From: Octopus vulgaris
Lineage: Eukaryota
Direction: 5' to 3'
DNA length: 64,000 bases
Assembly: GCA_951406725.2 (NCBI GenBank)
Contig: OX597818.1
Location: 124,620,001 to 124,684,000 of the forward strand
In this document: piece after piece, positions 1-64,000 of the stretch
How the letters are laid out: each line of letters begins with the position of its first letter
Numbering within the stretch: the stretch's first letter is position 1
Made by a program: the position numbers and the translations under genes
Notes under the pieces: model-generated
Told to the model about the DNA's origin: nothing
Database searches by the model: none
Seen by the model: only the letters and a program-made list of their open reading frames with translations

Positions 1-840
1 TGTGTTTAGCCCCTTGTGGGTAGTAGAAATAGGTATTTCATCTGCCGTTACGTTCTGAGTTCAAATTCCGCCGAGGTCGACTTTGCCTTTCATCCTTTCG
101 GGGTCGATTAAGTAAGTACCAGTTACGCACTGGGGTCGATGTAATCGACTTAATACCTATGTCTGTCCTTGTTTGTCCCCTCTATGTTTAGCCCCTTGTG
201 GGTAATAAAGAAATAGATATTTATTAACCCCCTTCCCTCAAAATTACGTACCTTTTTCCTAAATTAGAAACTATTACTAAAAAGGCGGTGATCTGATAGA
301 ATCATTAGCTCAGGAAACAAAATGCTTCGTGGTATTAGTTCCAGCTTTGTATGTTCTGAGTTCAAATCCCACATAGGTCAACTCTGCCTTTCAACCTTTT
401 GGGGGTTGATAAAATAAAGTACCAGTAATAAGTACCTGCTATGTTCCCTACCTAAAAATTGCTGGCCTTATGCTTAAATTAAAAACAATTATTATTGTTG
501 TTGTTGCTGCTGTTGTTGTTGTTTCTGTTACTGTCATTATTTGATTTTAATTATTTTCCTATCTCATTTTGTATTTAGTAAAAGCAAAAAAAAAAAAAAA
601 AAAAAAATTAGTAAAAATTGAAAAAAATAATAATAGAATAAAAAACAGAAACAGAAACATGGTAAACAAAAATTAAAAAATAAAACATTTACAAAACCTT
701 TATTCATTTATTTATTTAACAGTAAAGGAAATAATGGAATAATTCAAATGAATTAAAGGCTATAATTATTTTGCTAGAGTTTTTCAAATTATTCTTGATG
801 AGTTTCCTGAATTAGATGGGAAAATAATAATAATAATAAT

Positions 841-884
<44 letters not shown>

Positions 885-923
885 TAATAATGATAATGAT
901 GATGATGATGATGATAATAATAG

Positions 924-973
<50 letters not shown>

Positions 974-1109
974 GTTTCAAATTTTATCACAAAGGCAGTC
1001 ATTTTGTAAGAGGGGATATGTTGATTTCATCAACCCCAGTGGTCGTGGTGGTGGTGGTGGGGGTTGCAGCGGCAGTGATGGAGGGGGTGGAGGGGGTCAT
1101 TATCATATT

Positions 1110-1608
1110 TGCTAGATTCCCTTGTTCGAAAATATAAGGATACAGATCGTGTCATATAGCTAGCTGGAGATGATGTCCCCTGGGGCTAAATTACTGCAAC
1201 ATTCGTCCTAAACCAGGACTACCATGTTATATTGGTAAACAATCTTTACTCCAAAGTACTGTTGCAGAATATCTCTTATTGTGAAACTTAAAAATTGTAA
1301 TTTTCTAATTTATAGTTCAGTGACTTGAAAACTATATATTTCAAATGGGAATTTGGCAGCGCCACTTCTAGCCGAACAATTATTCTGTGCTGATGAAGGG
1401 AAATAACCTGGAAATCATGGTACACAGATATAGTTTTGAGCTGAGTGGGAGTGCTAGATTCCTTTGTTCGAAAATATAAGGACACAGATCATGTCATATA
1501 GCCAGCTGGAGACGATGTCTCCTGGGGCTAAATTACAGCAACATTCGTCCTAAACCAGGACTGCCATGTTATATCTCGCATTGTGAGATTTAAAAAAGTA
1601 ATTTTCTA
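1110..1608 (+). mobile_element. Retrozyme-like tandem unit (342-nt period, about 1.5 copies)
   Basis: 1111-1308 is repeated at 1453-1608 (second copy with a ~39-nt deletion), with the hammerhead between them. Confidence 0.6.
1384..1428 (+). ncRNA. Minimal type I hammerhead ribozyme motif
   Basis: TCTGTG-CTGATGA-AGG gaaataa CCT g-GAAA-TCATGG-TA-CACAGA. 6-bp stem I, intact core, near-palindromic stem III, GUA cleavage triplet. Confidence 0.7.
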
Positions 1609-1736
1609 AAACAAGATATATCAAAATTAATAATCAAGATCAGAGAAATTCCCAATTCTGATGATGTTTCCATTTCAGATTCTTCACTTTGATGATTATA
1701 GCACATCTCCATTTCTTCTGTTTCTGTTCAAAGCCA

Positions 1737-2124
1737 GGTGGAGGCGCAATGGCCCAGTGGTTAGGGCAGCGGACTCGCAGTCGTAGGATCGCGGTTTCGA
1801 TTCCCAGACCGGGCGTTGTGAGTGTTTATTGAGTGAAAGCACCTAGAGCTCCACGAGTCTCTGGCAGGGGATGGTGGTGGTCCCTGCTGTACTCTTTCAC
1901 CACAACTTTCTCTCACTCTTACTTCCTGTTTCTGTTGTATCTGTATTTCAAGGGGCCGGCCTTGTCACTCTCTGTGTCACGCTGAATATTCCCGAGAGCT
2001 ACGTTAAGGGTACACGTGTCTGTGGAGTGCTCAGCCACTTACACGTTAATTTCACGAGCAGGCTGTTCCGTTGATTCGGATCAACCGGAACCCTCGTCGT
2101 CGTAACCGACGGAGTGCTTCCTTA
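1737..2124 (+). mobile_element. tRNA-derived SINE family 1, full length
   Basis: A box TGGCCCAGTGG, B box GGTTTCGATTCC; TSD TGTTCAAAGCCA (1725-1736 / 2125-2136). Confidence 0.92.
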
Positions 2125-2892
2125 TGTTCAAAGCCAATGAGTTTTGAATCTTCCATCAGTTGGAGCTCTTGGTTCAAGGCAGGCCTTGAAGCTCCACATT
2201 TAGTGGATCATTAAGATATAGTACAGTATTTCGTCTGCCGTTACATTCTGAGTTCAAATTCCGCCGAGGTCGACTTTACCTTTCATCCTTTCGGGGTCGA
2301 TAAATTAAGTACCAGTTACGTACTGGGTCGATATAATCGAATTAATCCGTCAGTCCTTGTTTGTCCCCTCTGTGTTTAGCCCCTGGTGGGTATTAAAAAA
2401 AAAAAAAAAAAAAAAAAGATATAGTACAGTTAAAAGTTACTCATTACATTTTACCAACAGTCTGTCTTTTTTTGTTGTCTTTGTGTTCAGATGTCATCTC
2501 TTTCCTAATCAATATCTCATCCAAAAAATTTGCATGCATTTGGTGTATCTTACAACAGCTCACTGTTGGCCTTACAAAGTTCTATGAACTTTATTTTAGT
2601 CAAGGAGGAGATAGGCCCCCCACTTCACAGGAGATAAGCTCCCCTTCACAGAAGATGAACTCCTCTTTATGAGAGTCAGGTTGCCCTTCACAAGATATAG
2701 GTTCCTCATCACACTTCATATTTGTCCTTTAAATCTATTTCCTTGGACCATTTTTTTCTCTTTATTGTATCAATTTTCTATCTCCCTCTTAGGTATTCAG
2801 GAACCTATTGAGCTTCATCAGGCTCATTCCTTACAACTGAATGGAAAGGTACTGCTGGAAGAAGGGAGGAGCTTTATGCTTTTGTTGTTGCT

Positions 2893-3333
2893 GCTATTAA
2901 CTATTCTCTCACTAAGCGGAAAGTGTAACCTCTCGAAAGAGCTGTTCTTCACTCCTGCTCCAGAGTGTTGGCTGCGGGGTCACTCCGAAAAGCTCTATCT
3001 GCAATGATTTCATCTCAATCGAAGGAGAGGGGCTTTCTCTGTCCGGGACCTGGTGCAGCTCTCTGACTTGCCAGTTCCTGTAAAACCGTCCACTCCATAC
3101 CAGCTATTAACTATTCTCTCACTAAGCGGAAAGTGTAACCTCTCGAAAGAGCTGTTCTTCACTCCTGCTCCAGAGCGTCGGCTGCGGAGGTCACTCTGAA
3201 AAGCTCTATCTGCGATGATTTCATCTCAATCGAAGGAGAGGAGCTTTCTCTGTCCGGGACCTGGTGCAGCTCTCTGGCATGCCAGTTCCTGTAAAACCGT
3301 CCACCCCATACCAGCATGGAAAACAGATGTTAA

Positions 3334-3368
<35 letters not shown>

Positions 3369-3605
3369 AGTGAAAGGATGGTGAAATACTGGATATAGAG
3401 TTTGTGAGGCCTTAAACTAATAAGCTGCCGGACGAGATAGTGAAGATGCCGACGACCGCTCGGTTCAAAGTCTCTCTTGACCAGAAATGGCCTGAACTCT
3501 TTGCATGAACACCACCCTGTACATAACTCCATGTCCCCCTACATGACCTTGCTTTTTGCTTTTTGAGCCAAAAAATTAACTTAACTAACTTAACTTAACT
3601 TAACT
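2893..3605 (+). mobile_element. CR1-type LINE 3' end, rearranged
   Basis: RGHSEKLYL..FHLNRRRGAFSVR...NKLPDEIVKMPTTARFKVSLD (CR1 ORF2 C-terminus); (AACTT)n tail. Contains a 210-bp duplication and a templated insertion. Confidence 0.8.
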
Positions 3606-4398
3606 CTCTCTATCACTTTCACACTTTCACCAGCAATTGTGATTAGGGAAGAGGTTGTTTGGCTTCTTGGTTAATTCCTGGTAATGAGATTGAGGTGATC
3701 TAGTGTGACATCTTCAAGGCTGCACTCAAAGCTGCATTTGGAGTCACTGCATCTGTGATTTACAACTGCTGTTGCAGTTTTTACTCTTTGAAAAATTACA
3801 GAAAGTCCTTAAATGATTTACACTTCTGCATGTGTAGCAGTTTGTCTTTTTGCCTTAAATAATCAGTGTTAAACCCTTTCTCTTGGAACTCTCTATAGCA
3901 CAAGACTCTTAGACTGTTTTGAGACTAATTTCCATGGGAAATTTTAGGAAACTGTTCAAGTAACATAACCTTAAAGAAATTGTAGCTGCACCACTAAGAG
4001 GAAACAACTTATATCCCATAAACCAACCGAAACTATTGGCATTAGATACTTACAGAGAAACAACAGTACATGACTGCTGAATGGATCGTGCAATATGAAA
4101 CCATTAGGAGTTAAATCAACTGACTCAAACTCAGAATTTCGTTGGAAAATTACAGGTGAGTAGTTGATTTCAGGAAACTCAGTACCTGAATCTGAAATGA
4201 TGAAAGGCAAAGTTGATCTCACTGGGATTTGAACTAAGAATGTAATACACATGAAGAAATACTGCTCTAATGATTCAACCAACCCAAATATTATTAACTA
4301 TACACCCACCTCAGGAATAGAATAATAAAGTGAAGAACTTAATGTAACATGATACAAAATAAATTATAAAATAACTAGTGAGATATATATATATATAT

Positions 4399-4594
4399 GA
4401 TGCCATGATAGATCGTTAGCTCCTACACGCATTTTTTTCTCTCCTTGTTTTTTTCTGTGTATCTTTCTGTCAAAGAGCGTAGGCTCGAAATGTAAAAGAC
4501 TTGTTCTATTTCTATTCCTGAGCACCATACTAATACATTTGTTTGTTTGTACTCCACCTGCCTTCGTCTTTTGTTTATTTTCGTAAACCTTCCC

Positions 4595-4598
<4 letters not shown>
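4399..4598 (+). mobile_element. Penelope-terminus-like small element with degenerate type I hammerhead, inside (TA)n
   Basis: TCTTT-CTGTCAA-A-GAGC gtag GCTC-GAAA-TG-TA-AAAGA at 4462-4499, with TA repeats on both sides. Confidence 0.55.
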
Positions 4599-4640
<42 letters not shown>

Positions 4641-7452
4641 TATATATATATATATCTAAAACCATGCTCATGTGTATTCAAATTTGTGCAGAAATATCAT
4701 ATAGATGTGTGAGAGTGTGTGTACATGTGTGTGTGTGTATGTGTGTGTATATAAATATATATCCATACATATATAACATATAGGCATTTGTTTGTATGTA
4801 TGTGTGCGTGTATGTGTGTATGTGTATGTGCGTGCGTGCGTGCATGCATGTGTGTGTATCTGCATGCGAGTGTGTGTGTTTATGTGTACATGTCAATGAC
4901 CAGACAAACTGGCAAGCATGTGCATGCACATGCATACATGCATGCACGCAGGTGAATAGAAAGAAACTGTATTAGTGTCACAATGAATTGAATCCGATGA
5001 ACTGTAATAAAACATATACACCCACTATCCATTATTTATTCAGTTGGCAGAATGATAAAATAAACACAACAGTAACAGCAACAAAATCATCATCAACAAT
5101 AACAAAATCAATATTAATTACAATTACAAACAACAAGAATATAGTAATAAATATCATCACCATCATCATCATCACCATTTCACATCCGTTTTCCATGCTG
5201 GCTTGAGTCGGAGGGTTGAACAGGAACTGTTGAGCCAATGAACTGAACCAAGCTCTGCTGTCTACATTAGTATGGTTTCTACAGCTGCATACCTCTCCTA
5301 TTGCCAACCACTTTACTGTGTGTACTGGGTGCTTTTTATGTAGCACCAGCACCAGTGACATCACCAAGCATCTTGCAAGAGAAAGGTCCTGCTCTGTTAA
5401 GTTGGGTAGGGTTTTGAATGAGGTGGCTTTGTGCCAGGGGATGAGAAGTTAAAATATGATAGAGATGATGCATATGATTAGTGGGAAAATTTTCCCTCTG
5501 AAGGTGTTTAAAATCAGAAACAACACTCAAGGAATTAGATCTGGTCTTTAAAACCAACTAGTGAATATAATGAACATGTTTTGGTTCTAGCAGACCATTT
5601 TGCTGAAGCACAATAGTAGTGATAGTCCAGTGTCTGTCTACTAAATCCACTCACAAGGCTTTGGTCAGATTGAGGCTGTAATAGAAAATATTTATCCAAG
5701 ATGCCACACAGTAGGACTGAACCCAGAAACATGTGGTTGAGAAGCAAACTTTTTACCATGTAGCCAAGCATGTGTCTATGATAAATATAATGAAAATTTT
5801 GCATAACTTTGTTATGAACTGTCAATGAGGAATAAATTAACAAAAGTTTGATGGAAGGCTTTAATTTACATGAGTTTAAAACAGGAAGTTTATATCAAGG
5901 GACCAGTAGTGGTTTCTGGTGAAGTGGTATGAAAAGGGGTAACTGAACTAATATAAGAATAAAGGACTGGTATTGAAGATTAGGAAGATACCAACCTGCT
6001 TTTGTGGTTCCCTTGCCAAGGTTGGCCCTAATAAAGCATTCATCATAGAAATACACCAGAATTGTATGTATATTGATAGGAGATATTTCAGGAACCTTAC
6101 AAAATTAATAGAGTAAGATACAATAGGATTACTATAGAATTATGAGAACATTGATTGAACTAGACATTATAAAAATGCTGTAGAATAATAAAACATTGAT
6201 GAAGTTAGACATCAAGGAAATATGACCTCTCTGGAAAAAAAAAACTTTTATTCACTCATTGATAAGTTCCACCTGTTTATTCAACACTCTAAAAGAACTG
6301 CATTCTGTGAAAATAATCGTTATTCTTTCATGAAATTCTTCAAAAGTCATACTTGAGCATCTTATGAAACAATCTGACCTTTTGAAATGTCATCCAATAC
6401 TAAAAATTCTGATGGTTACAGACAAGGAAAAAATTTGAATTCAATCCATTAGATTTGGGAAAAGAAAGATTGAAATAATGTTTCATATATTTTTATAATA
6501 TATAAACAGCTTTCCGATTATTCCGGATGTACATAAAGAGTTCTGTCATTTTAATTGTAGTTATTGGGATTCTTTAAGATAGAGATTAGACAAAACAATT
6601 TATGCCCCTCACTTGCAATGTTTCATACATTTTTATTATACATAAATGGCTTTTTGATTATTCCGGATGTATTGAAAGAGCTCCGTCCTGTTTGGTTGTA
6701 GTTAATGGGATTTTTTAAGACAGAGATAAGACAGGATAATTTGCACTTTCACTTGCAATGTCTTCTTGTATATTTCTTTGATTTTGGCAGAAATATTTTT
6801 TTTACTTAGAAAATGTCTACTACAATTTCTTTTTCATTTAATTAGATGAGAAGAAAGAATGCCTATAACTTTTAGAATTCCTATCCAAACCCTCAGATTG
6901 AACTTCTGTTGGTTGGAATAATTTCAAAGGGTCCAACAATGCTGTACCAGAAATATTTAGGGAAACAGGTTTTGTTTAATGGAATACTATGAGTATTGAA
7001 TTTCGAGTTTGTGAGGCCCTAAGTTTAGTTTTAAGTTTAAAGTGGACTCAAGACACTGAGCCTTACGAAGAAAATGACTAGTGACTGAGATATCAGGTGC
7101 ACTGCTGTACTCAAGAAGACCCATCTTCCACAGCAGAATTGATACTGGTGTTGGTGCCACATAAAAAGCACTCATGCTGGTGCCATACTAAAAGTACTAA
7201 CGCTGGTGCTACATAAAAAAGCACCCCTTTACATTATGTGGAGTGGTTAGCATTAGGAAGGGCATCCAGCCATAAAAATCATGCCAAAGAAGACAAAGGG
7301 ACCTGGTGCAGCTCTCTGGCTTGCCAGTTCCTGTAAAGCTGTCCACCCCATACCAGCATGGAAAACAGATGTTAAATGATGATGATGATGATGATAGTGA
7401 AAGGATGGTGAAATACTGGATATAGAGTTTGTGAGGCCCTAAACTAATATAA

Positions 7453-7836
7453 GTGGAGGCGCAATGGCCCAGTGGTTAGGCAGCGGACTCGCGGTCATAG
7501 GATCGCGGTTTCGATTCCCAGACCGGGCGTTGTGAGTGTTTATTGAGCGAAAACACCTAAAGCTCCACGAGGCTCTGGCAGGGGATGGTGGGGATCCCTG
7601 CTGTACTCTTTCACCACAACTTTCTCTCCCTCTTACTTCCTGTTTCTGTCGTACCTGTATTTCAAAGGGCCAGCCTTGTCACTCTGTGTCACGCTGAATA
7701 TCCCCGAGAACTACGTTAAGGGTACACGTGTCTGTGGAGTGCTCAGCCACTTACACGTTAATTTCATGAGCAGGCTGTTCCGTTGATTCGGATCAACCGG
7801 AACCCTCATAGTCGTAACCGACGGAGTGCTTCCACC
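7453..7836 (+). mobile_element. tRNA-derived SINE family 1
   Basis: Near-identical to 1737-2124; TSD AAACTAATATAA. Confidence 0.92.
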
Positions 7837-8076
7837 AAACTAATATAAAGCCTGAAGGCATCTTATTAAAAAATGACACCACAAAGTTTGCATTTTTTCA
7901 CACACACACACACCTTGCAAGCATGCCCATCCCTAAGCTAATATTTTCAGGACTAATGGAGGAAGGGAAAAATGTAACCTTTTAGCATTCAGATTACTCA
8001 GTCAAATGCAATATTTATTTATTTCCATTGTTTCAAATTAATCATGCATTATCTTATAGCCTCAAGATTTTCATAG

Positions 8077-10597
8077 TCATCATCATCATCATCGTTTAAC
8101 ATCCGTTCTCCATGCTAGCATAGGTTGGATGGTTCAACCGGGGATCAGGGAAGCCAGAAGGCTGCACTAGGCTCCAGTCTGATCTGGCAGTGTTTCTACA
8201 GCTGGATGCCCTCATTAACGCCGACCACTCCATGAGTGTAGTGGGTGCTTTTTACATGCCACCGGCACAGTTGCCAGGCTAGGCTGGCAATGGCCATGAT
8301 CAGATTGGTGCTTTTTACATGCCACCGGCACAGAAGCCAGTCAAGGCAGCATTGGCATCGGCCACGTTCGGATGGTGCTTTTTATGTGCCACCGGCCCAG
8401 GGATCACAACTACAGTTTCCATTGATTTTTGATGTTGGTGTACTTGACTCAATAGGTCTCCTCAAGCACAGGGTTGAAATTGTGTTTCTTTACTTGCCAC
8501 CTGCACAGGAGTCAGTCCAGCAGCACTGGCAACTGTCGGGTGCCAGTCATAGGATTGGTACAATTTCGATTCCGATTTCACTTGCCCCAACAGGTCTTCA
8601 CAAGCAGAGTTTAGTGTCCAATAAAGGGAGGTTGGCATGGGTGCCAGTCGTCGGATGAGGTTCAATTTCGACTTCACTTGCCTCAACAGGTCTTCACATG
8701 CCCAAGGAAGGAAAGGCATGCATAAGTGGGCTGGCTACATCCCTGGCAAGGGACACGGAATGGACTCACTTGTCCTGCCGGGTCTTCTCATGCACAGCAT
8801 ATTTCCAAAGGTATTGGTCACTAGTCATTGCTTCGGTGAGGCCTAAAGTTCGAAGGTCGTGCTTCACCACCTCATCCCAGGTTTTCCTGGGTCTACCTCT
8901 TCCACAGGTTGCCTCAATCATTAGGAATTGGCACTTTTTCACACACCTATCTTCATCCATTCTCACCACATGACCATACCAGTGCAATCGTCTCTCTTGC
9001 ACACCACAGCTGATGCTTCTTAGGTTCAACTTTTCTCTCAAGGTACTTACACTCTGTCGAGTATGAACACTGACATTACACATCCATCGGAGCATACTGG
9101 CTTCATACCTCGTGAGCTTATGCATGTCCTCAGTAGTCACAGCCCATGTTTCACTGCCATGTAGCATGGCTGTTCGTACACATACGTCATACAGTCTGCC
9201 TTTTACTCTGAGCGAGAGGCCTTTAGTCATCAGCAGAGGTAAGAGCTCCTTGAACTTTGCCCAGGCTATTCTTACACTAGCAGTTACACTTTCAGCACAC
9301 CCACCCCTGCTACTGACTTGGTCACCTAGGTAACAGAAGCTATCAACTACTTCTAGTTTTTTCCCCTGGAAAGTGACGGAAGTTGGTCTCAGAGCATTTT
9401 CAGTGTTTATTGCTCCTGAGCATCTGCCACATACAAAACTATCTTCCCAGTTAGCCTTCCTTTGACATTGCTGCACCTTTTATGTGTCCATAGCTTACAC
9501 TGGGTACATCTTATAGAGTTTCTACCTACGCCTTTTCTACAGATTGAGCAGGGCCATCTACCTGAAGGCGTTTGTGGTTTGTCTACCTTCCTACTTCTAA
9601 GGACTTTGGTTTTAGCTAGGTTGACTCTAAGGCCCTTCGATTCTAATCCTTGCTTTCACACCTGAAACTTCTCCTCCAGTTCTGATAGTGAGTCAGCAAT
9701 TAGAGCAAGGTCGTCAACATAGAGGAGCTCCCAGGGGCATCCTGTCTTGAATTCCTCCGTAATTGCCTGGAGGACTATGATAAATAGGAGGGGGCTGAGA
9801 ACTGAACCCTGGTGGACCCCAACCTCCACCTTGAATTCTTCAGTGAACACGTTGCCAACCCTTACCTTACTTACAGCATCCCTGTACATGGCTTGCACAG
9901 CTCTCACTAACCATTCATCTATCCCTAGTTTCCTCATTGACCACCAGATAAGGGATCGGAGACCCTGTCGAAGGCTTTCTCCATGTCAACGAAAGCCAGG
10001 TACAGGGGCTTATCTTTGGCTAGGTATTTCTCCTGCAGCTGTCTCACCAGAAATCTGGCATCAGTGGTGCTTTTCCCTGGCATGAAACCAAACTGCATCT
10101 CATCCAAGTTGACTCTCTCCCTAATCAGTTGGGCTATGACCCTCTCCGTAACCTTCATTACCTGATCCAACAGCTTGAAACCTCTGTAATTATTTGTATT
10201 TAGGGCATCACCTTTACCTTTGTAGCAGTTGACTATTATGCTGCCTCACCAGCCATTGGGTAATACTCCTTCGTGTCTCACCTGGTTAACTATCCGGGTG
10301 ACTAGGCTATAGCCGACACTGCCAGATATTTTGAGCATCTCTGCAGTAATTCCTGATGGGCTGGGGGCTTTCCCTGTCTTCATGCTTCTAATTGCCTTAA
10401 CTACCACGGAACTATCAACTCGGATAGCTGGTCCCTCTGTTGGATCAACATTCGGCAGACTCTCTTTATCCCATTCATTTTCTTTATTCAGCAACCTTTC
10501 ATAGTGGCATCTCCAAACCTCTCTCTTTGCATCCTCATTTAGTGCAAGTGAACCATCATCCATGCAAACACATTTCTCTCCTACCACATCACAATTC
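8077..10597 (-). mobile_element. 5'-truncated RTE-clade LINE, ORF broken by frameshifts
   Basis: RT peptides GKAPSPSGITAEMLK, QFGFMPGKSTTDA, VHQGSVLSPLLF, YVDDL, LHGSETW, GRGRPRKTW; (GAT)n tail at the left end. Inserted in a piggyBac-type MITE. Confidence 0.93.
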
Positions 10598-10824
10598 TTG
10601 GTGAAATTATTTATGGTGTAATTATTTATTTTTAGAATGACATTGTAGGGTAGGTGTGAAAGATCAGGTCTGGTCAATTTTGAGATAAAACAGACTGGAT
10701 TTTGGCTGGTTTGAATGCTAAAGAGATAATCCTCAAACTAGAGACCTGGTGAAAGATTTTAGTTTAGATTATTTCAAACAGGAATTTTGTGTCATAGTAT
10801 CAGGGGCAATCTTAGGTAAGTTGT

Positions 10825-11290
10825 TATCTTCTTCTTTCTTTATGCCTTTGACCCTCCAACGTGGAGTGTAGGCCACTTAAAGTTGAATTCCATGTCACAT
10901 AATTTTTGGCTTCTGTACTTATATTCTGCCATGAATGTCCTCCTTTCTCTAGTTCATCTCTGCCACGAGTTCTTAGGCCTACCTCTCCTTCTATATCCAA
11001 CCGGTTTCCACTTTAAAGCCCTTTTCGCTACATTTGGTGTGTCTTTTCTAATTGTGCTACCAATCCACTTCCATTTTTACTTAAATATTTGCTCCCTAAT
11101 TGAAACTTCATTTGTTCTTTGCCATAGCTCCATATAGCTTATGTGTTCGGGCCATCTAATTTTAAGTATACTACGCAAACATCTGTTGATGAATGATTGT
11201 ATTTGCTTATTTGACTTAACTGCTGTTCGCCATGTCTCAGCCCCTTACAATAACACCGCTTTTACGTTAGTGTTAAAAATTCTTATTTTT
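10825..11290 (-). mobile_element. 3' fragment of a second RTE-clade LINE family
   Basis: Minus-strand peptide VLL*GAETWR...CLRSILKIRWPEHIS...WKWIG...RRRGRPKNSW; AAG-rich tail. Confidence 0.8.
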
Positions 11291-12689
11291 ATCATAGTTG
11301 TTATCATAGTGGTTAATAACATGGCTCCTCCAAAATATAGCAATACTGGTTTCAACAAAGGCCTCCAGATCAGAATTTTTGCAAAACAAATTCAAAAACG
11401 TATTGCTTATGGCCACTTTAATGTGACTGTCCTTTAAGATACTGCCATTTAACCCCAGGAGACATCTCCTCCAGTTGGTTTATTCAGTGCACTTCTTGCA
11501 CCTGATATTTATTACAAGCAAGAGATAACTGTTGCCAGCCTATCTTCAAGACCACCTGACCATATGGGTTCTATTTGTGCTGGATCTCCTCAGTGGTGGG
11601 TACTCATGGCCATAGTAGAAAATATTTTCCTTATGATCAATATGGTGGAATAAAACATAAAAGAGCGGAGTTGCTTGCAAAGCAAACTAATTAACAACAC
11701 CAACAACATGCTAATCAACTGTCCAGTCAAGCCCCAAAAGTCTGGTCTTATGTTAGAAATTATTATTACTATCATCATCATCATCATCATCCTTAGCATC
11801 ATCGTTATCATCATCATCATTGTCACCATCATCAGCAGCAACAGCAGGTATAGTAGTAGTAGTGGTGGTGGTGGTGGTGGTATGGTGATGGTGGTGGTGG
11901 CAGCCAGGCAAAATGCTTAGCGGTATTTCATCTGTCATTATGTTGTGAGTTCAAATTCCACCGAGGCTAACTTTGCCTTTCATCCTTTCAGGGTCGATAA
12001 ATTAAGTACCAGTTACGCACTGGGGTCGATATAATCGATTTAATACCTAAGTCTGTCCTTGTTTGTCCCCTCAGTGGTGCCGGTAGTGTTGGTGGTGGTG
12101 GTGGTGGTGATGGTGGTGGTGGTGATGGTGGCGGTGGTGGTGGTGGTGGTGGTGGTGATGGTGGTGGGGAGGGTCAGTGGTGCCCGGTAGTGTTGGTGGT
12201 TTTGGTGGTGGTGGTGGTGGTGGTAGTGGTGGTGATGGCAGTGGTGGCACTGGTGGTGGTGATGACAGAATACCAATATATCAAAGTAAAGTAGGTAGAT
12301 GCACATAACTGAAGGAGAAGGTTAAATAAATAGAAATAAACAAGCATTATTTATTTCTAGAACAGACTTTCCACTCATGATTTTGAAATTTAATTCACAA
12401 ACCACGAACCATGAAACAGTAATGGCTGATGGCTCTTTCTTCTAATACATGATTTACATGATCAGGTTAGCTTCTGATTTCAATGTGTGTGTGTGTGTGT
12501 GTGTGTGAGGGAATATGCTTATAGCATGTTTTGTATGTAGTGGGCGTGAGAGAGGAGGAAGAGGAGGAGGAGGAGGAAGGGGAGGAGGAGGAATAAAAAG
12601 AGAAGAAATAGTTTGATTGAGGAAAGAAGAGGGAACTAAGCAAAGAGAAGTGTGGAGAGCTGAGTAAGGAAAAGAGAGTGGATGATATA

Positions 12690-12693
12690 TCAT

Positions 12694-12741
<48 letters not shown>

Positions 12742-12782
12742 CAGGTATAGTAGTAGTAGTAGTAGTAGTGGTAGTAGTGGTG

Positions 12783-12814
<32 letters not shown>

Positions 12815-12821
12815 GGTGGTG

Positions 12822-12889
<68 letters not shown>

Positions 12890-12935
12890 GGTGGTGGTTG
12901 TGGTGGTGGTGGTGGTGGTGGCGGTTGCAGTGGTA
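12690..12935. repeat. Compound CAT/CAG/TAG/TGG trinucleotide array
   Basis: Direct inspection. Confidence 0.95.
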
Positions 12936-13315
12936 GCAGTTAGTGCTATCAGTGATAATTGGTGATGTGTTGAGTTAGTATGAGGTGGTGCTTGTGATGG
13001 CAAAGGTGACAGTGGAGATATATTAAAGATATGATGATGATGATGATGATGATGCTGATATGGCGATGATGGTGTGGTGATGGTGATGATAGTGGCAGCA
13101 GAAATACTGGGATGCAGTATGTGTATGTGTGTGAGAGAGAAATATAGAAATGTGTGTGTGTATATGTGTGGTAAGTAGCTTGCTAACCAACCATATATTT
13201 CCGGGTTCAGTCCCACTGCGTGACATCTTGGGCAAGTGTCTTCTGCTATAGCCCTGGGCCGACCAATGCCTTGTGAGTGGATTTGGTAGATGGAAACTGA
13301 AAGAAGCCTGTCGTA

Positions 13316-13374
<59 letters not shown>

Positions 13375-13568
13375 TTGTCCCCCTAGCATTGCTTGACAAC
13401 CGATGCCGGTGTGTTTACGTCCCCGTCACTTAGTGGTTCAGCAAAGGAGACCGATAGAATAAGTACTGGGCTTACAAAGAATAAGTCCCGGGGTCGATTT
13501 GCTGGATTAAAGGCAGTGCTCCAGCATGGCCGCAGTCAAATGACTGAAACAAGTAAAAGAGTAAAAGA

Positions 13569-13631
<63 letters not shown>

Positions 13632-13809
13632 TGCATGTAAATATCCTTGTAGGTATATGTAAATATATGTATATATATGTATTTGTACAAATATAAATAT
13701 GTAAGATATATATATATATATATATATGTAATATATATATATATATATTGATTTTTGATTTTTCCAGTTTCAGCTCATGAGCTGTGGCCATGCTGGGGCA
13801 CCGCCATTT

Positions 13810-14990
13810 ATATTATAATAAAATATATTATAATAAAATATATATATTTAAGTATTTAAGCTAAGTATTTATTTATATTTAAGATCTTTAAATTTTAAAT
13901 TTTAATATTTTATACGTCGTATGGTATAATATTATTGTTTTTTTATGTAAGTATCGTTGTTTATCTAATTGTCGTAATTTTCTATATAATTATTAGATAT
14001 TAACTTTAAGTTTATTCGTAAGAATTTACTTAGCGATAGATATGTTGTTTGATAGGAAGTATACGAGTTGTTTTAAGTTAGATTCATGTATATACATGTA
14101 TTAATAGCATTAATTGTAGTTTTAAATTTCTTATAATTATTATTTTAACTTATATATTGACTTTTTAAATTGTTATTTGCTAGTTATACTATTCCCATTG
14201 ATAAATATATTTATAGTATTTATTTGATACTATATAACTACGAATTGATTATTTCTTTAAGTATTTTAAAGATAAGATTTTTGAAAGTTATTATTTAACC
14301 AACGAGATATAAAGATAGTTAATTTGCTATAGCGTTCGTTTAAGATTGTTTATTTGTATTTTTGAAATTAGCTATTTCATCTTTAAATATGAAAAATTAA
14401 TTTATTAGGTCTTTATTATATGTGCATATATATTTATTTATAGAGATTATTTTAGATCTTAATTATAATATTTATATACATTTATATATTTTCATTGATA
14501 ATTCATATATTATTTAAATTTTATATTTTAATAATATGAATAGTCATTTTTCTGTAAAATATTTATGTAATTAGATATTGACTATTACTGATATTAGATT
14601 ATTGGTGAGTTTCTTACCTTAAAAATTAATACTTAAAAATTAAAATTAATATTTAACATTATAATCGTTGTTTTGACATAATCATAATCGTTAAGTTTCT
14701 AGTTTGATAATAGAGTTTTTTATAAGAAAATTTATTATATTATTTATTTCTTAAAAAATATTGTTTAAATATTTCTGATTATTTCTTAAAATATTACAAT
14801 TAACCTGAAGATTGACTGTAACCATAATTTGAATTATTAATTGAATTTAAATTATTATTATTGTTATTCAAATTGGTTACGGCATGAAATGATCGTAGTG
14901 TTTTTACTCTTTATCTTATATTAAACTTTTAATACTTTTTGATAGTTTAAAATTTTTTTTAAAAAAATAATAAATAAATAAATAAATAAA
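13810..14990 (+). mobile_element. Extremely AT-rich decayed Penelope-like relic
   Basis: Faint RT-like remnants (FASY..TIPID, FV*DCLFVF, FIRSLLY). Terminal CTGAAGA-long hairpin (CTGTAACC..AATTTGAAT/ATTCAAATT..GGTTACGG)-GAAA-TGATCGTA at 14805-14897. Confidence 0.45.
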
Positions 14991-15009
14991 TATAATATAT
15001 ATATATAAT

Positions 15010-15290
15010 ACAAAAATGGAACAAGAATGCAAAACATCCACACAGTTAGGAGATACAAAACAAGGACAACAAAATATCCAGACAGACATTACAAGGAAAA
15101 CAAGGCTGGGTCGTTCAGAGTTTTCTATCCTCAGTCGAGTTCCAGATTATCTTTGCAATTTCGGCTGGTTTTACTCGAGATTCCTCCAATCTGGCCGGCC
15201 CCAAGGAAAAAATAAGCTAAGAGCATTAGATTCCTTGGAAGAAAGCAGTGAATGCATATGAAAAAAGGACGGAAAAAAACAGAGAATGTA
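15010..15290 (-). mobile_element. ~280-bp non-autonomous repeat (family A) between (TA)n tracts
   Basis: Alignable by eye to 56415-56646 (same orientation) and 56670-56872 (inverted). Confidence 0.75.
15128..15184 (-). ncRNA. Reverse-order hammerhead-like motif, family A
   Basis: GGAA-TC-TCGAGT-aaaaccagcc-GAAA-TTGC-aaagataatctgga-ACTCGA-CTGAGGA. Confidence 0.6.
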
Positions 15291-15310
15291 TATATATACA
15301 TATATATATA

Positions 15311-15522
15311 GTAAATCCAAAAGAATGAAGAACAAACACAAAAAAAAGCAACAACCTGAGGATGTGGTACATGTAAAGTATTAGTAGATGCTCAGGGAAG
15401 GAAGGAAAGATGGTTCAACATTTCGAGCAAACACTCTTCTTCAGAAACAGAGGAAAGACCAATAGAAAAGGAAGGCAGATGAAAAAAAATTACCAACGAT
15501 TCACGTGGTTACATTTTGAAAT
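15311..15522 (-). mobile_element. Penelope-terminus-like small element with minimal hammerhead
   Basis: Minus strand: GTTT-CTGAAGA-A-GAGT gttt GCTC-GAAA-TG-TT-GAAC (15448-15413). Related to 27148-27345 and 27890-28065. Confidence 0.65.
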
Positions 15523-16969
15523 AACCAGAAGGGAATGGGTGAAGAAAAAGTTCTTTCTCAGACAGGAGAGTGTAAGAGAAGGAGGTAAGTGTGTGTATGT
15601 GTGGGTATGTGCATGCGCTCAAGTCTGTATGTGTGTGTGTAATAGCATGTGTGTGTGTGTGTGTAATAGCATGTGTGTGTGTGTGTAATAGCATTCTGTA
15701 TGTGTGTATGTGCATGTGCATGTGTTTATGTATGTGTACATGTGTGTGTGCGCATGTATGTGTGTGCATGTATGTGCGTGTTGTGTGTGGAAAGTATATG
15801 TGAAGTATATAAGCATTCATGTGTGTGCGCATGTGTGTATGTGTGCATGTGTGTGTATGTATGCATGTGTGTGTATGAGCATGTGTGTATGCTAGTGTGT
15901 GTGAGGTTGTGTGTGTGGAGGTATATATGCATTCCTCTGTGTGTGTGTGTGTGTGCATGTATGCATGTGTATGTGCGTGTGTGTATGTGTGTGCATGCAT
16001 GTGTGTGTATGTATGTGCAGACATGTATGTTGTGTGTATGTGTGTAGTGTATGTGTGGGAGGTATATGTGCATTCAAGTGTGTGTACATGTGTATGTATT
16101 TGTACGTGTATGTGTATATGTATGTGTGTGTATGTATGTGTGCGTTTATGCAGAAATAAAATAAAATGTAATAAAATAAGATCGATAAAAAATGGGGGGG
16201 GAATGGGGGAGGTAAAAATTTAAAAATGAATAAAAATTACAAAAAATAATAAATAGATACAAGATAAAAAATAAAAAATTAAATAATTAAAATTAAAGGG
16301 ATAAAAAAGAAATTAATGCAATTAAAAAGTTAAACAATTTGACAGAAAGAAAACGATAAAAAATCGAAAAAAAGGGTAACTGTAAAAAAGTGAGTGGGTA
16401 TAAGAAATGATGAAATAAGATAAAATAAAATAAAATAAAAGTTGGTTTTTTTTAAAGAGGGTGTAGAGACAGTCATTAAGAGGAGGGGGTTGTGTTGAGT
16501 CTCAAATGAATTTTTGTTTGTAGACTGAAAATGTAACACTGTCCCAGGCAGAGTTGCAAGAGTGTGGTTCCGTGGTGTAGGGTGAGGCCAAAACAGAGAT
16601 ATTAGAGGTGGTGATACATATATATTATATATATACATTATATATATATATGTATATAATATATATATGTTATATATATATATATAATATGTATTATATA
16701 TATATATATTATATATATATACATATATATATTATATATATATATATATATAAAAAGCACCATCCGTCCACGGGTGGCACATAAAAAGCACCCACTACAC
16801 TCACGGAGTGGTTGGCGTTAGGAAGGGCATCCAGCCATAGAAACACTGCCAGATCAGACTGATGCAGCCTTCTGGCTTCACAGACCCCAGTTGAACCGTC
16901 CAACCCATGCTAGCATGGAAAGCGGACGCTAAATGATGATGATGATGATGATGATATATATTATATATA

Positions 16970-18222
16970 TAGGTCATCCCATAAATAATGCAATTTTTTT
17001 AATACTTCTATTATTTTTCCAAATTAAGATAAGCAATGTTCTTTTTTTATCTAAAATATACTCTCCTTCATTATCTATTCGGTAGACTTGTAAGGCTCCT
17101 CTTTCCAAAATTCACTTGTCCATGACAAAAAATACTCCTCCAGTACTGTTCTGACCTCATCTATGGAATTCATATTTTTTCTGTCCAAACGATTTTGAAG
17201 ACAGTGGAATAAATGATAAGCAGTTAGGGCAATGTCCGGCGAATATGGTGGCTGGGGAATTCAAACTGCTCCATTCTTTGAAATGTCATCCTCGCTGCAT
17301 GTGACCAAGCTTTACCCTGATGGAAGAACACCTTTCATCCTGAAACCAAAGATGGTCGTTTTTCTAGTGCTGACTTAAACCACTGAAGCTGCTCACAGTA
17401 GATCTCCTTTGTTATCGTTTGGTTTGGGATTAAAAGTTCAAAATGGACTAAACCTTTCAAACAGATAACAACACCTTGCGTGGGTGAAGACTTTCTTTAG
17501 CCTGGGATGCCAGTGTTTCTCCTTTCCCTACCCACTGTCTTCAGCACTTGACATATTTATAGAGGACCCATTTCTCATCACCAGTCACTATTCAGTCCAG
17601 AAACGGTTCATTCATGAGACGTAACAGCAAAGAAGAGCACACATTCACTTCACTCTCTACACATGATTAGACTCAGAAAGTTTGTGAGGAACCCATTGAT
17701 CCAATTCACTGACTTTTCTGATGGCATGCAGGTGTCAATGAATGATTGAATGACCAAATCCAAGCTTCTCTGCAAGTTCCTCAACAGTTACGATGGGATT
17801 TTGTTTGACCAGGGTTTGCAGGACATCCTCGTTGAGCTCCCTGGATCTTCCATAGCAAGGCCCATCTTCTAGGTTGTAGTTTCCAGCTCGGTATTTCTGG
17901 AACCAATGTTGACACTGGCTTACATTTATTGTCTGATCCCCATATACTGCATTAATATTTCTCACACTTTCCATTGTGTTGTTGCCTTTATTGAACTCAT
18001 AAAGCAAAATATGCCTAATATACTTCTTTGTCACTTCCATCATAGCTTAGAAAAAATAACTGTTGAAATCGAACTGCACTCTTCAAAACATGCACTAAGA
18101 ATAAGTACAAGATAAAATTACTATCTTCTTTTATAGAAAGTTGATGCAGGTAGTTTATCCCATCCCTCTCTGACTTTTAGTTCATGCAATTAAAAAAATT
18201 GCATTATTTATGGGATGACCTA
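16970..18222 (-). mobile_element. Full-length degenerate mariner
   Basis: TIRs TAGGTCATCCCATAAATAATGCAATTTTTTTA / TAAAAAAATTGCATTATTTATGGGATGACCTA; N-terminal IRHILLYEF HTH region; WVPHKL and GDEKW remnants. Confidence 0.92.
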
Positions 18223-18235
18223 ATAAATCAATATG

Positions 18236-18285
<50 letters not shown>

Positions 18286-18316
18286 TAACGGACGCTAAAC
18301 GATGATGATGATGATG

Positions 18317-18358
<42 letters not shown>

Positions 18359-18499
18359 TACACACACACACATATATACACAGTGAGAGAGATGGAGGAG
18401 AGGGAGCAAGGGAAAGAGAGGGGAGATGGAGTGATGAGGAGAGAGGAAACAAGAATTTAGAACATGTGATAGGTGGGGGGGTGAAAAGATGGAGGTGCA

Positions 18500-18532
<33 letters not shown>

Positions 18533-19248
18533 AGATAGGGAGGAGTGGAGAGGAGAGAGAGAGGAAATTGGCTGGAATAGTGCATGTAAAAGAGAGTAGA
18601 GATACTATAGTGAGAAAAGGTGGTGAGATGAATGTTAAAAAAAGAGAAGCACAATAGAAGGTTAGTTGGATAGCATGAAAGACAGGTGTGTGATGGTGAT
18701 GATAATGATGATGCTGATGATGATGACGACGACAACGATGATGAGGATGATGATGATGACGATGAAGAATGAGAGAAGTGGAAGAAAGAGAAAAAGGTGG
18801 GGAAAAAGAAAGTATTCAATGAATTAAGGTTAAATAGTGTAAAAAACAAACTGCTGCTTCTGATCCTCAGGTGCTCTCTGATTGAGTAGACTTATAATCA
18901 TTCCAGCCATGACCATTCCATCGTTTTCCTATGTGCAGGGAAGCCAAGAGCATGTTATCCAATGAAAATAAGGTTTGATTTGGGGGACGTTGTTCTGCTC
19001 CCGCTTGGCCCCTTGTGTCTGAGGTGGGTTTATATTATATGTGAAAGTAAGGAAGGAAATTGATTTTATTCACAGCTCTCAAATAAGAGAGATGATGGGT
19101 TACAAGAACCTCCAAAACAACAGCTGAGATGTGGGGACTCTGATTCAGTGAGTGATTTAGAAATAAGCTAAACAAACCACAGCATAGGACCTCAAAATCC
19201 ACTGCGATTTCAAAATAATTACAAGGTACATATCTTTTCTAACCAGCC

Positions 19249-19308
<60 letters not shown>

Positions 19309-19374
19309 GTATATATGTATGTGTGTGTGTGTATATGTACATATATATATATATATATGTATATGTATATATAA

Positions 19375-19461
<87 letters not shown>

Positions 19462-19973
19462 TAAGCTTGCTTCCCAACCACATGGTTCTGGGTTCAGTCC
19501 CACTGAGTGGCACCTTGGACAAGTGCCTTCTTCTACAGACTCAAGCCAGCCAAAGCCCTGAGAGTGGATTGGTAGATGGAAACTAAAAGAAGCCCATTGT
19601 ATATATGTATATATACATATCAATACATATAGATACATACATGCACACACATATATATGTGGATGTATACATACACAACCATATGTGTGTGTGTGTGTAT
19701 GTATGTGCGTGCATGCGTGTGTGTGTTACTGTCTCATTGCCTTAACATCACATGATGTGTGGTAAGTAGCTTGCTTACCAACCACATGGTTCCGGGTTCA
19801 GTCCCACTGTGTGGCACCTTGGGCAAGTGTCTTCTACTATAGCCTTGGGCTGACCAAAGCCTTGTGAGTGGATTTGGTAGAGGGAAACTGAAAGAAGCCT
19901 GTCGTATATATGTGTTTATATATATATATCATCATCATCATTGTTTAACGTCCGTTTTCCGGGCTAGCACGGG

Positions 19974-20033
<60 letters not shown>

Positions 20034-21225
20034 GTGTGTGTTTGTGTCTGTGTTTGTCCCCCACCCCAACATCGCTTGACAACCAATGCTGATGTGTTTA
20101 TGTCCCCGTAACTTAGCGGTTCAGCAAAAGAGACCAATAGAATAAGTGCTAGGCTTTCAAAGAATAAGCCATGGGGTCGATTTGCTTGACTAAAGGTGGT
20201 GCTCCAGCATGGCCGCAGTCAAATGACTGAAACAAATAAAATAGTAAAAGACTAAAGAGTGAAAATATATCTGATCATGGGGAAATATCACCTTACTTAA
20301 AAACAAGTGAACTTTGACATCTAGAAAGGCATCCAGCTATAGAAAAATCTGCCTCAACAATTTCTGCCTAACCCATGCCAGGAAAAAGTGTTAAAATAAT
20401 GATGAGGACAATGATGATGATAGACATAAAAAGATTTTTAGGGACTCACCAAGTTTTACCCTTTAGCATTTAAACCGGCCATATGTTCTGAGTTCAAATT
20501 CCACTGAGGTCGACTTTGCCTTTCATCCTTTCAGGGTCGATAAATTAAGTACCAGTTACGCACTGGGCTTCGATGTAATCGACTTAATCCGTTTGTCTGT
20601 CCTTGTTTGTCCTCTGTGTTTAGCCCCTTGTGGGTAGTAAAGAAATACCTATCTGGCCTAATATTCTACCTGTTTTATGTTTAGACCAGCCAGATCCAGC
20701 CTTTCATACCAACCCTACAATGTCATTCTAAAAGTAGACAATCACATCATTGCAATCTCAAAGCTAAAAGATAATGCATGATTTAGTCAAAACAATCATC
20801 ATCATCATCATCATCATCCTTTAACAGCCATTTCCCATGCTGGCATGGGTTGAACAGTTTGATCAGAGCTAACATACCAGAGAACTACACCAGATTCCAG
20901 TTCAATTTGGTTTGGTTTCTACAGCTTTATGCCCTTCCTAATACCAACCACTTTACCATGTATGCTGGGTGCTTACACCATGCACCAGCATGATAATGTG
21001 ACACTGGCACAATGTGAATAAATAAGCATTACATTTGACAGAGTAATCTGAATGCTAAAGGGTCACATCCAGCACTTCTTGAGTGGATATGTGCAGAGAA
21101 ATATCGGTAGGTTTGTATTGTTTATTCTATATGTAACACTTGAATGGTACTGTTATCACAGACAGCTATGTGAACTGGTAGCAGACAATCACATAACTTG
21201 AAGAGTGATGGTATTGCTAAGAAAG

Positions 21226-21552
21226 GCGGCGAGCTGGCAGAATCGTTAGCACGCGGGGCGAAATGCGTAGCGGTATTTCGTCTGTCGCTACGTTCTGAGT
21301 TCAAATTCCGCCGAGGTTGACTTTGCCTTTCATCCTTTCAGGGTCGATTAAATAAGTACCAGTTACGCACTGGGGTCGATATAATTGACTTAATCCGTTT
21401 GACTATCCTTGTTTGTCCTCTCTGCGTTTAGCCCCTTGTGGGCAGTAAAGAAATAAAAGTTACACACTGGGGTCGATATAATTGACTTAATCCGTTTGAC
21501 TGTCCTTGTTTGTCCTCTCTGTGTTTAGCCCCTCGTGGGTAGTAAAGAAACA
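21226..21552 (+). mobile_element. tRNA-derived SINE family 2 (Meta-domain-like core) with duplicated 3' part
   Basis: GTTCAAATTCC B box; core GCCTTTCATCCTTTCAGGGTCGAT..AAGTACCAG; TSD GGTATTGCTAAGAAAG. Other copies at 1-216, 2228-2415, 11900-12072, 20486-20647, 48508-48678(-) and 50340-51170. Confidence 0.88.
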
Positions 21553-21744
21553 GGTATTGCTAAGAAAGAACATGGGAGTTATCATTGACTCTGATGAAAA
21601 TAATGTAATTTGTGAAAGCACATGGCCTAGTGGTTAGAGTGTTGCCCTCGAGACTGCTAGATCATGGGTTCATTTCTCTGACTGGGCGATACATTGTGTT
21701 CTTGAGCAAAACACTTCATTTCACATTGCTCCATTCCCTCTTTC

Positions 21745-22466
21745 AATCAGTGGGGAATGTTAAAATGGCAACTGTCGAGTTGCATTTTCATCTCAGAGAA
21801 GAGATAGAAATCTGCAGGTGCTAAATCTGGCAAATAGGGTGGGTGCAGAAGCAATACCATGTTGTTTTTGGTGAGAAAGTCATGAGTGAGGAGAGCTCAG
21901 TGATAGCGTGCATTGTCATTGTGAAGAATTCAATTCTTTGCACTCAACAAATTCAGTTGCTTTTGCCAAATGTCCTCCCTCAAATGTTTCTAAACATCAT
22001 AGTAGAACTCTCAATTGATGGTCTGGCCCTGTGGAATGAATTCTCAATGCACAATACCCCATTCCCAGGGGTGACCCTTGTGGCAGGTCTTCCAGATCGC
22101 TCATTGTCTTCCAGGAACATTTTTCTGATTTTGAAGTAGCCATGCCACTCAAAACATTGCATACAACCCATTGCCTCATTGCCATAAGCTTGCTGAAGCA
22201 CACTCAATGTCTTTATAGCAGACTTCCCAAGTTTGACACAAAATTTCACATTGGCTCTTTGTTCCTGTCCATGACAAAATTGCAGACTACAGTATACACG
22301 TGATCACTAAAACACAAATTTCACATCTTATGAAGTAAACACAGCAATGTAACTCAGCACACTGCTTCATGAAGGTCACTGCTAGCTTTCATTGTGCTTG
22401 CAACTATGTGCTGCCATTTGTTGGTGTACAACAAAACTAGTCTGTGAACTTTTTGATACCACCACA
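21745..22466 (-). mobile_element. Internally deleted mariner fragment
   Basis: KFCVKLGKSA...YG...FEWH..F...LEDNERSGRP fused to the HNDNA..HPPYLPDLAPADF region; one TIR-like end near 22466. Confidence 0.85.
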
Positions 22467-22549
22467 TACTTCAAAAAATTCTGTGTGACCCAAGCAAGGT
22501 GGGGAAAAAATTGAATGCAGCTGCTGCTGCTGCTGCTGATGATGATGAT

Positions 22550-23012
22550 GAGGAGGAGGAGGAAGAAGAAGTGGAGGAGGAGGAAGAGGAAAAGGAAAAG
22601 GAGGAAGAAGATGAGGAGGAGATAGAGGAGGAAGAGGAAGAGGTAGAGGAAAAGGAGGAAGAGGAGGAGGAGGAGGAAAAGGAAAAGGAGGAAGAGGAGG
22701 AGGAGGAAGAAGAAGAGGAGATAGAAAAGGAGGAGGAAGAGGAGGAGGAGGAAGAAGAAGAGGAGACAGAAAAGGAGGAGGAGGAAGAAGAAGAGGAGAC
22801 AGAAAAGGAGGAGAAAGAGGAGGAGATAGAAGAGGAGGAAGAAGAAGAAGAGGAAATAGAGGAGGAGAAGATAGAGGAGGAGGAAATAGAGGAGGAGGAG
22901 TAAGAGGAGATAGAGGAGGAGGGGAGGGGGAGTAAGAGGAGGAAGAAGAAGAGGAGATAGAGGAGGAGGAGGAGAAGGAGGGGAGGTGGAAGAGGAGGAG
23001 ATGGAAGAGGAG
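22550..23012. repeat. GAG/GAA polypurine tract
   Basis: Direct inspection; a comparable polypyrimidine tract lies at 48890-49270. Confidence 0.95.
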
Positions 23013-23514
23013 AACAATGGGACAATGACGATGATGGTGATATTCCAAGATTTGAAATATCTTGATTGCACTCTCATTAGGCTCCATTTCAAGATTAAAC
23101 CAATTTAACACAATCAACATCAACATAGAACAATACCGTTTTTTTTGTCATGTAAAATAATTTCACTTTTCATTTTCAGAATAATTTTGCATTAATTTTA
23201 TTGAATATTTTTGTCAGGAAAAAAATTTCTAACAACTTTTTAACTATTTAAATTGTACAAATTGACTTGCTTAAACTTAATCTTTTTTTTTTCCTACTCA
23301 TTAACCAATTTAGTAAACCGCACTGCACCCATGCATTTTTGTTAATTATATTGACTTCAGTAACTATTTCAATCTTGTATTTAATTTATTCAACAGCTAA
23401 GTCATGGAATATAAAGGGATACAACACTGGTGTTAGCAAAAGATGGAGGAGAGGGAGCAAGGGAAAGAGAGAGGAGATGGAGTGATGAGGTTTCAAATTT
23501 TGGCACAAAGCCAG

Positions 23515-24051
23515 CAGTTTGGTGGGATTACAAAGGTGTTGTGTATTTTGTGCTGCTTCCAAAGAACCAAACAAACCATTCAGATGTTTACTGTCAACAA
23601 CTAATGAAACTGGAGGATGCAATCAAAGGAAAACGGCCAGATTTGGCATATCATAAAGGAATCGTGTTCCACCATGAAAATGCTAGACCACATACATCTT
23701 TGCTAACCCATGAAAAATTATTGGAGCTTGGTTGGGAAACGATGTCACATTCATCATATAACCCTGATCTTGCACCATCAGAATTCCATTTGTTTCAAAA
23801 TTTGCAAAATTCTTTGAATGGCAAAACTTTCAATAATGATGATGACCTGAAATCACACTTGCCTCAGTTTATGGCTGATAAGGACCAGAAGTTCTGAGTG
23901 CGGAATCATGAAGTTTCCAGAAAGATGGCAAAAGGTCAATGAACAAAATGGAAAATATATAAATTGATTAAAGTTCCTTCTTTGTATTAAAAAAAAAATA
24001 TGACTTTTATTTCACACTAAAAAAACCGAAATTACTTTCTTGCCAACCCAA
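23515..24051 (+). mobile_element. 5'-truncated mariner (C-terminal half plus right TIR)
   Basis: VWWDYKGVVYF..., FHHENARPH, SYNPDLAPSEFHLF; ends AATTACTTTCTTGCCAACCCAA-TA. Confidence 0.9.
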
Positions 24052-24444
24052 TATATCATCATCATTGTTTAGCGTCCACTTTCCATGCAAGCCTGGGTTG
24101 GACAGTTCAACGGGGGTCTGGGAAGCCAGAAGGCTGCACCAGGCCCAGTCTGATCTGGCAAATGTTTCTACGGCTGGATGCCCTTCCTAACGCCAACCAC
24201 TCCGTGAGTGTAGTGGATGCTTTTTATGTGCCAGACGAGGCTGGCAAACGGCCACAATCGGATGGTGCTTTTTACGTGCCACTGGCACGGAGGGCAGTTG
24301 GGGCGACGCTGGCAATGGCCACGTTCGGATGGTTCTCTTATGTGCCACCGGCACTGGTATCACAGCTACAATTTCCGTTGATGTTGATCGATTTTGATTT
24401 TGATATATATATGTGTTAATTGTTAACAAGGGAAAAATGCACTC

Positions 24445-24481
<37 letters not shown>

Positions 24482-24482
<1 letters not shown>

Positions 24483-24630
24483 TTTATTTCAAAGCAGCAG
24501 AAAATTCAGCTAAACCTGTTACTCTGAGTTCCGCGTTCCCGTTCGTTGGACAGTTTTTGATAGTGACAAACGTGAACGTGAAACTCAGAGTAACAGGTTT
24601 TGTTGAATTTTCTGCAGCTTTGAAATAAAG
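24482..24630. repeat. Hairpin with ~57-bp arms
   Basis: CTTTATTTCAAAGCAGCAGAAAATTCA...GCGTTC / GAACGT...TGAATTTTCTGCAGCTTTGAAATAAAG. Confidence 0.9.
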
Positions 24631-24699
24631 CATATTACTCTACCCTTGGTATTTGAGTACTCTTATTTCCACCTTGTTTCACATTTATGTGTTTACTCC

Positions 24700-24785
<86 letters not shown>

Positions 24786-24820
24786 TATATACATATATAT
24801 ATACATATATATATATATAC

Positions 24821-24856
<36 letters not shown>

Positions 24857-24990
24857 TCATAAGCATGAAACCACTAGGACTGATGAGGAATCAGCTGCAA
24901 AATTTCCATGTATTATGTTTTTGTCTATTTTTCTGTTTATTTTGTTATTTTTCCATAATATTTTTGTCAAACTTATCTATTCAACCCTTG

Positions 24991-25044
<54 letters not shown>

Positions 25045-25450
25045 TATGTGTATGTACATGTGTGTATTATTGTATTTGTAGCCACCACCACTTGTTGACA
25101 ACCAGTGTTGGTTCGCTTACATCCCCATAACTTAGCAGTTCAGCATGGAGATTGACATAATAATTACCAGGCTTTAAAAAATAAGTACTGTGGTCAATTT
25201 GTTTGACTGAAACGAATAAAAGATAAAAGATTAAAGATTTAAGGTTTAATACTTTATAATTCACTTATATATATAAATGCCTCAAACTGTTATTTTTCCA
25301 CTACCACCACCACTGTTATCATTATGCTTACATTATATCCACATCCTTTGTATGAAATGAACGTTACACATTCCATCAAAGAAATGATGTACAATGTCTC
25401 CCACCCGCCAAAAACTTCATTCATTTCTGTCGTATGATGTTTCCTCCAAG

Positions 25451-25618
25451 TTATTGAATAATGGTGGAGGAAATATTTTCGTCACTGTCTATTGCAGAAT
25501 GATAGTTAGGCATTCTCTTGTTCCAAAATTCATTAACTTGTAGCCGTATTCCTCTGTTCTCTTCTTTCCAGTCCCACTGCCATCGTCGTAGTTCTTGAAT
25601 TTCAGGCTGACAGCGTAC
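25451..25618 (-). CDS. IQCK: IQCK-like last coding exon: VRCQPEIQELRRWQWDWKEENRGIRLQVNEFWNKRMPNYHSAIDSDENISSTIIQ*
   Basis: tttccacctgccacAG|GTACGCTGT..., TAA at 25453-25451. Matches IQCK VRCDPEIQELRQWQKKLRE...QVKIFW. Confidence 0.93.
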   Translation of the reverse strand, partial: VRCQPEIQELRRWQWDWKEENRGIRLQVNEFWNKRMPNYHSAIDSDENISSTIIQ

Positions 25619-27094
25619 CTGTGGCAGGTGGAAATATAAATGAAATAGATATATTGTCATTTTTTTAAAAACTGCTACGTATTGAGATCTTCTCTACATT
25701 ATGAGTTCTTAAGCATAAACGACAAAAATCCATAATCAGTGAAATCTATAATTATCAAACGCGTCATTGCCAGTGCCACCTGACTGGCTCCCCATGCTGG
25801 TGACACATAAAAAGCACCATTCAAGCGTGGTCATTACCAGTGCCGCCTGACTGGCTCCCCATGCTAGTGGTACACAAAAAGCACCATTCAAGTGTAGTTG
25901 ACGCCAGTACAGGGTGCAGAAGTATCCGAAATATAACATCTGAAATTCTTTTCTATTCCATGCATAAGACCCGAAATTTTGGGGGAAGGGGCCAGTCAAT
26001 TAGATTGACCCCAGTACGCAACTAGTACTTAATTTATTGTCCTAAAAAGGATGAAAGGAAAAGTCGACCTCAGTGGAATTTGAACTCAGAACACGAAGAC
26101 ATGAAATACTGCTAAGCATTTCACCCAGTGTGTTAACATTTCTGCCAGCTCGTCGCCTTATAACCTCTGATATTGTCTGATATTTGTCATGATACCATTA
26201 GCCAGCAAAGTGTCATCTAATGAAGATACTAACTAAATGGTGTAATTAGTTCATAATAGCAAATCATTTAGCAACGGTACCAGTCTAAGAGGAGTGTGAG
26301 AGTTAAGAAGAGCGATGAGCATTGAAGTCACTGACAATAATGACAACAGATAATCAAAGAACTTTTCATTGTTTGAAAGTGTTTGAAGAAAGATGGAAAC
26401 AGCAGAGGAATTTAGAGGAATGATACTTTGAGCCAAGGTAAACGAAAGTCTTTGTGGCTGACATCCAGATGAAAGAAGCAAGTGGAGAAGAGAGATGGAA
26501 TATAGAATGCACCACAGCAGAAGAGCTGGACCAGATGCAGAGGATGAAAGAATTAAGATTTGTGATTTGGGTGTTAGTTGGCTCGATGTTGAACTAAAAT
26601 CCATGGATTCTGATGTAGAGAAATGAAAACTATCAAACTGGTTGATATTTGAGCAGAGTGAAAGTATTAGTACTTACCATAAAAGATACGTAACACTATA
26701 TCCTCTTGGAAATAATATAACTTGACAAACTAAATATAAAAGTATGATAACATTTTAAATGATAGAAAGAACTCTGAAACTTTTATATAAATCTTGTTCA
26801 AATATAACCTTGACTGAAAATATATTTCTTGTGCTGGTTTTAGTCATTAGACTGCAGCCATGCTACCTTGAAGAATTTTTGTTGAAAGAAATACTGGGTT
26901 GTTGCTATCGACCTTAGTACTTATTTCACTCTGGTATTCATTTTATTAATGCCTATTTGTCAAACCACTAAGTAAAAGAAGATACAGTATAAATGACACT
27001 GACTTCTGAGACTAGAGTAAACACATACACTGTCATACACCAAACATACACATACATAAATATTCACGTTCAAACACCACACACACACACGTTC

Positions 27095-27151
<57 letters not shown>

Positions 27152-27378
27152 ATCCAAACATGAAAACACAAAGAGAAAACACAACAACGCGAGGACGTGG
27201 AACAAATATAGTATTATTGGATGCTCAGGAAGGAAGTATTATTGGACGCTGTTCGTTGGAAATATAGGAGAAGGAAAGATCCAGAGAAGGGAAGACAGAG
27301 GAAAAAATATCGCCAATGGTACACACGCAGTCACATTTTGAATGCATATATATATGCATATATATATGTATATATATA

Positions 27379-27431
<53 letters not shown>

Positions 27432-27846
27432 CATCATCATCAATATCATCATCCTTTAATATGTTTTCCATGATGGCATGGGTTGAATGGTTAGACAAGA
27501 GCTGGCAAACCAGAGGGCTGTGCCAAGCTCTATTTTCCATTTTGGCATGGTTTTTATGGCTGGATATTCTACCTAACACCAACAGGGTTACAGAGTGTGC
27601 TGGGTGCTTTTTGCGTGGCACTGACAGGGTCACCGAGTGACTTGCAAGATAAGACAAAATCCCTTCAACTGGAGTAATATTGAGGGAAGAGGCTTTGTAC
27701 CAATTGATGAGAAGTTAACAGAATAAAAGTGGGTAGAGATAGGTATCTCACTATAAGAGGAGATACAAGGACACTCCAGTTGGGAGCAGAAGGAGAGAAA
27801 GAGAAACTTAGAGGGAAAGATAGAGATGGATAGAGTGAGAGAGATG

Positions 27847-27887
<41 letters not shown>

Positions 27888-27889
27888 AA

Positions 27890-28065
27890 TGTGACCGCGT
27901 GTGTACTGTTGGCGATTTTTTTCCTCCGTCTTCCCTTCTCTTGATCTTTATTTTTCCTATGTTTCTGACGAAGAGCTCCACTCAAAACGTTAAACCCTCC
28001 TTCTTCCATTCCTTCCTGAGCGTTCAATAATACTATATTTGTTCCACGTCCTCGCGTTGTGTTAT
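27890..28065 (+). mobile_element. Penelope-terminus-like small element with minimal hammerhead (CpG-decayed)
   Basis: GTTT-CTGACGA-A-GAGC tcc ACTC-AAAA-CG-TT-AAAC at 27961-27995. An inverted, damaged copy lies at 27148-27345. Confidence 0.65.
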
Positions 28066-28685
28066 TACTTCACTTTACCTCAGCAGAAGGGTCGTGTATT
28101 GAGAGTTACTTGATAACATCATTACTGCTGGTGCCACAAAAAAAAGCATCCAGTACACTCTGTAAAATGGTTGGCTTTAGAAACTATGCCAAAGTTCTTC
28201 TGAACTTAAGACTAAACTGAAGCTAGACTGAAACCAGACTGAAATCTGGACTGAATTCTAAATTGAAATGGAACCAAATGAAACCAAACTATCACTCTAT
28301 CTCTGTCTGTGTGTATGTCTCTGTTTATCTATCTATCTATCTATCTATTTATATGATGGATTCTCTTGTAGTGAACAACAGATGAGGGTTCACGAAAATA
28401 AAATGGTAATCAAGTTCTATGGACATGCATGTGTCTCTTGAGGTCTGCTGGTGCCTTGCAAACTTTTTGGTAAATGGAACAACATTAGGACACTATTTGC
28501 ATGAGTGCTTGTGGATCATTTACTCTGTGTTTTCTTGAGTGGACAGCAAAACTTATTTTGCTCTGTCCCATAAAACCATAATGACAGCTAATGTTTTCAT
28601 TTAGGGGAGCGGTGTTTTACCAACGTGCCTCTATGCTAGTATGAAGTTGGTTCCGATGTTGGAGTCGACTTTGCTCAATCTATTC

Positions 28686-31600
28686 CATCATCATCATTGT
28701 CATTTAACATCCATTGTCCATGCTGGCATTGGTTGGATGGTTTGACTAGGGCTGGTAAACTGGAAGGCTGCACTAGGCCCCAGTCTGATTCGGCATGGTT
28801 TTCTATGGCTGAATGCCCTTTCTAATGCCAACCACTCTGAAAGTGTAATGGGTGATTTTATGTGTCACCAGCACGAGTGCCATTTGCATGGCACCAGTAT
28901 CTGCCACAACCGTGATTTTTCTTGGCTTGATGGGTCTTCTTCACAAGTACGACATAATGTCAAAGGTCTCAATCATTGCTTCCATGAGACCCAACACTCA
29001 GAAGGAACTCAGCCACTTTGCCACCCTGAAGCCCAATCCTCGAAAGGAACACAGCCACTTTGCCACCCTGAGGCCCAATCCTCGAAAGGAACTCAGCCAC
29101 TTTGCCATCCTGAGGGCCAACACTCGAAAAGAACTCAGCCACTTTGCCACCCTGAGGGCCAACACTCGAAAAGAACTCAGCCACTTTGCCACCCTGAGGC
29201 CCAATCCTTGAAAGGAACTCAGCCACTTTGCCACCCTGAGGCCCAATGCTCGAAAGGAACTCAGCCACTTTGCCACCCTGAGGCCCAATCCTCAAAAGGA
29301 ACACAGCCACTTTGCCACCCTGAGGCCCAATCCTCGAAAGGAACTCGGCTACTTTGCCACCCTGAGGCCCAACACTCGAAAGGAACTCGGCCACTTTGCC
29401 ACCCTGAGGCCCAATCCTCGAAAGGAACTCAGCCACTTTGCCACCCTGAGGCCCAATGCTCGAAAGGAACTCAGCTACTTTGCCACCCTGAGGCCCAATG
29501 CTCGAAAGGAACTCAGCCATTTTGCCTCTGTGAAGCCCAACACTCAAAAGGTGCTCTTTACATGCCATTGGCATTGGTGCCAGTTACAGGACACCAGCAT
29601 CAGCCATGACTACGATTTCACTTGGCTTGACAGGTCTTGTCAAGCACAGTGTATTGCCAAAGGTTTTGGCCACTAGTCCTTGTCTCTATGAGGCTCAAAT
29701 TTCAAAGATCATGCTTCACCACTTCATCCCATGTCTTCCTAGGTTTACTTCTACCACAGGTTCCCTCCACAGTTAGAGATCAGCACTTCTTTACACAGCT
29801 GTTCTCATACATATGCATCACATGACCGTACCAGCACAGTTGTCTCTCTTGCACACCACATTTGATGCCCCTTATGCCTAATTTTTCTCTCAAGATACTT
29901 ACACTCTGTCGAACATGCACACTGACATTGCACATCCAGCAAAGCATACTGGCTTCATTTCTTTCAAGCCTACATATGTCCTCAGCTGTCACAGCCCATG
30001 TTTCACTGCCATGTAACATAACTGTTCACTCACAGGCATCATACAATTTGCCTTTCACTCTGATAGCGAAGCCTTTTGTTGCTAGCAGAGGTAGGAGCTC
30101 TCTGAACTCTGCCCAACCTAATCTTATTCTCAAAGCTATGCCCTTGGAGCATCCACCTCCACTACTAACTTGGTCACCTAGATAGCAGAAGCTATCAACT
30201 ACCGCTAGCTTCTTCCCCTGGCAGTTGATGGAGTCTATTTTCTACACATTTTCAGTGTTTATTGTACCTGTGCACCTTCCACATATAAAAGCTAGTTTCC
30301 CTTTTAACCCACCTCTGATATCGCTGCACCTTTTATGTGTCCAAAGCTTACATCGGGTGCATCTTATGGAGTTTCTACCTACATCTTTTCTACTGATTGA
30401 GCAGGGCCATCTACTTGACAGGATTTGTGGTTTGTCTGCCTTCCTGCTCACCAAGACTTTGGTTTTTGCTAGGTTAACTCTAAGGTCCTTCGATTTTAGA
30501 CCTTGCTTCCATGCCTGAAACATCTCTAGTTCTGGTAGTGATTCAGCAATAAAAGCAAGGTCATCAGCATAGAGGAGCTCCCAGGGGCAGCCTATCTTAA
30601 ATTCCTCTGTTATTGCCTGAAGGACTATGATGAACAAGAAAGGGCTGAGTACCAATCCTTGATGAGCCCCTACTTCTGAATTTTTCCCTGTACTCATTGC
30701 TAATCCTCATCTTGTGGGTAGCATCCCTGTACATAGCTTGTACAGCTCTCACCAACCACTTGTCTATCCCTAGTTTCTGCATTGACCACCAGATAAGGGA
30801 TCAGGAGACCCTGTCAAAGGCTTTCTCCAAGTCAACAAAGGTCAAGTACAGAGGTTTATCTTTGGCTATGTATTTCTCTTGCAGCTGTCTTACCAGAAAT
30901 ATAGCATCAGTGGTGCTTCTCCCAGGCACAAAACCAAACTGCATCTCATCTAGACTAACTCTCCCTAATTAGTTGTGCTATGACTCTCTCTGTAATTTTC
31001 ATCCCCTGATCCAACAATTTGATACCTCTGTAATTATTTCTATCTAAGGCATCACCTTTACCTTTGTAGCAGTTGACTATGGTACTGCTACACCATTCAT
31101 TGGGTATGACTCCTTTGTGAACCACCTGATTTATAATACAGGTAACTAGACCATAACCCATCCCACCAGATATTTTAAGCATCTCAGCAGTGATTCCTGA
31201 TGGGCCAGGGGCTTTCCCTGTTTTCATATCCTTAATTGCATTATCTACCAAGGAACTATCATTTTGGTTAGCTGGTCTCTCAATTGGGTCAACATTTGGC
31301 AGACTCTCCTCCTCTCATTCATTCTCTACATTCAGCAGCCTTTCATAAGGACATTTCCAAGTATCTTTCTCTGCAGAATCATTAAATGCAAATGCACCAT
31401 CATCCATACAGACACATTTCTCTCCAATGGCATCACGATTTTCTCTCACACACTGTCTTGCAATCTGAAACACTTCAATTCTTTGGTCCACATGTCACTG
31501 AACATAGGCAAACTTCCTCTTTTCTGCTTCTCCCTTGGCTAGATATACCTGTCTCCTAGCTTCCCTTCTGGCTATCTAATACAGTTTCCTGCTACTCCCA

Positions 31601-31800
31601 CTCTTCCAGGCCTGTTTCTTTGGTCTAATGGCCCTGCCCACTGCATCGTTCCACCACCATGTTACCCTAGGTTTGGATGGGACTTTGCACCAGCTGCAGA
31701 TTTGGTCTTTGGAACTCCCAGTTGCGCTCTATGTCACAAGTCTGTAGCTCGTCTTCCCTCTCATCAAATTTTGCCATTAGGATGTCCCTAAATCTCTCAC
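28686..31800 (-). mobile_element. 5'-truncated RTE-clade LINE (same family), frameshifted
   Basis: GKAPGPSGITAEMLK, NYRGIKLL, HQGLVLSPFLF, YADDL, LHGSETW; (GAT)n tail; 42-bp array in the 3' UTR. Confidence 0.93.
28995..29550. repeat. 42-bp tandem array, about 13 units
   Basis: Unit AAGGAACTCAGCCACTTTGCCACCCTGAGGCCCAATCCTCGA. Confidence 0.95.
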
Positions 31801-31888
31801 CATATATATATATATATTTGTCTATTGATTCTATTTAATATACTTGTATAATATAATTTATATAATATAATTGTATAAATATATATCT

Positions 31889-31993
31889 AATGTGATTAAG
31901 CATAACAACTAAATGCCTACTGTAATTAAGCATAACAACTAAATGACCAATGTGACTAAGCGTAACAACTAAACGCCCAATGTGATTAAGCAT
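31889..31993. repeat. 30-bp minisatellite, about 3.5 units
   Basis: Unit AATGTGATTAAGCATAACAACTAAATGCCT. Confidence 0.9.
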
Positions 31994-31995
31994 TA

Positions 31996-32335
31996 TCATC
32001 ATCATCATCATTTAGCGTCCGCTTTCCATGCTAGCATGGGTTGGACGGTTCAACTGGGGTCTGGGAGGCCCGAAGGCTACACCAGGCCCAGTCTGATCTG
32101 GCAATGTTTCTATGGCTGGATGCCCTTCCTAACGCCAACCACTCCATGAGTGTAGTGGGTGCTTTTTACGTGCCACCAGCATGGGGGCCAGGCGAGGCTG
32201 GCAACGGCCACGATCAGATGGTGCTTTTTACGTGCCACTGGCACGGGGGCCAGTCGAGGCTGGTAATGGCCACGATCAGATGGTGCTTTTTACGTGCCAC
32301 CGGCACGGGGGCCAGGCAAGGCTGGCAATGGCAAC
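31996..32335 (-). mobile_element. RTE 3'-UTR-only copy (one of more than 12 in the window)
   Basis: (CAT)n then TTTAGCGTCCGCTTTCCATGCTAGCATGGG... Others at about 5150, 7130(+), 16755(+), 24056, 34110(+), 35132, 43975(+), 58366 and 61518. Confidence 0.85.
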
Positions 32336-32505
32336 TAAGATCAACTTGTCTAAAGTCTGTGACACTATTAAGACATGAGACATTTAATGACATTTAACTG
32401 CAAAAATACTATATTCATACACACACACATACACACACACACACACACACAATGGTTATAATGGTAGTTATGATAATTGTAATATTGTAGGAATTGATGA
32501 AATAC

Positions 32506-32590
32506 CTTATATCCTCGCCAAAATGACTGTATCACAATACATGCCTCTTCGTCACTCCATAGCAAAGATTTTGGTAATGCTACTCGGGTA
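32506..32590 (-). CDS. IQCK: IQCK-like coding exon (85 bp) with IQ motif: TRVALPKSLLWSDEEACIVIQSFWRGYK
   Basis: atctcatttcAG|TACCCGA...GGATATAAG|GTattt. Carries the IQxxxRGxxxR motif (IQSFWRGYKVR across the junction). Confidence 0.95.
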
Positions 32591-33889
32591 CTGAAATGAG
32601 ATTGAGAACTGGTGTCAGACAAGGAGGAGAAAAAAAACAACAGGCAAACATGTAAACAACACCATCCCAACAACTATCATCTTTACCACTATTATCACTA
32701 CCACCACCACCACCACCACCATCACCACCAACAGCAACAACAACAACAACACCACCAACACCACCACCACCACCTACAACAACAACACCACCAACAACAA
32801 CAACACCACCACCATAATCACAAACACCTTTACTAAATTCATCACCACCACCACCTACAACACTATCATCATCATCAACATCAGTATCACCTACATCACT
32901 GCCACCACCACCATCACATCATCATCATCATCATCATCATCGTGGTTGTCATCATCAGTTATTGTCGTCATCATCATTATCATTATCACTGTTGCCATCA
33001 TCATCATCATTACATCATCACCATGACTACCACCACCACCGTTACCATCTCACTGTCACCATCAAATGAAGGGGCCTTTCTGTGGTACTTTCACTGCCTT
33101 GAAATAACAGCCAAGTCCCTCTCAGATAACACACACCAGTTTAAAGACTGGAAGGATGCATATTGGATAATGTAATCTTAAATAAGTCCAAAAAAAGAGG
33201 AACGATTAAGTGGTCAGGGCTGGGAAGCCTTTTGACCATAGGTCTGCTGAATCAGGTCTGGTCTGACCTAGGGCTAAACAGCACCAACAGTAGCAGCAGC
33301 AGCAGCTGCCGTTCAAGAATTTGGACCTGGAGATCTCCATTTCCAGCGACTTCGAGGGCCACCTCCCAGTGGTGTCGGGTGTCAACGAAGAGCCCTCGAC
33401 TACAACAAGACGACCAAAGTTTTTTTTTTTCCAAGGTCTGGGGTCCCCTGCCCCTAAGCCCTAGACCATCACCTAATCAACCTTTCCGGTCTTGTTGCTT
33501 AACAACAACAGCAGTAGCTACCTCTACCACTGTGATTTTCCATGTCATCATTACTACCTCCACTTCTACAGTTTCATCCTCATCATCATCATCACTACCT
33601 TGAAGAATTTTTTTCAAAATAATGATTTGGGGGGATTTTATACCTTTAGCCAAATAGTCTGATATTTTGGTTTTGTAATAATGTTTTTGACAGAATAATA
33701 TTCTGTGTCTGGAGTTATGTTTTGTCATATGGAGCCAGAAAGATGGGTGGAAGGGAGGAAGAAAGAGGGGAAAATGATAAACAGAGAGGTGTAGGGGAGA
33801 AAGACAGTGAAGTAACACATGCATGCACACACACTCGCACACACGCACACACACACATACATACTTACATATATACATACATACATTCT

Positions 33890-34079
33890 TGAAGCACTCC
33901 GTCGGTTACGACGACGAGGGTTCCGGTTGATCCGAATCACCACCATCCCCTGCCAGAGCCTCGTGGAGCTTTAGGTGTTTTCGCTCAATAAACACTCACA
34001 ACGCCCGGTCTGGGAATCGAAACCGCGATCCTATGACCGCAAGTCCGCTGCCCTAACCACTGGGCCATTGCGCCTCCAC
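33890..34079 (-). mobile_element. SINE family 1, internally deleted
   Basis: Head and tail joined at an ATCA microhomology near 33936-33939. Confidence 0.88.
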
Positions 34080-34369
34080 ACATACATACATACCCCTATT
34101 TTCAAACTGAATTAAAAAGCACCATTTGAGCATGGCCGTTGCCAGTACCACCTAACTGGCCCTCATGCCGGTGGCTCGTAAAAGCACCCACTACATTCTC
34201 AGAGTGGTTGGCGTTAGGAAGGGCATCCAGCTGTAGAAACTCTGCCAGATCAGATTGGAGTCTATTGCAGCCATCTGGTTCACCAGACCTTAGTCAAATC
34301 ATCCAACCCATGCAGGCATGGAAAGCGGACATTAAATGATGATGATGATGATGATGATGAATTAAGCTA

Positions 34370-35131
34370 TCAACAGGCATATTCCAGGGTGATAGCCCAT
34401 CCGTAATGCTGCTTGTACCGGCAGTGAATCCTTTGTCAGCCTGGTTAACAAAATTCCAAGGTTACATGCTGGGATATGCAGAAAAGAATAAAGTTAATAA
34501 CTGCCGCGTGGAAGGTGTTTATAAGCCTGAAGTTTTGTCAGTGAACAGGTCGCGGTCCCAAAGCGACGAAAATATTTTGACAAATTAAATTTAAATGTTG
34601 GAGTGAATCTAATGGTTTTAATATTTTTCTTAAATGGCTTATAAACACCTTCCACGCTGCAATTGTTTTCATTCCAGCACACGATCTCAGATCAAGTCAC
34701 TCGCTATGCAAGTACATCTCCGTAATAAAGTTAATGTTACACACATATTTTTTGTTGAAAGCCTAAAGTTATATTCTGGTAACATGACCAACAAACATTA
34801 AGAGACAATTAGATCTCACAACATTCACACAAGATATAGGAATGGAGTTTAAGCAAGATAAATGTTCATATCAAGGAAAGATTGATGACCAGGCAAAGAA
34901 CGTGTACATCAATAACTTGCCTATCTCCACTGTCTCTAATGAGACCTCAAAATCAATGAGAATGTTGCATACATTGGTGCTGTAACTAAAGCCAGAATAA
35001 CAAAAGAGTAATTCCGTAGACTTGGGAAAATATGGAACACAGAGCTGTCTGCATTTAACAAAACCATATCTCACAATGCTTTTGCAGTACCAGAGCTAGT
35101 ACCAACATTTGGGATATTGGATTGGATACAC

Positions 35132-35167
<36 letters not shown>

Positions 35168-35785
35168 AATCATCATCATCATCATCATCACCACCATCAT
35201 CATCAGTTAACATCCGCTTTCCATGCTAGCATGGGTTGAACGGTTTGACTGAGGACTGGCGAGCCAGATGGCTTAACCAGGCTCCAATCTGATCTGGGAT
35301 CAGGCAAAGTTTCTACAGTTGGATGCCCTTCCTAACACCAACCACTCCGAGAGTGTAGTGGGTGCTTTTATGTGCCACTGGCATGAGGACCATTCAGGCA
35401 GTACTGGCAATGGCCATACTCAAATGCTGTATTTTTACGTACCACCTGCACAGGAGCCAGTCCAGTAGCACTGGCAATGACCTAGCTCGAATGTTGTTTT
35501 TCACATGCCACTGGCACAAGTGCCAGTAAGGTGACACTGGTAATGATCACGCTCAAATGGTGCATTTTATGTGCCACCGGCACGGGAGCCAGTCAGTGGC
35601 CCTGGCAACGATCATGCTCGGATGGTGCTCTTAGTGCTCCACTTGCACAGATGCTAGTCATGCAGTGCTATCATCGAATTTATGCAAACTAGACATCAAA
35701 ACAGAAAGGTACTGACCATCACTGCCAACTTCCTCATTAACAGTGACACCAATAGGATTTATGTGAGATGAAATGATGGGTGTCT
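34370..35785 (+). mobile_element. Degenerate R4/Dong-like LINE RT fragment, interrupted twice
   Basis: GIFQGDSPSVMLLVPAVNPLS, TFTQDIGMEFKQDKC, IWNTELSAFNKTISHNAFAVPELVPTFGILDW, LDIKT. Confidence 0.75.
34499..34723. mobile_element. Truncated fold-back MITE inside the R4/Dong fragment
   Basis: 22-bp inverted repeat GCGTGGAAGGTGTTTATAAGCC (34507-34528 / 34637-34658), flanked by the direct repeat AATAAAGTTAAT. Confidence 0.65.
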
Positions 35786-35899
35786 ATCCATAGTAACCAT
35801 AGAGCTTGATAAGTCTTCTGACTTGCCAAATCCTACCAAACCATCCATTTCATACCAACATGGAAGGAAGGTGTTAAATGATGAAGATGATGATGAAAG

Positions 35900-35936
<37 letters not shown>

Positions 35937-36209
35937 AGAGAAAGAGAGAGAGTAAAAGAGAGGTAAATGGAAACAGAGAGAGAGAGAGAGAAAAAAATAA
36001 GAAGGGAAAGTGAAACTGCAAGTGAGAGCTGTCAAATGTAACATATTGGAAGTAAACAGAAAAGTTGATATAAAAGCATAGTAGACAACAGAATATATGT
36101 AGAATATTGTTGGGTGGCATCATGCCTATGCAGCAGGGAGAATGCAGGACACAACAACAATAGTAACAACAATAAAAAGATTAATATGAAAATAAGATTT
36201 GATATTTAC

Positions 36210-36287
36210 TGGTCTTTAAGCCATTCTTTAACAAATGGAATATCCCACAAAGTAACGTCCTGCCGATCATTATAATTTGGATTGTTC
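36210..36287 (-). CDS. IQCK: IQCK-like coding exon (78 bp): NNPNYNDRQDVTLWDIPFVKEWLKD(H)
   Basis: catatttctAG|GAACAATCCA...AAAGACCA|GTaaat. Matches IQCK NQNPKR...IPFVEERLKQH. Phases 2/2 fit both neighbours. Confidence 0.92.
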
Positions 36288-36299
36288 CTAGAAATATGA

Positions 36300-36300
<1 letters not shown>

Positions 36301-36386
<86 letters not shown>

Positions 36387-36437
36387 AATAATAGCAATAA
36401 TAATAAAAATAATAATGATAATGATAATAATAATAGC

Positions 36438-36470
<33 letters not shown>

Positions 36471-36479
36471 AATAATGGC

Positions 36480-36514
<35 letters not shown>

Positions 36515-36585
36515 TAATAATAGCAATAATAATAATAATAATAATAACAACAACAACAACAACAACAACGACGACGACGACGATG

Positions 36586-36636
<51 letters not shown>

Positions 36637-36665
36637 GTAATAGCAATAATAATAATAATAGCAGC

Positions 36666-36699
<34 letters not shown>
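36301..36699. repeat. ~400-bp (AAT)n-type trinucleotide array
   Basis: Direct inspection. Confidence 0.95.
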
Positions 36700-36702
<3 letters not shown>

Positions 36703-37256
36703 GCCCTGATGCAGTACCAGGCAGAGGCTCTCATGGCTCCTGATCTTAACTGATTGGAAGTGTTATCATGTACATTGTTTTGTTTTGGTATAAAAGATGG
36801 GCTACAGCAAATATTCTGCTCAATACCACAGATTTGCTTGTCAGTTGTTTGACCGTAACCAGTTGAGCATGTCCCTTAGTGGCTGACGATATGTGCATCT
36901 CTGACCACGAGCAGAAGTAGTGGGGGAGCATCATAGCCATGTGTTGAGAGGGATTCTTTGGGGTTTGAATAATTCACCTCTGAAAACAAGGGTGGTTCTT
37001 TCAACATCCTTAAACAACCCTTATTCAGGGACCTTTTGAGCGGGATGGGCTACTCAACCTGAAGAAAATTCTAACTGGGCCCCACCTGCAAGGTCATGTG
37101 CTGTTTATCTTGATATGAGATCACCATGTCACGCACATATGGTTGTGATGCATGTGCCTGGTGTACCTTTATCAGACGGGTAGTCATGATGGGTATATTG
37201 GGCTTTGTATATTTTACCCCAGTGTCACTTTGATGGCATGCACTGCTCTCTCACTC

Positions 37257-37257
<1 letters not shown>
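36700..37257. mobile_element. ~560-bp non-coding element embedded in (AAT)n
   Basis: Complex-sequence block bounded on both sides by AAT arrays; no meaningful ORF. Confidence 0.55.
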
Positions 37258-37291
<34 letters not shown>

Positions 37292-37380
37292 TAACAACAA
37301 CAACAACAATAACGATGATGATGATGATGATAATAATAACAATAACAACAATAATAACAATAATGATGATGATGATGATG

Positions 37381-39300
37381 ATTTCTTTTATTGACTACCA
37401 GGGCCCAAGGCATGGAGGACAATATCAAACAACAAGGTACCACACAAAAACAGGTAGGGTTTACATCGATCAAAGGGGGGCACTACAACATAAAAGGATA
37501 TAACAAAGGATATATGAACAGAAGTTAGAGGAATAAATAATAAATAAAGAAAGAAAGAAATAGAATCCCCAATAGTGGGGCAGTCCACTTAGGGTAACTC
37601 AAGATAAGCCCCATGCAAAAGTCCCAGATTACTCAGCCATCCCCAAGGCATGGGAAGTGCCATCTTCCAGTTTCTTTCCTCCTACTCAGAAAAACATACT
37701 CAGAGTAGATCCGTGGCTTATCAATGTATACAGTGGATTTCTTTGTCTTGGGTGTCGGGAAGACACTCAGCAAGAAATGGAAACAAAATTGAAAGAAGAA
37801 GAGGAATAAATAATAATAGTAATAGTAATAATAATAATGATGATGATGATGATGATGATAATGGTTTCAAATTTTGTCACAAGGGTAGCAGATTTGGGGC
37901 AGGGATGAGTCAGTCACATCGACCCCAGTGTTCAACTGGTACTTATTTTATTGACCCCAAAAGGATGAAAAATGAAGTCAACCTTGAGGGAATCTGAACT
38001 CAGAGCGTAGCGACAGGCTAACAATTCTGCCAGTTTGCCACCTGAATATGATGATGATGAAGATGAAGAGGAGGAGAAGAAGAAGAGCAACAACAAAAAC
38101 AACAACAACAATAACATCAACAACAGTAGTTCCTAATTTACACACAAGGCCAATGATTTTTGATGGGAGGGGATTTGTTGATATGCTTGACCCCAGTACT
38201 TGACAGGTGCTCTATTGACCTGGTGGGGATGAAAAGCAGCATTGACCTTGGCAGGATTTGGACCCAGAACAAAAAGAATCTGGAATAAACACCACAAGAC
38301 ATTTCTCTTCATTAGAGCACATTAGTTTCATTCCTTTCTAGTCTTCTTATGTCCTCTGCCTTCAAGGCCTATGTCCTCTGCCTTTTACTCTGAGGGAGAG
38401 AATATTTCTTACCAAAAGTGGAAATAATTCCCTGAACTTTTGCCAGCCTCTTCTTATTCTAGCAATTATACATTTTTACTACAGCTTCCTCCCTTGCTAA
38501 TTTGGTCACTTAGGTAACAGAAACTATCTACTAACTCTAGAAAACCTCCTGGGCATTGGAGAGAATCTACTTCCTAAGTTTATTGCTTCCGTACATCTAC
38601 CGCACACGGAGTCTACTTTCTCTGTCAACCTTGCCCTGATTGTAAGGAGATGCAAAATGTGCAAAACCAATGCATCTGTGAATCAAAGAGATCTACTGCG
38701 TGAGAATGTGCTTCACAAATGGTGACCCTTGACCCCCTTCTCATGCCCATGCACATCATCTCAAAATCTCTGCAGACTAATGGGCCTCAATACCTACTTA
38801 CATTTAATGGACTATAGCATCCCATCCCATTCATACAGAGAATGCTGGCGATAGACTGACATATTTGATAAATGAAATTTTGCCTTCCCATAAGAAATGG
38901 AAGATTAGATGATTCAATTTGGTCAGATATGGCATGAGACAAGGCACATAGACCAGGAGATAATAAATTAGAGGCTATATAGGTGTTTGCCTCTACTGTT
39001 CTGACCATTCAGGAGTAGCTAACTTCCACTGAGCCCATCTCTGAGTGAACCTGATTGCCCTCTTCGAAACCACATTCCAGTTCCTGTGCACCAGGATTTC
39101 TGGACTGAACCATATCCTGAGCACTTTAACTAGAGAATCCATTCAACGAGAGATTACACTTTGAGGTGCCAAGTTGCAAGCCCACCTTGATACCTAATGT
39201 GTCTAACACCATGATACTGATGTCATCTGTGCATGTTGACATAATGCTTCATTGTCCCTGTTCAAGCAATGCACCTCAGCTTCTGCAGCAATGGCTCAGG
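37381..39300 (-). mobile_element. Fragments of an L1/Tx1-type LINE (3' UTR about 37381-37650, RT about 38650-39300) with younger insertions between
   Basis: Minus-strand TCTDDISIMV, IWFSPEILVHRNWNVVSKRAIRFTQRW, VEANTYIAS; 3' end CAATAAAAGAAAT. Confidence 0.6.
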
Positions 39301-39496
39301 AGCCAAAATGTATTGAAGTAATTAGAAAGAATACTCTAGAAAGAATGAGCTTGCAATACCAAACAACTCCAAATGGTGGCCAATTATGGCCACCACTTAA
39401 CGGAACCCTTTGCATAATACTGTAATACAGCTTCTGAACACTTGATCAAAACAGACAACTCTATGCGGCAGGTATTTAAAGGGAAAAATTTGACAA

Positions 39497-39913
39497 GGCG
39501 CAGGAGTGGCTGTGTGGTAAGTAGCTTGCTAACCAACCACATGGTTCCGGGTTCAGTCCCACTGCGTGGCATCTTGGGCAAGTGTCTTCTGCTATAGTCC
39601 CGGGCCGACCAATGCCTTGTGAGTTGATTTGGTAGACGGAAACTGAAAGAAGCCTGTCGTATATATGTATATATATATATGTGTGTGTATGTGTTTGTGT
39701 GTCTGTGTTTGTCACCCTAGCATTGCTTGACAACCGATGCTGGTGTGTTTACGTCCCCGTCACTTAGCGGTTCAGCAAAAGAGACCGATAGAATAAGTAC
39801 TGGGCTTACAAAGAATAAGTCCCGGGGTCGATTTGCTCGACTAAAGGCGGTGCTCCAGCATGGCCACAGTCAAATGACTGAAACAAGTAAAAGAGTAAAA
39901 GAGTAAAGAGTAA
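39497..39913 (+). mobile_element. tRNA-derived SINE family 3 with internal TA/TG microsatellite and (GTAAAAGA)n tail
   Basis: TGGCTGTGTGGT A box, GGTTCAGTCCC B box. Other copies at 13165-13570, 19756-20260, 47645-48095(-), with fragments at 19462-19600, 51340-51480 and 54430-54580. Confidence 0.9.
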
Positions 39914-40043
39914 GACAGTCAGTCACCGGCTGACACTCGCTGACAATACATCGAAGAGGCCAGGGAACAGAAGAAAGAACACACGCACCCAACACCAGAA
40001 GCTGAAGACACCTCCAAAAGGAAGGACCCCGCAACGTCAAAAC

Positions 40044-40088
40044 GGTAGAGGAGTAGGGGCCGAAACCAGACGTGGTTCCTCCTGATGA
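40044..40088 (+). ncRNA. Reverse-order hammerhead-like motif, family B
   Basis: GG-TA-GAGGAG-taggggcc-GAAA-CC-agacgtgg-TTCCTC-CTGATGA. Confidence 0.5.
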
Positions 40089-40540
40089 TGTCTTGAGCTA
40101 ACTGGATCCTATAAAGGAGCTGTTGTGGTAGCAGACCACGAAACACGGTTGAAATTCCTCCTATATCTATTCATGTATAATACCCATTTGTCTTCTCCAC
40201 TCATTATTCTTGGGATGGTCATGGGTGGGTAGAGTCCTCAGGTACCTCCTCCGTAGGATTTTATTAGAATCAACTCTCATTACACTTTCTGGTTGGATTC
40301 TTAAGTGCGACCAACTAAGACTATGGATATATTATTCAATCATCACATCCTCAGTCTACCTCGTGGTCTCCTGCCAGGAGGCTCATCTTGAATCTGTCTT
40401 GCAATTCTTTTCTGTGACAATCTAATTCCATGTCTGTAGTACCAGAGCTGTGACCACTCAATGGAGAGGAGTAGTATCTCAACCTGGAGAGACTTTCTGA
40501 TCTTCGCGCTAAGCACCTTGCTGAGTAATGTTACTCCAGT

Positions 40541-42100
40541 GGTCACTCCGAAAAGCTCTATCTGTGACGATTTCATCTCAATCGAAGGAGAGGGGCTTTC
40601 TCCGTCCGGGTTGCGGATCCGTGGAATAAGCTGCCGGACGAGATAGTGAAGATGCCAACGACTGCTCGGTTCAAAGTCTCCCTTGACCACAAATAGCCTG
40701 AACTCTTTGCATGAACACCACCCTGTACATACGAGGGACATTCAATAAGTAATGCCCCTGACCCATTTGCAGTTGTTTGATCTAGCTGAAATTTTGCACG
40801 TGCAATCATTTATATCTCTATAGAGTAAGTAACAAATTACAGCTCTGAACTACTTGTGGTTTCTGATTTACAGGTGTTTGAACTGAGTCAAGTGTGAAAT
40901 GGAGCCTGTTGAGTGTTGAGCAGTGATCCGGTTTTTGTATTTGAAAGGACGCACACCACGGGAGACTTTTGATGAAATGAAAGTAACTTATGGTGATGAT
41001 GCCCCATCATATGACCTTGTAAAATGCTGGCATCGTGAATTCAAACATGGTCAAAACTCTGTGGAAACAGCTCCCAGATCTGGTCACCCCGCTTCTGCCA
41101 TTGATGAGGCATCTGTCCGTCAAGTTGAGGCTGCCATTTTGGAAGATCGACGCATAACTATTCGCCAAATAGCCCATGAGGTCAAGATTAGTACCGGGTC
41201 TGTGGAAACTATCATTCATGACCATTTGCATATGCAAAAGGTGTCTGCTAGATGGATTCCCAGGTTGCTCACACCTTTCCAGAAGCAAGAACGCGTCGAG
41301 TGCTCGAGGATGAATTTGGAGATGTGCCAAGAAGATGAGTCAAAATTTTTCAAAAACTGATTACAAAGGATGAAACCTGGGTCCATCACGATGATCCAGA
41401 GACCAAAGCCCAGTCAATGCAGTGGAAGCACCGTGACTCACCCCCTCCAAAGAAGGCAAAGGTGCAGCCCTCCGCTGGCAAGGTCATGCTCACAGTCTTC
41501 TGGGACTAGGACGGAGTAGTGATGACAGATTTCCTGGCAAAGGGTACCACAATTACAGGAGCCTATTATGCTTCACTTTTGAGGAAATTAAGAGAAGTTA
41601 TCAAAATCAAGAGGCGGGGCAAGATCAGCAAAGGCATCCTCCTCCTGCAGGACAACGCTCCAGTCCACAACTCGCTTGTCGCCAGATCAGAAGCACAGGC
41701 GTATGGCTATGAACTCCTCCCCCATCCCCCCTACTCTCCTGACCTTGCACCCTCTGATTTTCACCTCTTCCCAGTCATGAAGTTGTTTTTGAAAGGAAAG
41801 CATTTTCCAGATGATGCAGCCTTGATTTCTGAAGTCACGTTGAGGTTGGAGGACCAAGCTGGGTTCTTCTACAAAAACGGTCTCCAGAGCCACATCAAAC
41901 GATGGGAGAAATGCGTAACTCTGGGTGGTTCCTATGTAGAAAAAGACTAATAACTGTGCCAAGTTTCGTTACTCTACTGCTATGGGAAGTGGGTCAGGGG
42001 CATTACTTATTGAACGCCCCTCGTAACTCCATGTCCCCCTACATGGCCTTGCTTTTTGCTTTTTGAGCCAAAAATTAACTTAACTTAACCTAACTTAACT
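40541..42100 (+). mobile_element. CR1-type LINE 3' end interrupted by a mariner
   Basis: Same sequence as the 3190-3605 copy (FSVRVADPWNKLPDEIV), with (AACTT)n tail at 42075-42100. Confidence 0.85.
40732..42023 (+). mobile_element. Full-length mariner with pseudogenised transposase (about 40899-41950)
   Basis: TIRs CGAGGGACATTCAATAAGTAATGCCCCTGACCCA / TGGGTCAGGGGCATTACTTATTGAACGCCCCTCG; TA duplication; WIPRLL, DETW, QDNA and HPPYSPDLAPSD motifs; stops near 40917 and 41507, frameshift near 41355. Confidence 0.96.
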
Positions 42101-42847
42101 TTGGAGGAACCCCATTTGGCCACTTATATTTGTAATCATACACTTTCAGTCATTACCCTAGTTGGACTCATGATCGTAAGATTGTGATTTTGGCTTCTGG
42201 ACTGGGCAGTGCATTGTGTTCATGAGCAAAACACTTCATTTTATATTGCTCCAGTCCACTCAGCTGGCAAAAATGAGCAATCCTGCAACAGGCCGGTGTC
42301 CTGTCCAGGCGGGGAATATATACGCCATGGAAACCAGGAAACCAGCCCTTATGAGTTGGCATGGCTCAAAAAGGTAACTTTACCTTTTTTTTTAATCATT
42401 ACTCAACATTCATGTCCATAGATGAGGATGGGCATGGAAACCAAATCAAAGACAGAGAGTTTGGCTTTTTTAACCACTTACAATATGTACTTGTAAATAA
42501 TGCACACCCATAATTATGGTCAATGGAATCTTGGAAAAAATATCTTTCATGCATAATATGCACTGACCTACCTTTAGTAATATGATATATGGGAAAAGGA
42601 GTTTAATCAGATGTATAATTGTTGTATAAAATACATTAGAAATTGTTCATGCATCCTAAACAATTATATAAAGCAAATTCATAGATGACCTTTGAACTTC
42701 AATGGTGTAAGCTATAAAAGTACACTGGCTGAAAAATCAACATTGCAGAAATCACACAATCAATTTTTTTACATTAAAAAAAAAATGTCTATTACACATG
42801 AAAATACAGTAACTGTTTGACCAAGCTTAAAATCTGAATTAACTTAC

Positions 42848-42900
42848 TTATACAGATATTCTGTCAGGAAATCTGCACAGTTAAATTTGGTTTTTTTCCT
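42848..42900 (-). CDS. IQCK: IQCK-like coding exon (53 bp): RKKTKFNCADFLTEYLY(K)
   Basis: ttcttcttttAG|AGGAAAAAAACC...CTGTATAA|GTaagt. Matches IQCK RKRTKFIACDFLTEWLY. The phase 2 end joins the G that starts the next exon. Confidence 0.92.
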
Positions 42901-43304
42901 CTAAAAGAAGAAAAGGAAGAATAAAAGTATTGTATATAAAAAAAATTAATAACTGTTAGCAAAACTGTGTTTAAATGTTTTAAGAACTATTAAGTATTTG
43001 GACTTTAATCAAGTTGTCGTTCAGGCTCAAGGGAGTGCTGAAAAGATCCTGGTTTGGGGTAAAAGAAAATACAGGAGGATCAGTTAATAATTTTATTCAA
43101 CGTATTTCCTTCTCAGAGTCACACACTTATTGCAATGGTCCTTCAGTTTTTCTAAGCCTTGTAAAAGAACTCAGAAGGTTGAATCTGCAACCAGGCCTTC
43201 TGCAACACCCTTAAAGCCTGTTTCCTTTATTTAAGATAGTAGGGTATGATTTAAGGGAGATTTAGCAGCTGGTTGAAGAACTCATAGAGGTATTATGTGT
43301 CCTG

Positions 43305-43640
43305 ATAATGATAAATATTCATATTGTTATATTTTGGAATGGTCATTTTGCCAGTTTATCCAATAAAAACACACGCACTATATATTTGGTGTTATTTTGC
43401 TTCAGTGTTATTTATTTTTTACATTAATCTTAATCTTATTTCGGCCAGAGTTCTTTCGTCACACTCCTGTGACCGCATCAGTGGTCCTTTGTTTTCTTCT
43501 TTCTTATTTGTGTCTCTCCTTACTAACCGTCAGCCATTTTGTATTTCATTTATGATAAAAATATGTTCTAAAGACTACCGTGGATCTCTAAAGCTTTGTT
43601 GTATTTCAAAGACCACAGTAGGTTTCTAAGGCTGCATCGT
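43305..43640 (-). mobile_element. Small element with hammerhead variant (CUGAUGC core)
   Basis: Minus strand: GGACCA-CTGATGC-G-GTCAC aggagt GTGAC-GAAA-GAAC-TC-TGGCC at 43487-43443. Boundaries approximate. Confidence 0.55.
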
Positions 43641-44532
43641 ATTTCTAAGACACACAGCTAGATGCCCTTCCTAACACCAACCACCTTATAAAGTCAGCTG
43701 AATGCTTTTTACATGGCACCAACACCAGTGAGGTCTGTTTTGGCATGTAAAAGCCCTGCCAAAACAGTGAAGCCTGGTGCAGTTTTCTGCCTAGTCAACT
43801 CCTGTCAAACTATCCAACCCATGCCAGCATGGAAAACAGACATTAAATGATAATGATTATGATGATGATGATGCTGTCTTAGGTTACAGCCTGTTTGTAA
43901 GCCAGCTTAATATTAAATATAGCAATTTGGCTGTATGACTTTTCAATCCTCACAGCCCCATCTTTTTATAAGAAACACTATCCGTGCCGGTGGCACGTAA
44001 AAAGCACCATCCGTCCGTGGCCGTTTGCCAGCCCCGTCTGGCACCTGTGCGGGTGGCATGTAAAAAGCACCCACTACACTCACGGAGTGGTTGGCGTTAG
44101 GAAGGGCATCCAGCCGTAGAAACACTGCTAGATCAGACTGAGCCTGGTACAGCCTTCAGGCTTCCCAGACCCCAGTTGAACCGTCCAACCCATGCTAGCA
44201 TGGAAAGCGGACGCTAAATGATGATAATGATGATGATGACTAAAGCCAACTGTCTCAAACCAACTGACTCATAAGGTAGGGGATTGTCCATATTTTCATG
44301 GCATTTAGGCTGAGAGTGCAGGACCTCCCATTGATGGGATGCCAGTCTATCATAGATTTAACCTCCAGGGGCAATTAGCATTCGTTTTTAGTTGAGTGCA
44401 AAGGAACAATATAAAATGAAGTGCTTTGCTCAGAGACACATCACACTGCCTGACCCAACGATTGAGCCAATGAACTAATGACTGTGATCCTAACACCTTC
44501 ACATGAGAAACACTGCTCTCAGATATTATCAC

Positions 44533-44752
44533 CCCTTTAGCATTCTGATTACTCAGTCAAATGTAATGCTTATTTATTCACATTGTTTTCAATTAATCAC
44601 ACATTATCTCCTGGCTTCAAGATATCAATAATGTGACTGCTTATTTTTAGAAAGACATTGCCAGACAGGCTTGAGCGACCAAATCTGATCAAGTTAAACA
44701 TAAAACAAAGACAATATTTGAGCCAGATATGGCAGGTTTAAACGCCAATGGG
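44533..44752. mobile_element. piggyBac-type MITE (other copies: 20459-21062, and 7976-10727 split by the RTE LINE)
   Basis: Ends CCCTTTAGCATT / AACGCCAATGGG-TTAA; the body aligns among the three copies. Confidence 0.75.
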
Positions 44753-44809
44753 TTAATTGTGCACCCATTGTTAGATAAAATCCAATCCACTGTTGTTTGC
44801 ATCTATAAA

Positions 44810-45062
44810 GGTAAAGTTACCTTCTGAAGTCATGTTGATTCATGAGGGCCAGTTTCCCAGTTCCGTGGCATACAAATTGCCCACCTGTACAGGACACCAG
44901 TCCATCACAGGTGTACTTATTTGTGCCAGCTGAATGGACTGGAGTAACATGAAATGAAGTGTTTTGCTCAAGAATACAACACATTGCCCAGTCCAGGAAT
45001 CGAAACTATAATCTTAAGATCATGAGTCCAACACCCTAACCACTAAGCCACACACCTCCACT
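44810..45062 (-). mobile_element. tRNA-derived SINE family 4 (V-domain-like CCTGTGATGGACTGGTGTCCTGT)
   Basis: A and B boxes at the right end. Related copies at 21612-21735, 42155-42390, 48310-48705(-) and 62205-62480(-). Confidence 0.7.
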
Positions 45063-45083
45063 GTTTACATTTATGGTCTAATG

Positions 45084-45302
45084 CAGTGCTTTTCAAACTT
45101 TTTGCTGGAGCGGAACCCCAAGGAAACATTCCACTGGCTCGAGGAACCCCTGTGCAATAATTTAATAGTCTTGTGCACACATATCTGCACAGGAGAATTA
45201 AAAATTACTGCCGATTTTAGCAGTTTTGTAACATCTTGCGGAACCCCTGGACTGTACTGGCAGAACCCTAAGGTTCCACGGAACCCTGGTTGAAAACCAC
45301 TG
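45084..45302. mobile_element. hAT (Charlie-type) MITE
   Basis: Ends CAGTGCTTTTCAA / TTGAAAACCACTG; perfect 8-bp TSD GTCTAATG. Confidence 0.92.
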
Positions 45303-46428
45303 GTCTAATGAGACCCACACTATGATGTGATTTGATCATTACAGAATGAAATGCTTATATAGGATACAATATACAATGATTATATAGGATTTAGTATGTT
45401 GTGATATCCATGTGTCTCATTCTATAACACCGATATCAGGAAAAAAGTGAATATATATTAAACAAGACACTACTTTATTTGAAGAAACATAGACAGTAGA
45501 GGTTTGGATATTTGCGATTAGTTGTATGAAACGATATACAATTAGTTATTTTACGAATGTAGATGAGCCACCAATCAACAGAGCAACAGATGTTATAATG
45601 ATCATATTAATTATAATGAAATTATTAGAGCGCTACTAATGATCTATTAACAATGTTGTCAATGTATCTAATGTCATATGAATTAGACAGGCCAGATTAA
45701 CAGTGTCCGAGTTTGTATACACTATTAAAAGCTATAAGTTGTTATTTTTTCTCTGGACAGAAGATGGATAATCTTTCTCGGATGACTAGAAACTAAGTTG
45801 GATTGAGCCCATTTTTTTTCTGCCCACGAAAATATAAAAAAAAAAAAGAAAAACATGGAGTAAACATGTTGTGGTTATTTTTCACAATCAGGCTAAAAAT
45901 ATATTTTTACCAAAAAAAAAAAAAAAAATGTACACCTTTCATTACATCATAAATTATCCAAAAACACTGTAATACATTAATTAATTGATTTATCATGTTG
46001 TCAAACCAGTTGAACTATGTCCTATTAGTATACATGTGTCATCATCATCATCATCATCATTTTAATGTTCATCCCCCCTTTACCATGCTTGCATGGGGCT
46101 GATAGAATTTTTTGAAGCAGATATTCAATGGCTAGATGGCCCTCTTGTCACCAGCCCTCACCTGTTTCCAAGCAAGGTAATATTTCATCACGACCAGATG
46201 TATTTTCAAGGAAGATTGGAAGTGGATACCACTTCTATGACAATGACACTCATTTTACAACTAACATGCAATGCCAAGGCAAGACTCTAAATACTTATAA
46301 ACTAATGATGTTTCTGTGAACAAAAGACGGACAGTGTTTCTCTGATGAAGGTCTAAGAAGAACAAAAACTAGTCTAGTTGTTTCCACAAAACTTAGTCTT
46401 ATATCTAATGTTATACAGTTGTACCTAA

Positions 46429-46813
46429 TGGAGGCGCAATGGCCCAGTGGTTAGGGCAGCGGACACACGGTCATAGGATCGCGGTTTCGATTCCCAGACC
46501 TGGCATTGTGAGTGTTTATTGAGCGAAAATACCTAAAGCTCCACGAGGCTCCGGCAGGGGATGGTGGTGATCCCTGCTGTACTCTTTCACCACAACTTTC
46601 TCTCACTCTTACTTCCTGTTTCTGTTGTACCTGTATTTCAAAGGGCCGGCCTTGTCACTCTCTGTGTCACGCTGAATATCCCCGAGAACTATGTTAAGGG
46701 TACACGTTTCTGTGGAGTGCTCAGCCACTTACACGTTAATTTCACGAGCAGGCTGTTCCGTTGATTCGGATCAACCGGAACCCTCGTCGTCATAACCGAC
46801 GGAGTGCTTCCCA
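46429..46813 (+). mobile_element. tRNA-derived SINE family 1
   Basis: Near-identical copy; TSD TGTACCTAATG. Confidence 0.92.
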
Positions 46814-47833
46814 TGTACCTAATGTTATACAATTCCTTAAGAATGCTGAAAGTGAATCTCAGTTTAACAAAATCTCAGTTTAAAAACACTTGAGTATTAC
46901 ATAGGTTTCTACCATTTCAGTTAAGTTACAGCAGGGAGGCACATTACCCTTCGGTTCCTCCTGAGAACAACAAAACAAGTACCAGTAGTCCACTAATTTA
47001 ATTCAATTGGCTACATCTCTTTCTCCCTAATAAAAACTGGCCCAGTGCCTAGTCAAAAATCAATCGATATTTAATAACTTCCTGGTAGGTTAGCAAAATC
47101 AATACCAATTCAGGCTATTGTCAGGGAAAATAAAATAAAAAAAAATTAAACTGGAAAATAAGTAAATGTAAAATAGAAATAAAATAACTGGAATATTCTT
47201 CTATATTCTTCTCACGTGGTATCGTGGAAAGACAAAAACAAAAAATTGGTGTGAATAATTATTGTGATGTTAATATTTAACTTGTGTGAGGTGGAGGAGG
47301 GATGCTGGAGATGATGGAGATGATACAGCAAACATTGGTCGAACGCCAAGTCCAAGGAAATCAATACAACTGATGCAATCGCAGTGGAGATAACGGAGAG
47401 AACTGAGTGTCAAACTACATGCATTGCAGTATTTAGTTTTGCCCCTCTGTGTTTCAGGTTCAAATCCTGCTGAGTTTAGGGAGTTAATTTCAGCTGATTG
47501 TAGCTCCACCCTTTCAGGTACTATAAAAAAATTTGGTCATGTGGAAAATTGAAAGCTGTCAATATCTGATGAGGGCAAATGCAGTAGGGATAGCTGTGAT
47601 GGCATAATGACCCATATCAAATGCAATACAGTATTAAATTTATTCTTTTACTTGTTTCAGTCCTTGAATTGTGACCATGCCAGGGCACCGCCTCGAAGAG
47701 GTTTTTGTTGAATGAATCAATCACAATATTTTTAAAACTTGGTACTTACTCAATCAATCTCTTTTTGCCAAACTGCTAATTTATGGGGAGGTAAACACAC
47801 CAACACTGGTTGTCAAGCAGTGGTGGGGAACAA

Positions 47834-47898
<65 letters not shown>

Positions 47899-50800
47899 CA
47901 CATACGCACACATACACATATGCACACACACACATACACACACATAACAGGCTTCTTTCAGTTTCCATCTACCAAATCCACTCACAAGGCTTTGGTCATC
48001 CTGAGGCTATAATAGAGACACTTGCACAAAGTGCCATACAGTGGGACTGAACCCAGAACCATGTGGTTGGGAAGCAAACTTCTTACTACACAGCTAAGGT
48101 GGCTAACTGGCAAAGTAATTAGAGTGCATTGTACAAAATACCTTGTGGTGTTTATTCTGGGTCTTTGCATTCTGAGTTCAAATCCCACCCCCAGTCTACC
48201 TTGTAACTCATCCACTCAGGGTCAATAAAATAAAGTACTCTTCTAAGCTGGTGAGTCTAGTAACATTGTTAAAACATTGGATGGGATGGTTGGTTCACAC
48301 TACTCCGTAGGGGGAATAGGGCCGGTTTCCTGGTTTCCCTGGCATATATATATTTCTCCCTGGACAGGATGCTAGTCCATCACGGGATTACTCATTTTTG
48401 CCAGCAGAGTGGACTGGAGCAATGTGAAATGAAGTGTTTTGCTTAAGAACACAATGCATTGGCCTGTCCAGGAATCGAAACCACATTCTTACAATCATGG
48501 GTCAAATACCTATTTCTTTATTACCCACAAGGGGCTAAACATAGAGGGGGACAAACAAAGACAGACATAGGTATTAAGTCGATTACATCGACCCCAGTGC
48601 GTAACTGGTACTTAATTTATCGACCCCGAAAGGATGAAAGGCAACGTCGACCTCGGCGGAATTCGAACTCAGAACGTACTGACCACTAAACCATGCATCT
48701 TCACTTTGGATGGGATGCTTTGTGGTATTTGTTCTGTCTCTTTGAGTTCTGAGTTCAAATCCCACCGTGAACTACTTGGGTGGTAAGCTTAATCCACCAC
48801 CCAGCTTAACACCTGGACTTTGGGGACCTTTAACAATGTCCATCTACTCTGTTGCAATTATTCAGGTCAGACCCTGGTTTAAGGATAACTACTCCCTCCC
48901 TCTCCATCTCTTGCACCCTTCTTCTCTGTTTCTCTCCCTAACTGCTCTCCCTGCCTTTCTTTCCCTACCTCTCTCCCTCTCTTTTTCTTTCTCTCCCTCA
49001 CTCCCCTACCTCTCTCTCACTTTCTCCCCCTCACTTTCTCTCACCCTCCTTAGCTTTATCTCTCCCTCCCTCCTTCTCTCTCTCTCTTTCTCCCTCCTCT
49101 CCCTCTCTTGCCCACTCTTCCTTTCTTACCTGCTTTCCCTCTCTTCTTACCTTTTTCTTTCCCTACCTCTCTCCCTACCTCCTCTCTATTTCCCCCTCCT
49201 CTCTTTCCTTTTCTCCCTCCCTCTCTCCCCTTCTCTCTCTTGCCCTCTCTCCCGCCTCCCTTCTCTCTTTAGAGCCCTGAGAAGGGATACTGTTCTTCCT
49301 CAAGGACACTGCTCTTCCTCCTGACAAAGTAATAAAAACAATCTCCTCGCCTACATATTTATGAGTTTAAACTCTGCCAAAGTCAAGATTTGAACTCACG
49401 TACCAGAATGACAACCTTTATCTGTCATTTCAATATATTTTCACTCCAAGGTTAATTGAATCAATTACATGCCTCCTTTCATAAAAAAATTTAAAAAATT
49501 AAAAAATTAAAAAATAAAAAATTAAAAAAATAAAAAAATTGGCTCCATGCCTAGTTAAGGGATATCAATAATTAAACTGATACTGTAAATGGCTATAACA
49601 TACAGCACCAAGCTAACAACTACCAGTGGGGGGGGGGTAGCTCTACTTTTCACCCCCTCCAGGGGTAAAGTGAAAGAGCTTCAATGAAACAAGTGACAGG
49701 AGTATACAGGAAGTTAATACAAACAAACTGTTATCTTCTCCTCCCTCTCTACAAAATTTGGCTGAGTGTCTTGTCCAGTGCGATCAATAGTTAATTGCAT
49801 GATATGAGCCAATTTAAGGTATCGAAGGTATTCATAATGTCATAAATATTTACTTTACTCCCCGCTAGCTTCCCTTAAAAGAGAAGGGCAATTAGTGAGA
49901 TAATAATATTTATTACATGCAAGGTACTGCCATCATCATCATCATCATCATCATCCAGTGTTTTAAATCTGGGTTTTGTCCCCGTTAACGGGGGGTGGCC
50001 AGATCTACCTCAATGCCATAGCAACCAAGGTAGGCAGGTGCAGCCAACCCCAACCTTTGGGCTGGTTGGCTGGTTGGCTGGTGCCCATTTTCCTTTGCTA
50101 TCATGAGGCTTTTTTGGAGATGGATTTTCTACAGTGAGCATGCCCTTGTTTACCCCCCAACCTCAGTTTCTAGACATGAGTGGTCCCCGAGACTAAGGCC
50201 TCTACCGTGATTTTTAAGAAATGTGGTGGAAAACTAGCTCAGGAAGGCAGGGACGCTACTGCCTGAGATCCCTTTCGGTGGTAGAAATTTCACAACACCA
50301 ATATATATGAATGCCTTTTAGTAATTAGTTCCATTTTTTAAGGTGGTGAGCTGGTAGAACCAATAGCACACCAGGCAAAATGTTTAACAGCATTTTGTCT
50401 GTCCTTATGTTCTGAGTTCAGATTCCACTGAGGTTGACTTCGCCTTTCATCCTTTCAGGGTCAATAAAAATAAGTACCAGTCAAGCACTGGGGGTCAATG
50501 TAATTGACTTCCCCCACTCCTTTGAAATTGCTGGCCTTGTACCAAAATTTGAAATCAATATTCAGTTCCATTTTAAGGCAGTGGGCTGACAGAATCATTG
50601 GCATGTTCGGAAAAATGCTTTGTGGTGTTTTGTTCATTTTTACATTCTGAGTTCAAATTCCACCGTGGTCAACTTTACCTTTCACCTTTTTGGGGTCAAT
50701 AAAATAAGTACCAGTTGCATATTGGGGTTGATGTAATCAACTTACCCCTCCCCCAAAACTGCTGGCCTTGTGCCAAAATTCATAACCAATATTTAGTTCT

Positions 50801-51174
50801 GTTTCTCTATATTTGAGTTCAAACAACTCATCTCAGATTTTAAACATTAAAAGAAAGAAATAGAACATCCTGTGTTATCCTAGGTTAAACCTTAATGTAA
50901 TTGATGGGCTAATTACGGTTTTAGACTGAAATCCTTTGCAGCTACATATACTTATAAGGTGGCAAACTGGGAGAATCATTAGCATGCCAGGCTAAATGCT
51001 TAGTGGCATTTCATTCATCTTTACATTCTGAGTTCAAATTCCGCTGAGGTCGGTTTTGCCTTTCATCATTTCAGGATCAATAAAATAAGAACCAGCTGAG
51101 CCCTAGGGTCAATGTAAGTGACTTACCCATCTCCCATGACTGCTGGCCTTGTGCCAAGAATTGAAATCAATTAC

Positions 51175-51212
<38 letters not shown>

Positions 51213-51947
51213 GGATGGATGGATGGATGGATGGACGGATGGACGGATAGATAGATAGATAGATAGATACATACATACATACATACATACATACATACAT
51301 ACATACATACATACATACATTCATTCATTCATATATAGGTGCAGACATAGAGGTTAAAAAGCTCATTTCCCAATCACATGGTTTCAGGTTCAGTCCCACT
51401 GCATGGCAACTTGGACATGTGTCTTCTACAATAGCCCCATATTGACCAAAGCTTTGTGAGTGGATTTGGTAGACAGACAGACAGAATGGAGTCAAGTGTG
51501 GGTGTTTGAGTGTGTGTTGAGTTGTGTGTGTGTGTGTGTTGAGTAGTGTGTTAGCATGCTTGACACATTACTCGAGACTTTTAGGCTAGCTAACTGGTTC
51601 CACATTAGACTCTTGTCTCACACTCTGTGAATTCAAACATCACATCAGAACGTAGGTTGAAGTGCAGATTCTGTCACATCACATGAGAAGAAATGCAGAA
51701 AATGTTGTTGGTATTCTAATGCTTCAGTAAGCCAGTAGCTCATTTTCTTAGTATTTTGGCATGAGGAAATGAGTCACCAGTCTATCAAAACATTTGCATA
51801 TTACAGCATAAAAATAGACATAATGTTTTCTGCATTTACATATATAATAGCAAAAAAAACTTTAATGTATAACCATGTCTAGTCATTAATTTCATGCTAA
51901 AAGCCATTTCACCTCATTCAAAATATAAATTTAAAAAGTGTTTATGG

Positions 51948-51980
<33 letters not shown>

Positions 51981-52467
51981 GCTGCCACCACCACCACCAC
52001 CACTACCATCACCACCACCATTACCACCACCACCACCATCACCACCATCGTCCTCATTATTTAGTATCCATTTTCCATGCTGGCATGGGTTAGGCACTAT
52101 GACTGGAACTTGTAAGCCAGCCAGCTCTACCAGGCTTCAGCTGGATTCCCTTCCTAATGCCAACCACTTTACAGACTGTAGTGTTTGCCCTTTATGTATC
52201 ACTGGCATGGATGCCTTTTGATGCATCACTATCACTGGCCACAACCACAATTTCACTTGACTTGATGTGTCTTCTCAAGCATAGAAAATCACCAATGGTC
52301 CCAGTCACTTGTCATTGCCACCATTTGACCCAACATCCAAAGATCATACTTCACCCCCTCATCCCATGTCTTTTTGGGTTTACCTCATCCACAGGTTCCT
52401 TCCACAGTTAAAGATTGGCACTTCTTTACGCTGCTGTCCTCATCCATATGCATCACATGACCATACC

Positions 52468-52884
52468 TATTTCTTTACTACCCACAAGGGCCTAAACACA
52501 GGGAGGACAAACAAGGTCAGACAAACGGATTAAGTTGATCATATCGACACCAGTGCGTAACTGGTACTTATTTAATCGACCCCGAAAGGATGAAAGGCAA
52601 AGTCGACCTCGGCGGAATTTGAACTCAGAACGTAGGGGCAGACGAAATACCTATTTCTTTACTACCCACAAGGGGCTAAACACAGAGGGGACAAACAAGG
52701 ACAGACAAACGGATTAAGTCGATTATATCAACCCCAGTGCGTAACTGGTACTTAATTTATCGACCCCGAAAGGATGAAAGGCAAAGTCGACCTCGGCGGA
52801 ATTTGAACTCAGAACATAGTGGCAGACGAAATACCGCTAAGCATTTCGCCCGGCATGCTAACGTTTCTGCCAGCTCACCGCCTT
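52468..52884 (-). mobile_element. SINE family 2, tandem dimer, inserted in an RTE fragment (51950-52970)
   Basis: TSD TCACATGACCATACC (52453-52467 / 52885-52899). Confidence 0.9.
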
Positions 52885-52989
52885 TCACATGACCATACCA
52901 GTGCAGTCTTCTCTCTTGCGTGCGACATCTGATGCCTCTTACATCCAATTTTTCTCTCAAGACACTTAAAAAGAAGACAGATAACATAC

Positions 52990-53087
52990 CACAAAGCAGT
53001 TTTCTATTTTGGCCTGTCTCAAAACTTCTGTCAACGCAGGAACCAACAGTGGGAATATATAATACTGCAGATAATCACTTGGTTCAC
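52990..53087 (-). CDS. IQCK: IQCK-like coding exon (98 bp): xEPSDYLQYYIFPLLVPALTEVLRQAKIENCFV
   Basis: Minus strand reads atcatgcttacAG|GTGAACCA...TGCTTTGTG|GTatgt. The peptide resembles the IQCK segment SPKEYLETFIFPVLLPGMASLLHQAKKEKCFE (recalled). It ends in phase 0, in frame with the next exon. Confidence 0.9.
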
Positions 53088-53734
53088 CTGTAAGCATGAT
53101 AAAAACAAAAACAGTCGTGGTTCAAGAAAAATAAAATAATTATCAAAACATCACAATAGCTGGGAGCTTAAGATGCTGGATTATAGGATACATAACTTAT
53201 AAGTTGCTGTTTCTATTGAATCTCATTACGAACAATCCTTGTGCACTTAATGTCTATCACTTTCTCTGACTTCCATTACATTTACCTCTGTCATCTTATT
53301 GCTCCTATCGCTTTAGTTCTCTTTCACTACTCCCCACTCTCTCTCTCTCTCTTGTTGTTGTTGTTGTTGTTAAGTTCCTGGTCAACCCTGATTGAGAAGA
53401 GCATACCTAAGGGGAAAGGTATAAAGCAATTACAAGAGTCACCACTCCTTTTTATGGTTATGTAGGGCTACGTTATCATGTGTACTCCATTCTTTATGTC
53501 AAATGGTGATAGAGTGTGATTTAGGGAAAAATTTGCCTGCTATTTCTAGCAGACTGAGTGAGCTTGTAAAGTATCCTTTATTGGCTCAATATTGACTTAA
53601 GTTTAAAAGCTTGCTGTCACAGTCATTCTAGTTTTACCATGAGATTATATAAATAAATATCATTTGTTCAGACTATATGAATACCACAAGTTCCACTCCT
53701 ATTTATCAGCTGAATAGTTATAAGGGCTGCCTAT

Positions 53735-54420
53735 AAAAATAACCAATTCTTTATTATTATACTTTCTTTCTTTTTACTTATTAGTTTAGGGGAAGAGGCA
53801 ATACCCAAGATCTTTACATGTGCTCTGAAACCAATGAGTTTGATATTATTAAGGTTCCGTTTAAACTGTTGCATGTCAACACTTACACGAAAGACCAGCA
53901 AGGAGGAAATTCCAAAGGGCTGATGTTCTGGGAGGAAAGGACTGAACATAGTGATTTGTGCGCAACCAGGGGTGTTGGACACAGAAGGGGTGATGAGAGG
54001 TGAAGAGTTAAGTTAGTCAGGGGTGCATGAGTTGTTAAGTACAAGACCAGCCATCTCCAAGAAACAGAGACCATTATAGTAGCAATAGAAAAGACAGTGT
54101 GCATGTGGGCTAGAGACAGGAGTGCCTCTGTTGGTGATAAATAGCCATTCTCTGGATGCAGTCAAGAATGTCTGTGTGCATAGCAGCAAGCATCATTTTA
54201 GATATGGGAGTTATATTCCAACGTGAACCTGACTGGGGTTTTGCAAAGTACCAAAAGCTGAACTGCTGAGATATTTTCTGGTGTTAAAGAGAAGGGCCAG
54301 ACTTTGGAATGCAGTCCCAGTTATGATAAAGATGTACTTCCATCAGGAGAAATTCTCAGTGATAATGAGGCCCAGCATTTGGAGTATGAGTAGCATTGGA
54401 GTTTTTTTCCTTTTTTGCTG
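53735..54420 (-). mobile_element. Degenerate CR1/L2-type LINE fragment (a similar piece lies at 26280-26620)
   Basis: Degenerate LINE-like peptide remnants with many stops; clade assignment tentative. Confidence 0.45.
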
Positions 54421-54574
54421 TTATAGGTACAAATGTGGTGGTGTGGTAAGAAGCTTGCTTCTCAACCACATAGTTTTGGGTTCAGTCCCTCCTCACAGAA
54501 CCTTGAACATGTGTCTTCTAATATGACCTTGATCCAACTGAGTGGACTTGGTAAATGGAAAGTAAAAGAAGCCT

Positions 54575-54625
<51 letters not shown>

Positions 54626-54630
<5 letters not shown>

Positions 54631-54773
54631 TGCCTCGGTGGTCTTGTGGGTAAAGACATGTGTTGGCAATGAGAAAGCCAGGGTGGGGTTCAATCCTACT
54701 CATGGCTTGTATTAAGGGGGTCTTACAAAACGGCGGTGCATCAGCATGGCCGCAGCTCTGAGCTGAAACTAGA

Positions 54774-54782
<9 letters not shown>
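54626..54782 (+). mobile_element. Short tRNA-headed SINE sharing the family 3 tail
   Basis: GGTGGTCTTGTGG...GGTTCAATCC head; tail GGCGGTGCATCAGCATGGCCGCAG...CTGAAAC-A(n). Confidence 0.6.
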
Positions 54783-54804
<22 letters not shown>

Positions 54805-55364
54805 TACAAGTAGATAAATGGTACAACAAGGCACCAATATTTACTGGAAAATAGCAATCGTAATAAATACGACAATATTGTATAGCTTCACTGCGTATAT
54901 ACTAGCAAAGATGCGTGTCTCTTTGTCTTCCTCTCTATATATATATGTATACACACACACACACACACACACACTCACACACACACTCACGCACAACACA
55001 CACACATGTGAATATATGCATATCGTCATCATAATCATCATCATTTAATGTCTGCCTTCCATGCTTACATGGGTTGCATATATATATATACATATACATA
55101 TATATATATATATATATACAAATATATATACACATATATGTATGCATGTGTATAGATAGATATATATACACACACAAACACACACACACACACACATTTA
55201 TGCATACACACGCACATATATACCTATATGTATGTATATAGTATATGTGTGTGTGTGTATATATATATATGCAACCCATGTAAGCATGGAAGGCGGACAT
55301 TAAATGATGATCATCATGATGATGATATGCATATATTCACATGTATGTGTGTGTGTGTGTGTAT

Positions 55365-55433
<69 letters not shown>

Positions 55434-56196
55434 AAGACAAAGAGGCAGAAAGATATAGAGAAAGAGAGCTATGTGTGTGTGTACATTTGCACTTGCTTTT
55501 GTCCACCTCCTCCAGCATGACAACCAGTGTTGGCTTGTTTCTCTACCTGTAACTTAGCAGTTCGACAAAAGAGTCCAACAGAACAAGTACCAGGCTCAAT
55601 AAGTAACAACTGGGGGCGATTTGTTTAACCAAACCTTCAAGCTGATGACGCCCAGCATGGCCATAGTCTAATGACAGAAACATTTAAAAAAATAAAATAA
55701 GCAAATAAAATCATATACTTAAATGCTCTTTTAAGAGAAAATGAATTAATGAAAGCCATATGGTAAAAATTTAATCAATGTCTTTATTTATATATGCCAT
55801 AATCCTGACATCAAGAATTTGAATTTATTTTGAATTTCAAATATACAAACTTATCCATATTAATGAAATAAAAATGTAACATTCTGAATATTATTTTCCT
55901 CTTTAATCAGCGTTGTAGAAGCATTTATCAAAGATCTCTACACAACATTATGGAACATATCAAGAATTTTTAAAATCACCTACGCTATTGAAAGAAAATG
56001 AATGTTACATGTAACTCCTACGAATTTCACGAAGGAAAATCACAAAAAAAAAAAAAAAAATTTTTTTTTCATTTCTCAGGGGGAAGAACTCAGGTATGAC
56101 TAATAGTTTTTGTAAGGACTGCACAGAAAATCACGTTATATATATATATAATACATTTCTAAATCTCTCAGAGAGAGTTATGCAGAAGTGATACGA

Positions 56197-56384
56197 TAAA
56201 GTAGTTATATGCTGTCAACTTAATGTGACAGTCCCACGAAGGGAATAATACTACTGCTATTTAGCCCTAGGAAGCAATACTGCTTCCTGTCAGCCATGCA
56301 GTGCTGCTTCCTAGGGCTAAATAGCAGTAGTATTATTCCCTTCGTGGGACTGTCACATTAAGTTGATAGCATACAACTACTTTA
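56197..56384. repeat. Near-perfect hairpin, 87-bp arms, 14-nt loop
   Basis: 56197-56283 against 56298-56384: 4 mismatches. Confidence 0.95.
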
Positions 56385-56532
56385 TGTGTGTGTGTGTGTG
56401 TGTGTGTGTATAAAATACAAAATGGGACAAGAGCACAAAACATCCGGACAACTAGGTGACACAAAAAAGGACAACAAAACATCCAGAAAGAGGATACAAA
56501 GAAAACAAGGACGGGTCATTCGAAGCTTTTTA

Positions 56533-56589
56533 TCCTCAGTCAAGAACCGGATTATCCTCGCAATTTCGGCTGATTAATCTTGAGATTGC
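56533..56589 (-). ncRNA. Reverse-order hammerhead-like motif, family A
   Basis: GCAA-TC-TCAAGA-ttaatcagcc-GAAA-TTGC-gaggataatccggt-TCTTGA-CTGAGGA. All core nucleotides and stems I and III are intact. Confidence 0.65.
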
Positions 56590-56776
56590 TCTAATCTGGC
56601 CAGCTCCAAGGAAAAAACTAAGCTGAGAGCATTATATTCCTTGGAAATATATATATATAAATATATGTAACATTGTCCCGTTTTTTTCTGTCCTTGTTTT
56701 TGTATACATTCGCTGCTTTCTTCCAAGGAATCTAATGCTCTTAGCTTAGTTTTTCCTTGGGGCTGGACAGATTGGA

Positions 56777-56833
56777 GCAATCTCAAGTATAATCAGCCAA
56801 AATTGCGAAGATAATCTGTTACTTGACTGAAGA
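56777..56833 (+). ncRNA. Reverse-order hammerhead-like motif, family A (GAAA changed to AAAA)
   Basis: GCAA-TC-TCAAGTA-taatcagcc-AAAA-TTGC-gaagataatctgt-TACTTGA-CTGAAGA. Confidence 0.55.
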
Positions 56834-56912
56834 AAGAAAACTTTGAATGACCTGTCCTTGTTTTCTTTGTATATATATATATGTGTGTGTGTGGATGTAT
56901 GTATGTATGTGC

Positions 56913-56956
<44 letters not shown>

Positions 56957-56958
<2 letters not shown>

Positions 56959-57090
56959 CCAAAATAAGCAACAGGATATCAAAAAGTGATGCAGACGACC
57001 GTTTCAAGCGGCTCCATTTAATTGAACAATGCAATCATTTCATCAATTTAAATGCAGGGCTATCCTTAGCTGCACAAATAAATAAATAGA
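56957..57090 (-). mobile_element. Penelope-terminus-like fragment, hammerhead with long stem II
   Basis: Minus strand: TGCAG-CTAAGGA-...CATTTAAATTGA/TCAATTAAATG...-GAAA-CGGTCG-TC-TGCA (57074-56990), abutting (TA)n. Confidence 0.5.
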
Positions 57091-57489
57091 ATTTTAATCA
57101 GTCGGACACATTAATATATTAATATAATTTTACTCAACTACTCTAATAGAGCAAAAAGATGTCACTATTGTAGCTAAGAATATACTACACTTCCAAGAAA
57201 TGTATGAAGTTTGTTGGAGTCATAGCTTGTAAAGGATTGTGGTTCATTTTTAATTTATTAGTCTTTTTATCAACTACTAAATCTAAGACTAGAAGACTGT
57301 GTCTGTTTAGAATGGAGGGCAGGAGTGAGTTGACAGCTCATACCTGAGTATGGTCATAAATATTGTCAAGATTTTAGGAGTAGTATAAAGTAACTATCTA
57401 TAAAGGAGGTTGGGTAGGGGTAGATCCAGAATCAAGATGTTAATTACCAGTTAAAGGGGCAAGATACTAATAAAAACTATGATGCTAAT

Positions 57490-57523
57490 ACAGATATATA
57501 GATATGTGTGTGTGTATGTTTGT

Positions 57524-57582
<59 letters not shown>

Positions 57583-57637
57583 CATATATATATAGATACA
57601 TACATATATATATATACATATATATATATACATATAT

Positions 57638-57678
<41 letters not shown>

Positions 57679-57779
57679 TATACATACATATATATATACA
57701 TATATATATACATATATATATACATACATATATATATATACATATATATATACATATATATATATACACATATATATAC

Positions 57780-57866
<87 letters not shown>

Positions 57867-58072
57867 CATATATACATACATATATATACATATATATATA
57901 CATATATAGATATATATATATATATACACATATATACATACATATATATACATATATATTCATACATATATATATACATATATATACTTACACATATATA
58001 TACATATATATATATACATATATATATACATATATATATACATATATATACATACATATAATATATATATAC

Positions 58073-58103
<31 letters not shown>

Positions 58104-58150
58104 TATATACATACACACATATATATATATATATATACATATATACATAC

Positions 58151-58215
<65 letters not shown>

Positions 58216-58332
58216 TATATACATACATACATACATATATATATATATATACATACATATATATATATATATACACACATACATACATATATATATATAT
58301 ATACATACATACATCTATATATATAGACATAC

Positions 58333-58366
<34 letters not shown>
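57490..58366. repeat. ~0.9-kb compound (TA)n/(TACA)n microsatellite
   Basis: Direct inspection. Confidence 0.95.
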
Positions 58367-58488
58367 CATCATCATCATCATCATCGTTTAGCGTCCGTTT
58401 TCCATGCTAGCATGGGTTGGACGGTTCTACTGGGGTCTGTGAAGCCAGAAGGCTTCATCATATATATACATACATACACACACACACT

Positions 58489-58528
<40 letters not shown>

Positions 58529-58533
<5 letters not shown>

Positions 58534-58754
58534 GATAATCCCCCAACTATTGCGGGTGTTACGTTAAAAAAAAAACCTGCAATAGGTGAAAATCCGCGAA
58601 GCAGAAACAGTATTGTACTGTATATATTTTTTTAAATTTTTATAATTTGTATATATGCATTTTATTTTAAATGCAAAACAACACGACGGAGGAATCGATG
58701 AAGCTTAAATAAGTAACAGCGATAGGTGAACCGCAATATGGCGAGGGATTACTG
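58529..58754. mobile_element. Tigger/pogo-type MITE
   Basis: Right end GCGAGGGATTACTG-TA, diverged left end; internal GCGATAGGTGAA-like repeats. Confidence 0.6.
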
Positions 58755-58935
58755 TAATATTGTTATTACTTATATCTTGTTTAGAGATTTTAGAACTAGC
58801 TCCTATATATAAATATATATATATACATACATACATATATATATATATATGTGTGTGTGTGTATATATGTGTGTGTGTATATGTATATATATATATATGT
58901 ATGTATGTATGTATATATATATATATGTATGTATG

Positions 58936-58977
<42 letters not shown>

Positions 58978-58983
58978 GATATA

Positions 58984-59015
<32 letters not shown>

Positions 59016-59019
59016 CATA

Positions 59020-61518
59020 CAGTGGTGGGTACGGTTCCTCTAATCCACTAACAGCTAATTAGCAAAACTAACTTTTCGTTTAGCAAATTAGCATTTTCAC
59101 TAACTTTGGAAACCATTAGCAGACCAATTAGCTTCTGCTAAATTTAGTTCCACTAACTTCAAGTACACTAGCAAAATTCATACATATGTTCCCATCTGTT
59201 GTGAGCATGTCTTGAAGAGTCTGTCAGGCACGCTACTGGCTGATTATGTGTACACGTGACAAGACGTAGTTGCTCAACGCAGCAGTAATTAGTTAAGCAG
59301 CACTGTGTAATTCTACAGTTTTGAGTTGTGTTCACTTACGACATTGTCACATTACAGACAGTGTTACAGTGTCAGCGAGGGCAGTGTACATTATCGGCTT
59401 ATCAAGTTATTGCTTATCATTATGGAAGGTGAAGATGTCTTTGTTCGGCCAGAGGATGAAGGGCCTGTTGAGGAGTCTGCAATGGTTGTGGGTGAGGCAG
59501 AGATTTCTCAGGTTGAGAGCTAGGAATCTCAGAACCTGTGGCCCCACATGGAGGACTACTTTGTCCTTACGTCTAGGGATAAGAGGAACACCAAAATCTT
59601 GTACTTCCGATGTGTCATGTGCCAGCCCAAGGAGACCACCATCAAGGGACAAGCAGTGAGCCTTTACAACTTATATATATTCCACTCACAATTAAGTGTG
59701 CACACCCAAAAAAAGCAGTCTTTAATGAAATAACAAATAAATGAATCTTAAGTTCTGAACTTATTAAATTCTGACCATCATTCCATCCCTCATCTCGGTT
59801 ATTCATCACCCCCAATACGTCACCTGTCAAGGTAGTGTAACTAATTTCAAAGGTTTAATAACAAGGCTTTAAATTATGAGCAATATTTCGATGAATTTAA
59901 AACAGCCTAGTTACAAATGTTAAACTACAATTTGCTTATACAAGTTCCATGTGCAAAACAAAATGACCAGGATCATGACGGACAATAGCAAAAGCTTTGT
60001 TAAGGCATTTATGCAGTTTGGAATGGAAGTTGAACTCTTGACAGATCTGGACATGGAGGGTGCCAAGGATGTAGACTTATATGTAGATCCTGAGGCTGAG
60101 GATGTGGATGAAATTGAGTACATCTCTATTGATACCATCCTTGACAAGTCCAGCAGTCTGGGCCTAAACCTGCTAGTGCACATGAAGTGCACAGCCCATA
60201 CCTTCAACTTGGTAGCCAGCATGGATGCCATCAAAGCTCTTGACAGTGCTTCATTCAAGTCAACCTGCAGGAAGGCCATGTCCAAGGCACAGCAGCAGTG
60301 AAACCTGCAGAGTCGCAGCACAGTGACAGCAGACAGCATTCTGGATACGTTGAAGAGGAGGTTCGTGGCCCCCAAACAGTACCAGATGGAAATCTACCTG
60401 TGACTCTGTTGCTGTCCTCAACAACCTGTTGTAGTATAGGGGAGCTGTCCACAAGGTGATGACACAGCTAAAGCTGCAGACTTTCACTGATTCTAATGTT
60501 GGTTTCCTGATGGAGTATGCCCAGGCAATGTCTAATGTTGCCAAGGCCTTGGATAAAATCCAGGGAGAGGAGCAGGCTTATCTCAGGAGCTTTCTGTCAA
60601 CTGTAGCGGCTACCGTCATGAAGTTGAAGGAGGTGAAATTCAAACATCTGTACTGCAGTCCTCTGGTAGATGCAATACTGGAAGGCATCATGAAAAGGTT
60701 TGAGCTCCTCTTAGAAGACATGGAGTGCCAAATGGCTGCTGCTTTCCACCCCAAGTTTCACCTGGTCTGGCTAGAGCAGTATAATAACAGCCAGGTTAAC
60801 AGAGTAACGAATGCCATAAAGACTGTCAGAGAGACAGCCCTAATGGAGACCAATGAATAGAACAGCAGAACCATCAGCAATGAGGATGAGGGAGATGATT
60901 TCTTCAGCAACATCACTCAGTTCCAGGAGAGAAGGAGCTATAAGTCACTGAAATCCAAGGTGCAGAACTTGGTGAAGACTTGGCTGGAGGCCGTCTCGAA
61001 GGAGGTCTTGACTTAAGTCGCCTTTTTGGGCAGACCAGGTCTTGATCGACATGTTCACCGAGTATAATATTTCCATCTCATCAAGTGTTGCAGTTGAGTG
61101 CCTATTCTCCGTAGGCAAAGACATTTTGAGGGCCAAGAGAGACACTCTGTCAGATGGTAACTTTGAAAGGCTGATGTTTATGAAGGGCAACCAGCATCAT
61201 GTCAAGATGATGGAGAAGGCCCAGCCACAGTAGTACACCTTAATCATCATCTGACCTTGGCATGCTATACCTTTTTGGAAAGCTCTATGTCTAAGCTACA
61301 TGGTCTGTTTTTAGGAGGTTTAGAGTTGAAAAACCAAGCCAAAACTAAATTCATATGATAAAAGTTAGTGGTTATCAGTTAGCATTAGCTTCTGCTAATT
61401 TTTTCACTCGTTCAAGCAGTTTAGCAATTGCAAAGCTAACTTGTTTAGTGGTTTAGCAATTACAAAGCAGACTAGCGTATAGCAAAACTAACTTTTTGGT
61501 TAGCTGTACCCACCGCTA
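59020..61518 (+). mobile_element. hAT DNA transposon with pseudogenised transposase
   Basis: TIRs CAGTGGTGGGTACGG / CTGTACCCACCGCTA; subterminal TTAGC/GCTAA repeats; BED-finger-like WPHMEDYF..CVMC, TDNSKSFVKAF, CTAHTFNL, TRW and hATC SSVAVECLFS..LSDGNFERL motifs. Confidence 0.92.
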
Positions 61519-62589
61519 TCATCATCATCATCATCATCATCATCGTCGTTCAACGTCTGTTTTCCATGCTAGCATGGGTTGGACAGTTTGACTGGGATCT
61601 GGGAAGCCAGGAGGCTGCACCAGGCTCCAGTCTGATCTGGCAGTGCTTCTACAGCTGGATGCCCTTCCTAACGCCAACCACTCCGTGAGTGTAGTAGGTG
61701 CTTTTTACATGCAGTCATTAGATTGCGATCATGCTACGACACAACCTTGAAAGACTTTTGGTAGTCGAATGAATCATCAATCCCCAGTACTTTTTTAAAG
61801 CCTAGTACTTATTCTATCGATTTCTTTTGCCGAGCCACAAAGTTATGGGAACGTAAACACACCAGCACTGGTTGTCAGGCGATGGTGGAGGGACAGCCAC
61901 AGACACAAAGGCACACACACACACATCTTTTATCTTTTACTTGTTTCAGTCACAAGCTTATGGTCATGCTGGGGAAATTGTCTTGAAGGAATTTTAGTCA
62001 AACAAATCAACTCCAGTGAATTATTTGTTCAGCCTGGTACTTATTCTATTGGTCTTTTTTACCAAACTGCTAAGTTATGGGGACATAAAAAAAACCAGTA
62101 GCAGTAGTCAAGTGGGAGGAGGACAAACAAAAAAAACACACATATACAATGGGCTTCCACACAGTTTCCATCAAACAAATTCATCCACAAGGCATTGATC
62201 CAATCATTGGAACAGCCTGTATGTAAGATTAACGTGCAAGTGGCTGAGCACTCCACAGACACATTCATCCTTAACATAGTTCTCAGGAAGATTCAGCATG
62301 ACAAAGTAACTAAGCTGGCCCTTTGAAATACAAGTACAACTCATTTTTGCTGGTTGAGTGGACTGGAGCAATGTAAAATAAAGTGTCTTGCTCAAGGACA
62401 CAACTCATCACTGGGAATTGAACTCACGACCTTACAATCTCGTGAGCTGAATCCCCTAACCACTAAACCACATGCCTTCACACACACACACATACACACA
62501 CTCACACATATACAGGTGTGTGTGTGTGCGTGTGTGTGCACACGCAGGCTAAATTAAGGTTGTTATTCAAAACCAATTTAAAAACAAAC

Positions 62590-62693
62590 AATGGAACATT
62601 TTCCGATTAGGAGACTCAATATTGAAAGGGTCATATTTATTGCAAAATTCATTTTGACTGGGATCATTTTCATTCAACACCTTATTCAACCAG
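62590..62693 (-). CDS. Candidate upstream IQCK exon (104 bp): WLNKVLNENDPSQNEFCNKYDPFNIESPNRKMFH
   Basis: Non-repeat sequence with acceptor gcttatttAG, an open frame and a weak donor GTttgt. It leaves a phase-1 T that would give TGT (Cys) with the GT of exon 53087, recalling IQCK ...KTCSPKEYL. No clear homology otherwise. Confidence 0.35.
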
Positions 62694-62857
62694 CTAAATA
62701 AGCAGTCAAATAAAACTTAAAACCCCAGGCAAAACAAATTTTATAATACATATGCATATGCACACACACATAAATATAGACGTTCTACTTACTACTGCCT
62801 CCAATTTCTTATAATTATTCCTGTCAACAGCCTTATCTTCAACTACATGAAAACTTC

Positions 62858-63260
62858 CTCGAGGAATGTGAAGACGCAGGCTGGAAAGCGGAACATTTTC
62901 CTATCGAAGTCGGATAGAGAGGGTTTGTTGGACACAGCGTGAGACGACTGTTGTTATCGTTAGGCCTAACTCATCGTAAAGTCAATACCACCATGACTGA
63001 TATCCAATCTACAGTGGAGAAGGCTAGCCACTGGATTTGGTTAAAAAGAGACAATGAGCGATGGCTAGAAGGATATTGAGTTTAACTTCATAACCAGCTG
63101 ATCTAGCAAGCGGGGCCTCATATCAGTGAGGGGGGGGGGCGGTGCATATTGATGCCGTCGAGAGGTAGGCCCCAAAACGGCGCGCATTCTCTCCTGATGA
63201 CCCCATACACTTGCTAGCTTCCGGTATACGGAGCTTTTAACTGGTAGCACTTGCATGTGC
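62858..63260 (+). mobile_element. 3' end of a HERO/R2-group (RLE) LINE
   Basis: LEECEDAGWKAEHFPIEVG*RGFVGHSVRRLLLSLGL...VEKASHWIWLKR, stop near 63079, then 3' UTR. Confidence 0.8.
63153..63200 (+). ncRNA. Reverse-order hammerhead-like motif in HERO-like LINE 3' UTR, family C
   Basis: TGCCG-TC-GAGAGG-taggcccc-AAAA-CGGCG-cgcat-TCTCTC-CTGATGA. Confidence 0.55.
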
Positions 63261-63328
63261 AAGTTGTTTGCAAGACATGATTACTAATCTCTTCCTGTGT
63301 ATTATTTTCAGTTATGTTGGTCTAAACC

Positions 63329-63559
63329 TATTTCTTTACTACCCACAAGGGGCTAAACACAGAGAGGACAAACAAGGACAGACAAACGGATTAAGTCAAT
63401 TATATCGACCCCAGTGCGTAACTGGTACTTATTTAATCGACTCCGAAAGGATGAAAGGCAAAGTCAACCTCGGTGGAATTTGAACTCAGAACGTAACGGC
63501 AGATGAAATACGGATACACATTTCACCTGGCGTGCTAACGTTTCTGCCAGTTCGCTGCC
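63329..63559 (-). mobile_element. SINE family 2, full length
   Basis: 17-bp TSD TTATGTTGGTCTAAACC. Confidence 0.92.
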
Positions 63560-64000
63560 TTATGTTGGTCTAAACCACCCTCCTCTTGTTTCTTCTGGAG
63601 TCTCAAGCCTTATCTCCAACATTATTTCTCTTTGGTAAGATATGTATAACATCTATTATCTTTTGTTTTTGTCTTGTTTCTGTCATTAGACTCTGATCAT
63701 GCTGGTGCACCACCTTGAATTCTAGTCAAATAAATCAAATCAATCTCAGTACTTACTAATTTATTTTTTGTAAAGCTTGGTACTTTGGTACTTTTTCTAT
63801 TGTGCTCTTTTGCCAAATCCTTAAGTTTGGCAAAAGAGACAAACCAGTTGTCAAACAGTGGTAGGGGATGAACACATACACACATACACGCATATATATA
63901 TACATACTAGTTGACGTACCCGGTAATTCCTGGAAAAGCAGGGCTTATTCCTTGGTTCCGTTCTCATAATTGTTTCACTAATCCAATAACAATACAAAGT

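Follow-up and report, generated by a model that had tools for sequence, protein, structure and literature searches.

A predicted self-cleaving hammerhead RNA with a split core in octopus retroelements

Type I hammerheads have reportedly been described in Penelope-like elements and retrozymes by Cervera and de la Pena in 2014 and 2020. Those of Penelope-like pseudo-LTRs and non-LTR retrozymes lie near the 3' end of the retroelement, have the strand order C>G>S and are often minimal (PMC8557442; bioRxiv 10.64898/2026.07.22.740005), and other self-cleaving RNAs are carried by non-LTR retrotransposons, namely HDV-like ribozymes in R2 and other elements and twister in Schistosoma elements (PMC13725137, PMC7650587). 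Type SGC and CSG hammerheads (HRIMA-1 and its variants; Eckert, Friedrich, Weinberg and Weinberg 2023, PMC10085705) combine the cyclic order S>G>C with two core pseudoknots and a short linker between stems I and II, together with a further helix (called 'I' there) which pairs bases beyond stems I and II; the six permutations listed rest on the explicit assumption that block C is uninterrupted. An extra A between A9 and G10.1 is tolerated in the CChMVd(+) hammerhead (PMC3705267, citing De la Pena & Flores 2001), and the further variants of Forgia 2023 and Perreault 2011 are, in the accessible parts of those papers, of another form than the one described below; the other comparisons with published systems likewise refer to the accessible parts of the sources. 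No split-core form or HERO hammerhead is described in the literature searched, which comprised openly accessible text and, by term only, the Eckert supplement.

The window (the whole stretch of 64,000 nucleotides of Octopus vulgaris DNA that was analysed) contains five loci which, on comparison, are decayed copies of one conserved RNA fold with six helices, stems I, II and III together with PA, P0 and J. A preliminary description had placed S, G and C blocks at these loci; the blocks are present at all five, in the order S>G>C and with stems I and III paired, within an element which is longer than had been drawn (about 115–145 nt) and includes the three further helices. Read from 5' to 3', the PA 5' strand is followed by the P0 hairpin, the stem II 5' strand, the J 5' strand, the stem III 3' strand and UH, where the cut is predicted; then come the stem I 3' strand, a linker of 1–5 nt, the stem II 3' strand, GAAA, the stem III 5' strand, the J 3' strand, the stem I 5' strand, CUGANGA and finally the PA 3' strand. 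The copies and their parts are as follows.

14996..15303, minus strand: 5'-truncated family A copy, from a non-coding tandem unit of about 795 nt, its 3' end adjoining (TA)n
15112..15254, minus strand: family A split-core hammerhead fold (A1) with an intact core and a single mismatch in each of stems II and III; PA 5' strand 15254-15239, P0 hairpin 15238-15201, stem II 5' strand 15200-15195, U16.1/C17 15180/15179, predicted cut between 15179 and 15178, GAAA 15162-15159, CUGAGGA 15134-15128, PA 3' strand 15127-15112
39912..40160, plus strand: 5'-truncated 3' UTR of family B, an RLE non-LTR retrotransposon family of HERO-like type, with the ORF present in longer copies (L020, L027)
39995..40105, plus strand: family B split-core hammerhead fold with an intact core but P0, II, J and III hit by point damage; PA 5' strand 39995-40010, P0 40011-40024, stem II 5' strand 40025-40030, U16.1/A17 40046/40047, predicted cut between 40047 and 40048, GAAA 40062-40065, CUGAUGA 40082-40088, PA 3' strand 40089-40105
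56401..56872: two 5'-truncated family A copies in inverted orientation around (TA)n, 56401-56646 on the minus and 56666-56872 on the plus strand
56520..56644, minus strand: family A split-core hammerhead fold (A2), PA 5' strand lost through truncation; P0 56644-56606, stem II 5' strand 56605-56600 (A10.1 mismatch), U16.1/C17 56585/56584, GAAA 56567-56564, CUGAGGA 56539-56533
56707..56850, plus strand: family A split-core hammerhead fold, predicted catalytically dead (G12 to A at 56799); PA 5' strand 56707-56721, P0 56723-56760, stem II 5' strand 56761-56766, U16.1/C17 56781/56782, CUGAAGA 56827-56833
62847..63278, plus strand: 5'-truncated RLE non-LTR family C copy, the end of the endonuclease ORF (stop at about 63077-63079) leading directly into the 3' UTR with the putative ribozyme
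63103..63217, plus strand: family C split-core hammerhead fold, copy predicted dead (G12 to A at 63174); PA 5' strand 63103-63115, P0 63116-63131, an expanded G run, stem II 5' strand 63136-63140, U16.1/C17 63158/63159, predicted cut between 63159 and 63160, CUGAUGA 63194-63200, PA 3' strand 63201-63217

The partner strand of stem II lies about 20 nt upstream of the predicted cleavage site and not 3' of CUGANGA, the only side considered when stem II was first reported to be poor; with the upstream strand, a stem II of 5–6 bp including G10.1-C11.1 is formed. The chain is thus opened between A9 and G10.1, where PA and P0 are two extra helices that would form a four-way junction, stacked on each other. 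The sixth helix, J, comes off stem III and ties stems I and II together; it would be kinked back from stem III by a kink-turn or a one-sided bulge of 3–6 nt and would clamp stems I and II at their far ends, replacing the loop-loop contact. An ordinary hammerhead core would be formed in three dimensions. The S>G>C order, at first taken to be undescribed, is already that of type SGC (PMC10085705), and the novelty is the detached, upstream 5' strand of stem II, with block C split between A9 and G10.1, the fold being a circular permutation of type CSG/SGC opened within the core. The order S, G, C, the short linker and helix 'I' (our J) of type SGC are found here, the unbroken block C is not: the stem II strand follows CUGANGA directly in type SGC, whereas here that link is broken, PA and P0 taking its place, and all three inter-block links are closed, unlike in type SGC or CSG. 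Types I, II and III differ in having a C>G>S three-way junction free of core pseudoknots instead of S>G>C with crossing stems, and the single base inserted in CChMVd(+), a type III ribozyme, contrasts with two helices and both chain ends at the same point. By our own counts, these structural features of a hammerhead are present: stems I, II and III around the core, covariation, G10.1-C11.1 and A15.1-U16.1.

Each copy in the window carries between one and four damaging substitutions. The core CUGANGA/GAAA/UH is exact in three of the five, and the locus at 56777 and that at 63153, both on the plus strand, have AAAA in place of GAAA (G12 to A); accordingly, a descriptor with an exact core, stem I of at least 6 and stem III of at least 3 matches three loci and misses these two. 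Enrichment over shuffled DNA, which the preliminary description had proposed as a check, was obtained (three loci against 0.0, maximum 0, in 40 local dinucleotide shuffles). Stem I of A2 differs from that of A1 by two double, compensatory changes, and in A1 (15112..15254, minus strand) stem III and J are joined through a sequence with the k-turn pattern. In family B, a CUGAAGA lying further upstream was considered as a second core and rejected, as it belongs to PA. The expectation that standard descriptors would miss the fold held, in that no type I/III fold of these cores occurs within the window; no hammerhead family appears among the 150 listed of 185 Rfam matches in the window, nor was there any Rfam match at E<=1 for 20 intact loci.

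Much wider evidence comes from 79 loci on metagenome contigs, RLE non-LTR (HERO-like) elements which encode relatives of the ORF at 28–60% identity. The descriptor matches 47 of them, always on the sense strand and never on the minus strand; 43 of the 47 matches lie 50–211 nt 3' of the ORF match, and the core is exact in 45 although one mismatch was allowed. As copies are near-identical within a family, copy number alone proves nothing, and chance matching in repetitive DNA might be suspected; it has a negligible probability given 47 matches against 0.5 (0–2) in a shuffled control of 20 x 257 kb, their specificity of strand and position, and their occurrence in elements at 28–60% protein identity. 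Many of the 32 loci with no match have too little 3' sequence, at least three (L187, L192, L202) are truncated or decayed, and about ten with a tail of at least 200 nt have no such fold. A search of the 79 loci for standard type I/III folds gave two weak matches, one overlapping the motif. A reverse-strand, HDV-like or pistol reading was dropped after inspection by eye, in line with the zero minus-strand matches.

When the core and stems I and III alone served as anchors, 50 of the 79 loci were recovered, which dereplicated to 34 elements. Stem II pairs at 5/5 positions with the upstream strand in 32/34 (34% in a swap control) and with the strand 3' of CUGANGA in 0/34, G10.1-C11.1 is found in 30/34 and G16.2 in 33/34, and stem II pairing reaches 99% against 37–56% in slid registers over the 34 elements. 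Helix J pairs at 6/6 in 25/34 (control 9%), in addition to the short covalent linker, and the P0+PA junction at 10/10 in 22/34 (control 49/1122). Mutual information at all 17 tested pairs was equalled by at most 1 of 2000 permutations, and every tested stem shows several pair types among these 34 non-redundant elements. All these pair statistics lean upward, since the elements had been selected for stems I and III, stem II was read in its best-matching register and the elements are related. Counted by the k-turn rule, the canonical pattern occurs in 18/34, against a chance level of about 2% estimated by hand. An ordinary type SGC hammerhead, in which a weak stem II would follow CUGANGA immediately, as first drawn, would share the order, the short linker between stems I and II and helix J, and a lax descriptor accepting G-U pairs files four loci as SGC; even so this reading is scarcely credible, the strand after A9 pairing with the strand before P0 and the 5/5 pairing being found upstream in 32/34 and downstream in 0/34. 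The six predicted helices, the invariant core and the placement just 3' of the ORF are established by sequence comparison, and the split-core fold is almost certainly real.

Regarding the host elements, three unrelated families had been proposed, of which only family A is unrelated to the other two, B (40044) and C (63153) being 3' UTRs of related retrotransposons: their ORFs are 37–46% identical over the main matches, and their ribozyme DNA aligns better than all 300 shuffles. Families B and C show the single ORF, fixed 3' end and variable 5' truncation of RLE non-LTR elements, the ORF comprising RT, a zinc knuckle and a C-terminal PD-(D/E)xK endonuclease, with invariant C-terminal columns PD..ELTV and C..C..H..C; we take them to be HERO-like from C-terminal motifs. 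Homologs of the ORF are 850–1200 aa long with PF00078, some also with PF13966, the best PDB matches being R2 and L1 ORF2; the C-terminus alone returned no Pfam family. The hammerhead differs from HDV-like ribozymes of non-LTR elements, with which it shares (predicted) self-cleavage on such an element, in class and in position, those lying at the 5' end and the split-core form in the 3' UTR, upstream of the priming end.

Family A is a tandem, (TA)n-targeting, Penelope-like non-coding unit, and its 22 loci reveal no shared or parent ORF. The (TA)n target, the partial tandems (about half of the 22 loci) and the inverted 5'-truncated partner, an arrangement described for Penelope-like elements, agree with non-autonomous Penelope-like/Naiad elements (PMC8557442) and with retrozyme systems. 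A non-LTR retrozyme with a type I hammerhead in each tandem unit was considered and set aside, the ribozyme being of the split-core form, which is large, six-helix and non-circular and, unlike the type I hammerheads of those systems, also occurs in an unrelated class, the RLE non-LTR elements. The fold was found in further families of the octopus genome (L014, L053, L271) and, by eye, in two published octopus Naiad consensus 3' ends in the accessible supplement of PMC8557442; among 13 Naiad 3' ends examined, these two carry the split-core fold and five type CSG. Naiads are said there to 'lack canonical HHR' yet show unexplained cores and 'half cores', which the presence of split-core and CSG forms would account for. 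Type SGC, by contrast, comes from metatranscriptomes only and CSG from two metagenome sequences, neither from genomes of known organisms as far as PMC10085705 records, whereas the split-core form is present at high copy in eukaryotic retroelements.

Possible fossils of cleavage are found among insertion junctions. The predicted scissile bond is the exact location of 7 of the 15 5'-truncation junctions that family C shows over 28 positions: between -7 and +6, tallied by eye from 13 matches after four internal deletions or inversions were dropped, position 0 holds 7/9 and -2 holds 2/9 (binomial 3e-7), and between +7 and +20 the six junctions (17 matches, 11 dropped as indels, internal deletions or lying beyond +20) are all at different positions. 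A T at -1 accompanies 8 of 11 junctions at 0/-1, which would fit an untemplated dA added at run-off. Family B has a looser cluster, with 8/9 junctions within -2..+2, an interval set after the fact, and family A no pile-up among 100 listed of 108 matches, its junctions being flat and mostly (AT)n joins near +5. With 446 family C copies running intact through the predicted site and no copy ending at H17, cutting must be incomplete, bridged or under regulation; the lack of H17 ends also leads us to reject priming from the 5' cleavage product. Depth rises 3' of the site in three of four contig sets, whose RNA status is a guess, and one contig starts 1 nt after the predicted site, but contigs cannot show RNA ends and neither observation counts as evidence.

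The pile-up could instead reflect a structural stall at a hammerhead-derived, mostly non-cutting 3'-UTR fold serving reverse transcriptase binding or priming, with which the 446 spanning copies, the flat junctions of family A and other truncation points close to helix edges (-36/-37, -58/-60) would agree, as would nested folds that often sequester the core, RNAfold minimum-energy structures having such alternative pairings in several examples, although these are nested only and pseudoknots cannot form in them. We consider this improbable: C3-A9, G12-A14 and U16.1, the catalytic bases, are all retained in 45/47 matches with the helices otherwise fully rewritten, neighbouring positions hold at most 1–2 junctions, and a polymerase coming from the 3' end would at position 0 already have copied the partner strands of the helices ahead, so a stall exactly at N1.1 would be unexpected. 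These genome fossils suggest that the RNA really cuts, and cleavage at the predicted site, 3' of H17, is very likely.

Of the two assemblies first proposed, the one supported is a single retroelement RNA folded as a pseudoknotted hammerhead, its short linker joining the distal ends of stems I and II. An obligate dimer would not be needed, since all helices, of 4–7 bp each, could form in cis. Cutting confined to dimers or tandem transcripts, in which two units would contribute blocks and so relieve the strain of the double pseudoknot, would suit the partial tandems of family A, the reported cleavage of small Penelope hammerheads as dimers and the links of only 0–1 nt between J and stems I/II in some elements. 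It is nevertheless very improbable, HERO-like elements having one fold copy per element, the helices having at least 4–7 bp and being closed in cis by PA, and type SGC RNAs that have this J helix and comparably short links cleaving co-transcriptionally (PMC10085705). The split-core RNA is likely to be a cis-acting, self-cleaving hammerhead with a strand topology beyond the published six.

As a mechanism, HERO-like RNAs would be cut after H17, about 115 nt before their 3' end, both products staying paired via PA, II, J and III; most insertions would then derive from uncut RNA or from reverse transcriptase bridging the nick, and a few percent from run-off at the cut. The cut may serve to uncouple the ORF from the priming 3' end, tuning which RNAs are inserted, a tentative proposal. 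More tentatively, by analogy with proposals for Penelope-like elements and retrozymes, it might mainly process tandem transcripts or read-through RNAs into single units or circles, which is the better fit for family A. That it is a hitch-hiker appears unlikely.

In conclusion, the split core violates the explicit assumption on which the full list of six hammerhead permutations was built, and dozens of natural covariants make the RNA directly testable. With it, a clade of the R2 superfamily has a hammerhead in its 3' UTR, where none is described in the literature searched; elements of this kind attract attention as tools for inserting genes, and the design of templates would be affected by a cut 115 nt from the priming end. 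The chances are about even that the fold represents a seventh way in which hammerheads are wired in nature, that it is carried in the 3' UTR of HERO-like elements almost throughout their clade and also by some Naiads, and that it cuts in vivo, leaving a nicked, paired template that is usually bridged, with cleavage serving retrotransposition as one of its steps or as a switch. The number of ribozymes in animal genomes is probably underestimated, because Rfam and standard descriptors miss the split-core and Naiad CSG forms; if the wider reading is true, non-circularly permuted hammerheads, with Naiad type CSG included, would be among the most abundant ribozymes of animal genomes and not metagenomic rarities.

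The arrangement reported in the preliminary description, in which stems I and III are paired and the blocks come in the order UH, GAAA, CUGANGA, is present at all five loci of the window, namely 15128-15184 (minus), 56533-56589 (minus) and 56777-56833 (plus) of family A, 40044-40088 (plus) of family B and 63153-63200 (plus) of family C. The host genome is microsatellite-rich (2.80 Gb, 227 contigs). A descriptor of this order gave exact core matches at three of the five loci versus 0.0 in 40 local dinucleotide shuffles; the 56777 and 63153 copies carry G12 to A changes. Chance matches are an explanation to which we give practically no weight. The three families had been thought unrelated, which is true of family A, but B and C are related to each other. 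The strand order, put forward as possibly lacking an earlier description, had already been published as type SGC by Eckert et al. 2023 (PMC10085705), and the S>G>C order at the five loci is therefore not new in itself. In that paper, hammerheads are composed of blocks C (stem I strand, CUGANGA, stem II strand), G and S, assumed to be uninterruptible and listed in six orders; type SGC comprises 583 sequences, with cleavage validated, has a fourth helix, joins stem I to stem II by a short linker, and is said to come from metatranscriptomes only, with none in the genomes of known organisms.

In contrast with type SGC, the octopus families have no stem II strand after CUGANGA, the pairing strand being located upstream. 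This was read from alignments of genomic copies (30 of B, 30 of A and 20 of C), in which stem II is absent after CUGANGA; the poor stem II pairing noted earlier thus holds for the downstream side only, since in each family the bases preceding GAAA have their partner in a strand of 5-6 nt about 20 nt before the cleavage site. The sequence of this strand differs between families, and the first pair that it makes is G10.1-C11.1. A hairpin (P0) immediately precedes this strand. Helix PA joins the strand that adjoins P0 on its 5' side to the one that begins right after A9, and in helix J (equal to helix 'I' of Eckert et al.) the bases next to the stem II strand on its 3' side are paired with those just ahead of the stem I strand, giving the order 5'-PA5'-P0-II5'-J5'-III3'-UH-I3'-linker-II3'-GAAA-III5'-J3'-I5'-CUGANGA-PA3'-3'. 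Judged from these alignments, the split-core layout is that of a type CSG/SGC hammerhead closed into a ring and then reopened between A9 and G10.1, and the octopus RNAs are not type SGC; that they are plain type SGC, whose strand order they have, is a reading with hardly any chance of being right. An obligate dimer, proposed before the upstream strand was recognised, is very improbable.

A descriptor of the split-core layout recovered all five loci and, in the surrounding 264 kb, gave no other match scoring 16 or more. It also revealed subfamily A2, in which stem I and J carry double changes. Core and all helices were intact in 27/30 B, 19/20 C and 19/30 A copies, a sample biased by the fetching of the best look-alikes. 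Unrelated families were found as well, in locus flanks (L014, L053) and at L271.

Split-core folds in further families of octopus repeats, and decayed relatives
L014, 2230-2360, plus strand: octopus repeat, pyrimidine-rich, (TA)n-ended
L053, 2480-2620, plus strand: octopus repeat, pyrimidine-rich, (TA)n-ended
L271, 30-110, minus strand: octopus repeat, pyrimidine-rich, (TA)n-ended
L018, about 1300-1430: decayed relative
L056, about 1715-1770: decayed relative

At the bend from stem III to J, these further families have the motif GAGUAGAU in common, possibly an extended kink. Because the 5' strands of P0 and stem I resemble each other in families B and C and loci L152, L153, L155 and L159, a rod-like alternative, in which the 3' strand of P0 is base-paired with the first bases of CUGAUGA, could form there and might act as an off-switch.

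Wider conservation was assessed in 79 metagenome loci encoding relatives of the ORF (28-60% identity; best 80 of 539 confirmed). The fold was present in 47 of these 79, always on the sense strand (20 shuffles gave 0.5 matches), with an exact core in 45 and a position 50-211 nt from the ORF match in 43. To limit circularity, loci were re-anchored on the core and stems I and III only, which left 50/79, or 34 after dereplication at 80%; pairing counts in these 34 lean high because of selection and relatedness. Stem II was 5/5 paired with the upstream strand in 32/34 and with the downstream strand in 0/34 (swap control 34%), its pairing falling from 99% to 37-56% in slid registers. G10.1-C11.1 was found in 30/34 and G16.2 in 33/34, each of stems I, II, III, P0 and PA showed at least four pair types, J was 6/6 paired in 25/34 (control 9%) and the P0+PA junction 10/10 paired in 22/34 (control 49/1122). 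That the split-core fold is real is, in our view, virtually certain. Kink-turns consist of a 3-nt bulge with tandem G-A pairs, and this canonical pattern lies between stem III and J in 18/34; in several other elements, as in families B and C, a one-sided bulge of 3-6 nt is found there. With either feature J would be bent back in the direction of stems I and II, a shape that may bear on the geometric puzzle of 0-nt links raised by Eckert et al. 2023 (PMC10085705).

Among the 32 loci without a match, many are short of 3' sequence and some have truncated or decayed copies, the fold being absent from about ten despite at least 200 nt of tail; an Rfam search of 20 intact loci gave no match. Possible further variants are seen in the 3' tails of divergent elements L221, L222 and L227 (core intact, stem II short or displaced) and of L178 (CUGAUGA present, fold not parsed).

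Craig et al. 2021 (PMC8557442) describe Naiads as without canonical hammerheads, yet flag cores and eight 'half cores'. Reading 13 of the 54 Naiad 3' ends in their supplement File S5 by eye (names by record order), we parsed 7 to a fold. In Naiad_Obim and Naiad_Ovul, the latter a flagged half core, we see the split-core fold; it includes a k-turn, and its PA is weak. Naiad_Hcon, Naiad-2_Nbra, Naiad-3_Nbra, Naiad_Hpol and Naiad_Smim have type CSG, helix 'I' being long; as far as PMC10085705 goes, this type has been published from two metagenome sequences only. Naiad_Smim has one extra U between A9 and G10.1. These Naiad ends suggest that the split form may have arisen from CSG via ring re-opening. 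A viroid hammerhead tolerates an extra base at this point (PMC3705267, in part), making it plausible that two stacked helices leave the core there.

Standard-order hammerheads, mostly with a long stem II, occur in other octopus repeats (type I order in L050, L108, L143, L231, L239, L248, L268 and L272; type III in L240), two of them in inverted pairs typical of Penelope-like elements. A minimal hammerhead-like core (CUGAAGA, 3-bp stem II, GAAA; 15415-15446, minus), missed by the type I/III descriptor, belongs to a different short repeat that immediately precedes the family A copy at 15128-15184.

In families B and C the right end is fixed and the left end varies. Their longer copies extend into an ORF that has a zinc knuckle and the endonuclease motifs PD..ELTV..EVG.RG at its end, and whose full-length homologs are RT proteins of 850-1200 aa (PDB nearest, R2 and L1); by these features they are classed as RLE non-LTR retrotransposons, presumably HERO-like. 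A hairpin and conserved GGAGCU...UGGUAGCA stretch 3' of the ribozyme, common to B (40095-40135) and C (63211-63250), is a candidate for recognition by the protein of the element. What we take to be a mariner-like transposase fragment (about 40920-41360; L001 +900..+1338) adjoins the B copy. Family A is a non-coding unit of about 795 nt whose 3' end abuts (TA)n, with about half of 22 loci continuing past the unit start into a preceding unit and an inverted truncated pair in the window, beside a MITE-like long near-perfect inverted repeat (56225-56350). No parent ORF was found for family A; its tandem, (TA)n and inverted-pair traits agree with those described for Penelope-like elements (PMC8557442, in part).

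Cleavage is predicted at H17, and we hold it to be very probable. Copies starting exactly at the predicted cut numbered 3 of 60 fetched with a query beginning there, and whole-genome junctions were counted by exclusion patterns. For family C, 13 matches fell within -7..+6; 4 of them, representing inversions or internal deletions, were removed by eye, and of the remaining 9 junctions 7 lie at 0 and 2 at -2 (binomial 3e-7); at +7..+20, 11 of 17 matches were dropped and the remaining 6 lay at 6 different positions. Family B clusters more loosely (8/9 at -2..+2, from 19 matches after exclusion of 1 beyond +7 and of 9 that were ambiguous or deletions), and family A is flat, with no pile-up. In B and C, T occupies -1 in 8/11 junctions caught at 0/-1. 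As 446 family C copies are intact across the site, only a few percent begin there, and none end at H17. In one family C copy (L271; G000:C2:172520378) 19 nt are duplicated and the first duplicate ends exactly at C17, which would anecdotally fit a template jump onto the 5' product. We read the junctions as partial in vivo cleavage, with a minority of events in which RT runs off the 3' product at its 5'-OH end, and regard a non-cutting structural element as improbable. The combined explanation, split-core fold plus predicted cleavage, is a likely one.

After cutting, the products would stay paired through four helices. The cut may serve to uncouple the ORF from the priming end, a role we consider reasonably possible; trimming of tandem or read-through transcripts and the making of circles, best suited to family A, is a tentative proposal, and the ribozyme as a mere hitch-hiker is unlikely. 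The literature searched, which took in few subscription journals and neither Repbase nor figures nor bioRxiv supplements, gave no description of the split-core form. By sequence and structure this RNA belongs to the hammerhead class and is predicted to work like a hammerhead, and it does not fit the definitions of types I-III or of type SGC. On the literature searched, what appears new is the split-core wiring of a hammerhead and not the S>G>C order, known as type SGC (PMC10085705).

Follow-up and report, generated by a model that had tools for sequence, protein, structure and literature searches.

A predicted hammerhead ribozyme with a split core in a non-coding Penelope-like element of Octopus vulgaris

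Introduction

Do repeats that carry the conserved blocks of a hammerhead ribozyme in reverse order descend from an element whose RNA folded and cut itself? The question is raised by three related copies, here termed family A, in a stretch of 64,000 nt of the Octopus vulgaris genome (the window). An earlier note on this DNA had observed that stem I changes on both strands among the three copies while its pairing is kept, and had inferred from this that selection in the source elements acted on the pairing. We followed the family across the 2.8 Gb genome and compared it with further octopus families and with published Naiads. Taken together, the data make it probable that the RNA of a non-coding Penelope-like element folds as a hammerhead of non-circularly permuted order whose chain is open between A9 and G10.1, and which is predicted to cut itself after AUC.

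Stem I in the three window copies

All three copies are truncated at the 5′ end. The copy at 56414–56646 (subfamily A2, minus strand) has its fixed 3′ end at a (TG)n/TA tract, and forms a head-to-head pair with the inverted copy at 56661–56871 (A3, plus strand), which has a TA tract at its end. The remaining copy, at 15005–15295 (A1, minus strand), lies between TA tracts. We refer to them as the 56533, 56777 and 15128 copies, respectively. Their stem I sequences are as the earlier note described: TCAAGA/TCTTGA in the 56533 copy (56583–56578 and 56545–56540, minus strand), TCAAGT/ACTTGA in the 56777 copy (56783–56788 and 56821–56826, plus strand) and TCGAGT/ACTCGA in the 15128 copy (15178–15173 and 15140–15135, minus strand), with 32 nt between the two strands. 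The reported variation at the free N of the core is likewise present (CTGAGGA, CTGAAGA and CTGAGGA in the same order). A CpG-type G>A change, which had been listed as further core variation, does occur at 56799, but the base concerned is G12 of GAAA. Loss of G12 inactivates the hammerhead, and G12>A would inactivate the 56777 copy.

By themselves, the three copies are weak evidence for selected pairing, comprising only two events. At pair 3, which is part of a TCGA palindrome, a compensatory change might be simulated by two CpG transitions; such mimicry is excluded by the family-wide data for pairs 3 and 6 given below. The three-copy comparison had been regarded as the best internal evidence for the motif, a place better given to the covariation across families and to the pattern at N7.

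A non-coding Penelope-like element

All three copies derive from the 3′ part of a Penelope-like element that is non-coding. Family A has thousands of copies; genome searches with each window copy gave more than 3,000 first-look candidates, of which 40 per search were scored and 30 fetched. The ~280 bp previously taken as the extent of the family is its 3′ end only. The full unit is ~775 bp long and pyrimidine-rich, and the two units that were translated contain no long ORF. A TA tract marks one, fixed end (unit position 760–774 in 78 of 88 main copies) and the opposite end is variable, a polarity of truncation that identifies the CUGANGA strand as the sense strand. Full units are preceded by a truncated copy, forming partial tandems; a ~55-nt tail is present in some copies, and truncated copies in inverted orientation occur frequently. 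In the available text of Craig et al. 2021 (PMC8557442), partial tandems, a tail and inverted truncated copies are the anatomy of Penelope-like elements, and (TA)n tracts are the targets of Naiads. With all of these features and its microsatellite targets, family A has the characters of a non-autonomous Penelope-like element. Two loci that lie 8.4 kb apart (L019 and L020) are 99.5% identical over 1.4 kb, representing either a recent duplication or an assembly duplicate.

Layout of the motif

The reverse block order is real: on the sense strand, block S (NUH) is followed by block G (GAAA) and then by block C (CUGANGA). NUH is flanked by stem I, of 6 bp, and by stem III, of 5 bp including the A15.1-U16.1 pair, and a 4-nt linker joins stem I to stem II. 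The earlier note was silent on the 5′ strand of stem II, and it is the location of this strand that is new: 20–21 nt upstream of the cut site, where it pairs with the six bases that precede GAAA. Next after this strand comes X′, which pairs with the bases immediately before the stem I 3′ strand; the resulting helix X/X′ corresponds to the I–II interaction helix of type SGC hammerheads. A hairpin, Ha, abuts position 10.1 on its 5′ side. Ha is itself abutted, again on the 5′ side, by a strand complementary to the bases past A9, with which it forms helix IV, so that A9/G10.1 is where the chain comes in and goes out. The whole motif is ~145 nt long. Its first half runs from the helix IV 5′ strand through Ha, the stem II 5′ strand, X′ and the stem III 3′ strand with NUH and the stem I 5′ strand to the 4-nt linker, and its second half from the stem II 3′ strand with GAAA and the stem III 5′ strand through X and the stem I 3′ strand with CUGANGA to the helix IV 3′ strand.

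Unprompted, ViennaRNA recovered helices IV, Ha, X and III in subfamilies A1, A3 and A4; in a second octopus family, B, it gave Ha, X and III. We infer that the helices form together in the RNA. On general junction geometry, they would meet in a four-way junction in which helix IV stacks on Ha, and stem II on the G12.A9 pair.

The 56777 copy contains the complete motif (56707–56849, plus strand), with the helix IV 5′ strand at 56707–56722, Ha at 56723–56760, the stem II 5′ strand at 56761–56766, the predicted cut after 56782, G12>A at 56799 and CUGAAGA at 56827–56833. The motif is also complete in the 15128 copy (15112–15254, minus strand), where the cut is predicted after 15179, GAAA lies at 15162–15159 and CUGAGGA at 15134–15128. 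In the 56533 copy (minus strand), truncation has removed the helix IV 5′ strand. Ha (56606–56644) abuts position 10.1 and is followed, upstream of the cut site, by the stem II 5′ strand (positions 10.x, at 56600–56605), which carries G10.1>A, and by the 5′ strand of helix X, the stem I–II interaction helix (56593–56599). Block S then comprises the stem III 3′ strand, the AUC triplet and the stem I 5′ strand (56578–56589), with the predicted cut between 56584 and 56583, and block G the stem II 3′ strand, GAAA and the stem III 5′ strand (56560–56573). The helix X 3′ strand, stem I 3′ strand and CUGAGGA core occupy 56533–56553, and the closing helix IV 3′ strand lies immediately past A9 (56517–56532). 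Judging from G12 lost in the 56777 copy, G10.1>A and the missing helix IV strand in the 56533 copy, and private mismatches in stems II and III of the 15128 copy, all three are decayed, and their predicted ribozyme is probably impaired.

Covariation and core conservation

Six subfamilies of family A, 72–95% identical, were sampled at 14–30 copies each. Pair 3 of stem I is A-U in 29 of 29 A2, 25 of 29 A3 and 14 of 14 A6 copies; A1 has G-C there in 22 of 30 copies, the rest showing one-sided decay (four A.C, three G.U, one G.G and no A-U). At pair 6, a paired transversion separates A1 (U-A, 30 of 30 copies) from A2 (A-U, 29 of 29 copies). Within subfamilies decay is one-sided, and between subfamilies the pairs of stem I change together. 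Independent mutation of the two strands in a large alignment had been put forward as the outcome that would speak against selected pairing. Such independence is found within subfamilies, as neutral decay predicts, but changes are coupled between them, and the test must be confined to comparison between subfamilies to be valid. Changes on both sides that are fixed by subfamily, at three of six pairs in stem I and in three further helices, thus support the proposal that pairing was selected in the source elements.

We aligned 21 copies, namely the three nearest the majority sequence in each subfamily and the window copies. In this sample, which favours pairing and in which cells are not independent events, 93.4% of 501 cells in the four core helices (I, II, III and X) are paired, and 12 of 24 pairs have changed on both sides, three per helix. 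Slid controls gave 14–43%. Stems I and III each have 94–96% of cells paired and three pairs changed on both sides in the same 21 copies. Counting against our reading, the majority sequences contain mismatches: helix X has A.C in A2 and U.C in A4, stem I has A.C in A4 (12 of 14 copies), and U.U is present at the A9/helix IV junction in several subfamilies.

The core follows the hammerhead pattern of CUGANGA, GAAA and NUH, with N7 free and H other than G; window copy 56777 departs from it through G12A. All 11 core positions are invariant across ten majority sequences, and position H17 is occupied by C, A or U and in none of the ten by G. N7 is free: genome-wide, when the flanks are kept constant, 1,698 copies have G there and 5,652 have A, C or T. 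Core variants are rare in the same kind of search (249 at G8 and 110 at A6), and backward controls gave 0.

Other octopus families and published Naiads

A loose S-G-C pattern gave 70,580 matches genome-wide against 14,977 for a control (matches overlap), and revealed three more high-copy repeats: family B (loci L183–L207), family C (L208–L232) and family D (L275–L288). A Naiad-type family, N, was fetched via a pattern from published octopus Naiad consensi, which has 192 matches in the genome. By blastn, B, C, D and N are without similarity to A, and C and D are alike. Family B is young, with 95–96% identity among top matches. Nine of ten groups, including B, C and N, match a descriptor of the full layout (upstream stem II, X, Ha and IV). 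In each of these nine, 0 of 400 upstream shuffles reached the observed score, and 17–59 shuffles gave a weaker architecture. In family D, a bulge at a variable position of the upstream stem II prevents a match to the strict descriptor. No S-G-C core occurs in 961,651 shuffled bases. Within Ha of family C (L208–L232), a C-G pair changes on both sides to U-A.

Naiads were reported to be without a canonical hammerhead, with only 'core' or 'half core' strings outside descriptors, in the available text of Craig et al. 2021 (PMC8557442). At least 10 of the 54 Naiad consensi in the supplement of that paper, read by eye among the matches listed, show the same layout with different helix sequences. The matches listed covered places 15–44 of 62 for CTGATGA, 1–21 of 25 for CTGAGGA, 1–21 of 23 for CTGACGA and 1–34 of 43 for CTGAAGA, and motifs split by line breaks would escape such reading. 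The entries with the layout range from cnidarians to cephalopods: three near-identical Acropora entries, Naiad_Obim, Naiad_Ovul and Naiad_Esco (named from file order) and four others. Helix IV is weak in Naiad_Obim and Naiad_Ovul. Several entries in the nematode part of the supplement have the canonical C-then-G order instead, and its bivalve part shows no such motif by eye among the matches listed. The split-core motif is likely to be the ribozyme thought to be missing from Naiads.

As far as Naiads are described in the available text of PMC8557442, family A shares their partial tandems, inverted truncated copies, tail and (TA)n targets, and cephalopod Naiad 3′ ends share its layout; family A differs in being non-coding and ~775 bp long. 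The link to Naiads is one of RNA architecture and TA targeting, drawn from the published consensi, and blastn finds no similarity between family A and the Naiad-type 3′ end. No autonomous ORF of the Naiad kind, coding for an RT with an N-terminal GIY-YIG, is linked to the motif in the fetched loci. The 20 Naiad-type copies fetched, of 192, are all truncated within 700 bp and have no upstream ORF, and an exact 26-nt pattern from the Naiad coding region has 0 matches in the genome. Family A is likely to be mobilised by Naiad-type enzymes.

Relation to known hammerheads

The available text of Eckert et al. 2023 (PMC10085705) takes block C as uninterruptible and lists six permutations; known hammerheads have at most 1–2 nt between CUGAnGA and the stems. 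Core insertions of 1–2 nt only are mentioned in the accessible part of Perreault et al. 2011, and variants with additional helices are said to exist in that of PMC13725137. Our motif has its core bases and stems I, II and III in common with type SGC (HRIMA-1) and type CSG as presented in PMC10085705. It resembles type SGC in its S-G-C order, its short linker between stems I and II and a helix joining the other sides of these stems; in vitro cleavage is on record for type-SGC hammerheads that share this linker and interaction helix (PMC10085705). In contrast to type SGC, where the stem II strand begins at most 2 nt after CUGANGA, block C is split here: block S comes after the stem II 5′ strand and X′, and A9/G10.1 is the site of two additional helices, IV and Ha. 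The predicted opening of the backbone at A9/G10.1 departs from the 1–2 nt limit of that account, and counts against our reading.

Rfam gave no gathering match in the window, and no ribozyme family among 142 matches at E ≤ 10 for five loci. A canonical type I, II or III reading (circular C-G-S) was dropped on account of the S-G-C order and the lack of an Rfam match, and a twister-like resemblance was considered by eye and dropped. No description of the split-core layout was found in a mostly open-access body of literature, the supplements of PMC10085705 lying outside its scope. The motif is likely to represent a new hammerhead topology, that is, a new variant of a known ribozyme class, a hammerhead by prediction that falls outside type SGC as defined.

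The hammerheads of Penelope/Poseidon, Neptune and Hydra elements belong to the canonical type I (C-G-S), according to the available text of bioRxiv 10.64898/2026.07.22.740005 and PMC11167929. The non-LTR retrozymes described in the former are, like family A, non-autonomous, of similar unit size and of Penelope-like origin, with a ribozyme motif in the repeat. Theirs is type I and often in long tandem arrays, whereas the order in family A is reversed and its copies are mostly truncated singles or partial dimers. Since its motif is not type I, family A lies outside the non-LTR retrozymes, which are tandem units, each with a type I hammerhead, and have circular RNA.

Predicted activity and transcripts

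The RNA of the source element would fold and then cleave after NUH. We infer that this cleavage takes place, possibly aided by protein. Protein help has been shown for a Poseidon hammerhead (available text of PMC11167929), and may assist here in the same manner. Cleavage may trim tandem read-through transcripts to unit length or give a new RNA end, a role that we suggest more tentatively, by analogy with what is hypothesised for hammerheads of other Penelope-like elements.

At 85% likeness, 871–1,130 RNA reads were placed on a family A unit, in both orientations. Read ends do not pile up at the predicted cut in three unstranded RNA runs from one study, a weak test in which many reads continue into unlike sequence. 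Such RNA ends went undetected even for an active ribozyme (available text of PMC11167929). Several subfamilies are represented among the transcripts, in both orientations. At L021:1300–1780, ~40% of RNA reads have A at H17 (A4-type), and loose ends match A6.

Alternative readings

The hammerhead-derived fold might be real and its cutting lost, leaving a binding or priming platform for the Naiad reverse transcriptase/endonuclease. The predicted cut lies ~175 nt from the element 3′ end and does not mark insertion borders, because only 13 of 26 upstream partial copies begin 3′ of it; nor do truncation points cluster there. Further, hammerhead mutants of a Poseidon element showed no impaired insertion in vitro (available text of PMC11167929), successful subfamilies tolerate mismatches, and cleavage is a prediction from sequence only. 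However, the 11 invariant core positions, the free N7 and the exclusion of G from H17 match catalytic rather than generic binding constraints, and we consider a fold that no longer cuts to be unlikely.

Alternatively, the active form could be an ordinary type SGC hammerhead with a contiguous stem II after A9, the upstream pairing being an off state. Families B, C and D can form a weak contiguous stem II of 4–5 bp that is G.U-rich, has a 1-nt insertion and scores 8–10, and the upstream stem II of family D is bulged. Family A, in contrast, lacks a contiguous helix (0–1 bp in all six majority sequences, with 13.5% of cells paired), whereas its stem II with the upstream partner is Watson-Crick, has 94.4% of cells paired and covaries at three of six pairs. 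The fetched, preselected loci contain 168 distinct S-G-C cores; stem II is upstream in 129 of them, contiguous in 2 and absent in either form from 37. A contiguous or switching stem II is, accordingly, quite improbable.

Chance complementarity, combined with CpG decay of the TCGA palindrome and inherited through few master copies, would make the pairing neutral. This would agree with one-sided, independent changes within subfamilies and with the two events in the window, but the same helices are arranged alike in families of unrelated sequence and in Naiads from other phyla, upstream shuffles never reach the observed scores, and a U-A/A-U transversion pair is fixed between subfamilies, so that neutrality is already largely refuted and very hard to credit. 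Equally implausible is a functional RNA on the opposite strand, for example an HDV-like one with the crossed helices as P1/P2 and a C-N-A-A junction: family A shows P2-like pairing and an L3-like loop by eye, but the P1 candidate has one mismatch and three wobbles, Rfam gives no match, truncation polarity and the excess of G.U (6) over A.C (2) among 120 pairs favour the CUGANGA strand, and what all families have in common is the hammerhead core bases.

We therefore return to a self-cutting hammerhead opened at A9/G10.1. Going further, and with rather less assurance, we favour the view that this seventh, split-core topology, in which the SGC ring is opened at A9/G10.1 via a four-way junction, is an active ribozyme, the ancestral one of many Naiads, and present at copy numbers in the thousands per genome among cnidarians, arthropods and cephalopods. 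If so, non-circular permutation would be common and of high copy number in animal genomes, compared with the few metatranscriptome contigs so far. The assumption that the CUGANGA block and stem II are inseparable would fall, and the apparent lack of a ribozyme in the widespread Naiads relative to other Penelope-like clades would be explained. The split-core descriptor is applicable to any genome, and a motif of this length suits in vitro transcription.

Other repeats in the window

The copy at 56414 adjoins a near-perfect, MITE-like fold-back of 180 bp (56200–56381; DNA fold −90.7 kcal/mol). A 42-bp unit forms a tandem array at 28892–29640. An abundant interspersed family of ~190 bp, 88–96% identical, occurs at 1–220, 20482–20647, 21272–21455, 48504–48678, 52463–52835 and 63328–63511. 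Members of a further interspersed family (D19) start after (ATC)n tracts.
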